Positions 1 through 64,000 of a DNA stretch of 64,000 bases are shown piece by piece. Position numbers and translations under genes: made by a program. This DNA comes from an uncultured Haloferula sp. (GTDB taxonomy: Bacteria > Verrucomicrobiota > Verrucomicrobiia > Verrucomicrobiales > Akkermansiaceae): assembly GCA_965652295.1 (NCBI GenBank), contig CBFGTS010000005.1, positions 192,001 through 256,000 on the forward strand, written 5' to 3'. Each line of letters begins with the position of its first letter. Positions within the stretch are counted from its first letter, which is position 1. The notes under the pieces are model-generated. The model searched no databases. It saw nothing but the letters and a program-made list of their open reading frames with translations, and was not told the DNA's origin.

Positions 1-3000
1 CTCTGGGAAACCGCCACCAACTGGTTGACCGATACCGCGCCGCCCGGGGCCGGTGAAACGGCGACCTTCAACGGTCCCGGCAATGGCAACACCACCATTG
101 ATCTTGGCCTGGGTGTGACCCTCGGCTCGCTCGTTTTCGACACCCCTTTGGCCGCGCCCTATGCGATCGGCACGGACGCGGACGGCAGTCAGGTGCTCAC
201 CCTCGACACCACCGGCAACGCCATCGCGATGAACCTGGGCGTGGCGAACGACCAGCTGGTCAACGCCGATCTGGACCTCACCGTCACCCGTACGGCGGCG
301 ACACCCGGAACCTATTATTCCGTGGTCAATGACAGCCTCACGAACGCCCTCACCCTCGCCGGCAACATCAGCGCCAGCACGACTGGCGTGAAGGTTTTGA
401 ATCCGACCGGCAGCGGAAACCTGCTGGTTTCCGGTGCCATCACGCCCGGCAGCGGCAGCATGAGTATCTTCAAGACCGGCACCGGTACGCTCACCCTCTC
501 CGGTGGCGGCACCTTCAGCGGAGCCGGCGTGACGGACGGCGCTAATTTCGCTTCTTCGGCGGTTTTTCGTGAAGGAACCACCATTCTCTCCGGAGGCGCC
601 TACACCAATTCGAACGGGGAACTCGTCATCGGCGGCGTGGTCACCCATGGCGGTGCCGGCACCGACACCACGCTCCAGCTCGACAACGACGCCACCCTCT
701 CCGGCATGAACTGGTTGAGCATCGGGCGCGGCAACGGAACCGGTGCTGTCTCCTCCAATCTCATCCTCAATGACACCTCGTCGGTCTCGGCCGAACGCAT
801 GAGCGCTGGCTTCAACGCCGGCAACGCCGCCAATACGCCCAAGGGCGCGATCGCCTTGAATGGCGACTCCTCATTGAGCATCAGCCAGAAGGATATCAAA
901 GTCGGTGAGTCCGTTGGCTCGGACTTCACCGTGACGGTCAATGACAACGCGACCGTGACCCAATCCGGAACCGGGGACACCTTTGGTGACCAATCGACAG
1001 CGGCACTCCAGATCGGGAGGGAAGGTACGGGCGCAGTGATCATGAACGGCGGCACCCTCACCACGCCGTCCACCGACCTTGCCCGCGGGGTGAACAACGC
1101 GTCCGCCCAGAACGGAACGCTCACGATCAAGACGGGCGCCACCTACAACAACCTCGGCGATTTCCGCACGGGCTTCGCCGGTGGCGCCAGCAGCCAGGCC
1201 CATCTGAATCTTGAGGGCGGCACGCTCAACATCGGAGCCACGACCGCACGCACGCTGTACGTCGGCACCTGGGACCTCACCCAGTCAACCGTCACCATCG
1301 ACGACGGCAATCTCAACCTGAACACGAACAGCAGTATCCGCTTCAACCAACGGACCGGGACCGGCGCGAAAGTGATCAATTTGAACGGGGGAGCCATCAC
1401 GTCGTTCAGCGACGATCAAACCACCGCGAACGGTTCCGGCGTTCTGGACCTCATGCTGCAAGGCGGGGGCGGCTCCAACAACACCTTCAACCTCAATGGC
1501 GGCACGCTCACCGTCCGCCAGGTGGTTTCCTCCACGAACAATGGCACCCGCACCTTCAACTTCAACGGCGGCACGCTCAAGGCCACCGGGGACACGACCA
1601 ACTTCTTCAATCTCGGCACCGCCAACGCCCGCGCGAACGTGCGCGACGGCGGAGCGGTGATCGACACCAATGACTTCAACGTCACCCTCGTCCAGCCGCT
1701 GGACCACAGCAACATTGATGGTGACAACGCCACCGACGGCGGCCTCACCAAGCAGGGAGCCGGCACGCTGACGCTCTCCGGCACTTCCCTCTACACGGGG
1801 CCCACCACAGTTTCGGCTGGCGAACTGAAAGTCACCGGGGATACCACCACCAGCCCGCTGGCGCTCGGTGCCGCCACCCTCAGCGGCAACGGCTTCGTCG
1901 GTCCGGTCACCGTCAATGATCCTGCGGCGGTCATCGCCAATGGCGACGCCAACACCGACATCCTGAGCCTGGACGCCCTCACGTTCACCGCTGCGGGCAC
2001 GGCGAACCTCAATCTCCTGGACGACATCGATCCGGCCGTCGACGTCACCAACAACCTGGACATCGGCACCGGTTTCACGGTGAACGTCACCACCGCTCCC
2101 GCCTGGGTCAACGGCCAGACCTACGAGCTGATCTCCTATGGATCACTCACCGGCTCCCCGGCCAGCATCGTCAAGGGCACCATCGCCGGCCTCGGCGCCC
2201 GCCAGACCGCGACTGTCGGCGATTCCGGATCGGCCATCACGCTGACCATCTCCGGCGATACCCCGGTGTGGATCGGTGCCGAAAACAACGCCTGGACCAC
2301 CGTGCCCGTCGGTGGAGCCAAAAACTGGGAACTTCAGGACGGTGGAACTGCCACCGAGTTCCAAGCCAACGATCAGGTCCGTTTCGACGACACCGCTTCC
2401 GGGACCACCGACATCGACATCCCGACGGCCAACGTGCCGGTGGCATCGGCCGTCTTCGACAACGATGGTGCCGAGAACGGCGGACGCGACTACACGATCT
2501 CCAGCAGCGGCGGGTTCGGCATCACCGACGGTGCCGGCTCGGCCAACCTCGTCAAGAACGGCTCGGGATCCGTCACCCTGAACACCGTCAACAGCTACAC
2601 GGGCACCACCACCATCAACGACGGAACGCTCCAGCTGGGCAATGGCACCACCGATGGCGACATCGCCACCAGCTCCTCCATCATCAATGACGGCATCCTC
2701 GTCTTCAACCGCAGTGCCGGCTCGTTCACCTATGGCAACCCGATCAGCGGCTTTGGCGAGATCGTCAAGGACGGCCCCGGAACCCAGATCCTTTCCGGCA
2801 CCAACACCTTTTCCGGCGACATCACGATCCAAGCCGGCATCCTGCAGGTTGGAAACGGCGGCACCACCGGCACCCTCGGAACTTCCTGGGTCATCAACAA
2901 CGCCAGCCTCGCCTTCAACCGCTCCAATGCCTTCACCTTCAACGGAGTCATCGAAGGCACCGGTACCGTGACCCAAGCCGGCACCGGCGCGGTGACCTTC

Positions 3001-4230
3001 TCCGGAGCCAACACCTATAGCGGCGGCACCACCATCAACCCCGGCAGCATCCTCCTGATCGGCGCGAACGACGCGTTGGGCACCGGCGCGGTCACCCTTT
3101 CCGATGGCGCAGCCCTCGGCGCCAACCCCGGAGGCACTCTTCCGAATGCCATCGTGGCTCCGGCGGATACGACATCGGCGCTGACCACCAACGGCGGAAA
3201 CCTCACCTTGAACGGGGACCTGAGCGGCAGCGGTCGTGTCAACCGAACTGCCACCGGGGGAGCGGCCACTGTTTTCCTGGGCGGCGACAATTCCGGCTAC
3301 ACCGGCATCTTCTCGGTGGAAAACAACGGCAATGCCGCCACCCGCTTCACGGCGGCCAGCGCCGGCAGCGCGAACGCCCGATGGGTGAACAACAATCCCA
3401 CCAATGGCCGTGTCACGGTTGAGTTCGGAGGCGGCACCATCCAGTTCGGCTCCCTCACGGGCACCGGTTTCCTCAGCGCGCAACTTGAGGGGACGAACAC
3501 CATCGAAGTCGGAAACCTCGGTTTGAACGAATTGTATGCCGGCGTGCTCAATCAGGTGGGGACCGGCACCCTGGCCGTCACCAAGGTCGGCACCGGCACC
3601 TGGACGCTCACCGGCACCAACGCCTACACCGGAGCCACCACCGTCAATGGCGGCGTGCTCGCCACCGGTGGCAACTCGATTCCCAACAATGGCAAGCTGG
3701 TCATCAACGGCGGCAAGGTCCAAACCACCGGTGCCGAAGTCGTCGATACCCTCTTTTTCGGCACCGCCCAACAAGCCGCTGGCACCTGGGGAGCCCCCGG
3801 CTCCGGAGCGGACAACATCGACGACACACACTTCGCCGGCGTCACCGGCGTCGTCAGCGTCACCACCGGCCCCGCCGGAAATACCTATGAAGATTGGGCC
3901 GATGCCAACGCTCCGGGCCAGACCATGGACCAGGACCACGATGGCGATGGCGTGCCCAACGGCATCGAATACTTCATGGGTGAAAGCGGCTCCACCTTCA
4001 CCGCCAATCCCGGTCCGGTGAACGGCACCGTCACCTGGCCGATGGGTGCCGACTACAGCGGCGTCTACGGCGCCGATTACGAAGTCCAAACCTCGCCTGA
4101 CCTCGTGATCTGGACCCAGGTTCCCGAAGGAACCGGCGACAACACCGTCACCATCACCGCCGCCACCTCGGTCGCCTACGACATGCCCACCGGCGGCAAG
4201 CTGTTCGTCCGCCTCGTCGTCAACAACTAG
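1..4230 (+). CDS. Large secreted surface protein with autotransporter-associated beta-strand repeats; 5' end lies outside the window
   Basis: Frame is open from base 1 (LWETATNWLTD...). Repeated LTKxGxGTLTLSGxNxYxGxTTV motifs; Gly/Thr/Asn-rich. Ends in YEDW...DHDGDGVPNGIEY...LFVRLVVNN rather than a beta-barrel. Confidence 0.88.
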   Translation, partial: LWETATNWLTDTAPPGAGETATFNGPGNGNTTIDLGLGVTLGSLVFDTPLAAPYAIGTDADGSQVLTLDTTGNAIAMNLGVANDQLVNADLDLTVTRTAATPGTYYSVVNDSLTNALTLAGNISASTTGVKVLNPTGSGNLLVSGAITPGSGSMSIFKTGTGTLTLSGGGTFSGAGVTDGANFASSAVFREGTTILSGGAYTNSNGELVIGGVVTHGGAGTDTTLQLDNDATLSGMNWLSIGRGNGTGAVSSNLILNDTSSVSAERMSAGFNAGNAANTPKGAIALNGDSSLSISQKDIKVGESVGSDFTVTVNDNATVTQSGTGDTFGDQSTAALQIGREGTGAVIMNGGTLTTPSTDLARGVNNASAQNGTLTIKTGATYNNLGDFRTGFAGGASSQAHLNLEGGTLNIGATTARTLYVGTWDLTQSTVTIDDGNLNLNTNSSIRFNQRTGTGAKVINLNGGAITSFSDDQTTANGSGVLDLMLQGGGGSNNTFNLNGGTLTVRQVVSSTNNGTRTFNFNGGTLKATGDTTNFFNLGTANARANVRDGGAVIDTNDFNVTLVQPLDHSNIDGDNATDGGLTKQGAGTLTLSGTSLYTGPTTVSAGELKVTGDTTTSPLALGAATLSGNGFVGPVTVNDPAAVIANGDANTDILSLDALTFTAAGTANLNLLDDIDPAVDVTNNLDIGTGFTVNVTTAPAWVNGQTYELISYGSLTGSPASIVKGTIAGLGARQTATVGDSGSAITLTISGDTPVWIGAENNAWTTVPVGGAKNWELQDGGTATEFQANDQVRFDDTASGTTDIDIPTANVPVASAVFDNDGAENGGRDYTISSSGGFGITDGAGSANLVKNGSGSVTLNTVNSYTGTTTINDGTLQLGNGTTDGDIATSSSIINDGILVFNRSAGSFTYGNPISGFGEIVKDGPGTQILSGTNTFSGDITIQAGILQVGNGGTTGTLGTSWVINNASLAFNRSNAFTFNGVIEGTGTVTQAGTGAVTFSGANTYSGGTTINPGSILLIGANDALGTGAVTLSDGAALGANPGGTLPNAIVAPADTTSALTTNGGNLTLNGDLSGSGRVNRTATGGAATVFLGGDNSGYTGIFSVENNGNAATRFTAASAGSANARWVNNNPTNGRVTVEFGGGTIQFGSLTGTGFLSAQLEGTNTIEVGNLGLNELYAGVLNQVGTGTLAVTKVGTGTWTLTGTNAYTGATTVNGGVLATGGNSIPNNGKLVINGGKVQTTGAEVVDTLFFGTAQQAAGTWGAPGSGADNIDDTHFAGVTGVVSVTTGPAGNTYEDWADANAPGQTMDQDHDGDGVPNGIEYFMGESGSTFTANPGPVNGTVTWPMGADYSGVYGADYEVQTSPDLVIWTQVPEGTGDNTVTITAATSVAYDMPTGGKLFVRLVVNN

Positions 4231-4283
4231 ACCTGCCGACAACGTAAATTTTCCTCTGGAGGATCGCTCCTCTGAAGGACTTG

Positions 4284-4330
4284 CCGGCCGTCGCGGGTTA
4301 TGGGTTTTCCTGCGACGGTCGGTTCGTTTT
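4284..4330 (+). terminator. Putative intrinsic terminator
   Basis: Stem ccggccgtcgcggg (4284-4297) / cctgcgacggtcgg (4309-4322, with G-U pairs) followed by ttcgtttt, 54 bp after the stop codon. Confidence 0.5.
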
Positions 4331-4369
4331 CGGCCCCGCCACTCTCCACCTTTTTCATTCATCGAGCCA

Positions 4370-4385
4370 AGTTAACCGGTCAAGG
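4370..4385. promoter_or_regulatory. Candidate operator, copy 1 (agttaaccggtcaagg)
   Basis: Matches the motif seen at 28773, 39492, 44232 and 48848; lies ~160 bp upstream of the glycosidase run. Confidence 0.55.
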
Positions 4386-4546
4386 TGCTCCGCCGATATT
4401 TCGGGTGGGCCGGGTCGTATCTCTGCCATGAATTTCGTCGTTCCGTTCCCGATTGCGCACTGTCGCTGAATCGAATGCCTTCGAAAATCGTCTCCAACTC
4501 TTCGCTGCCCGCCATGGCTCCAAGCCGGAAACTCAATGCACGCACC

Positions 4547-6148
4547 ATGAAATCGCTCCACTTCAGTTTTTTTCTCGCCGCTGGCATCGCCCTCGTTTCT
4601 CCAGCCAAAGCCGAGCCATTCACCTGGGGCGATTGGCCGGAGTGGGGGGATCAGAAGGACGGCACCTACCGCAACCCCGTCCTGCCCGGTGACTACAGCG
4701 ACCTCGATTGCATCCGCGTCGGCTCCGACTACTACGCCATCTCATCCACTTTTCAGTATTCGCCCGGCATGATCGTGTTGCGATCGAAGGATCTCGTGAA
4801 CTGGCGGATCATCGGCCACGTGGTCTCCGACGTCACCCAGATCGGCCCCGACATGAACTGGGACCGCATGAACCGCTACGGCCGCGGCATCTGGGCCGGT
4901 GCCATCCGCCATCACGACGGCAAGTTCTGGGTCTATTTCGGCACGCCCGAGGAAGGTTACTTCATGAGTTCCACCAAGGATCCGGTCGGCCCCTGGGAGC
5001 CCCTCCACCGTATGACCCAACAGGGCGGCTGGGACGATTGCTGCCCGTTCTGGGACGACGACGGCCAGGGCTACTTCGTCGGCACCCACTTCAAGGGCGG
5101 TTACAAAACCTGGCTCTACAAGCTCACCCCCGACGGAAAGGACCTCATCCACGACTCGCGCGTGCTCATCAATGAGGGTTCCCGCCGCGAGGCCAACAAG
5201 CTCTTCAAAGTAGGCGACACCTACTACCACTTCTATAGCGAGGTCGGAAACGGCGGGCGCTACGTGATGATGCAGCGCTCGAAAAACATCACCGGCCCCT
5301 ACACCGAAAAGCGCCAACTCAGCCACGTGCAGCTTGAGTTCCACGAACCGAACCAAGGCGGCATCGTCCAGACCGAGAAGGGCGACTGGTATTTCCTGAC
5401 CCACCACGGCAACGGCGACTGGCAAGGACGCTCCTCCAGCCTCCTGCCCGTCACCTGGGTGGACGGCTGGCCGGTGCTCGGCAAGGTCGGCGACGACGGC
5501 ATCGGCACGATGGTCTGGAGCGGCAAAAAACCAGTCCAGGGCGGTCCCCTGCTCGTCCCCCAAAGCGACGACGATTTCTCCGGCCCCCGGCTCGGCGTGC
5601 AGTGGGAATGGAACTACCAGCCGCGTGCCGAAAAATGGTCATTCACCGAGCGCTCCGGCTGGTTGCGCTTGCATGCTTGGAAACCACTCCGGCACGACGA
5701 CCTCAAGACCGCCGGAAACACGCTCACGCAGCGCGTCATGCGCACCAAGCGCAACGTCGTCACCGTCCAGCTCGACCCGTCCGGCATGGCCGATGGCCAG
5801 GTCGCCGGCCTCAGCCATTACCATCGAAACTACGGCACCATCGCCGTGCGCCGGGAAAACGGCAAACTGGCCATCGAGTCCGCGCGAAACCAAACGATCC
5901 AGCCCGGCCCGGAAATCAGCGCAAAACCCCTCTGGCTGCGCTCCGAGTGGGGCTTGGACGGTCTCTGCCGTTTCTCCTACAGCACCAATGGCGAAACCTT
6001 CACGACGTTCGGCGAACCCTACCAATTCGGTTGGACGGACTACCGCGGCGAACGCATCGGCCTGTTTTCCTACAACAATACCGGCGAGGCCGGTTACGCC
6101 GACTTCGACGCCTTCACTTATCGCTACGATTCACCCCTGACCCGCTAA
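4547..6148 (+). CDS. GH43 beta-xylosidase/arabinofuranosidase with C-terminal beta-sandwich domain
   Basis: Signal peptide MKSLHFSFFLAAGIALVSPAKA. Motifs NPVLPGDYSDLD, WAGAIRHHDG, WDDCCPFWDDDG; SDDF...LGVQWEWN opens the C-terminal domain. Start moved from the ORF-track 4385 to ATG 4547. Confidence 0.88.
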   Translation: MKSLHFSFFLAAGIALVSPAKAEPFTWGDWPEWGDQKDGTYRNPVLPGDYSDLDCIRVGSDYYAISSTFQYSPGMIVLRSKDLVNWRIIGHVVSDVTQIGPDMNWDRMNRYGRGIWAGAIRHHDGKFWVYFGTPEEGYFMSSTKDPVGPWEPLHRMTQQGGWDDCCPFWDDDGQGYFVGTHFKGGYKTWLYKLTPDGKDLIHDSRVLINEGSRREANKLFKVGDTYYHFYSEVGNGGRYVMMQRSKNITGPYTEKRQLSHVQLEFHEPNQGGIVQTEKGDWYFLTHHGNGDWQGRSSSLLPVTWVDGWPVLGKVGDDGIGTMVWSGKKPVQGGPLLVPQSDDDFSGPRLGVQWEWNYQPRAEKWSFTERSGWLRLHAWKPLRHDDLKTAGNTLTQRVMRTKRNVVTVQLDPSGMADGQVAGLSHYHRNYGTIAVRRENGKLAIESARNQTIQPGPEISAKPLWLRSEWGLDGLCRFSYSTNGETFTTFGEPYQFGWTDYRGERIGLFSYNNTGEAGYADFDAFTYRYDSPLTR

Positions 6149-6152
6149 AGCC

Positions 6153-7538
6153 ATGTCCCCGCGCATTTCCCTTCTTTTCTCCGCCGGCCTGCTGGTCACC
6201 TGCAGTCCAGCCCTCGCCAAGGAGACGCAACATCCCTTCGGCCGCTCCCTCATCCCCGATCTGATGGCCGACCCCAGCATCATTGAGGAAGACGGCGTCT
6301 TCTACTGCTACGCCACCACCGACGGCTGGGGCAAACACCTCTCCACCTCCGGCACGCCGGTCGTCTGGAAGTCCCGCGACTTCGTCAACTGGAGCTTCGA
6401 AGGCTCGATCTACCCCGACAACTTCGACGCCAAATACTGGGCTCCCAGCGCTCCGTTCAAACACGACGACCGCTACTACCTCTTCCCGACCCTTGACGGA
6501 CAAATCACCGCCACCGTGTCCGACAAGCTCACCGGCCCGTTCAAGACTCTGGATGGCAAGGACATCTACCCCGATTCGGGCTGGAAGCCGTTTCCCATTC
6601 ACCAGATGTCCTCGATCGATGCGGAAATTTTCCGCGACGACGACGGCACCGCCTATATGTACTACTCGCGCCGTAGGGCCGTGAAGCTCAAGCCCGACCT
6701 CTCCGCTCCCGACGGCCCGGTCATCACCTTTGACACGGGCGAAGGCAACTACTCCGAAGGCCCCTGGATCTTCAAACGCAAGGGCATCTACTACTACCTC
6801 TACACCCTCGGCGGCGGCGAAAACTATTCCTACGCCTACCTCATGAGCCGCGAATCGCCGATCGGTCCCTGGACCATTCCGGCTGACAAAATCATTTCGC
6901 AAACCGATCCCTCGGTCGGCATCTACGGTCCGGGCCACGGCTGTTTCTTGAACCCGGAGGGTACCGACGACTGGTATTTCATCCACCTCGAATTCGGACG
7001 CAGCAGCACCAACCGCCAGATTTTCGCCCAGAAGATGGAGTTCAACGCCGACGGCACGATCAAGCCGATCAAGCTGACCAACCAAGGCGTCGGCGCGCTT
7101 CGCAAGGTCTCCGGGCGCCGCCCTAATCTCGCGCTCAAAGGCACCGCCACCGCGTCCTCCATCCGCCCGGATTGGCACATCCGCATGACGGCCCCCACGC
7201 CCGCGCGCATCGAGCCCTTCACCCCGGATCTCGTGATCGACGAATCCAATGGCAGCCGCTGGATGCCCGCCGCCGGTGACAAGTCGCCCTGGTGGCAGAT
7301 CGACCTCGGCGAGGCCCGCGACATCATCGGCACCGAAGCGTATTTCGTGAAACCCGCCGCCGGCCACGCTTACAAGCTGGAGTCGTCCCTCGACGGCAAA
7401 ATCTGGTCGCCCTACGGCGGACACCAGGACGTGCAGCTGCGCTCTCCGCACGTGGACCAAAAGCCCGCCCGCGCCCGCTACCTGCGGCTCACGATCCTTC
7501 AAGGAGAGCCCGGCCTCTGGGAATTCCGCGTTTATTGA
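6153..7538 (+). CDS. GH43 glycosidase with C-terminal F5/8 type C (discoidin/CBM32-like) domain
   Basis: Signal peptide; ADPSI, WAPS, IDAEIF, YSEGPW and GPGHG motifs; C-terminal WWQIDLG...ARYLRL. Confidence 0.87.
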   Translation: MSPRISLLFSAGLLVTCSPALAKETQHPFGRSLIPDLMADPSIIEEDGVFYCYATTDGWGKHLSTSGTPVVWKSRDFVNWSFEGSIYPDNFDAKYWAPSAPFKHDDRYYLFPTLDGQITATVSDKLTGPFKTLDGKDIYPDSGWKPFPIHQMSSIDAEIFRDDDGTAYMYYSRRRAVKLKPDLSAPDGPVITFDTGEGNYSEGPWIFKRKGIYYYLYTLGGGENYSYAYLMSRESPIGPWTIPADKIISQTDPSVGIYGPGHGCFLNPEGTDDWYFIHLEFGRSSTNRQIFAQKMEFNADGTIKPIKLTNQGVGALRKVSGRRPNLALKGTATASSIRPDWHIRMTAPTPARIEPFTPDLVIDESNGSRWMPAAGDKSPWWQIDLGEARDIIGTEAYFVKPAAGHAYKLESSLDGKIWSPYGGHQDVQLRSPHVDQKPARARYLRLTILQGEPGLWEFRVY

Positions 7539-7567
7539 ACCTCTGCCACCCCGCCCGAGTCATCGTC

Positions 7568-8956
7568 ATGCAACTGCCTAAAATCGCCCTCGCCTTTCTA
7601 AGCCTCCTCCTCTTCGCCGCCCCGGTTCTCGCCGCTCCGGCCGGCTACCTCTTCGTCACCTTTGGCGGACAGCCGAATGAACTCTCCGAGCAGGTTTACT
7701 TTTCCGCCAGCCGCGACGGACGCAAGTGGACCGTTCTCAACAACGGCGACCCCGTGCTCGTTTCCGACATCGGCCAGAAAGGCGCTCGCGACCCCTACAT
7801 CCTCCGCTCCCACGACGGCAAAAAATTCTTCATTATCGCGACCGACCTCTCGATGCACCACCTCCGCGACTGGGGCCGCGCCGTGCGAGAAGGCAGCAAA
7901 TCCATCGTGATCTGGGAATCCACCGACCTCGTGAACTGGTCCGAGCCGCGCCTCGTCGAAGTCGCTCCCGATGACGCCGGCTGCACTTGGGCCCCCGAGG
8001 CCATCTACGACGAGGAAACCGGCGACTACCTCGTCTTCTGGGCCTCCACCACCGGGCGCGACGGTTTCAGAAAACAGCGCATCTGGGCCGCCCGCACCAA
8101 GGACTTCAAGACCTTCGGCGAGCCCTTCATCTATATCGAAAAACCCAACCACGTCATCGACACCACCATCGTCCGCGAGGGCGACGCCTACTACCGCTTC
8201 ACCAAGGACGAGGTCCACAAGGCCATCACCATGGAAACGGGCCCGCACCTCTCCGGTCCCTGGACCGACCTCCCCGGCTACAACCTCGGCAAGCTCGTCG
8301 GCTACGAGGGGCCGCAGATCTATCAGCTCGAAGCCGCCCGCCCCGGCAAGCCCGCCACCTGGGGCCTGATTTTCGATCACTACCGGGAAGGACGGGGCTA
8401 CGTCCCTTGGACCACGACCAACCTCGCCAGCGGTGATTTCCAGGCCGCCGAAGGCTTCAAGTTTCCCTTCAAGTTCCGCCACGGCTCCGTGCTGCCCCTC
8501 ACCGCCACCGAGTTCAAGGCCATCACCACCCGCTGGCCCGGCAGCCCCGTCGTGAGTCTCTCGCCCTTCGATCAGCCGGAAAAAACCATCCGCCACAAAC
8601 GCTTCCAGCTTCAGCTCGACGAAAACGTCATTCCCGCCGAGGACGGCCGTTGGTATCTTGTTTCCGGTCTCGACGGCGGCCGCGACACCGTCTCCTTCCG
8701 CTCGCACAACTTCCCCGACCGCTACTTCGCGGGCAACGCCGCCGGCGTCGGTGTGCAGCCGAACGACGGCACACCAGACTTCGCGGAAAAAGCGAGCTTC
8801 GTCCGCGTGCCCGGCCTGGCTTCCGACGACGGCGTTTCCTTCCACCTCAAGGCCGAACCCAAGCTCTACCTCAAAGCCGAACCCTCCGGTGTGACCATCG
8901 GCCCTGCTTCGTCGAAATCCGACCGCCGCGCCGCCACCTTCAACCTCCACGAATAA
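7568..8956 (+). CDS. GH43-like glycosidase with C-terminal AbfB/CBM42 arabinose-binding domain
   Basis: Signal peptide MQLPKIALAF...; GYLFVTF, RDPYILR, WAPEA, IDTTI, EGP and RHGSV motifs; C-terminal VSFRSHNFPDRY...ASFVRVPGLA...ATF. Start moved to ATG 7568. Confidence 0.85.
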   Translation: MQLPKIALAFLSLLLFAAPVLAAPAGYLFVTFGGQPNELSEQVYFSASRDGRKWTVLNNGDPVLVSDIGQKGARDPYILRSHDGKKFFIIATDLSMHHLRDWGRAVREGSKSIVIWESTDLVNWSEPRLVEVAPDDAGCTWAPEAIYDEETGDYLVFWASTTGRDGFRKQRIWAARTKDFKTFGEPFIYIEKPNHVIDTTIVREGDAYYRFTKDEVHKAITMETGPHLSGPWTDLPGYNLGKLVGYEGPQIYQLEAARPGKPATWGLIFDHYREGRGYVPWTTTNLASGDFQAAEGFKFPFKFRHGSVLPLTATEFKAITTRWPGSPVVSLSPFDQPEKTIRHKRFQLQLDENVIPAEDGRWYLVSGLDGGRDTVSFRSHNFPDRYFAGNAAGVGVQPNDGTPDFAEKASFVRVPGLASDDGVSFHLKAEPKLYLKAEPSGVTIGPASSKSDRRAATFNLHE

Positions 8957-8993
8957 GCGTCTCAGCCGCACTCACGCTAAACCCTTCCCAGCC

Positions 8994-10961
8994 ATGCCAT
9001 CCCGTTTCCTTGCCCTCGCCGCATCTCTCGTCGGTGCCCTCGCACCGGCCCAGGCGCAACCCACTACCGTCACCGTACAGGCGGGTGCTCCGGGCAAAGC
9101 CATCAGCCCTGATCTCATCGGCATCTTTTACGAGGATCTCAGCCACTCCGCCGATGGCGGACTCTACGCCGAACTCGTGCAAAACCGCGACTTCGAATAC
9201 TCCTCCGCCGACCGGCTTGAATGGAACTCGCTGACATCCTGGGAAGTGGTCCACCTCGACGGAGCCCGCGGCAGACTCACCGCGGAGTTTTCCAAACCGC
9301 TTCACGTCAACACGCCGCACTACGCCGTGCTCACCATCGAGTCGCCCGAAGGTCAGCTCGGACTCCGCAACGGAGGCTTCGACGGTATCCCCGTGAAGGC
9401 CGGCGAACACTATGACTTCTCGCTCTTCGCCCGCCGCGTCTCCGGTGCCAGCCAGCCGATCCACGTCCGCCTCGAAAGCAAGACCGGTGCCCTCCTCGGC
9501 GAAGCGGCCCTGCCCGCACCCACCGGATCGTGGGCCGAATACACCGCGCGCATTACCGCCAAGGACACCGATCCCGACGCCCGCCTCGTCGTCACAAGCT
9601 CCGGCCAGGGCCGGCTCGCCCTCGATCACATCTCCCTCTTCCCCGAGAAAACCTTCCGCAACCGCCCCAATGGTCTCCGTGCCGACCTCGCGCAAATCAT
9701 CGCCGACCTGAAGCCGAAATTCATGCGCTTCCCCGGCGGCTGCCTCGTCCACGGCGACGGCCTCGACAACATCTACCACTGGAAAGACACCATCGGTCCC
9801 GTCGAGCAACGCAAGGGCCAGCGCAACATCTGGAACTATCACCAGACGGTCGGGCTCGGCTACTACGAGTACTTCCAGTTCTGCGAGGACATCGGCGCCA
9901 AGCCCATCCCCATCGTCGCCGCCGGCGTCTCCTGCCAGAACACCGACGCCCGTTTCACCAAACGCTGGGGCCACGGCCAGGAGTGCATCCCCATGGACCA
10001 GATGGACGCCTACGTGCAGGACGTGCTCGACCTCATCGAATACGCCAACGGCCCCGTCACCTCGACATGGGGCGCCAAGCGCGCCGCCGCCGGCCACCCC
10101 GAGCCCTTCGGCCTCGAATACCTCGGCATCGGCAACGAAGACCACATCACCCCGGCCTTCCGCGAGCGCTTCGAGATGCTCTACAACGCCGTGAAAACCA
10201 AGCACCCGGAGATCACCGTCATCGGCACCGTCGGCCCCAACCCCGATGGCCCGGACTACGACAACGGCTGGAAAATCGCCAACGATCTCCAGGTTCCCAT
10301 GGTGGACGAGCACGGCTACAAATCCCCGCAGTGGCTCTGGGAAAACCTCCGCCGCTACGACGCCTACGACCGCTCCAAGTCAAAGGTCTATCTCGGTGAA
10401 TGGGCCGCCTTTGACGACAAGCGCCGCAGCACCCTCCGCGCCGCCATTTCCGAAGCCGCCTACCTCACCGGCCTCGAACGCAACGGCGACGTCGTGACCT
10501 TCGCCTCCTACGCCCCGCTCCTCGCCAAGCGCGACCACACCCACTGGAACCCCAACCTCATCTACTTCACCAACACGGAGGTTTTCCCGACCATCGGCTA
10601 CCACGTGCAAAAATTGTTCAGCGTGAACAACGGCGACACCTGGCTGACGACCACCGTCAAGGATCCCGCTCCCGCCGACTTCGCCGCCTCCACCGTGAAG
10701 AACAGCGCCCAGAGCGCCGTCATCCTCAAGCTCGTCAACGGCGCCAACTCGCCCTGGCCCGTCCGCATCGAGCTGACTGGTGCCAAACGCGTCCCCGCCA
10801 CCGCCGAGTTCACCGTGCTCGCCGGCCCCGACGCCAACGTGGTGAACGACTACGGCAGCCCGAACACCGTGCTTCCAAAGACCAATCGCCAACCTATCTC
10901 CGCCGCCTTCGACTACGAGGCCCCCGCGAACTCGCTCACCGTCATCCGCATCACACCATGA
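8994..10961 (+). CDS. GH51 alpha-L-arabinofuranosidase
   Basis: GIFYEDLSHSADGGLYAELVQNRDFE, RFPGGC, GIGNE, VYLGEWA and ERNGDVV...SYAPLL motifs. Confidence 0.93.
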   Translation: MPSRFLALAASLVGALAPAQAQPTTVTVQAGAPGKAISPDLIGIFYEDLSHSADGGLYAELVQNRDFEYSSADRLEWNSLTSWEVVHLDGARGRLTAEFSKPLHVNTPHYAVLTIESPEGQLGLRNGGFDGIPVKAGEHYDFSLFARRVSGASQPIHVRLESKTGALLGEAALPAPTGSWAEYTARITAKDTDPDARLVVTSSGQGRLALDHISLFPEKTFRNRPNGLRADLAQIIADLKPKFMRFPGGCLVHGDGLDNIYHWKDTIGPVEQRKGQRNIWNYHQTVGLGYYEYFQFCEDIGAKPIPIVAAGVSCQNTDARFTKRWGHGQECIPMDQMDAYVQDVLDLIEYANGPVTSTWGAKRAAAGHPEPFGLEYLGIGNEDHITPAFRERFEMLYNAVKTKHPEITVIGTVGPNPDGPDYDNGWKIANDLQVPMVDEHGYKSPQWLWENLRRYDAYDRSKSKVYLGEWAAFDDKRRSTLRAAISEAAYLTGLERNGDVVTFASYAPLLAKRDHTHWNPNLIYFTNTEVFPTIGYHVQKLFSVNNGDTWLTTTVKDPAPADFAASTVKNSAQSAVILKLVNGANSPWPVRIELTGAKRVPATAEFTVLAGPDANVVNDYGSPNTVLPKTNRQPISAAFDYEAPANSLTVIRITP

Positions 10962-13549
10962 CCCCGCGTTCCCGGTCGGTCTCCGCCTCGTTGACGCTCC
11001 TCCTGGCCCCGCTGGCCGTGCTGGCGGAGCCGGACCCGCTCACCGCGCCGCTCGCGAAGGAAAACCCGCTCTACCTCGACACCCAAGCGTCGATCGACGA
11101 CCGCGTGGCAGATCTCGTGTCCCGCATGACGCTCGAGGAGAAGGCGCGGGCGCTCAACCACAACGGAGCGGACATCGCGCGCGTCGGCCTCCGCGGCGAC
11201 AAGTGGAACCAATGCCTCAACGGCGTGCAATGGAGCGAGCCCACCACGCTTTTCCCGATCTGCACCGGGTTGGCGGCAACATGGAATCCCGAGTTCGTCC
11301 AAAACGAAGTGGCGCGCGTCCTCTCCGACGAGGCCCGCGGCATCTACAACGGCTGGCGGCGAGACCCCAAGGCCCCCGGTCAGCACAAAGGGCTCATCTA
11401 CCGGGCGCCCGTCATCAACATCGAACGCAACCCGTATTGGGGCCGCAATTACGAGGCTTGGGGCGAGGACCCGTTTCTCACCGGCCGCATGGGCGCCGCC
11501 TACGTGAAGGGTTTGCAAGGCGATGATCCGAAGCACTTGAAAATCGCGTCCACCCTCAAGCATTACGCGGTGAACAATGTCGAGATCGACCGCACGAAGC
11601 TCGACGCGCAGGTGAGCGAGCGCATGCTCCACGAATACTGGCTCCCGCATTTCCGCGACGCCGTCGTCGAGGGCAAGGTGGCCTCGCTCATGGCGAGCTA
11701 CAACGCGATCAACGGCATCCCTAACAACATCAACCACTGGCTCCTCACCGACCTGCTGAAGGATCAGTGGGGCCACGAAGGCTTCGTCGTCTCGGACCTC
11801 GGCGGCGTAAAAACGATGGTCGAGGGCCACGAAAACAAGCAGATGACCTACATCGACGCCGTGGCCCAATCAGTGATGGCCGGCTGCGACTTTTCCGACC
11901 GGGAATACGAGCGACACATCCCGGCCGCCGTGCGAGCAGGCAAACTCACCGAGGAGCGCTTGAACGATGCGCTGACCCGCGTGCTGAAAGTCCGTTTCCG
12001 GCTTGGGGAGTTCGATCCGCTCGACGCGAGCCCCTACTGCCGCATTTCCCGCGACGTCGTCAACAGCGCCGCAAACCACGCCGTCGCGCGAAAAGCCGCG
12101 GAGCAATCCATCGTGCTGCTCCATAATCGCGACGCCCTGCTCCCGCTCGATCCGGCGAAGCTCAAGAAAGTCGCGGTGATCGGTCCCTTCGCGGACCTCG
12201 CAATCACCAATGGCTACAACGGCCGTCACGAAGGCGTGATCACGCCGCTGCGGGGCATCCGCGATGCGCTCGGCAAAGAAACCGAAATCATCTCCGCACA
12301 AGGCGCACGCGGAGTGACGAATCCCGCTCTTCAAAACGATTGGGGGAATGCCAGCGGCGGTCGGAGCTTGAAGATGATCTCCGAGTCGAAAGGAGAGTTC
12401 CTCGAGTTCCCGTTCGAGGCCCCGGTCGAGGGCACCTACGAACTCGCTCTACATTTCAAGGCATATCCCACAAGCGGCGTTTTCCAAACCAGCGTGGACG
12501 GAAAGCCGGTCGGCAAACCGATCGACATGTATGCCGCCGGGAAACGCCACGGCATGCAGGCCGAGATCGGGAGCATGGCCCTTTCGAAAGGACGACACAC
12601 GATCCGTTTCTCGGTCAACGGACGGAACCAGGAAAGCCGCGGCTACATCGGCAGTTTCGACAAGCTGTCACTCTCGGGCGCGGCCAAAGCGGGCGTGGAG
12701 GTCGAGAGGGCTGGCGCGGTCAGCCACCTCGGCAGCGGAGAGACCTTCCTCGCCGAGGGCATCGCCGCCGCGAAGGCTGCGGATACCGTGATCCTCTGCC
12801 TCGGCAGCGACACTCGCAACGAGATGGAGGATCTGGACCGCACCTTCCTCGGTCTGCCGGGCAACCAACTCGAACTCGCTCAAGCCGTGATCGCGGCGAA
12901 TCCCCGCACCGTCGTCGTGCTTTTCGGTGCCGGACCGCTGACCATGCCGTGGCTCAAGGAACACGCACCCGCCATGCTACAGGCGTGGTGGCCCGGACAG
13001 GAGGGCGGTGCCGCCGTCGCCGACGTGCTCCTCGGCAAGGTGAATCCCGCCGGTCGCCTCCCGCACACCGTTTACGCTTCCGAGCAACAGGTGCCATCCA
13101 GCGACGAATACGATATCACCAAGGGCTACACCTACATGTATCTGAACGGCCCACCGCTCTACGCCTTCGGCCACGGCCTCAGCTACACGACCTTCAACTA
13201 CTCGAAACTCCGCCTGAGCGCGAAAAACCTTCCCGCCGACGGCGCGCTCACCGTCGCCGTCGATGTCGAAAACACCGGCAAACGCGCCGGCGACGAGGTA
13301 GCCCAACTCTACGTCCACGAGGTGAAGCCCGTCGTGAAACGCCCCGCCAAAGAACTGCGCGGCTTCCAACGCGTCACCCTCGCTCCCGGCGAAAGACGCA
13401 CGCTCACCTTCACCGTCCCCGCCGCCAAACTCGCCTACTGGGACGAGTCCACTCACGCCTTCGTCGTCAACCCCGGTGCCTTCGAGATCCACGTCGGCGC
13501 CTCCTCCGAGGACATCCGCGAAAAGACCCAAATCAAGGTGATCCGTTGA
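10958..13549 (+). CDS. GH3 beta-glucosidase/beta-xylosidase with an inserted CBM-like domain and C-terminal Fn3-like domain
   Basis: RNPYWGRNYEAWGEDP, KHYA, GFVVSD (nucleophile) and GDEVAQLY...KELRGFQRV motifs. Start overlaps the previous stop (ATGA). Confidence 0.92.
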   Translation: MTPRSRSVSASLTLLLAPLAVLAEPDPLTAPLAKENPLYLDTQASIDDRVADLVSRMTLEEKARALNHNGADIARVGLRGDKWNQCLNGVQWSEPTTLFPICTGLAATWNPEFVQNEVARVLSDEARGIYNGWRRDPKAPGQHKGLIYRAPVINIERNPYWGRNYEAWGEDPFLTGRMGAAYVKGLQGDDPKHLKIASTLKHYAVNNVEIDRTKLDAQVSERMLHEYWLPHFRDAVVEGKVASLMASYNAINGIPNNINHWLLTDLLKDQWGHEGFVVSDLGGVKTMVEGHENKQMTYIDAVAQSVMAGCDFSDREYERHIPAAVRAGKLTEERLNDALTRVLKVRFRLGEFDPLDASPYCRISRDVVNSAANHAVARKAAEQSIVLLHNRDALLPLDPAKLKKVAVIGPFADLAITNGYNGRHEGVITPLRGIRDALGKETEIISAQGARGVTNPALQNDWGNASGGRSLKMISESKGEFLEFPFEAPVEGTYELALHFKAYPTSGVFQTSVDGKPVGKPIDMYAAGKRHGMQAEIGSMALSKGRHTIRFSVNGRNQESRGYIGSFDKLSLSGAAKAGVEVERAGAVSHLGSGETFLAEGIAAAKAADTVILCLGSDTRNEMEDLDRTFLGLPGNQLELAQAVIAANPRTVVVLFGAGPLTMPWLKEHAPAMLQAWWPGQEGGAAVADVLLGKVNPAGRLPHTVYASEQQVPSSDEYDITKGYTYMYLNGPPLYAFGHGLSYTTFNYSKLRLSAKNLPADGALTVAVDVENTGKRAGDEVAQLYVHEVKPVVKRPAKELRGFQRVTLAPGERRTLTFTVPAAKLAYWDESTHAFVVNPGAFEIHVGASSEDIREKTQIKVIR

Positions 13550-15864
13550 TGCTCCGCCGTCTCCATCTCGCCGTTTTCGTCGCGTTCGGTCTCGCCACCT
13601 GTCTGGCGCAGCCGCTGTGCGCCCAGAGCGTTGGCGGGGCGGGGGAGGGGAGCCGCCCCGCCGACCTGCGCTATGCCGGACAACCGGCCGAGCTGGCCGT
13701 CTATCCCTGCACGCCCCGCAGCCTGCGCATCGTCATCGCCCCGCGTCGGGACGGCCGGCCCGCCGTTCTCCCGGATTCGCCGGTCTTCGTTCCCCGAGAC
13801 TGGTCTCCGGCGGCCCTGCGCCTGAGCGACGCGGCCGCCGCGCATGGCGGTGAGACGCGCGTCGGCGCATTTTCCATCCGGATACAATACGCCCCGCTCA
13901 CCCTCACGATCTCCGACGCGGCCGGTCGCCCGGTGCAAACCTTGCGCTTCGATCCCGACGCCGCCGGCTTTGCGTTTCAAACCGGCACGCGGCCCATCCT
14001 CGGGCTCGGCGAAGGCGGCGCGCAGTTTGATCGTAACGGAAAGACCTTTCCCTATTTCAACGGCCAGCACACGCCCGACCGCCCGATCATCGGTGCCCGC
14101 ATCGCCGTGCCCTACCTCCTCGGCACCGAGGGGTGGGCCTTGTTTGTCGTTTCCTCCCCCGGTGCTTTCGACCTCACGAACGGACAGGGAAAATTCCAAC
14201 CCGTCGCCGACGCCCCCGCCGGCCTCGATCTCATCGTCGCCGACGCCCGCGACCCTCAGGCCTGGTTCGGCGAACTCGCCGAACTCACCGGCCGCCCCGT
14301 CCTGCCGCCCAAGTGGGCCCTCGGCTACATGCAGTCGCACCGCACGCTGGAGTCCGCCGCGCAGATTCTGGCGGAGGCCGACGTCTTCCGCCAAAAGCAG
14401 CTGCCCTGCGACGCCCTGATCTTTCTCGGCACCGGCTTCTGCCCCGCCGGCTGGAACACCGGCCACGACTCCCTGGAGTTCAACCCGAAGGTTTTTGAAC
14501 GTCCGCCCGCGGAGGTGCTCGCCGACCTGCATCGCCGGAATTTCCAATTCGTCGTTCACGTCACCCCGCCGCCGGTCGCGCCCCTGAAGGACGCCAAGGG
14601 CAAAACCATCCGCCTGCCCTGGGACGGCGACCGACTGCACGGCACCTTCCAAGACGCGCCGACCGCCAAGGCCAACCCCACCCACATCGCGACCTACTGG
14701 CAACGTCATCGCCCGGCCTTCGCCGCCGGCATCGACGGCTGGTGGCCCGACGAGGGCGATTGGTTCGACATCGAGTCCCGCCTCGCCCGCGCCCGCATGT
14801 ATTACGAGGGCCCGCTCGCGGATCGTCCCGATCGCCGCCCCTGGAACCTCCAGCGCAACGGCTACCTCGGCGTCGCCCGCTACGGCGGCTGGATCTGGTC
14901 GGGCGACGTCGAGTCGCGTTGGCGCGCGCTCGCCGCCCAGGTGCCGGTTGGCATCAACCACTCGCTCAGCGTCTCGCCGTATTGGGGAACGGATACCGGC
15001 GGTTTCCATCCCACGCCCGAATTCACCGGCGAACTGTTTGTGCGCTGGTTTCAGTTTTCCGCCTTTTGTCCCTCGTTCCGCTCGCACGGCCGCGCCTGGC
15101 ACCTGCGCCTTCCCTGGGGCTGGAACACTGCCCAGCCCGGCCCGCTCGAAGGCGCCCGGCCGCCCGCTCCCGGCGAGCTGCCCAACACGCAGGTCGAACC
15201 GATCTGCCGCCAATACCTCGAACTGCGCTACCGCCTGTTGCCCTACACCTACGCCCTCGCGCGACAAGCCCGCGACACCGGCCTGCCGCTCATGCGCGCG
15301 CTCTGGCTGCACTATCCCGACGACGCGACGGCCGCCGCCCGCGGCGACGCATACCTCTGGGGCCGCGACCTGCTCGTCGCGCCCGTCGTGAAACGCGGAG
15401 CGACCGAGCGCCGCGTCTATCTGCCGGCCGGAGACTGGTATGATTGGTGGACCGGCGAGCGCGTCGAAGGCGGCCGCGAGATCGTCCGCCCCGTCGATCT
15501 CGCCACGCTCCCGCTCTACGTCCGCGCCGGCGCGATCATCCCCCTCGACCCGGTCCGCCAATACGCGCTGGAGCCCGTCGCCGGGCCCACCACGCTCCGC
15601 GTCTATCCCGGAGCCAACGGAGACTTCGCCCTCTACGAAGACCAGGGCGACACCAACGATTACCTTCAGGGCGCCTCCGCCACGATTCCCGTTCGCTGGG
15701 ACGACCAAGCCCGCACTCTCACGCTCGGCGCCCGCCAGGGCTCCTACCCGGGCATGCCTGCCCGCCGCGCTTTCCGCATCGTCTGGATGAGGCCCGGACA
15801 CGCCGAGAATCCCCAGTCCACCGAAGTCCGTTACGACGGGTCCCAACTCACACTCCAGCCATGA
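13549..15864 (+). CDS. GH31 alpha-glycosidase (alpha-xylosidase/alpha-glucosidase-like)
   Basis: PKWALGYMQS, DGWWPDEGD, WSGDV, WGTDTGGF, ELFVRWFQF and LPAGDWYDWW motifs. ATG 13549 overlaps the GH3 stop (TGATG) and is followed by a signal peptide. Confidence 0.9.
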   Translation: MLRRLHLAVFVAFGLATCLAQPLCAQSVGGAGEGSRPADLRYAGQPAELAVYPCTPRSLRIVIAPRRDGRPAVLPDSPVFVPRDWSPAALRLSDAAAAHGGETRVGAFSIRIQYAPLTLTISDAAGRPVQTLRFDPDAAGFAFQTGTRPILGLGEGGAQFDRNGKTFPYFNGQHTPDRPIIGARIAVPYLLGTEGWALFVVSSPGAFDLTNGQGKFQPVADAPAGLDLIVADARDPQAWFGELAELTGRPVLPPKWALGYMQSHRTLESAAQILAEADVFRQKQLPCDALIFLGTGFCPAGWNTGHDSLEFNPKVFERPPAEVLADLHRRNFQFVVHVTPPPVAPLKDAKGKTIRLPWDGDRLHGTFQDAPTAKANPTHIATYWQRHRPAFAAGIDGWWPDEGDWFDIESRLARARMYYEGPLADRPDRRPWNLQRNGYLGVARYGGWIWSGDVESRWRALAAQVPVGINHSLSVSPYWGTDTGGFHPTPEFTGELFVRWFQFSAFCPSFRSHGRAWHLRLPWGWNTAQPGPLEGARPPAPGELPNTQVEPICRQYLELRYRLLPYTYALARQARDTGLPLMRALWLHYPDDATAAARGDAYLWGRDLLVAPVVKRGATERRVYLPAGDWYDWWTGERVEGGREIVRPVDLATLPLYVRAGAIIPLDPVRQYALEPVAGPTTLRVYPGANGDFALYEDQGDTNDYLQGASATIPVRWDDQARTLTLGARQGSYPGMPARRAFRIVWMRPGHAENPQSTEVRYDGSQLTLQP

Positions 15865-15955
15865 TAGCGCGTCAGCCCCTACAATGCGCCGCCCCCGATG
15901 GCGCATATCAGTTCAAAATGAGCACCATCATCTGGAACATCCCTGGATCTCCTCA

Positions 15956-17632
15956 ATGAACTACCACAAACGCATCCTCATCCTCGCCGCCACTCTGTGC
16001 CTGTGCACCCATGGTCACGCGGACCCCATCCCGACCACCGCGAAGCCCTCCGTGATCGTCAACACCAAGGATGAGCCGGTCGTTCGCGGCAAATTCAAGC
16101 CCACTTGGACATCCCTCTCCCAATACGAATGCCCGGAGTGGTTCCGCGACGCCAAGTTCGGCATCTGGGCGCACTGGGGACCGCAGTGCGAGCCACACGC
16201 CGGCGACTGGTATGCCCGGCACATGTACATTGAGGGCCGCCCCCAGTATAGAACGCAGATCGAGAAATACGGCCACCCTTCGGAAGCCGGCTTCAAGGAC
16301 GTGATCCACGCGTGGAAGGCCGAGAAGTGGGAACCCGAAAAGCTTGTGGCCCTCTACAAGCGGGTCGGCGCGAAATACTTCTTCGCGATGGCCAACCACC
16401 ACGACAACTTGGATATGTGGGACAGCAAATACCAGCCGTGGAACTCCGTTGCGGTCGGCCCCAAAAAAGACATCATCGGCGGCTGGGCCAAGGCCGCCCG
16501 CGCTCAAGGTCTCCCCTTCGGTGTGAGCGTTCACGCCGCGCATGCCTGGTCTTGGTATGAGGTCGCGCAAGGCGCGGACAAAAACGGCCCCAAGGCCGGC
16601 GTGCCCTACGACGGCAAACTCACCAAGGCCGATGGCAAAGGCAAGTGGTGGGAGGGGCTCGACCCGCAGGATCTCTACGAACAGCGTCACACACCCAGCC
16701 CCGGCTTCGAAAACATGGCGTCCATCCACGCCCGCTGGAACTGGGGCCATGGCGTGACCCAGCCCGACCAAGCCTATTGTGATAAGTTCTACAACCGCAC
16801 CGTCGATCTGATTAACAAGTATCAGCCCGACCTCCTCTACTTCGACGACACCGCGCTGCCGCTCTGGCCGGCGAGCGACGCCGGCCTCCATCTCGCCGCC
16901 CACTTCTACAACACCAACCTCGCCAAACGCGGCCGCAAGGACAACGGCGTCCTGTTCGGCAAGGTCCCCACCGACGACCAACTCGAGTGCTTCACGTGGG
17001 ACATCGAGCGCGGCGTCCCCAACCGCACGCTTCCCTATCCGTGGCAGACCTGCACCTGCATCGGCGGCTGGCACTACAACAACTACGAATACAACCACAA
17101 TCTCTACAAGAGCGCCAAGACCGTCATCCACATGCTCGCCGACATCGTGAGCAAAAACGGCAACCTCCTGCTCAACATCCCCGTCCGCGGCGACGGTGCC
17201 ATTGACGACAAAGCGGAAGCCATCCTCGAAGGCATCGCGACGTGGATGGAAGTGAACAGCGAATCCATCTACCGCACCCGCCCCTGGAAGACCTTTGGCG
17301 AAGGCCCCGCAAGCGAGGGAGTGGAACTTTCCGCCCAAGGCTTCAACGAGGGCAAAGGCAAACCTTTCACCGCCGAGGACATCCGCTACACCGCCTCCAA
17401 AGACGGCAAGACCCTCTACGCCATCGTTTGCGGCATGCCCTCCGGCCCCGTCACCCTCAAGTCCCTCGGAAAAACCGCCGCCCTGCTCGACCGCCCCATT
17501 TCCAAGGTCGGACAACTCGGTACGACCGGAAGCATCGACTGGTCACTTGGTACCGACGCGCTCACCGTCATTCCCGCTTCCGCCAAACCGGCCTCGGATG
17601 CCGCCGTCGTCTTCAAAATCACGTTGAAATAA
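15956..17632 (+). CDS. GH29 alpha-L-fucosidase family protein
   Basis: PEWFRDAKFGIWAHWG, HHDN, LLYFDD and DIVSKNGNLLLNIP motifs; signal peptide from ATG 15956. Confidence 0.92.
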   Translation: MNYHKRILILAATLCLCTHGHADPIPTTAKPSVIVNTKDEPVVRGKFKPTWTSLSQYECPEWFRDAKFGIWAHWGPQCEPHAGDWYARHMYIEGRPQYRTQIEKYGHPSEAGFKDVIHAWKAEKWEPEKLVALYKRVGAKYFFAMANHHDNLDMWDSKYQPWNSVAVGPKKDIIGGWAKAARAQGLPFGVSVHAAHAWSWYEVAQGADKNGPKAGVPYDGKLTKADGKGKWWEGLDPQDLYEQRHTPSPGFENMASIHARWNWGHGVTQPDQAYCDKFYNRTVDLINKYQPDLLYFDDTALPLWPASDAGLHLAAHFYNTNLAKRGRKDNGVLFGKVPTDDQLECFTWDIERGVPNRTLPYPWQTCTCIGGWHYNNYEYNHNLYKSAKTVIHMLADIVSKNGNLLLNIPVRGDGAIDDKAEAILEGIATWMEVNSESIYRTRPWKTFGEGPASEGVELSAQGFNEGKGKPFTAEDIRYTASKDGKTLYAIVCGMPSGPVTLKSLGKTAALLDRPISKVGQLGTTGSIDWSLGTDALTVIPASAKPASDAAVVFKITLK

Positions 17633-17638
17633 AAACCC

Positions 17639-19636
17639 ATGCGCCTTGTCCCCGTCCTTCTCGCCGCCTCCACGCTGGTGGCCGTTTCCGCCTTCGCCGC
17701 CGAGCAACGCGTGAGCTCGCCCGATGGCAAACTCACGCTCGTCGTCTCCGACGACGCCGGCCTCCGCTACCGTGTCGAACTCGACGGCAAGCCGCTCCTC
17801 GCCGATTCCGTCCTCGGCCTCGACTTCGCCGACGGCATCACCCTCGGCCCCGCCGCCAAGATCACCGACACCAAGAAATCGGAGAAGGACGCCACTTGGG
17901 TCGATCCATTCGGACAACAACGCACCGTGCCCGATCGGTTCCACGAGATCCGCGTCGAGCTGCGCGAACCCACGACACCCGCCCGCACCTTCATCCTCGT
18001 CGCCCGCGCCTATGACGAAGGCGTGGCTTTCCGCTACGACCTTCCCGAAGCCTCCGGCCTCGGCGAGTTCACCCTGAACCGCGAACTCACCGAGTTCCGT
18101 TTCCCCGACGACCACCGCGCCTGGGCGGGCGACGAATCGGAGTGCGCCGAAAACACCTACCGCGAGAAAAAGCTCTCGGCCATTCCCCAACAAAGCAAGG
18201 ACGACAAGCCCTTCCGCTCGGTGCTGCCGCTCCTCGTCGAGACGCCCGCCGCCTACGTCGCCGTGGCCGAGTCCGATCTGCTCGACTGGGCCGGCATGTT
18301 CCTCACCGGCACCGGCGAATCCGCCGTGCGCGCCGAACTCGCTCCACGCCAGGACGGACGCGGTGCCGTCGTCGGCAAAGTCCCGATGCACAGCCCGTGG
18401 CGCGTGCTCATGGTCGGCAGAGGTGCCGGCGACCTCGTCACCAACAACCTCGTCGCCACCCTCGCCACCCCGTCCCGCATTTCCGACACCTCTTGGATCA
18501 AACCCGGCATCAGTGCATGGGACGCGTGGTGGACCGGCGTCAACCCGTCCCTCCCTCAATACACAGGCGCCGAGGCCCGCGGCGACAACCGGTCCCACCG
18601 CGAATACATCGATTTCGCCGCCGAGATGGGTTGGCCCTATCAAATCGTGGACTGGTATTGGTATGAACACATGACCGACTGGAGAAAGAGTCTCTTTTCT
18701 CCGCCTAACAATCCGTCCGGCGATTTTACCGAGCCCGCCCCGCACATCGACCTGCCCGGCCTCTTCGACTACGCCAAATCCAAGAACGTCCGCCTTTTCA
18801 TCTGGGGGCACTCCCTCGATCTCGAAATCGCAGGCGTGGAGAAAACCCTCGCCCATTTCGCCTCCCTCGGCGCGGCAGGTCTGAAGATCGACTTCATCAA
18901 CAGCGACTCTCAGGAAGCCGTCCAATGGTGTGTCCGCGTGCTTGAAGCCGCCGCCCGCCACCGCCTCATGGTCAACTTCCACGGCGCCTACAAACCCACC
19001 GGACTCGCCCGCACCTATCCGAACTACATCACCCAGGAAGGCGTCCTCGGCAACGAGTGGAGCAAACTCGGCAATCGGATCGATAACCGCCACTCCCTGA
19101 TCCTTCCATTCACCCGCGGCCTGCTCGGTCCCATGGACTACACCCCCGGCGGTTTCATCAACCGCACGCCGTCCACCTTCAAAGCGACCCATCCCGCCCA
19201 GGTCGTGGGCACGCGCGCCCGTCAGCTTGCCATGACGATCGTCTATCGCAGCCCGCTGCTCGTCCTCTGCGACAGCCCTGCCAACTACCGCGACCAGCCC
19301 GGCGTCGAGTTCTTCCGCGGACTTCCCACCGTCTGGGACGAAAGCGTCGTCCTCTCCGCGGAGATCGACAAACACATCGTCATCGCCCGCCGCTCCGGCA
19401 AGCGATGGTACGTCGGCGCGATGAACGGCGACCAAGCCGCCACGCTCGAAGTCCCGCTCGATTTCCTCGGTTCCAAGGACGGCAAGTGGAAGCTGCGCGA
19501 GTTTGCCGACGACGCCGACCCCGATGCTCCCGAGACCGTCGTGGAAACCACCCGCGAACTCGGCGACGCCCGCACCCTCACCCTGCGCCTCCAGTCCGGC
19601 GGCGGCGGCTACGCGGCCGTCATCAGCCCGGAGTGA
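17639..19636 (+). CDS. GH97 alpha-glycosidase, retaining-type signature (alpha-galactosidase-like)
   Basis: SPDGKL, RAYDEGVAFRY, WIKPG, KIDF, YPNYITQEGVLGNE and PFTRGLLGPMDYTPG motifs. Confidence 0.92.
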   Translation: MRLVPVLLAASTLVAVSAFAAEQRVSSPDGKLTLVVSDDAGLRYRVELDGKPLLADSVLGLDFADGITLGPAAKITDTKKSEKDATWVDPFGQQRTVPDRFHEIRVELREPTTPARTFILVARAYDEGVAFRYDLPEASGLGEFTLNRELTEFRFPDDHRAWAGDESECAENTYREKKLSAIPQQSKDDKPFRSVLPLLVETPAAYVAVAESDLLDWAGMFLTGTGESAVRAELAPRQDGRGAVVGKVPMHSPWRVLMVGRGAGDLVTNNLVATLATPSRISDTSWIKPGISAWDAWWTGVNPSLPQYTGAEARGDNRSHREYIDFAAEMGWPYQIVDWYWYEHMTDWRKSLFSPPNNPSGDFTEPAPHIDLPGLFDYAKSKNVRLFIWGHSLDLEIAGVEKTLAHFASLGAAGLKIDFINSDSQEAVQWCVRVLEAAARHRLMVNFHGAYKPTGLARTYPNYITQEGVLGNEWSKLGNRIDNRHSLILPFTRGLLGPMDYTPGGFINRTPSTFKATHPAQVVGTRARQLAMTIVYRSPLLVLCDSPANYRDQPGVEFFRGLPTVWDESVVLSAEIDKHIVIARRSGKRWYVGAMNGDQAATLEVPLDFLGSKDGKWKLREFADDADPDAPETVVETTRELGDARTLTLRLQSGGGGYAAVISPE

Positions 19637-19669
19637 TTTCACCCGCAAAGTTCGTCGTTCACCCCATCC

Positions 19670-22600
19670 ATGAAGTTCGCCTGCCCGCACTGCACCCAGA
19701 AGTTCGAAATCGCCGACGAATGCGCCGGACATTCCATGCAGTGCCCGAAGTGCCAGAATCCGCTCACCGTCCCGGCTCCGCCGGCGGTTCCGAAACGCAA
19801 ACCGGCCCCAAGCCAAGCGGCGCGCCGCGGGAGCGGTGGATTCGGGAAACTCCTGCTGACGCTTCTCGTCCTCGCGGGTATCGGATTCGGCTATGCGATG
19901 GTGCATTTCAAGGAGTCGCCGCAGCAGGTCTGGAAACGGTTGGTCCATGCCGTGGACGGGACGACGAAACCCGAGCCAACGCCCGATCCCGAACCAACAC
20001 TCGCCGAGACCACATCCCAGCCCGCTCCCGAACCTACACCCGTAGAGCCCGCGCCCGCCAAGCCCGCTTTGGTTCCAAAAGCGAAGCCTGCGCCCACGGT
20101 CACCCACGAGCCCACCCCGACACCAGCACCTGCGGAGCCCAAGGACGAGCCGGAGGTGGTGCTTCAGGAAAAGCCCCAACCCGCACTGCGCAAGTTCACG
20201 CCTCCACAGCGGAAGCATTCCGTCAGAGCCGTGGCATTCCCCACGCCGCGATTCAGGTCTCCCGGCGTGATCCTGAACCTCAAGGATCTCGAAACCCTCA
20301 AGGCGAACATCCAGCGTGAGCCATGGAAAAGCGGCTTCGAGGCCCTCGCCAACGAAGGCCGCTCCAAGCTCAGCTACAAGATGGCCGGGCCGTTGAAGGA
20401 GGTGAAGCGCTCTCCCAATGAGAACCTCTGGCCCTGGCGCGGCGACATGATCGCGGTCTGGAACCTCTCGCGCATGTGGTATTTCACCGGCGACGACGCC
20501 TACGCGAAAAAGGCCCGCGATATCCTGCTCGCGTGGGCGAAGACGCACGAGGAGTTCGGAGGCCGCGAATCGATGCTCGATCTCGGCGACTACGTCGTCT
20601 GTTTCGTCGGCGGCGCGGACATCCTGCGTGGCACCTGGCCGGGCTGGACCAGAGCCGACACCGCCGCGGTGAAGAAATACTTCAACGACGTCCTCATGCC
20701 CGCCAGCAATCCCTATGGCGAACACCAGTTCGGCGCCGCGAACAAAGGCGCGCTCGCCCTCGCCTCCATGGGACTGATGGCGATCTTCAACGAGGACACC
20801 GCCAAGCTCAGGACCATCGTTTCCCAAGCCCGCGTCCTCCCTCACATCGGCCTACGCAGCTCCAACGACATCGGCCTGCTCGGCGATTCCCTCCGCGACC
20901 AAGGCCACGCCCACGGACACCTTATTTCGCTCGCCGTCCTCGCCGAAGCGCTCTGGAAGCAGGGCATCGACATCTATTCGGACTACGACAACCGCCTCCT
21001 CGCAGCCGGCGAGTATTTCGCGCGCGTCAACAGCCTCACCCCCACGCCGTTTCTCCCCTTCGGCACCACCGACGCCTACTACACCGCCGACCGCACCAAT
21101 CGCGGCTGGGGCGGCGGAAACGTCGCGCTCAACATCATCCACGGTGCCTACGCAGTCCGCATGGGCCTCCCGGATCCCTTCACGGCTCGGAAATGCCAGA
21201 CCCTTCCCATCGATGGAGGTAGCTTCATGTTCGTCAAAGAGGTCGATCGCTCCAAAGCGACGCCGATGCTCCCGCCGCCGATCCCCGCCACCGAGTCCAT
21301 CACCTCGGGATTCCAAGGCACCGAAATCGGCGATGCCGAGCCCACCGGCAACGCCTCCTACGCCGACGGCATCTGGACCATTCAAGGCGGCGGCAGGGAA
21401 ATCTGGAAGGAGAACGACAGCTGCCACTTCACCTACCAAACGCTCACCGGCAACTGCGCCATCGTCGCGAAAATCGAGTCGGTCGGAAACACCAGCCCGT
21501 CCGCCAAAGCCGGCGTGATGATGCGCACGAGCCTCGACGAAGGCTCCCCCCGCGCCTGGATGGCCCTCACCGGCGGCGGCAATCTTGAGCAAAACATGCC
21601 GAACCTCGCCGTCTATGGCGGCACCAACTACGGCAACAAGGTCCTCACCCAGTCCCTGTCCTCCTACTGGGTGAAACTCGAGCGTATGGGGAACATCATC
21701 GCGGGCTACGTTTCTCCCGACGGCACCAACTGGGCGGCCACCGATGTCGGCCGCATCGACGATCCGGTTCCGACGAAGATCCACGTCGGCCTCGTGGTCT
21801 GCTCGGCCGCCAACGGCAAACTGAACTCCTCCACCTTCAGCCACGTCCAGATCACCGGCGGCGACGGTGACGCGCCGGTCGTCACCCCCGCCGCGCCCGC
21901 CGCCCTCCTCGCCGCGCCGGGTGACGGCGTCGTCCCGCTCCGCTGGCAAACGTCCTTCGGAGCCACCAACTACACGGTCAAACGCGCCACATCCCGCGGT
22001 GGTCCCTACACGCCTCTTGTCGAGGGCATCCCCGACAGCAGCTTCACCGACACGACGGTCACCAACGGCACGACCTACCACTACGTCGTCACCGCGACCA
22101 ACTCCGCCGGCACCAGCGCCGATTCCCCCGAGGACACCGCCACCCCCATGGCTCCGATGTGGAAGGTTTCCCTCGGCGGAACGGCCACCGCCACCGTGGG
22201 CAATGACGGCGCGGACAACGCCTTCGACAGCAACTCCCACACCATGTGGTATGCCGGCGGCTGCCATGGGGTGGCCGCTCTTCAATACGATTTCGGCCCG
22301 GACCACACTCCCGCCATCACGGCCTATACGATCACCAGCCCCCACTTCAAACCGGAGCGCGATCCCAGAGACTGGGAGTTCCAAGGTTCGGAAGACGGCA
22401 CCCACTGGATCACGCTCGACACGCGGCGCGACCAGACCTTTCCCCTCCGTTTCTACGAGGTCGAATACTCCCTGCCCAAACCAGCGGCCTATCGCTACTT
22501 CCGTCTCAATGTCACCGCGAACAACGGAGACAACGATCTCCATATCGCGGACCTCAAACTGCTCGCCGCCGCACCGCTGCCGAACGCCCCGGTTCCGTCC

Positions 22601-22672
22601 CTGCGACATTGGAAAACCAACGATGTCACCGACCGCGACCGCGCTGTGAAGCACCTGAACTCCGTCCGATAG
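19670..22672 (+). CDS. Membrane-anchored protein: Zn-ribbon + TM helix + Pro-rich linker + alginate-lyase-like toroid + beta-sandwich + Fn3 + F5/8C domain
   Basis: N-terminal CPHC-x16-CPKC; hydrophobic LLLTLLVLAGIGFGYAMV; PEPTP repeats; catalytic region homologous to 29033 and 45234 (MWYFTG, ILRGTWPGW, RDQGH, DNRLLAAGEY). Confidence 0.82.
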   Translation: MKFACPHCTQKFEIADECAGHSMQCPKCQNPLTVPAPPAVPKRKPAPSQAARRGSGGFGKLLLTLLVLAGIGFGYAMVHFKESPQQVWKRLVHAVDGTTKPEPTPDPEPTLAETTSQPAPEPTPVEPAPAKPALVPKAKPAPTVTHEPTPTPAPAEPKDEPEVVLQEKPQPALRKFTPPQRKHSVRAVAFPTPRFRSPGVILNLKDLETLKANIQREPWKSGFEALANEGRSKLSYKMAGPLKEVKRSPNENLWPWRGDMIAVWNLSRMWYFTGDDAYAKKARDILLAWAKTHEEFGGRESMLDLGDYVVCFVGGADILRGTWPGWTRADTAAVKKYFNDVLMPASNPYGEHQFGAANKGALALASMGLMAIFNEDTAKLRTIVSQARVLPHIGLRSSNDIGLLGDSLRDQGHAHGHLISLAVLAEALWKQGIDIYSDYDNRLLAAGEYFARVNSLTPTPFLPFGTTDAYYTADRTNRGWGGGNVALNIIHGAYAVRMGLPDPFTARKCQTLPIDGGSFMFVKEVDRSKATPMLPPPIPATESITSGFQGTEIGDAEPTGNASYADGIWTIQGGGREIWKENDSCHFTYQTLTGNCAIVAKIESVGNTSPSAKAGVMMRTSLDEGSPRAWMALTGGGNLEQNMPNLAVYGGTNYGNKVLTQSLSSYWVKLERMGNIIAGYVSPDGTNWAATDVGRIDDPVPTKIHVGLVVCSAANGKLNSSTFSHVQITGGDGDAPVVTPAAPAALLAAPGDGVVPLRWQTSFGATNYTVKRATSRGGPYTPLVEGIPDSSFTDTTVTNGTTYHYVVTATNSAGTSADSPEDTATPMAPMWKVSLGGTATATVGNDGADNAFDSNSHTMWYAGGCHGVAALQYDFGPDHTPAITAYTITSPHFKPERDPRDWEFQGSEDGTHWITLDTRRDQTFPLRFYEVEYSLPKPAAYRYFRLNVTANNGDNDLHIADLKLLAAAPLPNAPVPSLRHWKTNDVTDRDRAVKHLNSVR

Positions 22673-22713
22673 AAACCCGCCGCTCTCTTTTCCTCCACTC
22701 CCTCGCCAGACTC

Positions 22714-24543
22714 ATGAAGCCACGACATCTGACACCCGTTCTTACCACCATCCTGCTTGGTAGTTCCGTCGCCTACGCAGAGACGGTCTCCCTCGATTCT
22801 CCCGATCGCCATCTGAAGCTGACGCTCGACATCGCCGACGACGGAGCCGTGACGCACGCGCTGACATTCGATGACCAACCGTTGATCCTGCCCTCGCCGG
22901 TCGGCTTCGAAGGCGGAAAGTTCTCCGGCGTGAAGCAGCGCGCGGAGAACTCTGTGTGGAAAACCGTCTGGGGCAAGCGCTCGGTGGTGCCCGACCGCTA
23001 CCGCGAGGCCACCATCGACCTCGGCAGCTACCAACTCCAGGCCCGCGCCTACGACGAAGGCGTCGCCTTTCGCTACGTCTTCCCCGACGCAAAACCGACC
23101 ACTGCCGAAACCACCGCCTTCAACTTCGCGGGCGACTACACCGCTTGGTATTACAACGGCGAAAACCACAACCTCGGCCCGGAAAAACTCAGTGCCGCCG
23201 GTGGCCAGCGCAAACCCGTCGCGACTTTCAAGACCGACAATGACCTCTACCTCGCCCTGCACGAGGCCGATCTCAGCGAGGGAGAGCCCTTGATCCTCGA
23301 AAGCAAATCCGGCGAAACTTCTCTCCGCGTCGCATCCAAGCCCAGCACCGCGTGGCGCGTCGTCATGTTCGGCCGCACGCCCGGCACGCTGGTCGATTCC
23401 CACCTCATCGAACTCCTCAATCCTCCGCCGCCCGCGGGCATGGATTTCTCCTGGGTCAAACCCGGCGTGGCTCTCTGGGACTGGCGCATCAACGGCGCAC
23501 AGGTGGACGGCTTCAAATACGAAATGTCCCTTCCGTCCTGGAAGCGCATGGTCGATTTCGCCGCGGAGAACCGCATCCCGCACCTCGTGCTCGATGCCAA
23601 CTGGTATGGTCCGGAATTCGGCCATGACTCCGACCCCGTCAAAGGTGGCAAGGTCGATCAGGTGAAAGAGATCATCGCCTACGGCAAAAAGAAGAACGTC
23701 GGCATCTGGCTCTACCTCAACGACATCGGCGGGCGTCAGTTCCCTCTTGAGGACACGTTGAAACAATACGGTGAGTGGGGTGCGGCCGGAGTGAAATACG
23801 GCTTCATGCGCGGCAACCCCGCGGAGAAGAACCAACGCACGCAGCTCATCACCGAGCTGTGCGCCAAGAACAAATTGCTCTGCAACTACCACGACGACCC
23901 CGTCCATCCTTATGGCCAAATGCGCACCTGGCCCAACGCCGTAACCCGCGAGTTCTGCCAGGCGCAGCTCGACGGCCATAAGATTTTCCAGCCCAAGACC
24001 TTCGTCACCAGCGTGTTCGTCAACATGCTCGCAGGCCCACTCGACATGAACAACGGCCTCGCCGACCTGACCCAGAAAGGCCGCGTCGATCACGGCGTGC
24101 CCGTGCCCTCCACACTCACCGCGGAGGCCGCTCGCACACTCATCGTGTTCTCCGGCGCGATCATCATCCCGGACATTCCGGAATACTATGAGAAGCATCC
24201 CGAGTTGCTCCGTTTCATCGCCGCCCAGCAGATGCCCTGGCGCGAGAGCAAGACGCTCGCCGGCGAAATCGGCGAATACATCGTCATGGCCCGCCAGGCC
24301 AAAGACGGCGCTTGGCTGGTCGGCGCCGCCACCAACGAATCGCCCCGCGAACTCGACGTGCCCCTGTCCTTCCTCCCCGCCGGGAAATACGAGGCGCTCG
24401 TGATCCAGGACGGCCCGAAATCTGATTACCGGACCCACGCCGAAGACTATCAGGCGGAGACGCGCGAAGTCTCTTCCACCGACACGCTGCACGTCAAATT
24501 GGCCCCCGGTGGCGGCGCCTGCGTTTTGATCAAAAGGCGCTAA
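22714..24543 (+). CDS. GH97 family protein with atypical catalytic motifs
   Basis: RAYDEGVAFRY, WVKPG, AGPLDM and GEIGEYIVMAR motifs; has KYGF where its paralog has KIDF. Start moved to ATG 22714 (signal peptide). Confidence 0.87.
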   Translation: MKPRHLTPVLTTILLGSSVAYAETVSLDSPDRHLKLTLDIADDGAVTHALTFDDQPLILPSPVGFEGGKFSGVKQRAENSVWKTVWGKRSVVPDRYREATIDLGSYQLQARAYDEGVAFRYVFPDAKPTTAETTAFNFAGDYTAWYYNGENHNLGPEKLSAAGGQRKPVATFKTDNDLYLALHEADLSEGEPLILESKSGETSLRVASKPSTAWRVVMFGRTPGTLVDSHLIELLNPPPPAGMDFSWVKPGVALWDWRINGAQVDGFKYEMSLPSWKRMVDFAAENRIPHLVLDANWYGPEFGHDSDPVKGGKVDQVKEIIAYGKKKNVGIWLYLNDIGGRQFPLEDTLKQYGEWGAAGVKYGFMRGNPAEKNQRTQLITELCAKNKLLCNYHDDPVHPYGQMRTWPNAVTREFCQAQLDGHKIFQPKTFVTSVFVNMLAGPLDMNNGLADLTQKGRVDHGVPVPSTLTAEAARTLIVFSGAIIIPDIPEYYEKHPELLRFIAAQQMPWRESKTLAGEIGEYIVMARQAKDGAWLVGAATNESPRELDVPLSFLPAGKYEALVIQDGPKSDYRTHAEDYQAETREVSSTDTLHVKLAPGGGACVLIKRR

Positions 24544-24574
24544 GCCGGAAAAACATCCAATAACACTTCGACCC

Positions 24575-25570
24575 ATGAAATTCATCACCTCCATCGTCGC
24601 GGCCGCGTGTGCATCGCTCACCATCCTAACAGCCGCGCCATCGAACCTCGGCGGTTACCTGTTCGTCACTTTCCACGGTCAGGAAACTCCGATGGACGAG
24701 CAGATCTACTTCGCCCTCAGCAAGGACGGCCGCAACTGGACCGCCCTCAACGACACCAAGCCCGTCCTCGTCAGCGAACTCGGGGAAAAAGGCGTGCGCG
24801 ATCCCTACCTCCTGCGTTCGCATGACAAGAAGAAGTTCTACCTCGTCGCCACCGACCTCTCCTGGGCGCTCGACCGCAGCGTGAGCCGCGCCATCCGTGC
24901 CGGCAGCCGTTCCCTCGTGATCTGGGAATCGCCCGACCTCACCCGCTGGTCCGAGCCGCGCCTAGTCAAGGTCGCTCCCGACGACGCCGGCTGCGCATGG
25001 GCGCCCGAAGCTGTTTACGACGTGGAGAAAGGTGACTACATGGTCTTCTGGGCCTCCACGACCGGGCGCGACAACTTCGCCAAACACCGCATCTGGGCCG
25101 CCCGCACCAAGGACTTCAAGACCTTCGGCGAACCCTACATCTACATCGAGAAACCCAACACCATCATCGACACGACCATCGTCCACGACGGCAAAAGCTA
25201 CTACCGCTTCACCAAGGACGAGCAGGTCAAGGCCGTCACTCTCGAAACCAGCCCGGGGCTGACAGGTCCATGGACGAACGTGCCCGATTTCTCCCTCGGT
25301 CACCTCCGCGGCTACGAAGGCCCCGCGTGCTACATCGTGGAACCCGCCTCCGCCGGTAAACCAGCCACCTGGTGCCTCATCCTCGACCATTATGCCGCCA
25401 GGGGAGCAGGCTACGAGCCGTTCGTGACCCACGACCTCGCCAGCGGCCAGTTCACCCCCGGCGAGAACTTCACCTTTCCGTTCAAGTTCCGCCACGGCTC
25501 GGTCATCCCCGTGACGAAGGCCGAATACCAACGCTTGCAAGCCGCCTATCCCAGCACCTCCAGGAAGTAA
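24575..25570 (+). CDS. GH43-like glycosidase; paralog of 7568-8956 lacking the AbfB domain
   Basis: Same GYLFVTF, RDPY, WAPEA, IDTTI, EGP and RHGSV motifs; long identical DNA tracts with the paralog. Confidence 0.87.
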   Translation: MKFITSIVAAACASLTILTAAPSNLGGYLFVTFHGQETPMDEQIYFALSKDGRNWTALNDTKPVLVSELGEKGVRDPYLLRSHDKKKFYLVATDLSWALDRSVSRAIRAGSRSLVIWESPDLTRWSEPRLVKVAPDDAGCAWAPEAVYDVEKGDYMVFWASTTGRDNFAKHRIWAARTKDFKTFGEPYIYIEKPNTIIDTTIVHDGKSYYRFTKDEQVKAVTLETSPGLTGPWTNVPDFSLGHLRGYEGPACYIVEPASAGKPATWCLILDHYAARGAGYEPFVTHDLASGQFTPGENFTFPFKFRHGSVIPVTKAEYQRLQAAYPSTSRK

Positions 25571-25582
25571 TCCTGCCGTTTC

Positions 25583-26971
25583 ATGAAAACCAAACTCTCC
25601 CTTCTCGCAACTCTGTCGCTCACCGCACTACCGGCCGTCGCCGACCCGATGCCCGGCCGTGCCCCGCATTCGGCGAACCCCATCCTTCCCGGCTACTACG
25701 CCGATCCATCGGTCGTCCAGGATGATGGAAAAACCTACATTTACGCCACGCTCGACCCTTGGGGCGGCAAGACGCTCGGCTGCTGGGAGTCGTCGGATTT
25801 CAAAAACTGGACCTACCGCGTGCTGAATTGGCCCACGAAAGAAGCCTGCACCAGCCCCAAATCGGGATCGGCATGGGTCTGGGCGCCATCCGTGATCAAG
25901 GGCAAAGACGGCAGGTTCCACATGGCCATCTCCGTCGGCAACGAAGTCTGGGTCGGCGTGGCGGATCATCCGCTCGGTCCCTGGCGCAATGCCCTCGACG
26001 AACAGAAGCCGCTCATTCCTTTCGATTTCAAACCCGGCTTCCACATGATCGACGCCGAGTATTTCATCGATGACGATGGCCAGGCCTACCTCTACTGGGG
26101 CTCCGGCCACGGTTGGAAAAACGGCAAGTGCTGGCTGGTGAAACTCAAGCCGGACATGACCACCTTCGACGGCGAGGTTCTCGACGTGACGCCGCCCCAT
26201 TACTTCGAGGCTCCCGTCATGGTGAAACGCCATGGCAAATACTTCCTCATGTATTCGGACGGCAAGACGGTCGAGGACACCTATCAGGTCCATTACGCCG
26301 TGGCCGATTCGCCGTCGGGCCCCTTCGTGGAGCCCGACAACAGTCCGATCCTCGTGACCGACAAGGACGCCAACGTCATCAGCCCCGGCCACCACACCAT
26401 CGTTCAGCGCGACGGGCAGGACTACATCCTCTATCACCGCCACAGCATCCCGTTTGACAGAAAGTTCATCGGCCGCCAGATCTGCGCCGATCCGATCACC
26501 TTCACCGCCGACGGCCGCATCGAGAAAATCGAACCCACCCACCAAGGACCGGAGTTCGTTCAAGGCCGCGCCGAATCGAATGCCCCGCTCGTCGCCAACG
26601 CGACCATCACCTCATCCAGCGATGCCAACGAATTCACCAAAGCCGCCTTCGCGCTCGATGACAACTACGCCACCCGCTGGGCTCCCGCGGGCGATGCCAA
26701 AGGCGCATGGCTTCAACTCGATCTCGGTTCGGCTCAGGAAATCAAGCGCCAGCTCATCCGCCCCGAATACGCATGGAAATCCTACCGGTTCTCCATCGAG
26801 TCCTCGTCGGACGGAGAGACCTGGAGCACGATCGAAGACCACACCAAAGAGGCGGTCACCGGCTCGCCCATCATTTCCGAGAAACCCGTCTCAGCCCGCT
26901 ATCTGCGCCTCGTTTTCCCCCAGGACGTGAAAGGTTCCGACATCGGCATCTTCGAGTGGGCCGTTTTTTGA
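25583..26971 (+). CDS. GH43 glycosidase with C-terminal F5/8 type C domain
   Basis: NPILPGYYADPS, WAPSV, IDAEYF, YFEAP and PGHH motifs; C-terminal WLQLDLG...ARYLRL. Confidence 0.88.
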   Translation: MKTKLSLLATLSLTALPAVADPMPGRAPHSANPILPGYYADPSVVQDDGKTYIYATLDPWGGKTLGCWESSDFKNWTYRVLNWPTKEACTSPKSGSAWVWAPSVIKGKDGRFHMAISVGNEVWVGVADHPLGPWRNALDEQKPLIPFDFKPGFHMIDAEYFIDDDGQAYLYWGSGHGWKNGKCWLVKLKPDMTTFDGEVLDVTPPHYFEAPVMVKRHGKYFLMYSDGKTVEDTYQVHYAVADSPSGPFVEPDNSPILVTDKDANVISPGHHTIVQRDGQDYILYHRHSIPFDRKFIGRQICADPITFTADGRIEKIEPTHQGPEFVQGRAESNAPLVANATITSSSDANEFTKAAFALDDNYATRWAPAGDAKGAWLQLDLGSAQEIKRQLIRPEYAWKSYRFSIESSSDGETWSTIEDHTKEAVTGSPIISEKPVSARYLRLVFPQDVKGSDIGIFEWAVF

Positions 26972-27011
26972 ACCACTCCCCATCCTCTCAAGCCAAGCGT
27001 CTCCCACTACC

Positions 27012-28658
27012 ATGACTCCGATCTCTCGTGCCGCGATCGCCGCGTTGCCGCTCTTCGTCTCCGTCGCCCAGGCCCAGCACGGCCAATCCACCTACGTCGT
27101 GCCCGAGGGCATGGTGAAGGGCGGACAGTTCATTGACCGTTTCCTGCCGATGAAGCCCAACGGCCCGCTGCGCTCCGACGTCTGGGGCGCGGACGCCGTG
27201 AAACCGCGCGACGTTGCCAACGGCGTCGAGGATGCGGAGTTCTCATACTGGTGCACCTCGGTGGTGAAAGACGAAGACGGCAAATACCACAACTTCGTCG
27301 TGCGCTGGCCGGAGAACACACCGAAAGGGCACTTCGAATGGCCGAACTCGGATCTCGTTCACGCGGTCGGCGACAGCCCCACCGGCCCCTTCGAGATCGT
27401 TCAAGAAATCGGTAAGGGCCACAACGTCACTGCCTATCAGGCCAAAGACGGCACATGGATCCTTTACATCATCGGCGGCTGCTACCGTGGCAAGTCGCTG
27501 GACGGACCGTGGGAACGCGGCAAACTGGAATTCGACACCCGTGGACGCACCGGAGTGGACATGACCAACTGCACCTTCGCGCAACGCAGCGACGGCAGTT
27601 ACCTGATGGTCAACCGCACCGGCGAGGTGTGGATCAGCAAGGACGGCAACAAAGACCCCTATCGCCGCGTCTCCAACCGCTCCGCCTATCCTCCGGTGCG
27701 CGGAGCCCGTTTCGAGGACCCGGTCGTCTGGAAGGACGACGTGCAATACAATCTCATCGTCAACGACTGGTTCGGCCGCGCCGCCTACTACCTGCGCTCC
27801 CGCGACGGCAAACACTGGGACTGGGACCAAGGTCTCGCCTACGGCCCCGGGATTTTCCGGCACGAGGACGGCAGGATCGAGGACTGGCACAAGATCGAAC
27901 GCCCGCGCGTGATCCAGGACGAACGCGGTCGCGCTACCCACATGCTCTTCGCCGTCATCGATTCGTCGAAGCATGACGACAAGCCCACCGACAACCACAG
28001 CTCCAAAGCGATCGGCGTCGAAATCACGCCACCCCGCACCGTGTTGGTCAAAAAGTCCGGCGACAAGTTCCTCGTCGCGCTCGAAGCGGAGGAAGGCTTC
28101 AACCCCGCCAAAGATGTCGATCCCGCCACTCTGCGCTTCGGCGCGCCCTCGAAAGTCGATTTCGGAAAAACCAGTGCACCGCTTTCGACGCGGATCCTCG
28201 GCTCGCGTCTCATCGCCGAGTTCGCCGCCGCCGATTGCGGGTTCGAACCCTCCGATCAAACGGCGAAACTGCTCGCCTCCGACCGTAGAGGCGGCCTCGT
28301 CTTCGGCTACGCGCCGCTGCCGGACGAACCGTCGGAATACCCGCTCCTGAGCGCCGACGGCCGCATCGATGTGAGTCCCGTTCAGGCGGGCTCCCGCACG
28401 CTCACCGTGAAGGTGGAGAACTTCGGCCTGGCGAAATCCCCCGCCACCGACGTCCGGCTGGCGATTCACACCGAGGGCAAGGAGCCGGAAACGTTTACCA
28501 TGTCGCTTCCGCCCCTGGATCCCTACGAAGCCGGAACGTTGAAATTCCGAGTGCCCGCCAACCTGATGCCAAGCGGTTCGACTCCGCACGTGGGAATCGC
28601 TGTTGGTGTCGAAGCCGCGGACCGAACGCTGAAGGTAGAGCTGCCGAAGCTGCCCTGA
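27012..28658 (+). CDS. Five-bladed beta-propeller glycosidase-like protein (GH43/62/32/68/117/130-like) with Ig-like C-terminal domain
   Basis: Signal peptide; GHNV, FEDPVVW and KIERP motifs; C-terminal VKVENFG...LPPL resembles a CARDB-like domain. Confidence 0.7.
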   Translation: MTPISRAAIAALPLFVSVAQAQHGQSTYVVPEGMVKGGQFIDRFLPMKPNGPLRSDVWGADAVKPRDVANGVEDAEFSYWCTSVVKDEDGKYHNFVVRWPENTPKGHFEWPNSDLVHAVGDSPTGPFEIVQEIGKGHNVTAYQAKDGTWILYIIGGCYRGKSLDGPWERGKLEFDTRGRTGVDMTNCTFAQRSDGSYLMVNRTGEVWISKDGNKDPYRRVSNRSAYPPVRGARFEDPVVWKDDVQYNLIVNDWFGRAAYYLRSRDGKHWDWDQGLAYGPGIFRHEDGRIEDWHKIERPRVIQDERGRATHMLFAVIDSSKHDDKPTDNHSSKAIGVEITPPRTVLVKKSGDKFLVALEAEEGFNPAKDVDPATLRFGAPSKVDFGKTSAPLSTRILGSRLIAEFAAADCGFEPSDQTAKLLASDRRGGLVFGYAPLPDEPSEYPLLSADGRIDVSPVQAGSRTLTVKVENFGLAKSPATDVRLAIHTEGKEPETFTMSLPPLDPYEAGTLKFRVPANLMPSGSTPHVGIAVGVEAADRTLKVELPKLP

Positions 28659-28692
28659 TCCGGGGTACCGTCCGTGACTCCAGCCCTCTCAT

Positions 28693-28722
28693 CGCCGCCA
28701 ATCCCGATTGGCGGCGTTTTTG
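28693..28722 (+). terminator. Intrinsic terminator ending the glycosidase run
   Basis: Perfect stem cgccgccaat/attggcggcg with loop cccg, followed by tttttg. Confidence 0.8.
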
Positions 28723-28772
28723 TTGCCGTCCTGGTATACAATACCCATCACCAGCGGCTTCCTTCTGATCAA

Positions 28773-28788
28773 ACTTAACCGGACAAGT
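28773..28788. promoter_or_regulatory. Candidate operator, copy 2 (acttaaccggacaagt)
   Basis: ACTT-N8-AAGT pseudo-palindrome upstream of 29033. Confidence 0.65.
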
Positions 28789-29032
28789 GACTTGAGTCTT
28801 GGATCTTCGGCTTTCCGGTTTCAATTGACATTCTCATCCAACGTTTTTTCCAGGTCATCCGATCACCTTGCCAAGACGCCGGCTTGCCCGGTCCACCCGA
28901 GGAGCGGACGCCCCACAACCCAAGCAATCATGGCCTACCAGGCCCACTTTGCCGTCACCCGCTTCGCGGCGAACTGGCTTCGTTCACCGGTGAGAGCCGG
29001 CCTTCAAACCCACGCTTGAAAACCCATCTTCG

Positions 29033-32000
29033 ATGATGTCCTCACTCATCCGATTCGCGATCGCCGCGTTCATCCTGGGCACCATGGTGCTCCCCGCCGG
29101 TGCCTTCACCCATCCGTGCATTCCCAACACCCTTGAGGAACTCGACACCATCAAGGCCAACTTGGACAAGCAACCGTGGAAGTCCGGCTACGCCGCGTTG
29201 GCGGCCGATGGACGGTCCCAGCTCACCTACATCATGGGCGGCCCCTACGAGGTGGTGAAACGCAACCCCAACGAAAATCTCTGGCCGTGGCGAGGCGACA
29301 TGATCGCCGTCTATAACCTCTCGCGCATGTGGTACTTCACCGGCAACGAGGCTTATGCGCAGAAGGCCCGCGACATTCTCGTGGCATGGGCGACCCACCA
29401 CAAGACCTTCGGCGGCAACGAGTCCGGCCTTGACCTCGGTGACTACGCCATCTGCTACGGCGGCGGCGCCAGCATCCTGCGCGGCACCTGGCCCGGATGG
29501 ACCCAGCAGGACACGCTTACGGTCCAAAACTACTTCCGGAATGTCCTCTGGCCGGCCACCGCCGCCCCCTACAAGATCTCCGGTCCCGCCAACAAAGGCT
29601 CCCTCAACGTCGTCGCCGGCGCGGTGATGGCCGTCTTCTGCGACGACACCGAAATGTTCAACCACGTCGTCGACACCTTCCGCAACTATCCGGGTGCCGG
29701 CCTGCCCAACATCCTGGCCACTGGTCAGATGGGCGAGACGGGCCGCGACATCGGCCACGGTTTCAACGACCTTTACGCCCGCACCCTCACCGCCGAGATC
29801 CTTTGGAAGCAAGGCGTCGATGTGTTCTCCGAATTGGACAACCGCCTGCTCGCCGCCGGGGAGTATCACGCCCGCAACACCTCGATGTGGGACACTCCCT
29901 TCGTTCCATACGGCACCGTCGACTATCATTACTATCAGAATGCGGCCTGGATGGTCAGCCAGAACCGGGGCGCCTATTATCTCCTGCAAAACGCCTATCG
30001 AAACCGCTTCGGCCTGCCAACGCCATGGATCGACCGGAAGATTCAGGAAGCAAGCGTGGACGGCGGCAACTTCATGTTCGCCAAGACGGCGGACTTTTCC
30101 ACCGCCACCCCGCCAGCACCCGATCCACGCCCGGAGGTTTCCCCCGCGTCGAGTGGCCTGACCCTGACCACCCTCGGCGGCCAGACCGCAGGACGCAGCG
30201 CCTCTTATTCCAACGGCGTGTGGACCGTCACCGGCCTCGGCAGCGGGGCCTGGACCGATGGGGCTGACGACGGCCAGTTTGTTTACAAAGAGATGACCGG
30301 CGACTGCGCGATGGTGGCCCAGGTCACCTCGGTTACCTGGTCGGGTTCACAAAACGGCAAAATGGGCCTGATGGTGCGTGACAATCTCGTCGGCACCGTT
30401 TCCCAGCGCTCCTGGACCGCGATCGTGCCCACCGAGTCCAATGGCAACCTGATCGAAGCCCACTCCCGCGGCTGGACCGTGACCTGGGGCGGAAAAAACT
30501 GGGCGGCCCGTGCACAGGGCCTTCCTCTCCCGCTGCCATACTGGCTCAAGATGGAGCGCAAGGGCAACGTCATCACCAGCTACGCCTCCCAGGACGGCAC
30601 CAGCTGGTCACCCACCATCAGCTCGGACTTCGGCAATCTTCCGCCCTCCGTCTATGTCGGCTTTTTCGTCTCCAGTGGAAACTCGACACCCAACACCGCC
30701 ACCTTCGAAAACGTGGCGTTTACCGGCGGCACCGGCGGCCTCGTGACAACCCCGGCGGCACCGGCTGCCATGCTCGCCAGCGGCTCAAACAAAGCCATCA
30801 CCCTCCGCTGGCTGCCCTCTTTCGGAGCCACTTCCTACGACCTGCTCCGCTCCACCACTTCGGGCAGCGGCTACACTGTCATCGCCAGCGATCTCGGCAC
30901 GGACAAGACCAGCTATGTGGACACCAACGTAGCCTCAGGCACCACCTATTACTACGTCGTCCGGGCGAAAAACTCCGCCGGCACCAGCGGAAACTCGCCC
31001 GAGTTCTACGCCGCCCGGCTTCCCGTGCCGTTGATCAACCTCGCCTTCAGCGGCACGGCCAGCGACAGCAACAACTCGGCCGCCACGAATACCGCCAGCG
31101 CTTTCGATCAGAACTTCGGCTCGTTCTGGTTTCACGGCGGCACCACCGGCTGGCTGCGGTATGACTTCGGCGTGAATTCCGCGCAGATCATCAAGCGATA
31201 CACGGTCGTCAGCGCGCCGCTCATCCCCGAGCGCGATCCGAAGGACTGGCAGTTCCAAGGCTCCAACGACGGCACCACCTGGACCACGCTCGACACGCAG
31301 ACCAATCAAACCTTCGAGTTCCGCGCCTACCAGAGGTTCTTTGACATCGGCAACTCCACCGCCTACCGCTACTACCGCTTGAACGTCACCGCCAACAATG
31401 GCGATGCCACTTTCCTGCATCTCAGCGAACTCGGCCTCTGGGGCGACAGCGGACGCACGGTGCCCGACGGCGACTACCGCATCGCCAGCCGCAACACCAA
31501 CAAGGTCATGGATGTGACCGGCGTCACCGACGGAGCAGCGGTCGTGCAGCAGACCTTCGACGCAGACGACAGCCAGCAATGGGCCCTCGCCTGGCAGGGC
31601 AACGGTTGGTACCGCGCCACCAACGTCGCCGCCACCAAGGCACTCGACAACAGCGGCAGCTCCAGCCCGGGTGGAAACCTGGTCATCCAGCCTTCGAGCG
31701 GAGCCACCAGCCAGCTCTGGAAGCTTACTCCCGACGGCGACGGCTTCTACCGCATCGAATCCGAAAACAGCGGCCTGGTTGCCGGCGTCAGCGGCGGCTC
31801 CACAGCCGATGGCGCGAACATCGTTCAAGAAACTTCCAATGGCAGCAACAGCCAGCAGTGGCTGCCCGGCCTCGCCGTCGAGCCGCAGCCGATCCCTCCC
31901 ACTCCGACAGGACTGCAGGGCTCGGCGGTTTCCATCAGCCAGATCGACCTCTCTTGGACAGCCAGCCCCGGGGCAATCAGTTACCGGATCAAACGCTCAG

Positions 32001-35000
32001 CTGTCAGCGGCGGCCCCTACACGACCATTGCCGCTAGCGCGAATGGGACAAGCTATTCGGACTCCGACCTGAATTCCAGCACGACCTACTACTATGTCAT
32101 GTCCGCGCTGAACGGCAGCGGCGAGAGTGTCGACTCCGCGGAGATCGGCGTAACGACCCTGACCGGTCCGCCAGAGGCCCCGACAGGTCTATCAGCCATA
32201 CTCGGCACCAACCAAGTCACCTTGAGTTGGATGGCTACCAGCGGAACGACAAGCTACGGCGTGAAGCGTGCGACCACCAGCGGCGGCCCGTACACGACGA
32301 TCGCCACCGGCCTGACGGGCACGACCTACACCGACACGGGCATCACCCACGACGCCAGCTATTTCTATGTCGTCGTCGCCACCAATGGCGACGGCACCAG
32401 CCCCGACTCCGCCGAGGTTGCAGTTGCACCAGGTACCCTGGGTGTCCACCTCGAGTTCGACGAGACGGGCGGCACCATCGCCGCCGATTCCAGTGGCCGT
32501 GGCCAGCACGCCACGCTTCTCAACGGCGCGAACTTCGCCCCCGGCATTCTCGACAACGGTCTCAATCTCCCCGCGACGTCGGCGCAGCATGCCACTCTCC
32601 CTTCCGGCATCGTCAGCGGCCTCACCGACTTCACCGTCGCCACTTGGATCAAGGTCAACGCCTTCGTCACCTGGCAGCGCATCTTCGACTTCGGCACCGG
32701 AACGAACAACAACATGTTCCTCTCCGCGCAGGGCCCCGCCGGTGCCGGACGACCCCGCTTTTCCATCCGCACTCCGGAAGTCGGCGAACAGGCCTTTGAC
32801 AGCTCCATCGCACTGACCGCGGGTGCCTGGACCCACCTCGCCGTCACCCGCTCCGGAAACACCGTGCAGCTCTACATCGATGGAACCCTCGCCGGTTCCG
32901 GCACCGTCACCCTCAGCCCGTCCGGCCTGGGCTTCACCACGCAGAACTACCTCGGCAAATCCCAGTTCAACGACCCCTACTTCAACGGAGCCCTCGACGA
33001 CTTCCGCCTCTACACCCAGGCGATGAGCGCCGCCGAGATCACCGCCCTGGCCCAGCCTCCCGCAGGTGCGCCGAGGCAGCTCACCATCGACCCCGGCAAC
33101 ACCCAGGCCACCCTCACGTGGGCTCCAAACGGCACCACCACCTACACCGTCAAGCGTTCCACCACCAGCGGCGGCCCCTACACCACCATCGCCACCGGCC
33201 TGACCGGAACCACCTACACCGACACCGGCCTCACCAACGACACCACCTACTACTACCTCGTCACCGGTGCCAATGGCGGCGGCTCTGGTCCCGACTCCGT
33301 CGAGCTGTCCGTCACCCCCGGCACCCTCGGACTCCATCTCAAGTTCGATGAGGTCAATGGTACGGTCGCCGCCGACTCCAGCAGCAACGCCAACGACGCT
33401 ACCTTGGTCAACGGCCCGATCTTCGGCACCGGCAGGATCAACAACGCCCTTACCTTCAGCGCGGCGTCCTCCCAACATGCTACGCTTCCCAGTGGCATCG
33501 CGAGCGGCCTCAACGACTTCACCATCTCCACCTGGATCAGGGCGGACTCCTTCGCCACCTGGCAGCGCATCTTCGACTTCGGCTCGGCGACGAACCACTA
33601 CATGTTCCTCTCCGCGCAAGGTCCCGCCGGCACTGGACGACCCCGCTTCGCGATCCGCACCTCAAGCGTCGCCGAGCAGTTCATCGACAGCTCCATCGCG
33701 CTCACGACCGGCACCTGGACCCACCTCGCCGTCACCCGTTCCGGCGATACCGTTTCACTCTACGTCAACGGCGCTCTCGCCGGCTCGGACACCACCACGC
33801 TCGGCCCCGCCGATCTCGGCACCACCACGCTGAACTACCTCGGCAAGTCGCAGTTCAACGACCCCTACCTCAACGCCGCCCTCGACGACTTCCGCATCTA
33901 CAGCCGGGCGTTCTCCGCCTCGGAAATCACCGCTCTGGCCCAATCCGGACCACCTCCGCCGGACAACCTCGTCGCCGAACCGGCCACCAACGCCGTTCAC
34001 CTCTCCTGGTCTCCGGCCGCAGGTGCTACCTCCTACAACATTCTCCGCGCCACCACCAGCGGCGGACCTTACACCCCGATCGCCGACGGCATCACCACCC
34101 TGACTTACACAGACAGCGATTTCCCCGATGACGGCGCCTACTACTATATCGTCCGTAGCGTCAACGTCTCCGGAATCCAGAGCATCAACTCCTCCGAAGT
34201 CGCCGCCACTCCGGTCACGCTCCACCTGCACCTCAAGTTCGACGAAAGCTCCGGCTCGACGGTTGCCGATTCGAGTGGTCACGGCATGGACGGCACCACC
34301 GTCAACGCCCCGTCCTGGACCGCCGGCCGGATCGGCAACGCGCTCAGCCTCAACGGCACCACCCAATACGTCACCGTCCCCTCCGGCATCGCCTCCGAGG
34401 TGAGCGACTTCACCATCGCCACCTGGGTCTATTGGAACGGGGGCGGCAACTGGCAACGCATCTTCGACTTCGGCAGCGGCACGACGAGCTACATGTTCCT
34501 CACCCCGAAAAACGGAGCCAACGGCAGGCTTCGCTTTGCCATCACCACGGGCGGCGGCGCGGGCGAACAGCAGATCGATGGCGACGCCACGTTGCCGGCC
34601 GACGGCTGGCACCACGTCGCGGTCACCCTCTCGGACTCCACCGGCACGCTCTATGTCGATGGTCTGCAAGTGGGACAAAACACCGGCATGACCCTGCATC
34701 CTTCGGACTTGGGAGCGACGACTCAAAACCGCCTCGGCCGCTCCCAATACAACGACCCGTATTTCAACGGTCGCCTCGATGACTTCCGCCTCTATGGCAA
34801 CGCCCTCAGCGCGTCCGACGTCCTTGCTCTCGCCTCGGCCGCCCTCACTCCGCTCGAAAGCTGGCGCCTCATTCATTTCGGAACCACGTCGGGCACCGGC
34901 GACGCCGCGGATTCCGCCGATCCCGATGGTGACGGCTGGACCAATTCGCAGGAGTTCATCTCAGGCACCGACCCGAACGATCGCACGAGCCTTTTGAAAG

Positions 35001-35215
35001 TGACCCAGATGCAAGCCAGCGGAAACGACATCCAGCTTGGCTTCCCGACCGTGAACGGGAAGACCTACCGCTTGGAGCGGTCCGGCACCTTGCTGAACGG
35101 CTCATGGACGCCCGTTCAGGAAAACATCCTGGGCTCCGGCGCGGAGATCCAGGTCACCGACACTGGCGGAGCCAATCAAGCCAGGAGATTCTACCGCATC
35201 GTCGTCGTGCCCTGA
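29033..35215 (+). CDS. Secreted 2060-aa modular protein: alginate-lyase-like toroid, beta-sandwich, Fn3 repeats, F5/8C, ricin/CBM13, three LamG domains, C-terminal DxDGDG domain
   Basis: Signal peptide ending AGA-FTHPCIP; GETGRDIGH; QxW ricin repeats; three WQRIFDFG LamG modules; C-terminal DPDGDG...RRFYRIVVVP. Confidence 0.85.
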   Translation: MMSSLIRFAIAAFILGTMVLPAGAFTHPCIPNTLEELDTIKANLDKQPWKSGYAALAADGRSQLTYIMGGPYEVVKRNPNENLWPWRGDMIAVYNLSRMWYFTGNEAYAQKARDILVAWATHHKTFGGNESGLDLGDYAICYGGGASILRGTWPGWTQQDTLTVQNYFRNVLWPATAAPYKISGPANKGSLNVVAGAVMAVFCDDTEMFNHVVDTFRNYPGAGLPNILATGQMGETGRDIGHGFNDLYARTLTAEILWKQGVDVFSELDNRLLAAGEYHARNTSMWDTPFVPYGTVDYHYYQNAAWMVSQNRGAYYLLQNAYRNRFGLPTPWIDRKIQEASVDGGNFMFAKTADFSTATPPAPDPRPEVSPASSGLTLTTLGGQTAGRSASYSNGVWTVTGLGSGAWTDGADDGQFVYKEMTGDCAMVAQVTSVTWSGSQNGKMGLMVRDNLVGTVSQRSWTAIVPTESNGNLIEAHSRGWTVTWGGKNWAARAQGLPLPLPYWLKMERKGNVITSYASQDGTSWSPTISSDFGNLPPSVYVGFFVSSGNSTPNTATFENVAFTGGTGGLVTTPAAPAAMLASGSNKAITLRWLPSFGATSYDLLRSTTSGSGYTVIASDLGTDKTSYVDTNVASGTTYYYVVRAKNSAGTSGNSPEFYAARLPVPLINLAFSGTASDSNNSAATNTASAFDQNFGSFWFHGGTTGWLRYDFGVNSAQIIKRYTVVSAPLIPERDPKDWQFQGSNDGTTWTTLDTQTNQTFEFRAYQRFFDIGNSTAYRYYRLNVTANNGDATFLHLSELGLWGDSGRTVPDGDYRIASRNTNKVMDVTGVTDGAAVVQQTFDADDSQQWALAWQGNGWYRATNVAATKALDNSGSSSPGGNLVIQPSSGATSQLWKLTPDGDGFYRIESENSGLVAGVSGGSTADGANIVQETSNGSNSQQWLPGLAVEPQPIPPTPTGLQGSAVSISQIDLSWTASPGAISYRIKRSAVSGGPYTTIAASANGTSYSDSDLNSSTTYYYVMSALNGSGESVDSAEIGVTTLTGPPEAPTGLSAILGTNQVTLSWMATSGTTSYGVKRATTSGGPYTTIATGLTGTTYTDTGITHDASYFYVVVATNGDGTSPDSAEVAVAPGTLGVHLEFDETGGTIAADSSGRGQHATLLNGANFAPGILDNGLNLPATSAQHATLPSGIVSGLTDFTVATWIKVNAFVTWQRIFDFGTGTNNNMFLSAQGPAGAGRPRFSIRTPEVGEQAFDSSIALTAGAWTHLAVTRSGNTVQLYIDGTLAGSGTVTLSPSGLGFTTQNYLGKSQFNDPYFNGALDDFRLYTQAMSAAEITALAQPPAGAPRQLTIDPGNTQATLTWAPNGTTTYTVKRSTTSGGPYTTIATGLTGTTYTDTGLTNDTTYYYLVTGANGGGSGPDSVELSVTPGTLGLHLKFDEVNGTVAADSSSNANDATLVNGPIFGTGRINNALTFSAASSQHATLPSGIASGLNDFTISTWIRADSFATWQRIFDFGSATNHYMFLSAQGPAGTGRPRFAIRTSSVAEQFIDSSIALTTGTWTHLAVTRSGDTVSLYVNGALAGSDTTTLGPADLGTTTLNYLGKSQFNDPYLNAALDDFRIYSRAFSASEITALAQSGPPPPDNLVAEPATNAVHLSWSPAAGATSYNILRATTSGGPYTPIADGITTLTYTDSDFPDDGAYYYIVRSVNVSGIQSINSSEVAATPVTLHLHLKFDESSGSTVADSSGHGMDGTTVNAPSWTAGRIGNALSLNGTTQYVTVPSGIASEVSDFTIATWVYWNGGGNWQRIFDFGSGTTSYMFLTPKNGANGRLRFAITTGGGAGEQQIDGDATLPADGWHHVAVTLSDSTGTLYVDGLQVGQNTGMTLHPSDLGATTQNRLGRSQYNDPYFNGRLDDFRLYGNALSASDVLALASAALTPLESWRLIHFGTTSGTGDAADSADPDGDGWTNSQEFISGTDPNDRTSLLKVTQMQASGNDIQLGFPTVNGKTYRLERSGTLLNGSWTPVQENILGSGAEIQVTDTGGANQARRFYRIVVVP

Positions 35216-35254
35216 GATCGAAACCATCTCCATCCGCCGAAGATATTCATCTCC

Positions 35255-38200
35255 ATGTCCATCTCGTCCTTGCGCGCCACTTCCGCCTTCATCCGCCGAT
35301 TCTCGCATCTTTCGTCCGTCGCCCTCTCCACCTGGTTTGCCTGTGGCTCGCTGCACGCGGTTCCTTCAGATCCCTGGACGCGCGGAACTGGGTTTCATGG
35401 AAACATCACTTTGGGTGCGCTGAAAGACTCGTCCGTGGTCAATCGCCAATGGGTGAATGATGATCCGATTCCAGATGTCGTGAATTACGATTTCAACCTG
35501 AATGGCTGGCCTTACGACGTTTACGTCCCACCAAGCTATGACGGGACCAAGCCCTACGGAGTGATGGTTTACATCACCTCGGATCAAAACACGGGCGGCG
35601 TGGTGCTTCAGGGCGTTTCCAACGAACGGGACATCATCTGGATCGCGCCGCGGAATGTCGGAACAACGCGTATTCGCCGGATCGTTACGGTGCCGGGCTC
35701 TTTGCGATCTACCGCGCCAAGGAAATGTTCAACATCGATCCCCGGCGTGTTTACAACTCGGGGAAATCCGGCGGTGCCCGCACGGCCAGCGCACTGGCGT
35801 TTTATCATTCGGAGGTTTTCCGCGGCACCGCCCCTTCGGCGGGCTTCGCGATGCCTCGACTCGACGAGGTCACACCGGACTACATCCCCAACACCAGCGG
35901 TCAGTCCGACACCTATTTCAATTATTCGGACGGTCCGTTTTTCTACTACTACCTCACCAACCATTCCCTCCACGACTCCATCTACACCACCGCCAAGGCG
36001 AACAAGCTGCGCTCCTATATCCTCGGACGCTACGGCGACTACCGTGAGGATTACTTCGTCGAAGCCTTCCACTGTGCCTACGAGCCGCAGGGCTTGGACT
36101 GTTTCCTCTACAACGGCCCCGGCGGCCACTCGGATCCCAATGACGCCGAGATGATCGAGGCCATCGATTATCTCGACCGCGACGACACGTTTCCCGTCAA
36201 CGCCAACATCAACGCTGGCGCGGGCGGTTTCTCCGGGATCACCAACATCAGCCAGGCGGGTGCGTCGGCGGTGGAAGCGACGTCCGGCGGCGACACGACG
36301 TACACCCTCACGCCCGCTCTCAACTCGGTGGCGGCGGCGAAATCCGGTTCGAACTTTTACTGGGACAACGCCAACGGTTCGACCGTGCGCTGGCTGTGGG
36401 AGGTGAAAAACGCGAGCCCCACGAACCAGAAAACCTGTTTCGGTTTGTGGGCGGGCGACGAGACATGGGGTGGGGGAGTTCCGGTTTCCATCAGCGCCGG
36501 CAACAAACCCGGTATCCTCATCACCATCACCCAAAACGGCTCGCAAAACCGTATGATCATCAGCGCGCGTTCCGATGCGGGCGGCGAAACGATTTTCTAC
36601 GACGGTTTCTTCAACTTCGTCCCGGCCTATGCGACCGCATGGACGAGCACCCGGACCGGCTACCTCACCGGCACCGGGTCGCCGGTGGAGATCCGCATGG
36701 ACCTCAACGACCGGCGCTGGCAGCTCACGTTCAACGGCATCGTCTTGAACGGTGCGACGAACGCCATCGCCAGCGGCACCGAGATCACCCGCGACAACCG
36801 GCGTGCGATCTATGGCTACTGGAACTCCGCCATCGGAGGCGGAAGTTTCTGGGAACACGATCCGTTCACGTCCTGGAACAACACTTGGTCGCCCTTCACC
36901 AAATCGATCTTCACCGCCACCGCCGGAGCGCTTTCCGGCACGGGCGCGACACCTTCGCCGATGGAGTTGCGGTATGTGATCGCCAGCGATCCGGGCCTGC
37001 CCGACCCGCTTCCCCCCGGCCCCACCGGCATTGACGCTTCGGCGGCCTATGGCACGCTGAGTCTGACTTGGGATGCCCTCTCCGGCGCGACCGGTTACAC
37101 CATCAAGCGCGCCACCATCTCCGGCGGCCCCTACATCACCCTCGCGAGCAACGTCACCGCCACCACCTACACCGACGCCACCGCCCAGTCCGGCGTCCTT
37201 TACTACTACACCGTTTCTGCCGACACCACCTCGGGCGCCACCGCCAACGGCACCGAATCCGCCGCCGGCCTGAACCCCCTCCGCCTCCGTAGCACCGGCG
37301 GCACCGCCAGCAGCGGCACCAACACCACTGGCGCGGAAGGCGCGGACAAGGCCTTCGACGGCACCCTCGCCAAATGGTTCAACGGCACCGGCGCTACCGA
37401 TTGGCTGCAATACCGCTTCCCCTCCGGCAAACGGTTTCCGCTCAGCCGATACATCCTCTCCTCCGGCAACGACGTCCCCGGACGCGACCCCGTGAACTGG
37501 CAAATCCTCGGCAGCAACGACGGCCTCAACTGGGACACCCTCGACACCCGCACCGGTCAGGCCTTCCCCGCCCGCCTGCAAACTTACAACTACGACGTCC
37601 CCCTGACCGCCGCCTACGAATACTACCGCCTCAACATCACCACCAACGGCGGAGCCACTGGCATTCAGCTCACCGAGTTGCAACTCCTCTCACCCGACAT
37701 GGTCGCCCCCGTCATCGCCACCCCGGCCGACCTCCTCGTCGGCACCATCGACGGCAGCGGTGCCACCGTGACCTTCGCCCCGACTGCCACCGACGACGAA
37801 GACGGCCCCGTCACCGTCCTCTGCACGCCGCCCTCGGGCGGCGTCTTCCCCATCGGCTCGACCACCGTCACCTGCACCGCCAGCGACACGAGCGGCAACC
37901 ACACCCAATCCACGTTCACCGTCACCGTGAACGACGACACCCTCAACGACCTCTCGCCGCCCGCCATCACCGTTCCCGCCGACATCACCGTGCACGCGAC
38001 CAGCCCCGCCGGTGCCACCGTCACCTTCACGACCTCCGCCCTCGACGTGATCGACGGCGCGCGCGCCACCGCCAGCTCCCCCGCCTCCGGCTCCCTATTC
38101 CCCGTCGGCACCACCGTCGTCACCACCACCGCCTCCGACACCAAGGGCAATGCCGGCTCGCGCACCTTCACCGTCACCGTCCAGCCCTACATCCAGACCC

Positions 38201-39444
38201 GCGCCTGGCTGAAATTCGACGAAGCCAGCGGCTTGGCGGCGGACGACGCCACCGGCAACAACTGGACCGGCACGCTCGTCGGCGGCCCCACCTGGGCCAC
38301 CGGCAGGCTCAACAACGCCGTCAGCCTCAGCGGCTCCACGCAATACGTCACCCTGCCCACGGGCGTCGTCAACGGCCTCGCCACCTGCACCATCAGCGCC
38401 TGGGTCAACCTCGGTGCCACCAGCAACTGGCAACGCATCTTCGACTTCGGTACCGGCACCAACAACTACATGTTCCTCTCCCCGCAAAACGGTGCCAACA
38501 GCAAGATCCGCTTCGCCATCCGCACCGCCTCCGTCGCCGAACAGATCATCGACGGCGCCGCCACCCTGCCCACCGGCAGCTGGCAACACGTCGCCGTCGT
38601 CCTCAACGGCGCCACCGGCACCCTCTACGTGAACGGCGTCCAGGTCGGCCAAAACACCGCCATGACGCTCAATCCCTCCAGCCTCGGCGCGACCACCAAC
38701 AACTACCTCGGCAAATCGCAGTTCAACGACCCCTACCTCAACGGTGCCGTGGACGACTTCCAGATCATCGCCCAGGCCCTCACCGGCCAGCAAGTGGCCG
38801 CCTTGGCCGCTCCGCCCGCCGCCCCGACCTCGCTCACTGCCAACATCGGCGACACTCAGGTTTCCTTGGGCTGGGCCTCCGTCGCCGGAGCCGTCAGCTA
38901 CAACGTCAAACGCGCGCCCGTCAGCGGTGGACCTTATGCCTTCGTCGCCAACACCTCGGCCACCAGCCATACCGACACCGGTCTGACCAACGGCACGACC
39001 TACCACTACGTCGTCACCGCGCTCAACGCAGCGACGGAGAGCCTGAACAGCGTCGAAGTCAGCGCCACGCCCTTGACCGCTCTCCAGCAATGGCGTCAAA
39101 CGAACTTCGGCACCACCTCGGGCACCGGCGATGCGGCCGACAACGCCGATCCGGACGGCGATGGCATGACGAACGCCGAGGAGTTCACCGCCGGCACCGA
39201 TCCTCGGGACGCGGGCAGCATGTTCCGCGTGAGTGACGCGACGGTGGATGGCTCCGATGTCCTGCTGAGTTTCCCGACGGTGACAGGGAAAACCTATCGC
39301 CTCGAACGCTCCGACGACCTGTTGAACGGCTCATGGGCTCCGGTGCAGGACAACATCCCGGGCACCGGCGGCACCGTCCAGATCCCCGTCGCCCTCGACT
39401 CCCTTCACATCCGACGCTTCTATCGCATCGCTGTCGTTCCGTGA
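35255..39444 (+). pseudogene. Frameshifted (or mis-sequenced) secreted esterase-like modular protein: alpha/beta hydrolase, Fn3, F5/8C, two HYR, LamG, Fn3, C-terminal DxDGDG domain
   Basis: ORF 35255 (signal peptide, YVPPSYDG...) joins the frame of ORF 35725 if one base is added at 35660-35663, giving PRNVG-NNAYSPDRYGAG...IDPRRVYNSGKSGG (GxSxG). FPIGSTTVTCTA and FPVGTTVVT are HYR-type motifs. Confidence 0.8.
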
Positions 39445-39491
39445 ACGTCCCTCGCATCCGCTTCAGGCCAGTCATGCCGAGAAAGTCGGCC

Positions 39492-39507
39492 ACTTAATCG
39501 CGCAAGT
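39492..39507. promoter_or_regulatory. Candidate operator, copy 3 (acttaatcgcgcaagt)
   Basis: ACTT-N8-AAGT, ~160 bp upstream of the PEP-CTERM gene. Confidence 0.62.
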
Positions 39508-39666
39508 TACGAGGCCATTGCGCTCCTGAAGCGAATGGACGAAACACTTCCGGTCAGGCGTCTCCACGAGCAGCCCCCCCATTTTGTTCTGCACGCAAGG
39601 TGCTCATGATCATCGTGCGAACAAAAGAAAAGGACCTCGGTTCGAATGCCCCATCCAAGAAACACC

Positions 39667-40551
39667 ATGAAAACCAAAGCACTGCGTATCCGTTCGGCGG
39701 CCCAGCCCATTCTGGCCGCCATCGCATTGGGTTCCGCTGCTCACGCCGCGACGACCCTTGAAAACTATTTCGACTTCACCAGTTACGGCAGCGTGGCAGG
39801 AGGAGGCACCGTCACCGCTATCGGCAACACCGGTTCCACCGCCACCGTCAAATCGGCCGCCACATCCCTGACCAGCTCGGGTCTCGCGATCACCGCTGGC
39901 ACCAACGCAAGCAGCACCGGCGTCAACCTCACGGGCTCCGATCTCAGCGGGTTCACGAGCGACTTCACGCTGCAGATGTGGTTCACGAGCCCGTCCACGG
40001 TTGCGGGCAATACAGCACTCTTCGGCGGCACGACTTCTGCGACGATCGACGGCAGCATGGTGGGGGATCAGGCACTTTTTGCCGCCTACAGTAACACCAA
40101 TCCGCGGTTTCTGCGCCAGATCATGAGCAGCAACTCGACATTCGGAATCGCTGGTGCGCCCCCGTCCGGAACGGCGGCCACGGCCAGCACGCCCTATGAT
40201 TACATGCTCATCTATACCGCCAGCACGAATACCGTCCAAGCCTACTTGGACGGAGTGGCTGTCGGTGCCGGGCTTAGCACGGCCTACTTCCAAGGACTCG
40301 ACTCCCTCACGAACGGCTTCGCTATTGGCGGGGTGCAAAGCCCCGCATTCGGCGACAACGCTGCCGCGATCAACGTCACCTCGTTCATGATGTACTCCGG
40401 TGCCCTGACGTCGGACGAAATCAACGACATCCACGCGTTTGGCTCTACTCCGAGCTTGAACCAACTGGGTTCCGTCGTGGTGGTTCCGGAGCCGACCGCA
40501 GCTCTACTGGGCGGCCTCGGCTTCCTCGGCCTGCTTCGCCGCCGTCGCTGA
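39667..40551 (+). CDS. PEP-CTERM sorting-domain protein with a concanavalin/LamG-like body
   Basis: Signal peptide ending AAHA; C-terminal VPEPTAALLGGLGFLGLLRRRR; FTLQMWF and YSGALTSDEI motifs. Confidence 0.9.
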   Translation: MKTKALRIRSAAQPILAAIALGSAAHAATTLENYFDFTSYGSVAGGGTVTAIGNTGSTATVKSAATSLTSSGLAITAGTNASSTGVNLTGSDLSGFTSDFTLQMWFTSPSTVAGNTALFGGTTSATIDGSMVGDQALFAAYSNTNPRFLRQIMSSNSTFGIAGAPPSGTAATASTPYDYMLIYTASTNTVQAYLDGVAVGAGLSTAYFQGLDSLTNGFAIGGVQSPAFGDNAAAINVTSFMMYSGALTSDEINDIHAFGSTPSLNQLGSVVVVPEPTAALLGGLGFLGLLRRRR

Positions 40552-40580
40552 TCACGCAGCTTCGAAATCCTGCACTTCTC

Positions 40581-40617
40581 CGCCGCCTCCGATTCTGATC
40601 GGTGGCGGCGTCTTTTT
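40581..40617 (+). terminator. Intrinsic terminator
   Basis: Stem cgccgcctccgat / atcggtggcggcg (one mismatch) followed by tcttttt. Confidence 0.75.
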
Positions 40618-41145
40618 GTCTCCGTGCCGGACAACGGCCCGATCTACTATGGCTGCATGAAACCGGAAATCGGAGGAGGGACGCCCTCGTCCCTCAACCC
40701 CGGCAGCCGCTTTCCTTCAGGCTCCTGCTCAGGTGCGCCGCACGCCGATGCAAACAAAGCGCCCCGTCAGTTTTGCATACCCTCGAAACCCGAAGACCCC
40801 GGAGAAGGGAAGAATGCCGACTGACTCGAATGGCGCGGTTCTCAGAGTCAGTTCGAGAGCGCCGTGTCGAAGGTCGGGAGATCGGAAGGTCCGCATCACC
40901 AGCGATCCCGACTTGCCGTCACGGCGTGAACCAAGGAACTTTCGACCTTTGACCTTGCGACTTCCGGACTGCACTTTCCACACCGTCCGTTTCCGAGATC
41001 ACGTTTAAGTCAGCCCGGTTCCCGACTGACTCCCTGAATCGGGGGAGATCCATTTCCCGCAGGAACGACATCGACGCTTCCTCGACCGCCATGTCTGTTT
41101 GGCAGTTTGCGGTCCATGTCCGCGGAAACCCAAGCCCCATCCTGC

Positions 41146-44058
41146 ATGCGTTTACTCCGGTGTTTTGCCGCCCTGATCCTTGTCTCCGGTTCAACACGCG
41201 CTGCCGACTATGTTTGGAAAAACGCCGTCATTGGTGGCGGCGGCTATGTCACCGGCATCGAGTACCATCCGTCCGAACCCGGCCTCGCTTACGGCCGCAC
41301 CGACGTCGGCGGAGTCTATCGACGGGACTCGGCCACGCGCCCGTGGGTTCCGCTCAACGACTGGGTCGGCGGCCTGGACAACGGATTCATGGATCTGGGT
41401 GTGCTGAGCGTTGGCCTCGATCCCACGGATCCCGACCGGGTCTATCTCGCCTGCGGCCAATATCTGGAATGGTGGGCACCGCCGGCGCGTTTCATGAGTT
41501 CGTCCGATCGCGGCGCGACGTGGACCGACATCGCGCTGCCCTTCAAGCTCGGTGGCAACATGAACGGTCGCGGGACCGGCGAGCGGCTGGCAGTGGACCC
41601 AAACGATGGCGCGCGGATCTTCCTCGGCACCACGGCGGACGGGCTGTGGCGCAGCACGGACCGCGGGGCGACGTGGGCTCGTCTAACAGAATTCACTCCC
41701 GCGGCGACCACCTTCGTCCTGTGCGATCCGGATCACGCGGGCACGCTGTATGCCGGTGCGGCACAGACCGATGGCCCGACCTTGTGGAAATCCACGGACG
41801 GCGGCGAAACGTGGGACGCGGTGGCGGGACAGCCGTCCGGGCTGATCGCCTTGCAGGCGAAGCTTGATGCGGCGGGCGATCTCTTCATCACCTTCTCCGA
41901 TCATGTGGGACCGAACAGCGCGGCTGCCGGATCCGCGTGGAAATACTCCGCCGCCGGGACGTGGACGGATCTCAATGTCCCGGGCGGCCAAGGCGGCTTT
42001 GGCGGGATCGCCGTGGACCCGAACCTGCCGGGACGCCTTGTGGTTTCCACCCTCAACCGCTGGTGGCCGGGCGACGAGATCTATCGCTCCGACGACGGCG
42101 GCGAGACCTGGACCGGCGTGCTCGATGGTGCGTCTCTGGATCATTCCTCCGCGCCGTGGGCGGCCACGCTGTCGCCACACTGGATCAGCGACGTGGAGAT
42201 CGACCCCTTCGATTCGGGACGCGCGTCGTTCATCACCGGCTACGGGATCTTTTCGACCTCCAATCTCGGCGCGACTCCGGGAATGCCGATGTGGTCCTTC
42301 GACAGCAGGGGACTGGAAGAATGCGTGCCGCAGGCGCTGGTCAGCCCGGCTGAAGGCCCGCCGCTGGTCAGCGTGATCGGCGATTTCGACGGCTTCCGCC
42401 ATGACAACCTCGATGCCTCGCCCGCGCTCGGCCGCCACTCGCCGAGCAAGGGAACCACGCATGCGCTGGACGGCGCGGGTACGGTGCCTGCCGTACTTGC
42501 GAAGATGCATGGAGCCACCGGAGCGATCTCGCGCGACGGCGGCGCGACCTGGACGGATTTCCCCACAGCGCCGGCCACGGCGTCCTCAGAGCGTGGCGAA
42601 CTCGCGGTATCGGCTGACGGCTCAAGGATACTGTGGTGTCCCAAGGCCTCCGCGGCCTATGTTTCCACCGACGACGGGGCGACATGGACGCCCTGCGCCG
42701 GCAGCCCCACGGGCGATCTGTGGCCGGCGGCGGACCGGGTGAATCCGCTGCGTTTCGCGGTTCTCGATCCGGAGACCCGTGTGGTGCATGTGAGTACGGA
42801 TGGCGGCGCGACCTTTTCCGCGGGCGACAACGCTCTGCCGGGGGGCAGTGACCGGATCGAGGCGGTGCCGGGTCAGGCCGGTCACTTGTGGCTCACGGCG
42901 TGGGGTGGGGGGCTTTGGCGTTCCACGGATGGGGGCGCGGATCTCGTCCAAGTGACCTCGGTCGAACGCGGCTACCGCGTTGGTTTCGGGCGTTCGGCGG
43001 ATGGCACGGGATACCCCGCGATTTTCCTGTGGGGACGCGTCGGTGGGATCGACGGGCTGTTCCGCAGCGATGATACCGGCGCGACCTGGCAGCGGATCAA
43101 TGACAGCCTCCATCAGTTCGGCCACATCACCGACCTGACCGGCGACCCGCGGGTGCATGGCCGCGTCTATCTGGGGACCAGCGGACGCGGCGTGATCGTC
43201 GGCGAGGAAACGACGGAGCCGCGGTTCACGGAGATGATTTATCAGGACGGGCTCGCGGAGGGCTGGCAGAACTGGAGCTGGGCCACAGTGAACATGCCCT
43301 CGGCGGTTCCGGTGCGGCGCGGATCGTCCGCGGTATCGGTCACGGCAGGCGGTTGGGCCGCCCTCTATCTGCGGCGGCTGGCGTTTCAGAATACCTCCGG
43401 GTATGCGGCGCTGGCTTTCTGGATTCATGGGGGCGCGACCGGCGGCCAGACGCTGCAAGTCATCGGCCTGCGCGACGGTGTCACCCAAGCGCCGAGGGCG
43501 ATCCCCGCGCCGGCCGCCGATATCTGGACACGCGTGGTGATCCCGCTGTCGGAGTTGGGCCTGTCGGGGGCATACGATTTCAACGGTGTGTGGATCCAGA
43601 ACGTCAGCGGCTCGGCGATTTCCACCTTTCACGTGGACGACATCGCGCTGGTCGGCGAAGCGGATGCGGATGACTGGGCGGCGGTCGATTGGGAGAGCTG
43701 GCGGCAGTCGGAATTCTCCTCGGCCGCGCTGGCAGACGCCGGCATCAGCGGCCCCGATGCGGACCCCGACCGCGACGGACGTGGGAACCGTGCCGAATGG
43801 TATTTGCTGGGCAGCGCCTCGGAGAACGACGGCCCGTGGTGCACGTGGCAGCTTCAAGACGACACGGCGGTGCTGAGTTATGATCGCCGCGCGGGCTTTC
43901 CATCGGCCCTGACGTTTGAGATCTCGACGGATCTCAACTCCTGGTCCCCGGCGGGCGGGGAACCACAACTGCTCCCGCTCGATGCCTCAGGGCTGCGGGA
44001 ACGGGCATCCTGGACCTTCCCCAGCACCATGCCGACGCTGTACGTCCGGCTCCGCTGA
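41146..44058 (+). CDS. GH74 xyloglucanase/endoglucanase with a CBM-like domain and C-terminal DPDRDG domain
   Basis: GGGYVTG, RTDVGG, GERLAVDP and GDFDGFRH motifs; BNR repeats (SxDxGxTW); DGLAEGWQNWSW module; ends LYVRLR. Start could also be 41116. Confidence 0.9.
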   Translation: MRLLRCFAALILVSGSTRAADYVWKNAVIGGGGYVTGIEYHPSEPGLAYGRTDVGGVYRRDSATRPWVPLNDWVGGLDNGFMDLGVLSVGLDPTDPDRVYLACGQYLEWWAPPARFMSSSDRGATWTDIALPFKLGGNMNGRGTGERLAVDPNDGARIFLGTTADGLWRSTDRGATWARLTEFTPAATTFVLCDPDHAGTLYAGAAQTDGPTLWKSTDGGETWDAVAGQPSGLIALQAKLDAAGDLFITFSDHVGPNSAAAGSAWKYSAAGTWTDLNVPGGQGGFGGIAVDPNLPGRLVVSTLNRWWPGDEIYRSDDGGETWTGVLDGASLDHSSAPWAATLSPHWISDVEIDPFDSGRASFITGYGIFSTSNLGATPGMPMWSFDSRGLEECVPQALVSPAEGPPLVSVIGDFDGFRHDNLDASPALGRHSPSKGTTHALDGAGTVPAVLAKMHGATGAISRDGGATWTDFPTAPATASSERGELAVSADGSRILWCPKASAAYVSTDDGATWTPCAGSPTGDLWPAADRVNPLRFAVLDPETRVVHVSTDGGATFSAGDNALPGGSDRIEAVPGQAGHLWLTAWGGGLWRSTDGGADLVQVTSVERGYRVGFGRSADGTGYPAIFLWGRVGGIDGLFRSDDTGATWQRINDSLHQFGHITDLTGDPRVHGRVYLGTSGRGVIVGEETTEPRFTEMIYQDGLAEGWQNWSWATVNMPSAVPVRRGSSAVSVTAGGWAALYLRRLAFQNTSGYAALAFWIHGGATGGQTLQVIGLRDGVTQAPRAIPAPAADIWTRVVIPLSELGLSGAYDFNGVWIQNVSGSAISTFHVDDIALVGEADADDWAAVDWESWRQSEFSSAALADAGISGPDADPDRDGRGNRAEWYLLGSASENDGPWCTWQLQDDTAVLSYDRRAGFPSALTFEISTDLNSWSPAGGEPQLLPLDASGLRERASWTFPSTMPTLYVRLR

Positions 44059-44231
44059 GTTCCAGCAGGTCGCGGGCAACCGCACGCAGGCGAGCCGACC
44101 CCGCCTCTCGTTCGACGGCGGGATTGGCAAGGATGACTGAGACATTCACGGCTCCGCCATCAGGAAATGCTGTGGGTTTCGTGCCCTCCATGACTCCGCT
44201 GCCGGTCAGCTGCAACCCCTTCGCTTTCGTG

Positions 44232-44247
44232 ACTTAACCGAGCAAGT
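44232..44247. promoter_or_regulatory. Candidate operator, copy 4 (acttaaccgagcaagt)
   Basis: ACTT-N8-AAGT, ~110 bp upstream of 44356. Confidence 0.65.
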
Positions 44248-44355
44248 GTCCCAACCCTTGTCCTCCCTAGGCTCTTGGAGAGTAGGCTTCACAATTGGAC
44301 CCAACCCACGATCCGCGCGGATCATCGGTCCGAAAACCCGCTTGTCACAAACCCA

Positions 44356-45174
44356 ATGAAGAAGCCCAACCTGGCCTTTCGCTCCGCGATCGACCGGCTG
44401 CCCTTGTCCCGATCCACATGGATGCTGGCGGCAGTCGGCGGACTTTGCACAGTGGCCGTCCTCGCCTTCGTTCAAACCAAAGGATCACCAGCATCCCACC
44501 CGGCGAAGCCAGCAGCGCCCCCCCTTTCTCGTATCGAGGAACCTTCCACCCAGCGATCTCCCGGACAGGGACAGCAAACCGACGATCCGGCCCAAGCGCT
44601 GGCCCAGGCATTCTCACTTCAAGAAAGAAGCGAACGCGAGAGCCGCATCCGGGAATTGCTCTCCATGTGGGCCATTCGGGACGCAAAGGCGGCGCTGAAC
44701 TGGGTTTCCTCGCTGGAGGATCCCGCTGCCCGACTTTCCGCCCGCTCCACCGTCTGCCTGGCTCTCGCGGAAAAGGATCCATGCCAGGCCATCGTGCTCG
44801 CGCTCGCCCATGGCGCGGACGAGGACGATCACGGAGGATTGCTCGAATATCTGACGATGCAGTGGTGCGGGAAAGAGCCCGAGGCCGCTCTCGATTGGGC
44901 GTGCGAGCAGCCGCCCGGCGAATGGCGGGACCGCCTGCTCGCGAGCGCCTCGTTCATGCTCTCCAAGTCCGACCCCGCCGCGGCGGCCCATCTTGTCTCG
45001 GATCTCGAACCGGGAACCGTGCAGGACGAAGCGGTCATGGCCGTGCTCCACCAATGGGCGCTCCAGGATTCCTCCGCCGCACTCCAGTGGGCGGAAGCCT
45101 TCTCCGAATCTCCCCTCCGCGATCGAGCGCTCGCGGAGATCTCGAATCTCCGAAGCTACCTCCAATCTCCATGA
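44356..45174 (+). CDS. Membrane-anchored alpha-helical repeat hypothetical protein
   Basis: N-terminal TM segment (WMLAAVGGLCTVAVLAFV); repeats such as WAIRDAKAALNW, WCGKEPEAALDW, WALQDSSAALQW. Confidence 0.75.
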   Translation: MKKPNLAFRSAIDRLPLSRSTWMLAAVGGLCTVAVLAFVQTKGSPASHPAKPAAPPLSRIEEPSTQRSPGQGQQTDDPAQALAQAFSLQERSERESRIRELLSMWAIRDAKAALNWVSSLEDPAARLSARSTVCLALAEKDPCQAIVLALAHGADEDDHGGLLEYLTMQWCGKEPEAALDWACEQPPGEWRDRLLASASFMLSKSDPAAAAHLVSDLEPGTVQDEAVMAVLHQWALQDSSAALQWAEAFSESPLRDRALAEISNLRSYLQSP

Positions 45175-45233
45175 ACGACGGGAGTCGTAGTACTTCCGCC
45201 CATCCGACAACAAAAACAACCCACAAAAACACC

Positions 45234-48200
45234 ATGCGCAAACCCATCATCCACTGGCTGAAAACCCTGGCGCTGCTATGCGTCCTCGGCGTTTCCCAGC
45301 TGCACGCCTACACCCATCCCTGCATTCCGACCACCGTCGAGGAGCTGGACACCATCAAGGCCAACCTCGACAAGGAGCCTTGGAAGTCCGGCTATGCCAT
45401 CCTCTCAAACGCCAGCACGGCCCAGCTCACCTATGCCCCGAACGGCCCGTGGGCGGAAGTGGGCCGCACCCCTGACGTCAACCTCACCTATTGGAAGAAT
45501 GACATGGTCGCCGTGTATGATCTGGCGCGCATGTGGTATTTCACTGGCAACAACGCCTATGCGCAGAAAGCCCGCGACCTCCTCATCGCTTGGGCGACCA
45601 CGCATACGGCTTTCACCGGGCAGGAAATCCCGCTTTCGATCGGCGACTTCGCCCAGGCGTACGCCGGTGGCGCCAGCATCCTGCGCGGCACCTGGCCCGG
45701 ATGGACGGAGGCCGACACCACCACGGTCAAAAACTACTTCCTGAACGTTTACTGGCCCAGGAGCCTCTGCAACGGCTACATCACCGGCCCCGCCAACAAA
45801 GGTTATATCTATCAGGCCGCCGGCATCGCCATCGCCGCTTTTTGTGACGACGTGGAAAAATTCAACCACGTCATCGACATTTACCGTGCCAACCCGCCTG
45901 CCGGCCTGATGAACACGCTGGCAACGGGCGAAATGGGTGAAACGGGCCGCGACGCCGGCCACCTCTACGGCGGCCTCATCAGCGCCGCCTTCCTCTCCGA
46001 AGTGGCATGGAAACAAGGCATCGACCTCTACTCCGAATCGGACAACCGGCTCCTCGCCTGCGCCGAATACTACGCCCGCAACACCCTCGAATTGGACAAT
46101 CCTTTCGTCCCCTTCGGCACCATCGATTGGCTCTATTATGCCAATGCGGCCGGACCATACACCGCCAATCGCGGCGCGCTTTACCTCATCCAAAACGCCT
46201 ATAAGAACCGCAAAAACCTCCCAACACCGTGGATCGACCGGAAGCTCGAAGAACAGGGCATCGATGGCGGCAACTTCATGTATGCCAAGGCGGCGGATTT
46301 CAGCACCGCCACTCCACTGGCGACCGCTGTTCGCCCGGCGGTTTCCCTGGCATCGAGCGGCCTGACCCTGACCACCCTCGGCACCCAGACCGCCGGACGC
46401 AGTGCCGCCTACTCCAATGGCGTGTGGACCGTGACCGGCCTCGGAAGCAACGTCTGGGCGGATACGGCCGATGACTGCCAGTTTGTTTATAAAACCATGA
46501 CCGGCGATTGCGCCATGGTCGCCCAAGTCACCTCGTCCCAATACACAAGCGGGCAAGCCAAGGCCGGATTGATGATCCGCGACACACTTACCAACACCTT
46601 TTCGAAGCGCGCCTGGATCGGGATCAAACCGGACCCCTCCGACATCCGGATCGAATCCCACTTTCGTGGCTGGACCGATGTCTGGGGCGGAAGCAACCGG
46701 GATGATATTTCGCGCAGCCATCCTCCCGGCATGCCCTACTGGCTCAAGATCGAACGCCGGGGCGACATGTTCAACACTTACACCTCGCTGGACGGCACCA
46801 GTTGGGCCGCCGCGCTCAGCTGCTACTACGCCAACCTCCCTTCCATGCTCCATATCGGACTGTTCGTGACCAGCGGCTCGACCGCGACCAGCACCGCCAC
46901 CTTCGCCAACGTCGCCTTCACCGGAGGAACCGGCGGCCTCGTGACGACTCCCGCCGCCCCGGCGACACTGTTCGCCACTGGCTCCAGCAAAGCCGTTAGC
47001 GTGCGCTGGCTGCCGTCCTTCGGCGCCACCGCCTACGACCTGCTCAGGTCCACCACCTCCGGCAGTGGCTACACAACCATCGCCAGCAATCTAACTCCTG
47101 ACAAAACCAGCTACACGGACACGGCTGTAAGCGCTGGCACCACCTACTACTATGTGGCCCGCGCGAAAAACTCCGCCGGCACCAGTGGCAATTCACCGCA
47201 GTTCTACGCCACGCTGCTTCCCGCGCCTCTGGTCAACCTCGCCTTTGGCGGCACGGCCACCGACAGCGGCAACTCGGTCCCATGGAATTCCGCGAACGGC
47301 TTCGACCAGAACCCCGGCTCCCTCTGGTTTCACGGAGGAACGACCGGCTGGCTACAATATGACTTCGGCGCGGGCAACGCGCAGGTGGTCAAGCGCTACA
47401 CCGTCACCGCCGGCAACGTGAACATCCCCGCGCGCGACCCGAAGAACTGGCAGTTCCAAGGCTCCAATGACGGCACCAACTGGACCACTCTCGACACGCA
47501 GAGCAACCAGGCCTTCACCATTAGGATGCAGCAGAAGACGTATAACCTCGGCAATACCACCGCCTACCGTTACTACCGGTTCAACGTCACCGCCAACAAC
47601 GGCGACAGCACCTTCACGCACCTCGGCGACATCGGTCTGTGGAACGCCACCGGCCGCACCGTCCCCGACGGCCGCTACGCCCTTGTCAGCCGCAAGAGCA
47701 ACAAGGTCATGGGCACCACCGGCGGCGGCACTGCCAATGGCACCGCGCTCGACCAGTGGAGCTACTCCGGTTCCGACAGCCAAAAGTGGGACCTCACCCA
47801 CCTCGGCAGCGGGCAATATCAAATCACCGGTGTCGCCAGCGGCCGGGTGATGGATGTGGCGGGCATCAGCACTGCCAACGGCGCGCAGATCCACCTCTGG
47901 GACTGGCTGAACGGCAACAACCAGAAATGGACGGTTACTCCGGCTGGCGACGAGAGATTCAAGCTCACCGCCGTCCATAGCGGCAAGGTGGCCGACGTCA
48001 CCGCCGGCAGCACCGCCAACGGCGCCAAGATCATCCAGTGGTCCTACCTCGGAGCCGACAACCAGCAGTGGATCCTCGCTCCGTTCTCAACGACGGCGAC
48101 CCTCCGTCTGCAATCGCACAACTTCCCGACCCGCTACATCCGCCATTCCAGCTATCGCGCCCGGATCGACGAGAATGTTTCTCCCGTTGGGGACTCCCAA

Positions 48201-48509
48201 TTCCGGGTCAGGATCGGCCTGACAAACGCCGCCGGGGTGTCGTTCGAATCCGCGAACTACGCCGGCTACTACCTGCGGGTGCGTACGAACGGAGAAGTGT
48301 GGGTGGACAAAAACGACAACACCGCCGCCTTCCGCGACAGTGCCACCTTCGAGCGGGTGCCCGGATTGGCCGATTCGAGCAAATCCTCATTCCGCATGTG
48401 GACCGACTCAACCCGCTACCTCCGCCACTACGCTTACCTGATGGTCGCGCAAAGCGGATCCGGATCGGCCTTCAACGCCGACGCCACCTTTGCGGAAATC
48501 CAACCATAA
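45234..48509 (+). CDS. Secreted alginate-lyase-like modular protein: toroid, beta-sandwich, Fn3, F5/8C, ricin/CBM13, AbfB/CBM42
   Basis: Signal peptide MRKPIIHW...LHA-YTHPCIP; GETGRDAGH; QKW/QQW ricin repeats; C-terminal LQSHNFPTRYIRH...DATF. Start moved from the ORF-track 44295. Confidence 0.86.
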   Translation: MRKPIIHWLKTLALLCVLGVSQLHAYTHPCIPTTVEELDTIKANLDKEPWKSGYAILSNASTAQLTYAPNGPWAEVGRTPDVNLTYWKNDMVAVYDLARMWYFTGNNAYAQKARDLLIAWATTHTAFTGQEIPLSIGDFAQAYAGGASILRGTWPGWTEADTTTVKNYFLNVYWPRSLCNGYITGPANKGYIYQAAGIAIAAFCDDVEKFNHVIDIYRANPPAGLMNTLATGEMGETGRDAGHLYGGLISAAFLSEVAWKQGIDLYSESDNRLLACAEYYARNTLELDNPFVPFGTIDWLYYANAAGPYTANRGALYLIQNAYKNRKNLPTPWIDRKLEEQGIDGGNFMYAKAADFSTATPLATAVRPAVSLASSGLTLTTLGTQTAGRSAAYSNGVWTVTGLGSNVWADTADDCQFVYKTMTGDCAMVAQVTSSQYTSGQAKAGLMIRDTLTNTFSKRAWIGIKPDPSDIRIESHFRGWTDVWGGSNRDDISRSHPPGMPYWLKIERRGDMFNTYTSLDGTSWAAALSCYYANLPSMLHIGLFVTSGSTATSTATFANVAFTGGTGGLVTTPAAPATLFATGSSKAVSVRWLPSFGATAYDLLRSTTSGSGYTTIASNLTPDKTSYTDTAVSAGTTYYYVARAKNSAGTSGNSPQFYATLLPAPLVNLAFGGTATDSGNSVPWNSANGFDQNPGSLWFHGGTTGWLQYDFGAGNAQVVKRYTVTAGNVNIPARDPKNWQFQGSNDGTNWTTLDTQSNQAFTIRMQQKTYNLGNTTAYRYYRFNVTANNGDSTFTHLGDIGLWNATGRTVPDGRYALVSRKSNKVMGTTGGGTANGTALDQWSYSGSDSQKWDLTHLGSGQYQITGVASGRVMDVAGISTANGAQIHLWDWLNGNNQKWTVTPAGDERFKLTAVHSGKVADVTAGSTANGAKIIQWSYLGADNQQWILAPFSTTATLRLQSHNFPTRYIRHSSYRARIDENVSPVGDSQFRVRIGLTNAAGVSFESANYAGYYLRVRTNGEVWVDKNDNTAAFRDSATFERVPGLADSSKSSFRMWTDSTRYLRHYAYLMVAQSGSGSAFNADATFAEIQP

Positions 48510-48541
48510 ATCACGGAAACCGCAGGGACTTGCGACACCCG

Positions 48542-48577
48542 CGCCGCCGCCAACTTCACTGGCGGCGGCGTTTTTTT
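48542..48577 (+). terminator. Intrinsic terminator
   Basis: Perfect 11-bp stem cgccgccgcca / tggcggcggcg followed by T7. Confidence 0.85.
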
Positions 48578-48594
48578 ATCCTGGATACAATAAT

Positions 48595-48782
48595 GGAACC
48601 GACGACGAACACAACCGAGCGCAGCGAGATGGACGAACACTTCGATTCAAAAACTGAGTCAAGTTCACACAAATATCAAAAGGGTTGAGCCGGTTTGCCG
48701 ATTCACCTTCAGGGTTACCCTCAAACTCTGCCCAAAGCTCTTAAAATCAGCGTTCATCTGCGTCCATCCGCGGTTCATTTCT
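48595..48782. repeat. Degenerate MITE/REP-like element with 10-bp-periodic arm, copy 1
   Basis: Right arm atcagcgttc-atctgcgtcc-atccgcggttcattt (48746-48780) is close to the reverse complement of 56573-56607; shares ctcttaaaatcag with copy 2. Confidence 0.6.
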
Positions 48783-48847
48783 TTTCCCAGGTTTTTGCGG
48801 CCCGGAGTGGGACAAAAGCCCGGTCGTCCACGTTCCATCCTGCCGCC

Positions 48848-48863
48848 ACTTAACCGGAAAAGC
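48848..48863. promoter_or_regulatory. Candidate operator, copy 5 (acttaaccggaaaagc)
   Basis: Matches the motif; ~95 bp upstream of 48957. Confidence 0.6.
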
Positions 48864-48956
48864 CACCAAACCCTTGCCCTAGGAAACGATTCTCAGCAGA
48901 AAATCGTTAATTGATCCATAGGATCCAAAAAACAGCCTACTAAAATCCTAAAAACC

Positions 48957-49313
48957 ATGTCCCGACACATCACCACCTGGGTGATGTCCTTGGCGCTTCT
49001 TTGCGTTCTCGGACTGTCCCAAGCGCAGGCCTTCACCCATCCCTGCATCCCGAACACCCTTGAGGAGCTGGACACCATCAAGGCCAACCTCGACAAGGAA
49101 CCTTGGAAGTCCGGCTACGCCGTGCTCGCGGCCGATGGGCGCTCCCAGCTCGGCTACGCCCTGGCCTACGGCGGCGGCGCCAGCATCCTCCGCGGCACAT
49201 GGCCCGGACGGACGCAGCAGGACACCCACATCGTCAAGGACTGCGTCGAAATCGAATCAACAAAACCGATACGCTCTCATGAGGCGTATCGCCCATTTTC
49301 CATGCATGCGTAA
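48957..49313 (+). pseudogene. Remnant of an alginate-lyase-like paralog (internal deletion and 3' truncation)
   Basis: Signal peptide and FTHPCIPNTLEELDTIKANLDK...DGRSQL match 29033, then jump directly to YGGGASILRGTWPG; similarity ends near 49240. Confidence 0.85.
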
Positions 49314-49352
49314 CCACCACGAAACCAAACCCAACAGCACCCTGAATTACCC

Positions 49353-52300
49353 ATGAATCTCATCCGAATCTCATTAAGATGTTTCGCATCGCGACTCCTT
49401 TCGAATTTATCCGGTCGGGTAGTCAACCACTTGGCAACCGATCGAGAGACTGTTCGAAAGACTGTGCCATCTCTCGCGGTCGTTTTCGCCGGCTTGAGCC
49501 TGATGATGCTCGCGCCATTGGCGCAAGCGCAGTTCGTCCACCCGGGCGCCCTGTCGACACAGGCGGATCTGGACCGCATGGCGGCTAAGGTCGCCGCGGC
49601 GGAGCAGCCGTGGCAAGGCGGTTGGGACATTCTGGTGGGCAATGAAGGGTTTTACATGGGCGGCCCGGAAGCCGTGCCAACTGTTTTCGTCGATTCAGGA
49701 AACGGCGGAAACACTTACATGAGTTTGGCGCGCGACTCCCACCGGGCATATCAAGCCGCGTTGCGTTATCATGGCACGGGCGACACGACCTATGCGGACC
49801 ACGCGGTTCAAATCATGAACGCCTGGGCCTCCACGCACACGGCATGGGACGGCAACACGAATGTCGCCCTGCGGTCCGGTCTCTACGGCTATGCGTTTGC
49901 CTGCGCCGGTGAATTGATGCGCGGCTACAGTGGCTGGGATCCGGCGGATTTCGCGGCGTTCCAACAGTATATGCTCACCCAATTCTATCCTCTCAATTCC
50001 GGGTTTCTCAACGATCTGGTCGGATTCTGTTGGAGTCACTACTGGGCGAACTGGACCCTGGCGAACCTGGCTTCGATGACGGCCATCGGGGTTTTGTGCG
50101 ACGATCAGGCGATTTTCGATGAGGCCCTGAACCACTTCTTGGCCGGCGTCCACACCGGTGGGATCGAACATGCGGTCTATCACGTTCATCCCAATGGTCT
50201 GGGCCAATGGCAGGAAAGCGGCCGTGACCAGGGACACGCCCAGATGGGTCCGCAGTTGATCGGCGTCGTCTGTGAAATCGCCTGGAACCAAGGCTACGAC
50301 CTTTACGGCCACATGAACAACCGCGTCCTCGCGGGTGTCGAATACGTCTCGAAATACAATACGCATCACGCCGTACCGTTCGCCGCCTATGCGAACTGCG
50401 ATTACGCCGTATGGCCGTACACCTATCGTTTTTATCAAAAAGCCGTCGCAGGGTGGCCCTCCGGCGGAGGTCGTCCCGGCTGGGATCTGATTTACAACCA
50501 CTACGTCAACCGCATGGGCATCGCCGCGCCTTACACGGCGCAATACGCCGCACTGACCCGTCCCGAGGGGGGCGGAAGCAATTACGGCGGCAACAGCGGC
50601 GGCTTCGATGGTCTGGGCTTCACCACGCTGACGCACAGCCGCGATCCGATCGCTGGCGCCGTGCCGGGCGCGCTGCGGCCTTACGTGCAGGGGCGTCAAA
50701 TCACGCTCTCCTGGGCGGGATCGGCCCATGCCGAAAGCTACAACGTCAAGCGCTCCACGACCAGCGGCGGGCCTTACACCACGCTGGGCAAGGGTGATGG
50801 CAAGAGCTTGTTCTTCGTCGATCCGGGCCTGACGGCGGGAACGACTTATTACTACGTCGTCTCAGCCAACAATCCCGGCGGCGAAAGCGTCAACTCCGCC
50901 GAAGCGGCCGCCACGGCGGACGGTCACCTTTTTGGGACGGTCATCGGTTCGGACGGTTCGTTTGACCATTGCGGCGCCACCAGGGAAATCCTCTTCGACG
51001 GCGCGCTTGTGAACTTCATCGATATCGGTGCGTCCGGCGGTGCCTGGGCCGGGCTGGACCTGGGATCGGGCGTCAGCGCGGTGATCACGGGCGTGAAGTA
51101 TTGCCCCCGCAAAGGGGCCGCCAACGCCATGGTCGGCGGCAAATTCCAGGCCTCGAACACCGCCGACTTCAGTGGCGACGTCGTCGATTTGTTCACCATC
51201 ACCACCGAGCCAACCGAAGGCATGCTCACTTCCCAGGCCGTCGACAGCGGCTCGGCCTACCGCTACGTCCGCTACATCCAGCCCACGAAGAACGGCTGGA
51301 ACACCGCGGCGGAGGTGCAATTCCTCGGGACCGCCAGCGGCCAGAGCGCCCCGTCAACGCCGGTCGTGGACACCAGCCTTGTGAACGGGCTTCAGATCGA
51401 TCTCTTGTTGGACGGCATCAGCGGCATTCCGGGCGTGGGAGGCTATCGAATCAAGCGTTCCACCACTCCCGGCGGACCCTACGTCGTTTGGGGGGACGTC
51501 AATACAGGCTACGGCGATACGACAAAATTCAGCGATTCCGAAACCGAGATGGGTTCGACCTACTATTATGTCGTCAGCGCCTACAATCAGCTCGGCGAAA
51601 GCGCCGATTCCGCCGAGGTCTCCGTCTCGACGCTGCCGACGGGCCCCCAACTGATGACCCATCTCAAGATGAGCGGGAATGTCGCCGACAGTTCGGGTTA
51701 TAACTTTTATGCCGGCACGGTTGGCTCCCCCGAATTTCCCGGAGGGGGATATGTCGGCTCGGCGATCGACTTGGACGGCGTGGACGACTTCGTGACGTTG
51801 CAACCCCGCGTCGCCAATTCCGAGGACATCACGGTCGCCGCCTGGGTCAACTGGGACGGCGGTGCCGCCTGGCAGCGCATCTTCGACTTCGGCACGGGCA
51901 CGTGGTCGTACCTGTACCTGACTCCGAGCAGTGGTGACGGCAAGCTCCGCTTCGGGATCAAAAACACTGCGGGCGAACAAACCGTCGAGACCTCCGCGCT
52001 CACCGTGGGAACATGGACGCACGTGGCGGTGACGCTGAGCGGCGACATGGCGACACTATACGTCAACGGCTCTCCGGCGGCATCGAATCCCTCCGTGACG
52101 ATCAACCCGACGGACTTTAAACCGTGGGTCAATAACATCGGCAAGAGTCAGTGGCCCGCCGATCCCCGATTCAACGGTCGCATCGACGAATTCCGCGTTT
52201 ACAACTACGCGTTGTCGGCCGGAGATGTGGCCGCCTTGGCCGCCCAGTCCACAGAGGCAACTCCGCCCGTGGCTCCCGCGGGACTGAACACGATCGTTGG

Positions 52301-55300
52301 CGACGGAACGGTCAACCTCGACTGGGCGGACAACGGCGAATCCGATTTCGCGTCCTACACCGTCTATCGCTCGACCACCAGCGGCAGCGGCTACAGCGCG
52401 ATCGCCTCTGGACTGACCGCGAGCGCCTACACCGACAATACCGTTTCGAACGGCGTGACCTATTACTACTTCGTGACCGCTGTCGATACGAGCGGCGGAG
52501 AATCAACCGACGGCAACGAGGTCTCAGCCCTTCCACAAGGGGCCTCGCTCACCCGCTACGATCTGGAGGGCGACACGCTTGACAGTTCGGGCAACGGCAA
52601 CCACGCGACCGCGACCGGATCGCCGACTTTTGTCGCGGGCCAGATCGGCCAGGCGATCGACCTCGACGGCGTGGACGATTATGTCACGATCCCGTCCGGC
52701 GTGGTCAGCGGCGTGGATAGCCTCACCGTCGCCACATGGGTCAACTGGGACGGCGGCGGCAATTGGCAGCGAATCTTCGACTTCGGTGACAGCACGAGCC
52801 GGTACATGTTCCTCTCGCCCAGTTCGGGAGGCAACACGTTGCGCTTTGCGATCAGCAACGGCAAAGGTGAGAAGATCACCGAAACCACTGCGCTGGCGAC
52901 TGGGACGTGGGTCCACGTGGCCGTGACGCTCAACGTCTTCACGACGACGCTGTACGTAAACGGCGTGGCGGTCGCGACCAACGACGCCTCCATCAATCCG
53001 ACCGGCTTCGATTTCACGCCGTTGAACAACTACATCGGCAAGAGCCAGTTCTCCGATCCGCTGTTCAACGGCCGGATCGATGACTTCCGCATCTACAACT
53101 ACGCGCTGACGGCCTCGCAGATCAACGACGTCATGCAGGGCAGCGACACCCTGCCTCCGGCCGCGCCCACAGGTCTCGGTGCCACCGCGGGCGACAGCAG
53201 CGTCTCGCTTGACTGGGCCGACAACGGAGAACCGGACTTCGCCAGCTACACCGTTTACCGCTCCACCACCAGCGGCAGCGGCTACGCCAGCATCGCCACC
53301 GGCCTGACCACCAGCGCCTACACGGACGATACTGTCATCGGTGGAGCCACCTACCACTACGTCGTGACCGCAGTGGACACCGCCTCCAACGAGTCCGCAA
53401 ACAGCGCGGAAGCCTCCGCCACTCCGACTCTCGCCGCACCCGGGAAGGTCACCGCGACGTCTGAAGAGGGACAGATCCTGATTTCCTGGTCCGCCTCCGC
53501 GAGCGCGGATACCTACGACGTTCTGCGCTCGACCAGTCCCAACGGGCCCTTCACCGCGATCGCCACCGGCCTCACCGGCACGAGCTACGGGGATACGAGC
53601 GCGCTGCCGGGCTGGACCTACTACTACGCCGTCTCGGCCAGCAATTCCTTCGGCCAGAGCGAGAGTTCCACGAGCACTACGACCACCGCCGCAGCCGCCG
53701 CCATCAGCTGGCTCAAGCTGGATGAAACCAGCGGCACCACCGCCGCGGATGCCAGCGGCAACAACAACGCCGGCACGCTCGTCAACAGCCCGGCGTGGAT
53801 CGGCGGGAAAACCGGCAACGCGCTCGTCCTCAACGGCACGAACCAATACGCCACCCTGCCGAACGGCATCACCTCGAACCTCCACGACTTCACGGTCAGC
53901 GCGTGGGTCTACTGGAACGGCGGCGGCAACTGGCAGCGCGTCTTCGACTTCGGCAGCGGAACTTCCGTCAACATGTTCCTCACACCGAAGAACGGCGCGA
54001 ACGGAAACCTCCGCTTCGCCATCACGACAAGCGGTGGAGCGGGGGAGCAGCGTATCGACGGCACCGCCGCGCTGACAAGCGGCGGTTGGCACCATGTCGC
54101 CGTCACGCTCTCCGGCACGACCGGCACGCTTTACGTCGATGGCCAGCAGGTCGGGCAAAACACCGGCATGACCCTGCGTCCGTCGGACCTCGGTGCGACC
54201 ACGCAAAACCGCATCGGCCGCTCGCAATACAACGACCCGTATTTCAACGGCCGCCTCGATGACTTCCGGGTTTACGCCGGCGCGCTCAGCGCTGCGGAAA
54301 TCTCCGCGCTCGCCGCACCGATCCAGACCACCGGCCTCGCGGCCACCGGCGGCTCCGGTCAGGTCGGCCTCACGTGGAACGCCACCACCGGCGCATCGAG
54401 CTACACCGTCCGCCGCGCCTCCACCAGCGGCGGCGCCTACACGGCGATCGCACCCGGCGTGACCGACACGAGCTACACCGATACCGGCCTGGCCGACGGC
54501 ACCACCTACTACTACGTCGTCACGCCGGCCGATGGTGCGAACTCGGCGGAAGTCGCCGCGCTCACCATTCCCGCCGCTCCGGAAAATATCGTCGCCTCCT
54601 CGACTGACGGAGAGGTTTCGCTCGGCTGGGATGCTTCGACCGGCGCGACCGGCTACGACGTCCTCCGCGGCACCAGCCCCGGCGGTGCCTACACGACGAT
54701 CGCCACCGGCGTGACCGGCACGTCCTACATCGACACGACGGCGCTTGCCGGCACGATCTATTACTATGCCATCGCCGCCACCAATGGCTCCGGCTCCAGC
54801 ACCGGCAGCACAGAAGTGAACGCGCTCACCGCGCCCGACGCCCCAAGCGGCCTCGCCGCCACGGCGGACAACGGCCAGGTGTCCCTCCTCTGGAACACCT
54901 CCACCGGCGCTGACAGCTACAACGTGCTCCGTTCCACCACCAGCGGCAGCGGATACACCACCGTGGCCACCGGCCTCACCGGCACGAGTTACATCGACAC
55001 CGGGCTCACCAATGGCACCGCCTACTACTACGTCGTCACCGCCACCAACTCCGGTGGAACCAGTGCCAACTCGACCGAGGCAAACGCGACACCCGTCGCC
55101 CTGCCGAGCCCATGGGCGACCTCCGACGTCGGCACAACCGGAGCCACCGGAAGCGCCAGCCGCGACCCGAACGGGCTCTTCACCATCGCCGGTGCCGGCT
55201 CGGACATCTGGGGAAGCAGTGATGCCTTCCGCTACGTCTATCAGACTGCCACCGGAGATTGCGACATCACCGCGCGCGTCACCGCGATCGAGGACACCCA

Positions 55301-55652
55301 CACCTGGGCGAAGTCCGGCGTGATGATCCGAGAAACTCTGGCAACCGGTTCCCGCCATGCCATGACGGTCGTTACCCCCGGCAAAGGAGTCTCCTTCCAA
55401 CGCCGCACCACGACCAACGGCAATTCGGCCCACACTACCACCAGCGGCCCTGCCGCTCCTCACTGGGTGCGCCTTACGCGGGTGGGCGACGTGTTCACGG
55501 CCTATCACTCCGCCGACGGCACGAACTGGACCAGCATGGGCTCGGAAACGATCACCATGGGCACCAGCGTTTACATCGGCCTGCCGGTCACCAGCCACTC
55601 TCAGGGCACGCTCTGCACCGCAACGTTCGACAACGTCACGGCCGCTCCCTGA
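49353..55652 (+). CDS. Secreted 2099-aa modular protein: alginate-lyase-like toroid (HPG...ESGRDQGH type), many Fn3, three LamG, C-terminal beta-sandwich
   Basis: AQFVHPGALSTQADLDRM, HYWANW, GQWQESGRDQGH; three WQR(I/V)FDFG modules; C-terminal WAKSGVMIRE...WVRLTRVG...VYIGL. Exact start is uncertain. Confidence 0.87.
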   Translation: MNLIRISLRCFASRLLSNLSGRVVNHLATDRETVRKTVPSLAVVFAGLSLMMLAPLAQAQFVHPGALSTQADLDRMAAKVAAAEQPWQGGWDILVGNEGFYMGGPEAVPTVFVDSGNGGNTYMSLARDSHRAYQAALRYHGTGDTTYADHAVQIMNAWASTHTAWDGNTNVALRSGLYGYAFACAGELMRGYSGWDPADFAAFQQYMLTQFYPLNSGFLNDLVGFCWSHYWANWTLANLASMTAIGVLCDDQAIFDEALNHFLAGVHTGGIEHAVYHVHPNGLGQWQESGRDQGHAQMGPQLIGVVCEIAWNQGYDLYGHMNNRVLAGVEYVSKYNTHHAVPFAAYANCDYAVWPYTYRFYQKAVAGWPSGGGRPGWDLIYNHYVNRMGIAAPYTAQYAALTRPEGGGSNYGGNSGGFDGLGFTTLTHSRDPIAGAVPGALRPYVQGRQITLSWAGSAHAESYNVKRSTTSGGPYTTLGKGDGKSLFFVDPGLTAGTTYYYVVSANNPGGESVNSAEAAATADGHLFGTVIGSDGSFDHCGATREILFDGALVNFIDIGASGGAWAGLDLGSGVSAVITGVKYCPRKGAANAMVGGKFQASNTADFSGDVVDLFTITTEPTEGMLTSQAVDSGSAYRYVRYIQPTKNGWNTAAEVQFLGTASGQSAPSTPVVDTSLVNGLQIDLLLDGISGIPGVGGYRIKRSTTPGGPYVVWGDVNTGYGDTTKFSDSETEMGSTYYYVVSAYNQLGESADSAEVSVSTLPTGPQLMTHLKMSGNVADSSGYNFYAGTVGSPEFPGGGYVGSAIDLDGVDDFVTLQPRVANSEDITVAAWVNWDGGAAWQRIFDFGTGTWSYLYLTPSSGDGKLRFGIKNTAGEQTVETSALTVGTWTHVAVTLSGDMATLYVNGSPAASNPSVTINPTDFKPWVNNIGKSQWPADPRFNGRIDEFRVYNYALSAGDVAALAAQSTEATPPVAPAGLNTIVGDGTVNLDWADNGESDFASYTVYRSTTSGSGYSAIASGLTASAYTDNTVSNGVTYYYFVTAVDTSGGESTDGNEVSALPQGASLTRYDLEGDTLDSSGNGNHATATGSPTFVAGQIGQAIDLDGVDDYVTIPSGVVSGVDSLTVATWVNWDGGGNWQRIFDFGDSTSRYMFLSPSSGGNTLRFAISNGKGEKITETTALATGTWVHVAVTLNVFTTTLYVNGVAVATNDASINPTGFDFTPLNNYIGKSQFSDPLFNGRIDDFRIYNYALTASQINDVMQGSDTLPPAAPTGLGATAGDSSVSLDWADNGEPDFASYTVYRSTTSGSGYASIATGLTTSAYTDDTVIGGATYHYVVTAVDTASNESANSAEASATPTLAAPGKVTATSEEGQILISWSASASADTYDVLRSTSPNGPFTAIATGLTGTSYGDTSALPGWTYYYAVSASNSFGQSESSTSTTTTAAAAAISWLKLDETSGTTAADASGNNNAGTLVNSPAWIGGKTGNALVLNGTNQYATLPNGITSNLHDFTVSAWVYWNGGGNWQRVFDFGSGTSVNMFLTPKNGANGNLRFAITTSGGAGEQRIDGTAALTSGGWHHVAVTLSGTTGTLYVDGQQVGQNTGMTLRPSDLGATTQNRIGRSQYNDPYFNGRLDDFRVYAGALSAAEISALAAPIQTTGLAATGGSGQVGLTWNATTGASSYTVRRASTSGGAYTAIAPGVTDTSYTDTGLADGTTYYYVVTPADGANSAEVAALTIPAAPENIVASSTDGEVSLGWDASTGATGYDVLRGTSPGGAYTTIATGVTGTSYIDTTALAGTIYYYAIAATNGSGSSTGSTEVNALTAPDAPSGLAATADNGQVSLLWNTSTGADSYNVLRSTTSGSGYTTVATGLTGTSYIDTGLTNGTAYYYVVTATNSGGTSANSTEANATPVALPSPWATSDVGTTGATGSASRDPNGLFTIAGAGSDIWGSSDAFRYVYQTATGDCDITARVTAIEDTHTWAKSGVMIRETLATGSRHAMTVVTPGKGVSFQRRTTTNGNSAHTTTSGPAAPHWVRLTRVGDVFTAYHSADGTNWTSMGSETITMGTSVYIGLPVTSHSQGTLCTATFDNVTAAP

Positions 55653-55666
55653 CCTGAACCACTACC

Positions 55667-56560
55667 ATGGCACCCCTCGCACCCGGTCACGGGAATCGCC
55701 CGTCCACCCCAGCCAAGCGCCGCTGGCTCCTGGCTGGGGGAGGGGTGCTCATGGTTGCCGGCATCGGCGCTCTTCCGTTCTGGCACGAGCGCCCCCATCC
55801 ATCATCCGGCGGGCCGGAGGTTCTACCACGAACGCCGTACTCCACCCGCAATCCGTCATCTCCGGACCGCCGGCTCACACACTTCGATTCATCCAGCGGA
55901 AATGCCAAGGCACGCTTGGCCCGTGAGGTCCCGTGGTCCGAAGAGGAAAAGGAACGCATCCGCCTCCGGGCGCAAAACGACCCGAGTGGATTCGGCGAAT
56001 GGGCGGCCACCCTGTCCCCGGGAGCCAACCGTCACTTCGCCCTCGAAACCGCAGCGCTCGCTTGGGGAGCCACCGCCCCGTCATCCGCCGCGGACTGGGC
56101 AGAGGATCTTTCCGAGAAAACCGAGCGCACCCAGGCCCTGACGCACATTGCCAGCGAGGCGGTGCGCAGCGACCCGCATCTCGCCCTCGAACTCGCCCGC
56201 TCCCTTCCCGAACCGTCGATGAATGACATCGTGCCTCGGGCTACCGCCGAGTGGGCCGCGACCGATCCCGTCGCCGCAGCCGAGTGGGCGGGCCAAATTT
56301 CCAGCACGCCCCTGTGCACCGCGACCCTCGCCGGTATCGCCACCGTTTGGAGCGAGCAGGACCCCGTCGCCGCCGCCACCATGGTCCTGCGTGAAATCCC
56401 CGCCGGCCGCCTGCAGGCCGACGCCATCGTTTCCATCGTCCAACGCTGGGCTCGGCAATCGCCTGCCGACGCCGCCGACTGGGTGAACCAGTTTCCCGAT
56501 GGTGAACTACGGGACACCGCCATGGAGTGTCTTGCCCAGGCCACGGTCGGAAAGAAGTGA
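55667..56560 (+). CDS. Membrane-anchored alpha-helical repeat hypothetical protein, related to 44356-45174
   Basis: N-terminal TM segment; repeats WAATDPVAAAEW, WSEQDPVAAA, WARQSPADAADW. Confidence 0.75.
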   Translation: MAPLAPGHGNRPSTPAKRRWLLAGGGVLMVAGIGALPFWHERPHPSSGGPEVLPRTPYSTRNPSSPDRRLTHFDSSSGNAKARLAREVPWSEEEKERIRLRAQNDPSGFGEWAATLSPGANRHFALETAALAWGATAPSSAADWAEDLSEKTERTQALTHIASEAVRSDPHLALELARSLPEPSMNDIVPRATAEWAATDPVAAAEWAGQISSTPLCTATLAGIATVWSEQDPVAAATMVLREIPAGRLQADAIVSIVQRWARQSPADAADWVNQFPDGELRDTAMECLAQATVGKK

Positions 56561-56572
56561 TTCTAAAGAGGA

Positions 56573-56698
56573 AAATGAACCGCAGATGAACGCGGATTAA
56601 CGCAGATAATCAATGAGTTGGATCGCAGACTCATCCAACGAGTCAGGTTTGGGTTCTTTGCAACTCTCTTAAAATCAGTGTTTATCTTCGGTTCGTTT
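56573..56698. repeat. MITE/REP-like element with imperfect terminal inverted arms, copy 2
   Basis: Left arm aaatgaac-cgcagatgaa-cgcggattaa-cgcagat; right arm atcagtgtttatcttcggttcgttt; lies between convergent genes. Confidence 0.62.
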
Positions 56699-56736
56699 CT
56701 ATTCTCAGGATGATTGATCTCCCGCGAGAACGGACC

Positions 56737-56946
56737 TCACTTGAAGAGGAAGTAGAACGCGAGCGCGAACGCCCCCACCCACACCGCGGCGACTTGGGTG
56801 ACGCCGAAGGAGCGCGCGCCCGGTGTCTCGGCGGGATCGTCCGGATGGGGACCGAAGAGCGAGTCATACTTCATGAGAAGCCACAGCCCGAAGCCGGACC
56901 ACGCGATGAGAAAGAGAACCAAACCGGTTTTGAGGAGAAATGTCAT
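56737..56946 (-). CDS. Small (69 aa) two-TM membrane protein, divergent from the MocR regulator
   Basis: MTFLLKTGLVLFLIAWSGFGLWLLM...VAAVWVGAFALAFYFLFK. Confidence 0.6.
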   Translation of the reverse strand: MTFLLKTGLVLFLIAWSGFGLWLLMKYDSLFGPHPDDPAETPGARSFGVTQVAAVWVGAFALAFYFLFK

Positions 56947-56987
56947 GGCGAAGCGGGAAGCCAGCATAGGCGGGAGACGGCTTCCGG

Positions 56988-57038
56988 ACAGGTACAGCTA
57001 AGCGATGTTTTGGAGAAACATCCGCAATCTGTGTCTGG
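56988..57038. promoter_or_regulatory. Symmetric divergent-promoter site, candidate MocR-family operator
   Basis: acaggtacag (56988-97) and ctgtgtctgg (57029-38) plus the inner pair gatgttt/aaacatc share one dyad centre at 57013. Confidence 0.55.
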
Positions 57039-57071
57039 TCAAATGGACGCTTCTGGCGGAGAGTCTGATTC

Positions 57072-58496
57072 ATGGCGCAGACCACTCCCATGTATCAGGC
57101 GCTTTCCGACAAACTATCGGCCCTGATTCGCGGCGGCACCTTCACGCCGGGCGACAAGCTCCCGTCGATCCGGCGGGCCAGCCGCGAAAACCGGGTCAGC
57201 ATCACGACGGTGCTGGAAGCCTACCGCGCGTTGGAGACCAAGGGCCTGATCGAAGGCCGTCCGCGCTCCGGCTATTTCGTCCGTCCGCCCGCCAAGCCAG
57301 TGCGGCGGTCCGCGCCAGCCACCCGTTATCGGACCAAGCCCGTCCGGATCGAGACCCCCGCGATTTTCGAGGCGGTGATGGCCTCGGTGGAAAACCGGGA
57401 CATGGTTCCCTTCGCCGCCGCGACGCCCGACGACACGATCATCAAAATGTCCAAGCTGCCATCGCTGTCGGCGGCGGCATTCCGAAAGCATGGTGCGGAA
57501 GCGGCCCGCTACACGCCACCCGCAGGTCGCCGAGAGCTGCGACTCGCCTTGTCTCGCCGCCTGCTGGCTTGCGGAATCAAAGCGGCACACGATGAAATCA
57601 TCACCACCCACGGCGCGACCGAGGCCCTTCTGCTCGCGCTGCGGGCCGTGACGAAGGCGGGCGATTCGGTGGCGGTCGAGTCACCGACTTACTTCGGGAT
57701 TCTCCATTTGATCCGGGATCTCGGATTGCGGGCCATCGAACTTCCCGTCTCCAGGGAATCCGGAATCTCGCTCGACGCGCTGGAAGCCGCGCTGGAGAAA
57801 CATCGGGTCGCCGCCTGCGTGGTGCAGCCGAATTTTCAAAACCCGATCGGCTGCGTCATGCCGCCCGAGCACAAGAAACGGCTGGCCGAGCTGTCCGCCC
57901 ACCATGGATTCACGATCATTGAGGACGATGTGTATGGCGATTTCGGCCACACGGGCGAACGCCCGTCCTCCATCGCGCTCCACGGCGGCGATGTGATCCA
58001 TTGCGGGTCGGTCTCGAAAACCATCGCTCCGGGACTGCGGGTCGGGTGGATGGTGCCCGGGGATCATCTGCCAAGGATTCAGCATCTGAAAACCGCCATG
58101 TGCCCATGGAACACGACACTCTCGGAACTGATGGTCGCGCGGTTTCTGGACGAGGGCGGTTACGATCGCCACTTGCGCCGGATCCGGGAGCTGTATGCGG
58201 CGCAGTGCGCCCGGCTCCGCGAAGAAGCGGCCCGTCATTTCCCGCAAGCCGTCCGCATCGGCGCGCCAGTGGGCGGCTTCGTGCTATGGATCGAGATGCC
58301 GGAAACCTTCGATTCCGAGAGCTTCACCATGGAAGCCATCTCGGACGGAATCAGCGTCGTGCCGGGGACGGTTTTCTCGCCCACCTTGCGGTTCAAAAAC
58401 TGCTTTCGTCTCAATGCCGGGATTGCCCCCGCTCCACGGGTCTTGGAAGCGCTCGCATCCCTCGGGCGGCTCGCGGGCCACCACTTCACGGCCTGA
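57072..58496 (+). CDS. MocR/GabR-family regulator (GntR HTH + PLP-dependent aminotransferase domain)
   Basis: PGDKLPSIR...VSITTV...AY...GLIEGRPRSGYFV; ESPTY, FQNP, IEDDVY and SVSKTIAPGLRVGW motifs. Confidence 0.93.
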   Translation: MAQTTPMYQALSDKLSALIRGGTFTPGDKLPSIRRASRENRVSITTVLEAYRALETKGLIEGRPRSGYFVRPPAKPVRRSAPATRYRTKPVRIETPAIFEAVMASVENRDMVPFAAATPDDTIIKMSKLPSLSAAAFRKHGAEAARYTPPAGRRELRLALSRRLLACGIKAAHDEIITTHGATEALLLALRAVTKAGDSVAVESPTYFGILHLIRDLGLRAIELPVSRESGISLDALEAALEKHRVAACVVQPNFQNPIGCVMPPEHKKRLAELSAHHGFTIIEDDVYGDFGHTGERPSSIALHGGDVIHCGSVSKTIAPGLRVGWMVPGDHLPRIQHLKTAMCPWNTTLSELMVARFLDEGGYDRHLRRIRELYAAQCARLREEAARHFPQAVRIGAPVGGFVLWIEMPETFDSESFTMEAISDGISVVPGTVFSPTLRFKNCFRLNAGIAPAPRVLEALASLGRLAGHHFTA

Positions 58497-59058
58497 GTCC
58501 GCGAAGCGGCGGCTCTGACCGCCAATCGCCTTTGATCAGCACTTCCTTCGGATGAGAGGGAATGCCGAAGCGGTTGGTGTGCAGGCCCTCGACCACGAGG
58601 TCGAAGGCCGCCGCGCCGACCCGCTGGAGGTTGCCGTCGATGCCCGGCCACTCCGCCATTTCCTCGCACGTCCGGTAGAGGAACGAAAGATGAATGTCGT
58701 CCGGGACTCGGCCCGCTTGGGAAAGCCAGCTCCGGGCGGGGAGTTTGTAAACCAACAGCGAATCGGGTTTTCCCCGTTTCAACCAAGCCCGGAATTCGGC
58801 GAGTCCTTGGTCGGCGGACAGAACGAGGGGTTGGCAGCGTTCCTTTTCCGGCAGACGCCGTTGCCAGTCCAGAGCGGCACCGGACCACAGGTAGCCGGAC
58901 ACGCGGTTGTTCAGCTCCGGCACGATCAACCCGGTGCGCCGGCAGCCGAGCTTGCGGATCTCGTCGAGAGCCAGTTGGACGTTGAAAAAGCCGTGGAAAT
59001 TGGCGCGGTTCACCGCCGCCTCCTGAAAATACGTGCTCAGTCTCGCGACACTGAACTC
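58486..59058 (-). pseudogene. C-terminal remnant of a LacI-family regulator; HTH missing
   Basis: EFSVARLS...VNRANFHGFFNVQLALDEIRKLGCRRTGL...GIDGNLQRVGAAAFDLV...GIPSHPKEVLIKGDW resembles Verrucomicrobial LacI-type effector domains; in-frame stop at 59064-59062 upstream. Confidence 0.7.
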
Positions 59059-59545
59059 CGGTTACGAGATCTTCCTCTCCGGCTCGTCGGCCAAGCTGCT
59101 AAGCCGGGAAATCGCCTCCTCCATGCGCGGCCGCGCTTGGGAGATCACCATCCACCCGTTCAGCTTCCTTTACCCCGCGGACCCGGCGCTCATCCCCGTT
59201 TACGACCGTAGTGGCAAGCCCAACTCCGGCCACGCTCTCGAATCCGTCGTGTTCACCGAACTCCAGCGCCGCCACGCCGAGGTCGCCTACGTCAAGACCG
59301 CCGGCGGCTACGAGGTGGACTTCCTCGCCCGCTATCCCGATGGCACCGAGCAGCTGATCCAGGTTTGCACCTCCGTCGATGACCCGGAAACCCGCGACCG
59401 CGAGGTCCGGGCGCTTCAGGCCGCCGCCGCCGAACATCCTCGTGCGGAACAAGTGATTCTAACCATGGAATCGCGCTTGCCCTTTCCAGAGGTTCCGGAA
59501 CCGATCCATGTCATGCCCGCCTGGAGCTGGATGCTTCAGGGCTGA
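59051..59545 (+). pseudogene. Remnant of an AAA ATPase with DUF4143-type C-terminus
   Basis: IFLSGSSAKLLSREIASSMRGR...HPFSF is joined directly to YPADP...ALESVVFTEL...EVDF...LIQVC; no Walker A, and the middle of the protein is missing. Confidence 0.8.
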
Positions 59546-59573
59546 GGCGAATCATTGACCGACCCATCGCGGA

Positions 59574-59815
59574 AATCATCCGCACCCGCTGCACCCGCCG
59601 CGAAGCCGCCGCCCACCTCCGCCAATGGGCGGAAGAATCCGTCATCGCAACCGCCCGCAAACGCTTCGTCGCCGCCGCCGAAGAAACCCTCGCTGGCATC
59701 CACGAGGGAAATTTCGCCAGATACCGGGTAAAGCCGTCGGAGTTCGAGGCGTGGAGAGCCGATTGGCACTGAAGGCCCGGAAGCATGAGGTGAACCCGTT
59801 TACTCTGATCCATTC
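59574..59815 (+). repeat. Direct repeat copy 1: 3' end of a fic-like gene plus downstream motif
   Basis: Encodes IIRTRCTRREA...IHEGNFARYRVKPSEFEAWRADWH*; highly similar to 61018-61261. Confidence 0.88.
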
Positions 59816-59869
59816 CCTAATTGGATGGAATTGGATGGAATCAGGAGAAATTGGTGGTAGGCTCCGCCC

Positions 59870-60946
59870 ATGCAGATTCCCCTGCCTCCGGATCTCCAGC
59901 CGACCAACGAGATGCTCACGTCGATCGCCGCGATCGACGAGTTCAAAGGCGAGTGGCGAGCCCTCCGTGGCCTCGCGCCGGAGACTCTGCAGTCCCTACG
60001 GCGGATCGCCACCATCGAAAGCGCTGGCTCATCGACCCGCATCGAAGGAGCCAAGCTCAGCGACGGCGAGGTCGAAAGCCTGCTTGGCAAACTGGGAAAG
60101 GGATCCTTCCAGTCGCGCGACGAGCAGGAAGTCGCAGGCTACGCCTACGTCATGGATTCCGTCCAGACGGCTTGGGGGGACCTACGAATTTCCGGAAGCA
60201 TTCTTCTCCAACTGCACCGCGATCTACTGCGCTATAGTGACAAAGACGAACGCCACCGGGGTCAGTGGAAGTCGCTCGACAACCATGTCGCGGCCTTCGA
60301 CGCCGAAGGCAAGCAAGTCGGCATCGTTTTTGAGACTGCCTCGCCTTTCGAGACGCCGATGCTGATGGAAAAGCTCCTGGCATGGCACGCCAAGGAAGAG
60401 GCAGACCCCGTATTCCACCCTCTTCTGCGCATCGCCGTGTTCAACGTGGTCTTCCTGGCCATCCATCCGTTCCAGGACGGCAACGGCCGGCTGTCCCGCG
60501 TTCTGACCAATCTGATGCTTCTCCGGGCCGGCTATGCCTATGCCTCCTACACGTCGCTGGAGAGCGTCATCGAGCACAACAAAGAGACCTACTACCTGGC
60601 TCTCCGGAGGACCCAGGCCTCGTTCGGGCAAACCGCCGACTGGGAACCATGGATTCGCTTCTTCCTCCGCTCCTTGCGGTCACAGATCGGGCGGCTTCGC
60701 GAGCGACTTCCCGAACCAGGCATCAACGCTGGAGTTCCTATCGTCGCTGGAGACCTTTCTCCGCTGGCCGAACGCCTCCTGGCACTTTTGCGGAACCGCG
60801 AGACCCTCTCAGTTGGCGATGCCGCCGAAGCCTTGAAAGCGAATCGGAACACGCTGAAGGGCAAGTTCGCCGAACTGGTGGAAGGCGGACATGCCGAACT
60901 GCGAGGGAAAGGCCGCGGCGCGCACTATCGACCCCTCAGTCCATAG
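59870..60946 (+). CDS. Fic-domain protein (AMPylase-like) with N-terminal inhibitory helix and C-terminal winged HTH
   Basis: Canonical HPFQDGNGRLSR; inhibitory SSTRIEG motif; C-terminal LSVGDAAEALKANRNTL...GKGRGAHY. Confidence 0.93.
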   Translation: MQIPLPPDLQPTNEMLTSIAAIDEFKGEWRALRGLAPETLQSLRRIATIESAGSSTRIEGAKLSDGEVESLLGKLGKGSFQSRDEQEVAGYAYVMDSVQTAWGDLRISGSILLQLHRDLLRYSDKDERHRGQWKSLDNHVAAFDAEGKQVGIVFETASPFETPMLMEKLLAWHAKEEADPVFHPLLRIAVFNVVFLAIHPFQDGNGRLSRVLTNLMLLRAGYAYASYTSLESVIEHNKETYYLALRRTQASFGQTADWEPWIRFFLRSLRSQIGRLRERLPEPGINAGVPIVAGDLSPLAERLLALLRNRETLSVGDAAEALKANRNTLKGKFAELVEGGHAELRGKGRGAHYRPLSP

Positions 60947-61017
60947 CCTGTGGATCCGTCTTGTCATCGCTCCCCGCTTCGACAGTCGGCGCTCCTCTTC
61001 GCCGATCGAAAACCACC

Positions 61018-61261
61018 AATCATCCGCACCCGCTGCACCCGCCGCGAAGCCGTCGCCCGCCTCCGCCCATGGGCGGAAGCATCCGTCATCGAAACCGACC
61101 GCAAACGCTTCGTCGCCGCCGCCGAAGAAACCTTCGCCGGCATCCACGAGGGAAACTTCGCCCGATACAGGGTAAGGCCTTCGGAGTTTGAGGCGTGGAG
61201 AGCCCATTGGCACTGAAGTGCCCGGACGCATGAAGTGAATCCGTTTACTCTGACCCCATTC
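61018..61261 (+). repeat. Direct repeat copy 2: 3' end of a fic-like gene plus downstream motif
   Basis: Encodes IIRTRCTRREA...IHEGNFARYRVRPSEFEAWRAHWH*; ends ccgtttactctgaccccatt. Confidence 0.88.
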
Positions 61262-61327
61262 ATCGGACTTCTTCTCCGGAATCCGGTCCCAAGCGGCATT
61301 GCTGCCTGCCAACAGACTCTGGAAGAC

Positions 61328-62437
61328 CTATGGCTCCACGCACCATCTGATAGCCTCGGCGAGTTCCTTACGCCAGCACTCACCTGAATGGCCTCCGTCG
61401 AATTCGTGGTAGCGGATTTCTCCTCCCGCCCGGCGTAGCACATCGACGGCATGTTTCACTCCATCGACCTGCGGGATCTCCTGAAAGAGGCCTGTTGGAG
61501 GGTGACTTCGGTTCGTTGCGGTTTCACTCTTTCCCACGCTCAGCCAGAACCGGCCCGTGACGGGTGAATGCTGTTCGATCGTTTTCCCAAACTCCGCGTG
61601 GTCCCACCAATGCGAGCCGGACTGGGAAATGCAGGTCCGAAAACAGCCCGGATAGCGGAGAGCGAGATGAACAGCCATCAGGCCGCTCAGGCTCAATCCG
61701 AGGACAAGATGACCGCCGTGGGCCAGCCCTGATACCTCTCGTTCCAGCCACGGGACGACGGATTCTCCGATAAAGCGGGCGTACTGGAGGTTCCCCGTGA
61801 AATCCTGATGACGCGCCAACGCGCTCACATGTCCGACGAACGCGAAGGTCATTCCACCAGGCAAGGAGGAGGCTAATTCTTCAAAAACCGGGACCGCTGC
61901 CATGTCACGCCAGTAAGTCTCGCCATCCAAGACCAGGCAGAGCGGGTGAATCCGGTCCTTGGGTCCACGGCTCAGACGCACCAACCGGCCGTAACCTGTT
62001 TCCGGGTCTTCGATCCAGTGCTCTTCCAGTGAGAAGGTTGGCCCATCATGAATCTTGACCAGTTGGCCTGGGGTTCGTGCATCTTCGCTCCAACCGCGGC
62101 TGAGCAGGAAGTCCGCCGGAATATTCGACGAGGATATGGAGACCGACGACCATCCGTGCGAGAACAGCCAAGCTTCAGCCTGACGGAGCAGCTCGTTGCC
62201 AATGCCCTTGTTCCGGAAATCCGGATGGACAAAAAGTGCCAGCAGTTTGCCGTCCCGACGATCCGCGAAGGCCGCTGCCATCGGAATATCGTCGTCGGAA
62301 CATGCCACCCAACCGGTGCATGCTCCCGCAGGTTTCCAATCGGCGAAGGGGCGCGATCGAACCACCGCCTCAAGCGTGGAAGACAGCGTGGCCCATGAAG
62401 AGAAATCGTCGGAACGGATTTGGCGGAAAGCAATCAT
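61328..62437 (-). CDS. GNAT acetyltransferase fused to a Fes-like alpha/beta esterase
   Basis: LFVHPDFRNKGIGNELL (acetyl-CoA motif); VLDGE, GLSLSG, SQSGS and FDGGH esterase motifs. Confidence 0.8.
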   Translation of the reverse strand: MIAFRQIRSDDFSSWATLSSTLEAVVRSRPFADWKPAGACTGWVACSDDDIPMAAAFADRRDGKLLALFVHPDFRNKGIGNELLRQAEAWLFSHGWSSVSISSSNIPADFLLSRGWSEDARTPGQLVKIHDGPTFSLEEHWIEDPETGYGRLVRLSRGPKDRIHPLCLVLDGETYWRDMAAVPVFEELASSLPGGMTFAFVGHVSALARHQDFTGNLQYARFIGESVVPWLEREVSGLAHGGHLVLGLSLSGLMAVHLALRYPGCFRTCISQSGSHWWDHAEFGKTIEQHSPVTGRFWLSVGKSETATNRSHPPTGLFQEIPQVDGVKHAVDVLRRAGGEIRYHEFDGGHSGECWRKELAEAIRWCVEP

Positions 62438-62449
62438 GGGCGGGTTCCA

Positions 62450-62953
62450 TCAGTAGATTTGGGAATTGTTTTTCGAGGACGATGCAAGGACGTGCTCCAT
62501 GTCGTAGTTGCGGAGTTTGACCGCGCCGATGGCGACCTCGCGTTCACGCAGGACTCGGAAACCCAAGCGCTCAAAGAGAAAGCGCGCCCCGATGGACGCT
62601 TCCACGAAAACGCGTGGGAGGCCCCTCGCCCGAGCGATTTCTTCCGCATGTTTCACCAACGAGGTCATGATGCCGCGCCGTTGGAAGTCCGGGTTTACGT
62701 AGGCGCAGTCGATGTGGCCATCCGGGTCCAGCTCCAGAAAGCCCGCGATCTCGTCGCCGACCAGACTGACGAATGGCTGTTTCCGCTCGCAGCGCTTTTC
62801 CCAGTGCTGCGGATTCGGTTGTCGCCCGGACCATGCGAGACACTGCTCTTGGCTGTAATCGCAGCTGCCGATCTCATGCACCGCCCGAGTGAAAATCGTA
62901 GCAATGGCGACATGATCACCAGGCTGATAGACTCGGATTCGGGAAGAGATCAT
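62450..62953 (-). CDS. GNAT family N-acetyltransferase
   Basis: GFLELDPDGHIDCAYVNPDFQRRGI, EASIGARFLFERLGF; start inferred at ATG 62953. Confidence 0.85.
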   Translation of the reverse strand: MISSRIRVYQPGDHVAIATIFTRAVHEIGSCDYSQEQCLAWSGRQPNPQHWEKRCERKQPFVSLVGDEIAGFLELDPDGHIDCAYVNPDFQRRGIMTSLVKHAEEIARARGLPRVFVEASIGARFLFERLGFRVLREREVAIGAVKLRNYDMEHVLASSSKNNSQIY

Positions 62954-63098
62954 CGGACGGGAAAAATGGCCAACCAACCAAGGGTGCGGGCTTTTGTGCG
63001 TCAAGGTGCAACTCCATTGGGTGGAAGAAGGCCGAGTCGTCTGACATGAAGCGCTCGACATTGAAGGCTTCGGCGTTTGTTGGAATGCGCGGCCTGAC

Positions 63099-63153
63099 CC
63101 CATTCTCGCCATTTTCTTGCCATCTCGCCATTTCTCGCCATTTTCTCGCCATG
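63099..63153 (+). repeat. Five imperfect tandem T(1-4)CTCGCCA units running into the start codon
   Basis: ccattctcgccattttcttgccatctcgccatttctcgccattttctcgccATG. Confidence 0.8.
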
Positions 63154-64000
63154 AATCGCGCGATTCCGAAAACGTGGCTCGAACCGTTCCGAAACAGCCC
63201 TGAACTGGGAGCAGCGGATTACGAGGCGGCTTTCACTCCTGGCCTGCCACGGCGCACCGCGCTGAATCGCCTCAACCGCTTGCGCGATGCCGGGCTGGTG
63301 GATCGCTTCGGCGAAGCCCGCTCCACGGTCTATCAGCTCACGCCCGCAGGCCGGGCGAGGCTGGATGCGAACCAAAGCGCCCGCCCCCTCAGCGCGGAAC
63401 CGCAGACTCTCGCACGTCTTTCCACACTGGCCGAGGATCTCCGCGGAGAACCGCGCCGACCTGTCTCCGAACGCCCGCCCGTGGGTTACCAGCGCTCGTT
63501 CCTGGAATCCTACCTCCCGAACCAGACCCACTACCTGCCCGAGTCCGCGCGCCGGAAGCTCATGGAGATCGGCAGCCAGACCGGCATGGAGGCGGAACCT
63601 GCCGGCACCTACGCCCGCCACATCTGCCAGCGCCTGCTCATCGACCTCTCGTGGAACTCCAGCCGCTTGGAGGGAAACACCTACTCCCTTCTGGAAACCG
63701 AACAACTCTTCCAAGCCGGTCACTCCGGGGACTCGCAGCTGTCCCTTGAGGCCGTGATGATCCTCAACCACAAGGCCGCCATCGAGTTCCTGCTGGAGTC
63801 CACCCCCGAGGCCGGTTTCGACCGCCGGACCATCCTCAACCTCCACGCCCTCCTCACCGCCGATCTTTTGCGCGATCCCTCTGCGGAAGGAGCCCTGCGC
63901 ACCGATCCCGTGGGCATCGGCAAGTCTTCCTACCTCCCGCCCGCCATCCCCGCGCTGATCGAGACGCTCTTCGACACCATTCTCGCCAAGGCCCGCGAAA
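63151..64000 (+). CDS. Fic family protein with N-terminal HTH; runs off the 3' end of the window
   Basis: Absent from the ORF track because it has no stop. Manual translation gives MNRAIPKTW...RRTALNRLNRLRDAGLV...PVGYQRSFL...LLIDLSWNSSRLEGNTYSLLET...MILNHKAAIEF...LNLHALL. Confidence 0.85.
   Translation, partial: MNRAIPKTWLEPFRNSPELGAADYEAAFTPGLPRRTALNRLNRLRDAGLVDRFGEARSTVYQLTPAGRARLDANQSARPLSAEPQTLARLSTLAEDLRGEPRRPVSERPPVGYQRSFLESYLPNQTHYLPESARRKLMEIGSQTGMEAEPAGTYARHICQRLLIDLSWNSSRLEGNTYSLLETEQLFQAGHSGDSQLSLEAVMILNHKAAIEFLLESTPEAGFDRRTILNLHALLTADLLRDPSAEGALRTDPVGIGKSSYLPPAIPALIETLFDTILAKARE

Follow-up and report, generated by a model that had tools for sequence, protein, structure and literature searches.

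The window, i.e. the whole analysed stretch of 64,000 nt, belongs to one contig (C5) of the 4.37-Mb source genome and opens with a PATR-repeat gene (1..4230, plus strand, from gene calls and Pfam PATR) that starts at about C5:191884, left of the window. Downstream of it a 16-bp element recurs on the plus strand at 4370..4385, 28773..28788, 39492..39507, 44232..44247 and 48848..48863. These five 16-mers had been pointed out in an earlier sequence-only reading, and all of them are found at the positions given there and, according to our own gene calls, outside genes (5/5). The next ATG follows after 93-244 bp, for the site at 4370 after 89 or 161 bp depending on the start chosen. This first copy, the weakest of all and followed by a poor -35-like hexamer, heads a run of 13 genes (4547-28658) encoding five GH43-like proteins (two of them below the Pfam cut-off), GH51, GH3, GH31, GH29, two GH97, one lyase-like protein and one protein of no family. 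The copy at 28773 is followed by TTGGAT (28799) and heads a lyase-like multidomain gene (29033-35215) together with a frameshifted gene (~35255-39444), and the copy at 39492 with TTGCGC at 39518 precedes the gene (39646/39667-40551) of a LamG protein whose C-terminal tail is of VPEP type. A GH74 xyloglucanase-like gene (41146..44058, plus strand), most of whose PDB relatives bear the name xyloglucanase (lowest E 1e-197), has no operator of its own. Behind the copy at 44232, with TTGTCC at 44258 and TAGGCT 19 nt further, lie a gene of no family (44356-45174) and one for a lyase-like protein with ricin-type lectin and AbfB domains (45234-48509). The intrinsic-terminator-like hairpin with T run on the plus strand at 48541..48581, between 48509 and the next site, is weak evidence alone because a terminator consensus scan of the region found 10 where 8.3 were expected. 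The last copy, at 48848, with TTGCCC at 48874, heads a gene remnant (48957-49313) and the gene 49503-56560; its 16-mer and its hexamer are both identical in a second genome of the genus (G037).

Two further copies, absent from the list of the sequence-only reading, are located beyond the window. The sixth (C5:191758-191773) lies 242 bp before the window start and 111 bp before the PATR-repeat gene, and as a held-out match it reached 24.9 with the five-site matrix. The seventh (C5:273820-273835, minus strand) is found 18 kb past the window end between a LacI-family gene and its divergent partner, a 1.1-kaa gene that is followed by GH35. Across the whole 4.37-Mb genome no other match ranks above any of these seven copies. 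With at most one mismatch ASTTAAYCGNNMAAG hits exactly the five sites in the window (shuffle mean 0.17; 0/100 shuffles reach five), a figure that flatters since the pattern was derived from the same sites. Leave-one-out matrices, with 8.74 million positions scored, are a fairer test than the pattern count: the number of non-training positions scoring at least as high as the held-out site, this site included, was 1 for 28773, 2 each for 44232 and 48848, 3 for 39492 and 8 for 4370. Shuffles and matrices both place the five sites far above random expectation. Paralogs do occur within several of the units, as would be expected if the copies were relics of duplicated promoter DNA among paralogous lyase-like genes; such relics, or plain chance, nevertheless deserve hardly any credence, given that the flanks of the seven sites share a mean identity of 26%, the genes behind them are unrelated and the site is conserved beside the regulator gene at 15/15 loci.

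The same reading had placed the entire locus under one regulator. This can be retained for seven units, which is a larger regulon than had been stated, but GH74 is without a site of its own. The minus-strand half-match at 41002-41010 that had been assigned to this gene does exist as letters; it is not an operator site, since the 16-mer at 41002 scores 0.0 versus 18.6-26.4 for the seven real sites and is directed away from GH74, and the matrix scan of the 594-bp gap before the gene gave nothing above score 0.

Regarding its structure, the motif reads RCTTAANC|GNACAAGY with one direction at 7/7 sites and is not a plain palindrome. The proposed symmetric operator of the TTAACCGGTTAA type is not the conserved form, as the halves differ systematically: the left one is RCTTAANC and the right one, read inward, RCTTGTNC. 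The outer CTT..AAG is inverted (left C in 21/28 distinct sites, first T in 28/28, second T in 27/28; right AAG in 28/28), and the inner positions are unlike each other (left AA 26/28 and 28/28; right G 25/28 and T 20/28). The site is of even length, with a central CG (positions 8-9) in 28/28 distinct sites, although these had been found with a matrix that favours CG.

That a LacI-family protein binds here had been suggested from the motif only; the position of the site beside orthologous LacI genes and its concentration in one LacI clade now allow a specific candidate to be named. This is the protein of 359 aa encoded at C5:273856-274935 (plus strand), outside the window, which is very likely the regulator of the motif because the site precedes its orthologs in 15/15 loci and at least six of these loci include neighbouring target orthologs. 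The five-site matrix, trained with window sites alone, gives a match 36-38 bp before the start codon of the LacI ortholog on the same strand at all 15 loci (13 of them distinct), with proteins being 76-88% identical; the partial ortholog loci L141, L142 and L150 without N-terminus are omitted from these counts. For metagenome loci the search for target sites covered flanks of at most 10 kb. The LacI ortholog adjoins orthologs of window genes in L100, L102, L130, L133, L139 and L140, and five other loci keep the site at 44232 in front of the gene's ortholog. When the matrix is instead trained on 13 sites that adjoin the regulator gene in other genomes, the site at 44232 ranks only 17th and that at 4370 falls outside the top 30. 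Among loci with more distant homologs (40-51%) a similarly placed match occurs in 3/29, and those three constitute the sister clade. In a quick tree of 73 proteins one clade (SH-aLRT 92) has the site in all of its scorable members (16/16), versus 3/56 outside it. A comparison with 34 other genomes of the genus gave a close ortholog (88%) in G037 alone, and in 200 other genomes of the family G037 was again the only one with a contig carrying two pattern matches. Motif specificity is not absolute because a second, separate clade (L092 and L161, the latter fetched because of its site) uses a similar motif.

The candidate possesses an N-terminal LacI HTH domain (PF00356, 47.6 bits at a cut-off of 27, E 1.4e-12) and a divergent, periplasmic-binding-protein-like C-terminal effector domain (Peripla_BP_3, PF13377, 29.8 bits at a cut-off of 26.5, E 7.6e-7). 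Its hinge helix aligns with the hinge of CcpA, and Leu74 is invariant in 28 sequences; in the family the hinge positions Ala-51 and Leu-54 read the central CG (PMC2978694). In the LacI family Arg at helix position 20 pairs with G at operator position 6 (PMC2978694), a combination typical of the dominant TVSR subgroup. The candidate differs, having Leu at residue 20 as do all close orthologs, and operator base 6 is T in 28/28 distinct sites. Other DNA-binding proteins were also considered. The stretch at 58486..59061 (minus strand), an improbable regulator, encodes a C-terminal fragment of a different LacI-type paralog without DNA-binding head, with 31% identity to the candidate and 58% to a protein of another genome (G119) without site. 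The other four LacI-HTH genes of the source genome have different recognition helices, and the matrix scan of two of them gave no strong site (8.6 or less). No intergenic site was detected by the matrix scan near the MocR-type gene at 57072.

Proteins of the AraC family activate transcription from oriented sites near -35, and one gene of this family (C5:190.6-191.5 kb) ends about 250 bp before the site at C5:191758. A binder of this type, with the LacI gene under its control, is nevertheless improbable. The site tracks the LacI clade, and its central CG is invariant. In G037 (100% complete) the sites are present, yet the search for the AraC protein gave no match at E<=1e-40. G206 (90% complete), with the closest AraC homolog (59%), has neither a LacI match at E<=1e-30 nor a motif match, and four further genomes (G007, G057, G076, G143) with AraC homologs of 42-46% lack any pattern match.

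As had been observed before, (C/A)TTG follows exactly 9 nt past the site at four of five copies, with GATA at 4370, and the suggestion that this TTG is a -35 element gains support from promoter-model scoring. A -35-like T-x-G hexamer begins 11 bases past the motif, with T at +11 in 30/33 site records, G at +13 in 25/33 and C at +10 in 6/33. The low retention of this C disfavours TTG as part of a third operator half-site (CAAG-N10-CTTG). A two-box sigma-70 score over 12 promoter groups, four of which were chosen with TTG already known and whose kin are not independent, peaks at +11 among 71 offsets in three models, and 0/300 random sets match this score at any offset. Taken by itself, the -10 signal is weak and its spacing variable: the genome-fitted model has no peak at +33/34, the generic model a modest one. 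The best-conserved target promoter has its -10-like box 18-20 nt from the hexamer versus a genome optimum of 16-18. Distant relatives show clear -10 boxes (TACACT, TAAACT) from +33, and upstream of genes TTG-N19-21-TA is in excess genome-wide. At +11 the hexamer of the site at 4370, which precedes the largest operon, is poor (scores -5.9 to -0.2), the regulator-adjacent group is middling there (0.0 to 2.5), and a stock promoter scan of 39300-49600 raised none of these promoters above its threshold.

The same TTG could also belong to a sigma-54 promoter (TGGC-N7-TTGC), as its -12 box, with the -24 box abutting the operator. In favour of this, the genome encodes a single rpoN, strong matches to sigma-54 activators number three, and three orthologs of the 44232 promoter are exact TGGC-N7-TTGC. 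Sigma-54 promoters are expected to have GG at -24, yet this is seen in 4/33 site records and 0/7 sites of the source genome and varies among orthologs of one promoter; a count over the 2137 upstream regions of the genome gave 20 instances of TGGC-N7-TTGC versus 4-13 at other spacings. We therefore regard this promoter type as very improbable.

As main reading, to which we assign a probability of roughly 60%, the protein encoded at C5:273856 docks at the motif, activates the sigma-70 promoters of the cluster and represses its own. Its dimer would bind across the central CG via the hinge helices. With the hexamer at +11 as putative -35 and a -10 starting 33-37 bases past the site, the operator centre should come to lie at about -52 to -56. 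This is upstream of RNA polymerase, a position from which the LacI-family protein CcpA activates. The one-way orientation may set the geometry for polymerase contact, with alpha-CTD as a mere guess. Activation itself we infer from this position, which fits it better than classical repression. At the regulator gene the situation is different: on the opposite strand the regulator-adjacent copy overlaps the -35-like TTGTGC of the regulator's own promoter, a TA follows after 16 nt, and from the T of that TA it is 12-14 nt to the start codon, all of which points to a probably leaderless mRNA from a promoter that would be autorepressed. With the copy upstream of the regulator gene at 15/15 orthologous loci, autoregulation of LacI type is likely.

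Repression is the usual mode of the LacI family (PMC2329647), and the same protein at the same sites might act as a classical repressor that covers the UP region or an internal -35 (TTAACC) and is released by sugar. The register with -35 within the operator (offset -13) is indeed second-best in all three models, and at the regulator's own promoter a -35-like box is actually covered. In the sigma-70 consensus, however, A is the second base of the -10 box, and the -13 register puts a TTGCCC-like sequence there without this A and scores below +11 in the three models. Moreover, simple blocking needs no single orientation, yet 7/7 sites share one, so that repression of the target units appears rather unlikely.

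Activation by the candidate has parallels among known systems. Where CcpA activates, its cre sites as a rule lie upstream of -35; examples are ackA, pta and ilvB of Bacillus subtilis and, with positions -21/-31, promoters of Lactococcus lactis (PMC3463425, PMC2329647). The operator just upstream of -35 is common to both systems, with its centre here 18-19 bp before the first T of the hexamer and ~21 bp before the hexamer middle, although the L. lactis figure may use another reference point than these. CcpA is a global regulator that depends on HPr-Ser-P and acts mostly as a repressor, whereas here a local regulator with a shared upstream position and one orientation is predicted. FruR/Cra, likewise a LacI-family protein acting as activator (as predicted here), has its operator at -45.5 of Escherichia coli ppsA and, in the fru system of Vibrio cholerae, between -35 and -10 in a long spacer (PMC7897506). 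The divergent regulator gene and the long-spacer promoter are shared with V. cholerae, but our operator would lie wholly upstream of -35, outside the spacer. The present system resembles local LacI/GalR sugar regulons (PMC4052901, Ravcheev et al. 2014) in its 16-bp site around a central CG, located no more than ~250 bp from the start codon, in its likely autoregulation and in the linkage of the regulator to sugar-catabolic targets. Their motifs are palindromes with highly conserved inverted repeats, in contrast to the halves differing at two positions and the fixed direction seen here. In the main text of that paper the string "Verrucomicrob" is absent, and the open literature searched yielded no description of LacI regulons of Verrucomicrobia.

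A large glycan locus of Verrucomicrobia is hereby paired, through its operator, with a specific regulator. Should activation prove true, a whole local LacI regulon would be activated from a polar operator, unlike the textbook picture of the family. In Bacteroidota, glycan loci are regulated by hybrid two-component systems and ECF sigma factors. More tentatively still, a branch of LacI proteins in Verrucomicrobia may have become dedicated sugar-induced activators in the same role, with loss of the recognition Arg, a polar pair of half-sites and a fixed phase before weak sigma-70 promoters; if so, these operators could map glycan regulons across the phylum. As to the extent of the regulon in other genomes, G037 shows no site at the orthologous place before its ortholog of the 29033 gene, and nine loci of other genomes with homologs of the lyase-like gene had no site within ~1.5 kb of flank, a length too short to be informative. 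Several proteins of no family and four lyase-like proteins now fall into a single unit that is likely inducible, and the search for their substrate is narrowed accordingly. To judge from the gene content (GH74, GH31, GH3, GH29, GH35, GH43, GH51, GH97), the effector may be a sugar derived from xyloglucan or arabinan.

All five 16-bp sites that the sequence-only reading had picked out as operators (window 4370, 28773, 39492, 44232 and 48848) are present at these positions and are intergenic according to the gene calls. They are the only matches of the motif pattern in the window (5 observed vs 0.17 expected), and with leave-one-out matrices, where each held-out site is ranked among the non-training positions (8.74 million in total), they take ranks from 1st to 8th. 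A matrix built from these five sites recovered two copies that had not been noticed before, both on the window's own contig (C5, CBFGTS010000005.1), one at C5:191758 before the first gene of the cluster and the other at C5:273820 on the minus strand. The seven copies occupy genome ranks 1–7 (scores 18.6–26.4, next-best 17.3) with a matrix of 23 distinct sites whose training set took in these very copies. The half-match at 41002, once assigned to the GH74 gene, had to be dropped as it scores 0.0 and points away from that gene; the GH74 gene has no operator site. We consider this seven-unit regulon to be real and its regulator to be likely identified.

The candidate is a 359-aa LacI-family protein encoded at C5:273856, 20 bp beyond the end of the C5:273820 copy. 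Among relatives drawn from genomes and metagenomes the closest ones come from Luteolibacter, Verrucomicrobiaceae or Verrucomicrobiales. The five-site matrix finds the motif at -36 to -38 on the same strand in all 15 loci whose orthologs are 76–88% identical (three of these loci are identical to one another, which gives 13 distinct ones), and at -33 to -51 in three of the 29 loci with 40–51% homologs. In a quick tree these three homologs fall in the sister group, and the site is present in all 16 scorable members of that clade versus 3 of 56 outside. Genome G037 is the only one among 34 others of the genus with a close regulator ortholog. It is also alone among 200 genomes of the family in having a contig that matches the pattern twice, and the units behind these two matches are orthologous to those of 44232 and 48848. 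At least six loci have the regulator adjoining orthologs of genes from the window; L100 and L130 show the order regulator, site, 44356 ortholog, 45234 homolog. Taken alone, the pairing of this LacI protein with the 16-bp site appears highly probable. The AraC gene beside the window was not supported as binder: AraC and motif occur apart, both ways, in the genome comparison. Left of the window (L001:13622-19509) a DUF5107/TPR gene and a sodium:solute symporter gene are divergent from this AraC gene; they probably form a separate sugar-uptake unit, and the interval shows no motif copy.

The consensus of 28 distinct sites is RCTTAANC|GNACAAGY with an invariant central CG and inverted outer CTT/AAG. 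Counted from the centre, positions 4 and 3 read AA in the promoter-distal half but G,T in the proximal half, and orientation relative to the target is identical in all seven copies. The candidate retains the Ala and Leu of the hinge with which the LacI family reads the central CG; it has Leu and its operator T where the dominant group has Arg and the operator of Arg-bearing members G (PMC2978694). Family and operator type are already known (PMC4052901), and a search of the open-access literature at the level of listings and abstract starts returned no account of LacI operators from Verrucomicrobia. Other LacI paralogs, whose helix mostly begins VSH, are preceded by a different class of motif, approximately TACACTGGTA (L047, L054, L073, L074, L076-L080), with TTGAC following after 2 nt in five loci. 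In L161 (G518:C38) the 16-bp motif occurs twice, back to back and 4 bp apart, in the gap that separates a gene from a tandem pair of LacI paralogs belonging to a different clade.

The proposal that the TTG following the sites is a -35 element is supported by a two-box promoter score (71 offsets around sites, 12 promoter groups): a hexamer starting 11 bases after the site scores best in one genome-fitted and two generic models. This score was matched by none of 300 random sets at any offset and extends to groups unseen in the sequence-only reading (C5:191758, both L161 sites, a distant clade). Against it speak the poor score of site 4370, the weakness of the -10 signal by itself and the distance of 18–20 nt between the hexamer and the conserved TANNNT-like box in the 44232 promoter (six orthologous sequences). 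TTG-to-TA spacing in 2137 upstream regions peaks at 19–21 nt (157, 202 and 142 vs 64–108 at other spacings), as is usual for sigma-70 promoters; among the TTG forms there, TTGC is the more frequent. A sigma-54 reading was rejected, the -24 GG being found in only 4 of 33 site records and in 0 of 7 sites of the source genome; three orthologs read the sigma-54-like TGGC-N7-TTGC.

With the putative -10 starting 33–37 bases past the site, and taking a -10 to begin at -12 as it usually does, the operator centre would lie near -52 to -56, and the operator would not overlap the core promoter. CcpA activates from sites upstream of -35 (PMC3463425 and PMC2329647), and Cra activates ppsA from -45.5 (PMC7897506). 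Classical repression of the units by the same LacI protein, the main rival, seems less likely to us. Read on its opposite strand, the copy next to the regulator contains a TTG within the operator; 19 nt further on stands TA in 12 of the 14 loci and CA in the other two, and the regulator start codon is found 12–14 nt past the first base of this pair in all 14. Such an arrangement would fit a leaderless and autorepressed regulator mRNA; a conserved T in it occupies the seventh position rather than the sixth. We favour, with a probability of roughly 0.6, a mechanism in which one LacI dimer per promoter would activate the glycan units and the same protein would damp its own gene.

By Pfam, the window (63% G+C) carries a + strand glycan cluster with a PATR-repeat protein, five GH43-like genes, GH51 (an arabinofuranosidase), GH3, GH31, GH29 (a fucosidase), two GH97 genes, a BNR protein (GH74) with mostly xyloglucanases as PDB relatives, and four large proteins that contain a domain resembling alginate lyases. 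The latter (genes 19670, 29033, 45234 and 49503) are related, contain lectin/AbfB/LamG modules and match PF05426 weakly (E 7e-9 to 1e-13); a PDB search with the 45234 catalytic region found no sequence relative. They are candidates for new polysaccharide lyases or hydrolases. The conserved proteins 27012-28658 and 44356-45174 have no Pfam/NCBIfam family at E<=0.001, nor the former a PDB match; an operator precedes the 44356 gene or its ortholog in six of six loci examined. The gene at ~35255 (35234-39444), intact and single in G037, is frameshifted near 35662, where it weakly matches PHB-depolymerase-type esterases. The first gene 3' of site 48848 is a remnant (48957-49313) whose first ~70 residues match at 81% the start of a G037 lyase-like gene of at least 1860 aa, the remainder being absent.

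In G037 no site precedes the 29033 ortholog, which sits 3' of the 27012 ortholog, and therefore promoter structure varies. Since a GH35 gene is adjacent to, or one gene from, a lyase-like gene in L102, L131, L139 and L140, the DNA at ~56.6-75.7 kb (window numbering) was probably inserted later and so moved the regulator away from the cluster. Immediately beyond the right end of the window (C5:256680-261364, L002:680-5364) lies a four-gene Qat-like anti-phage operon with QatA, QatB, QatC and QatD as best NCBIfam matches, of which QatC only passes the curated cut-off. Within window 58486-59545 a headless LacI-type gene (minus strand) and a headless AAA_14/DUF4143 ATPase fragment (plus strand) stand back to back, which suggests a deletion junction near 59030-59060.
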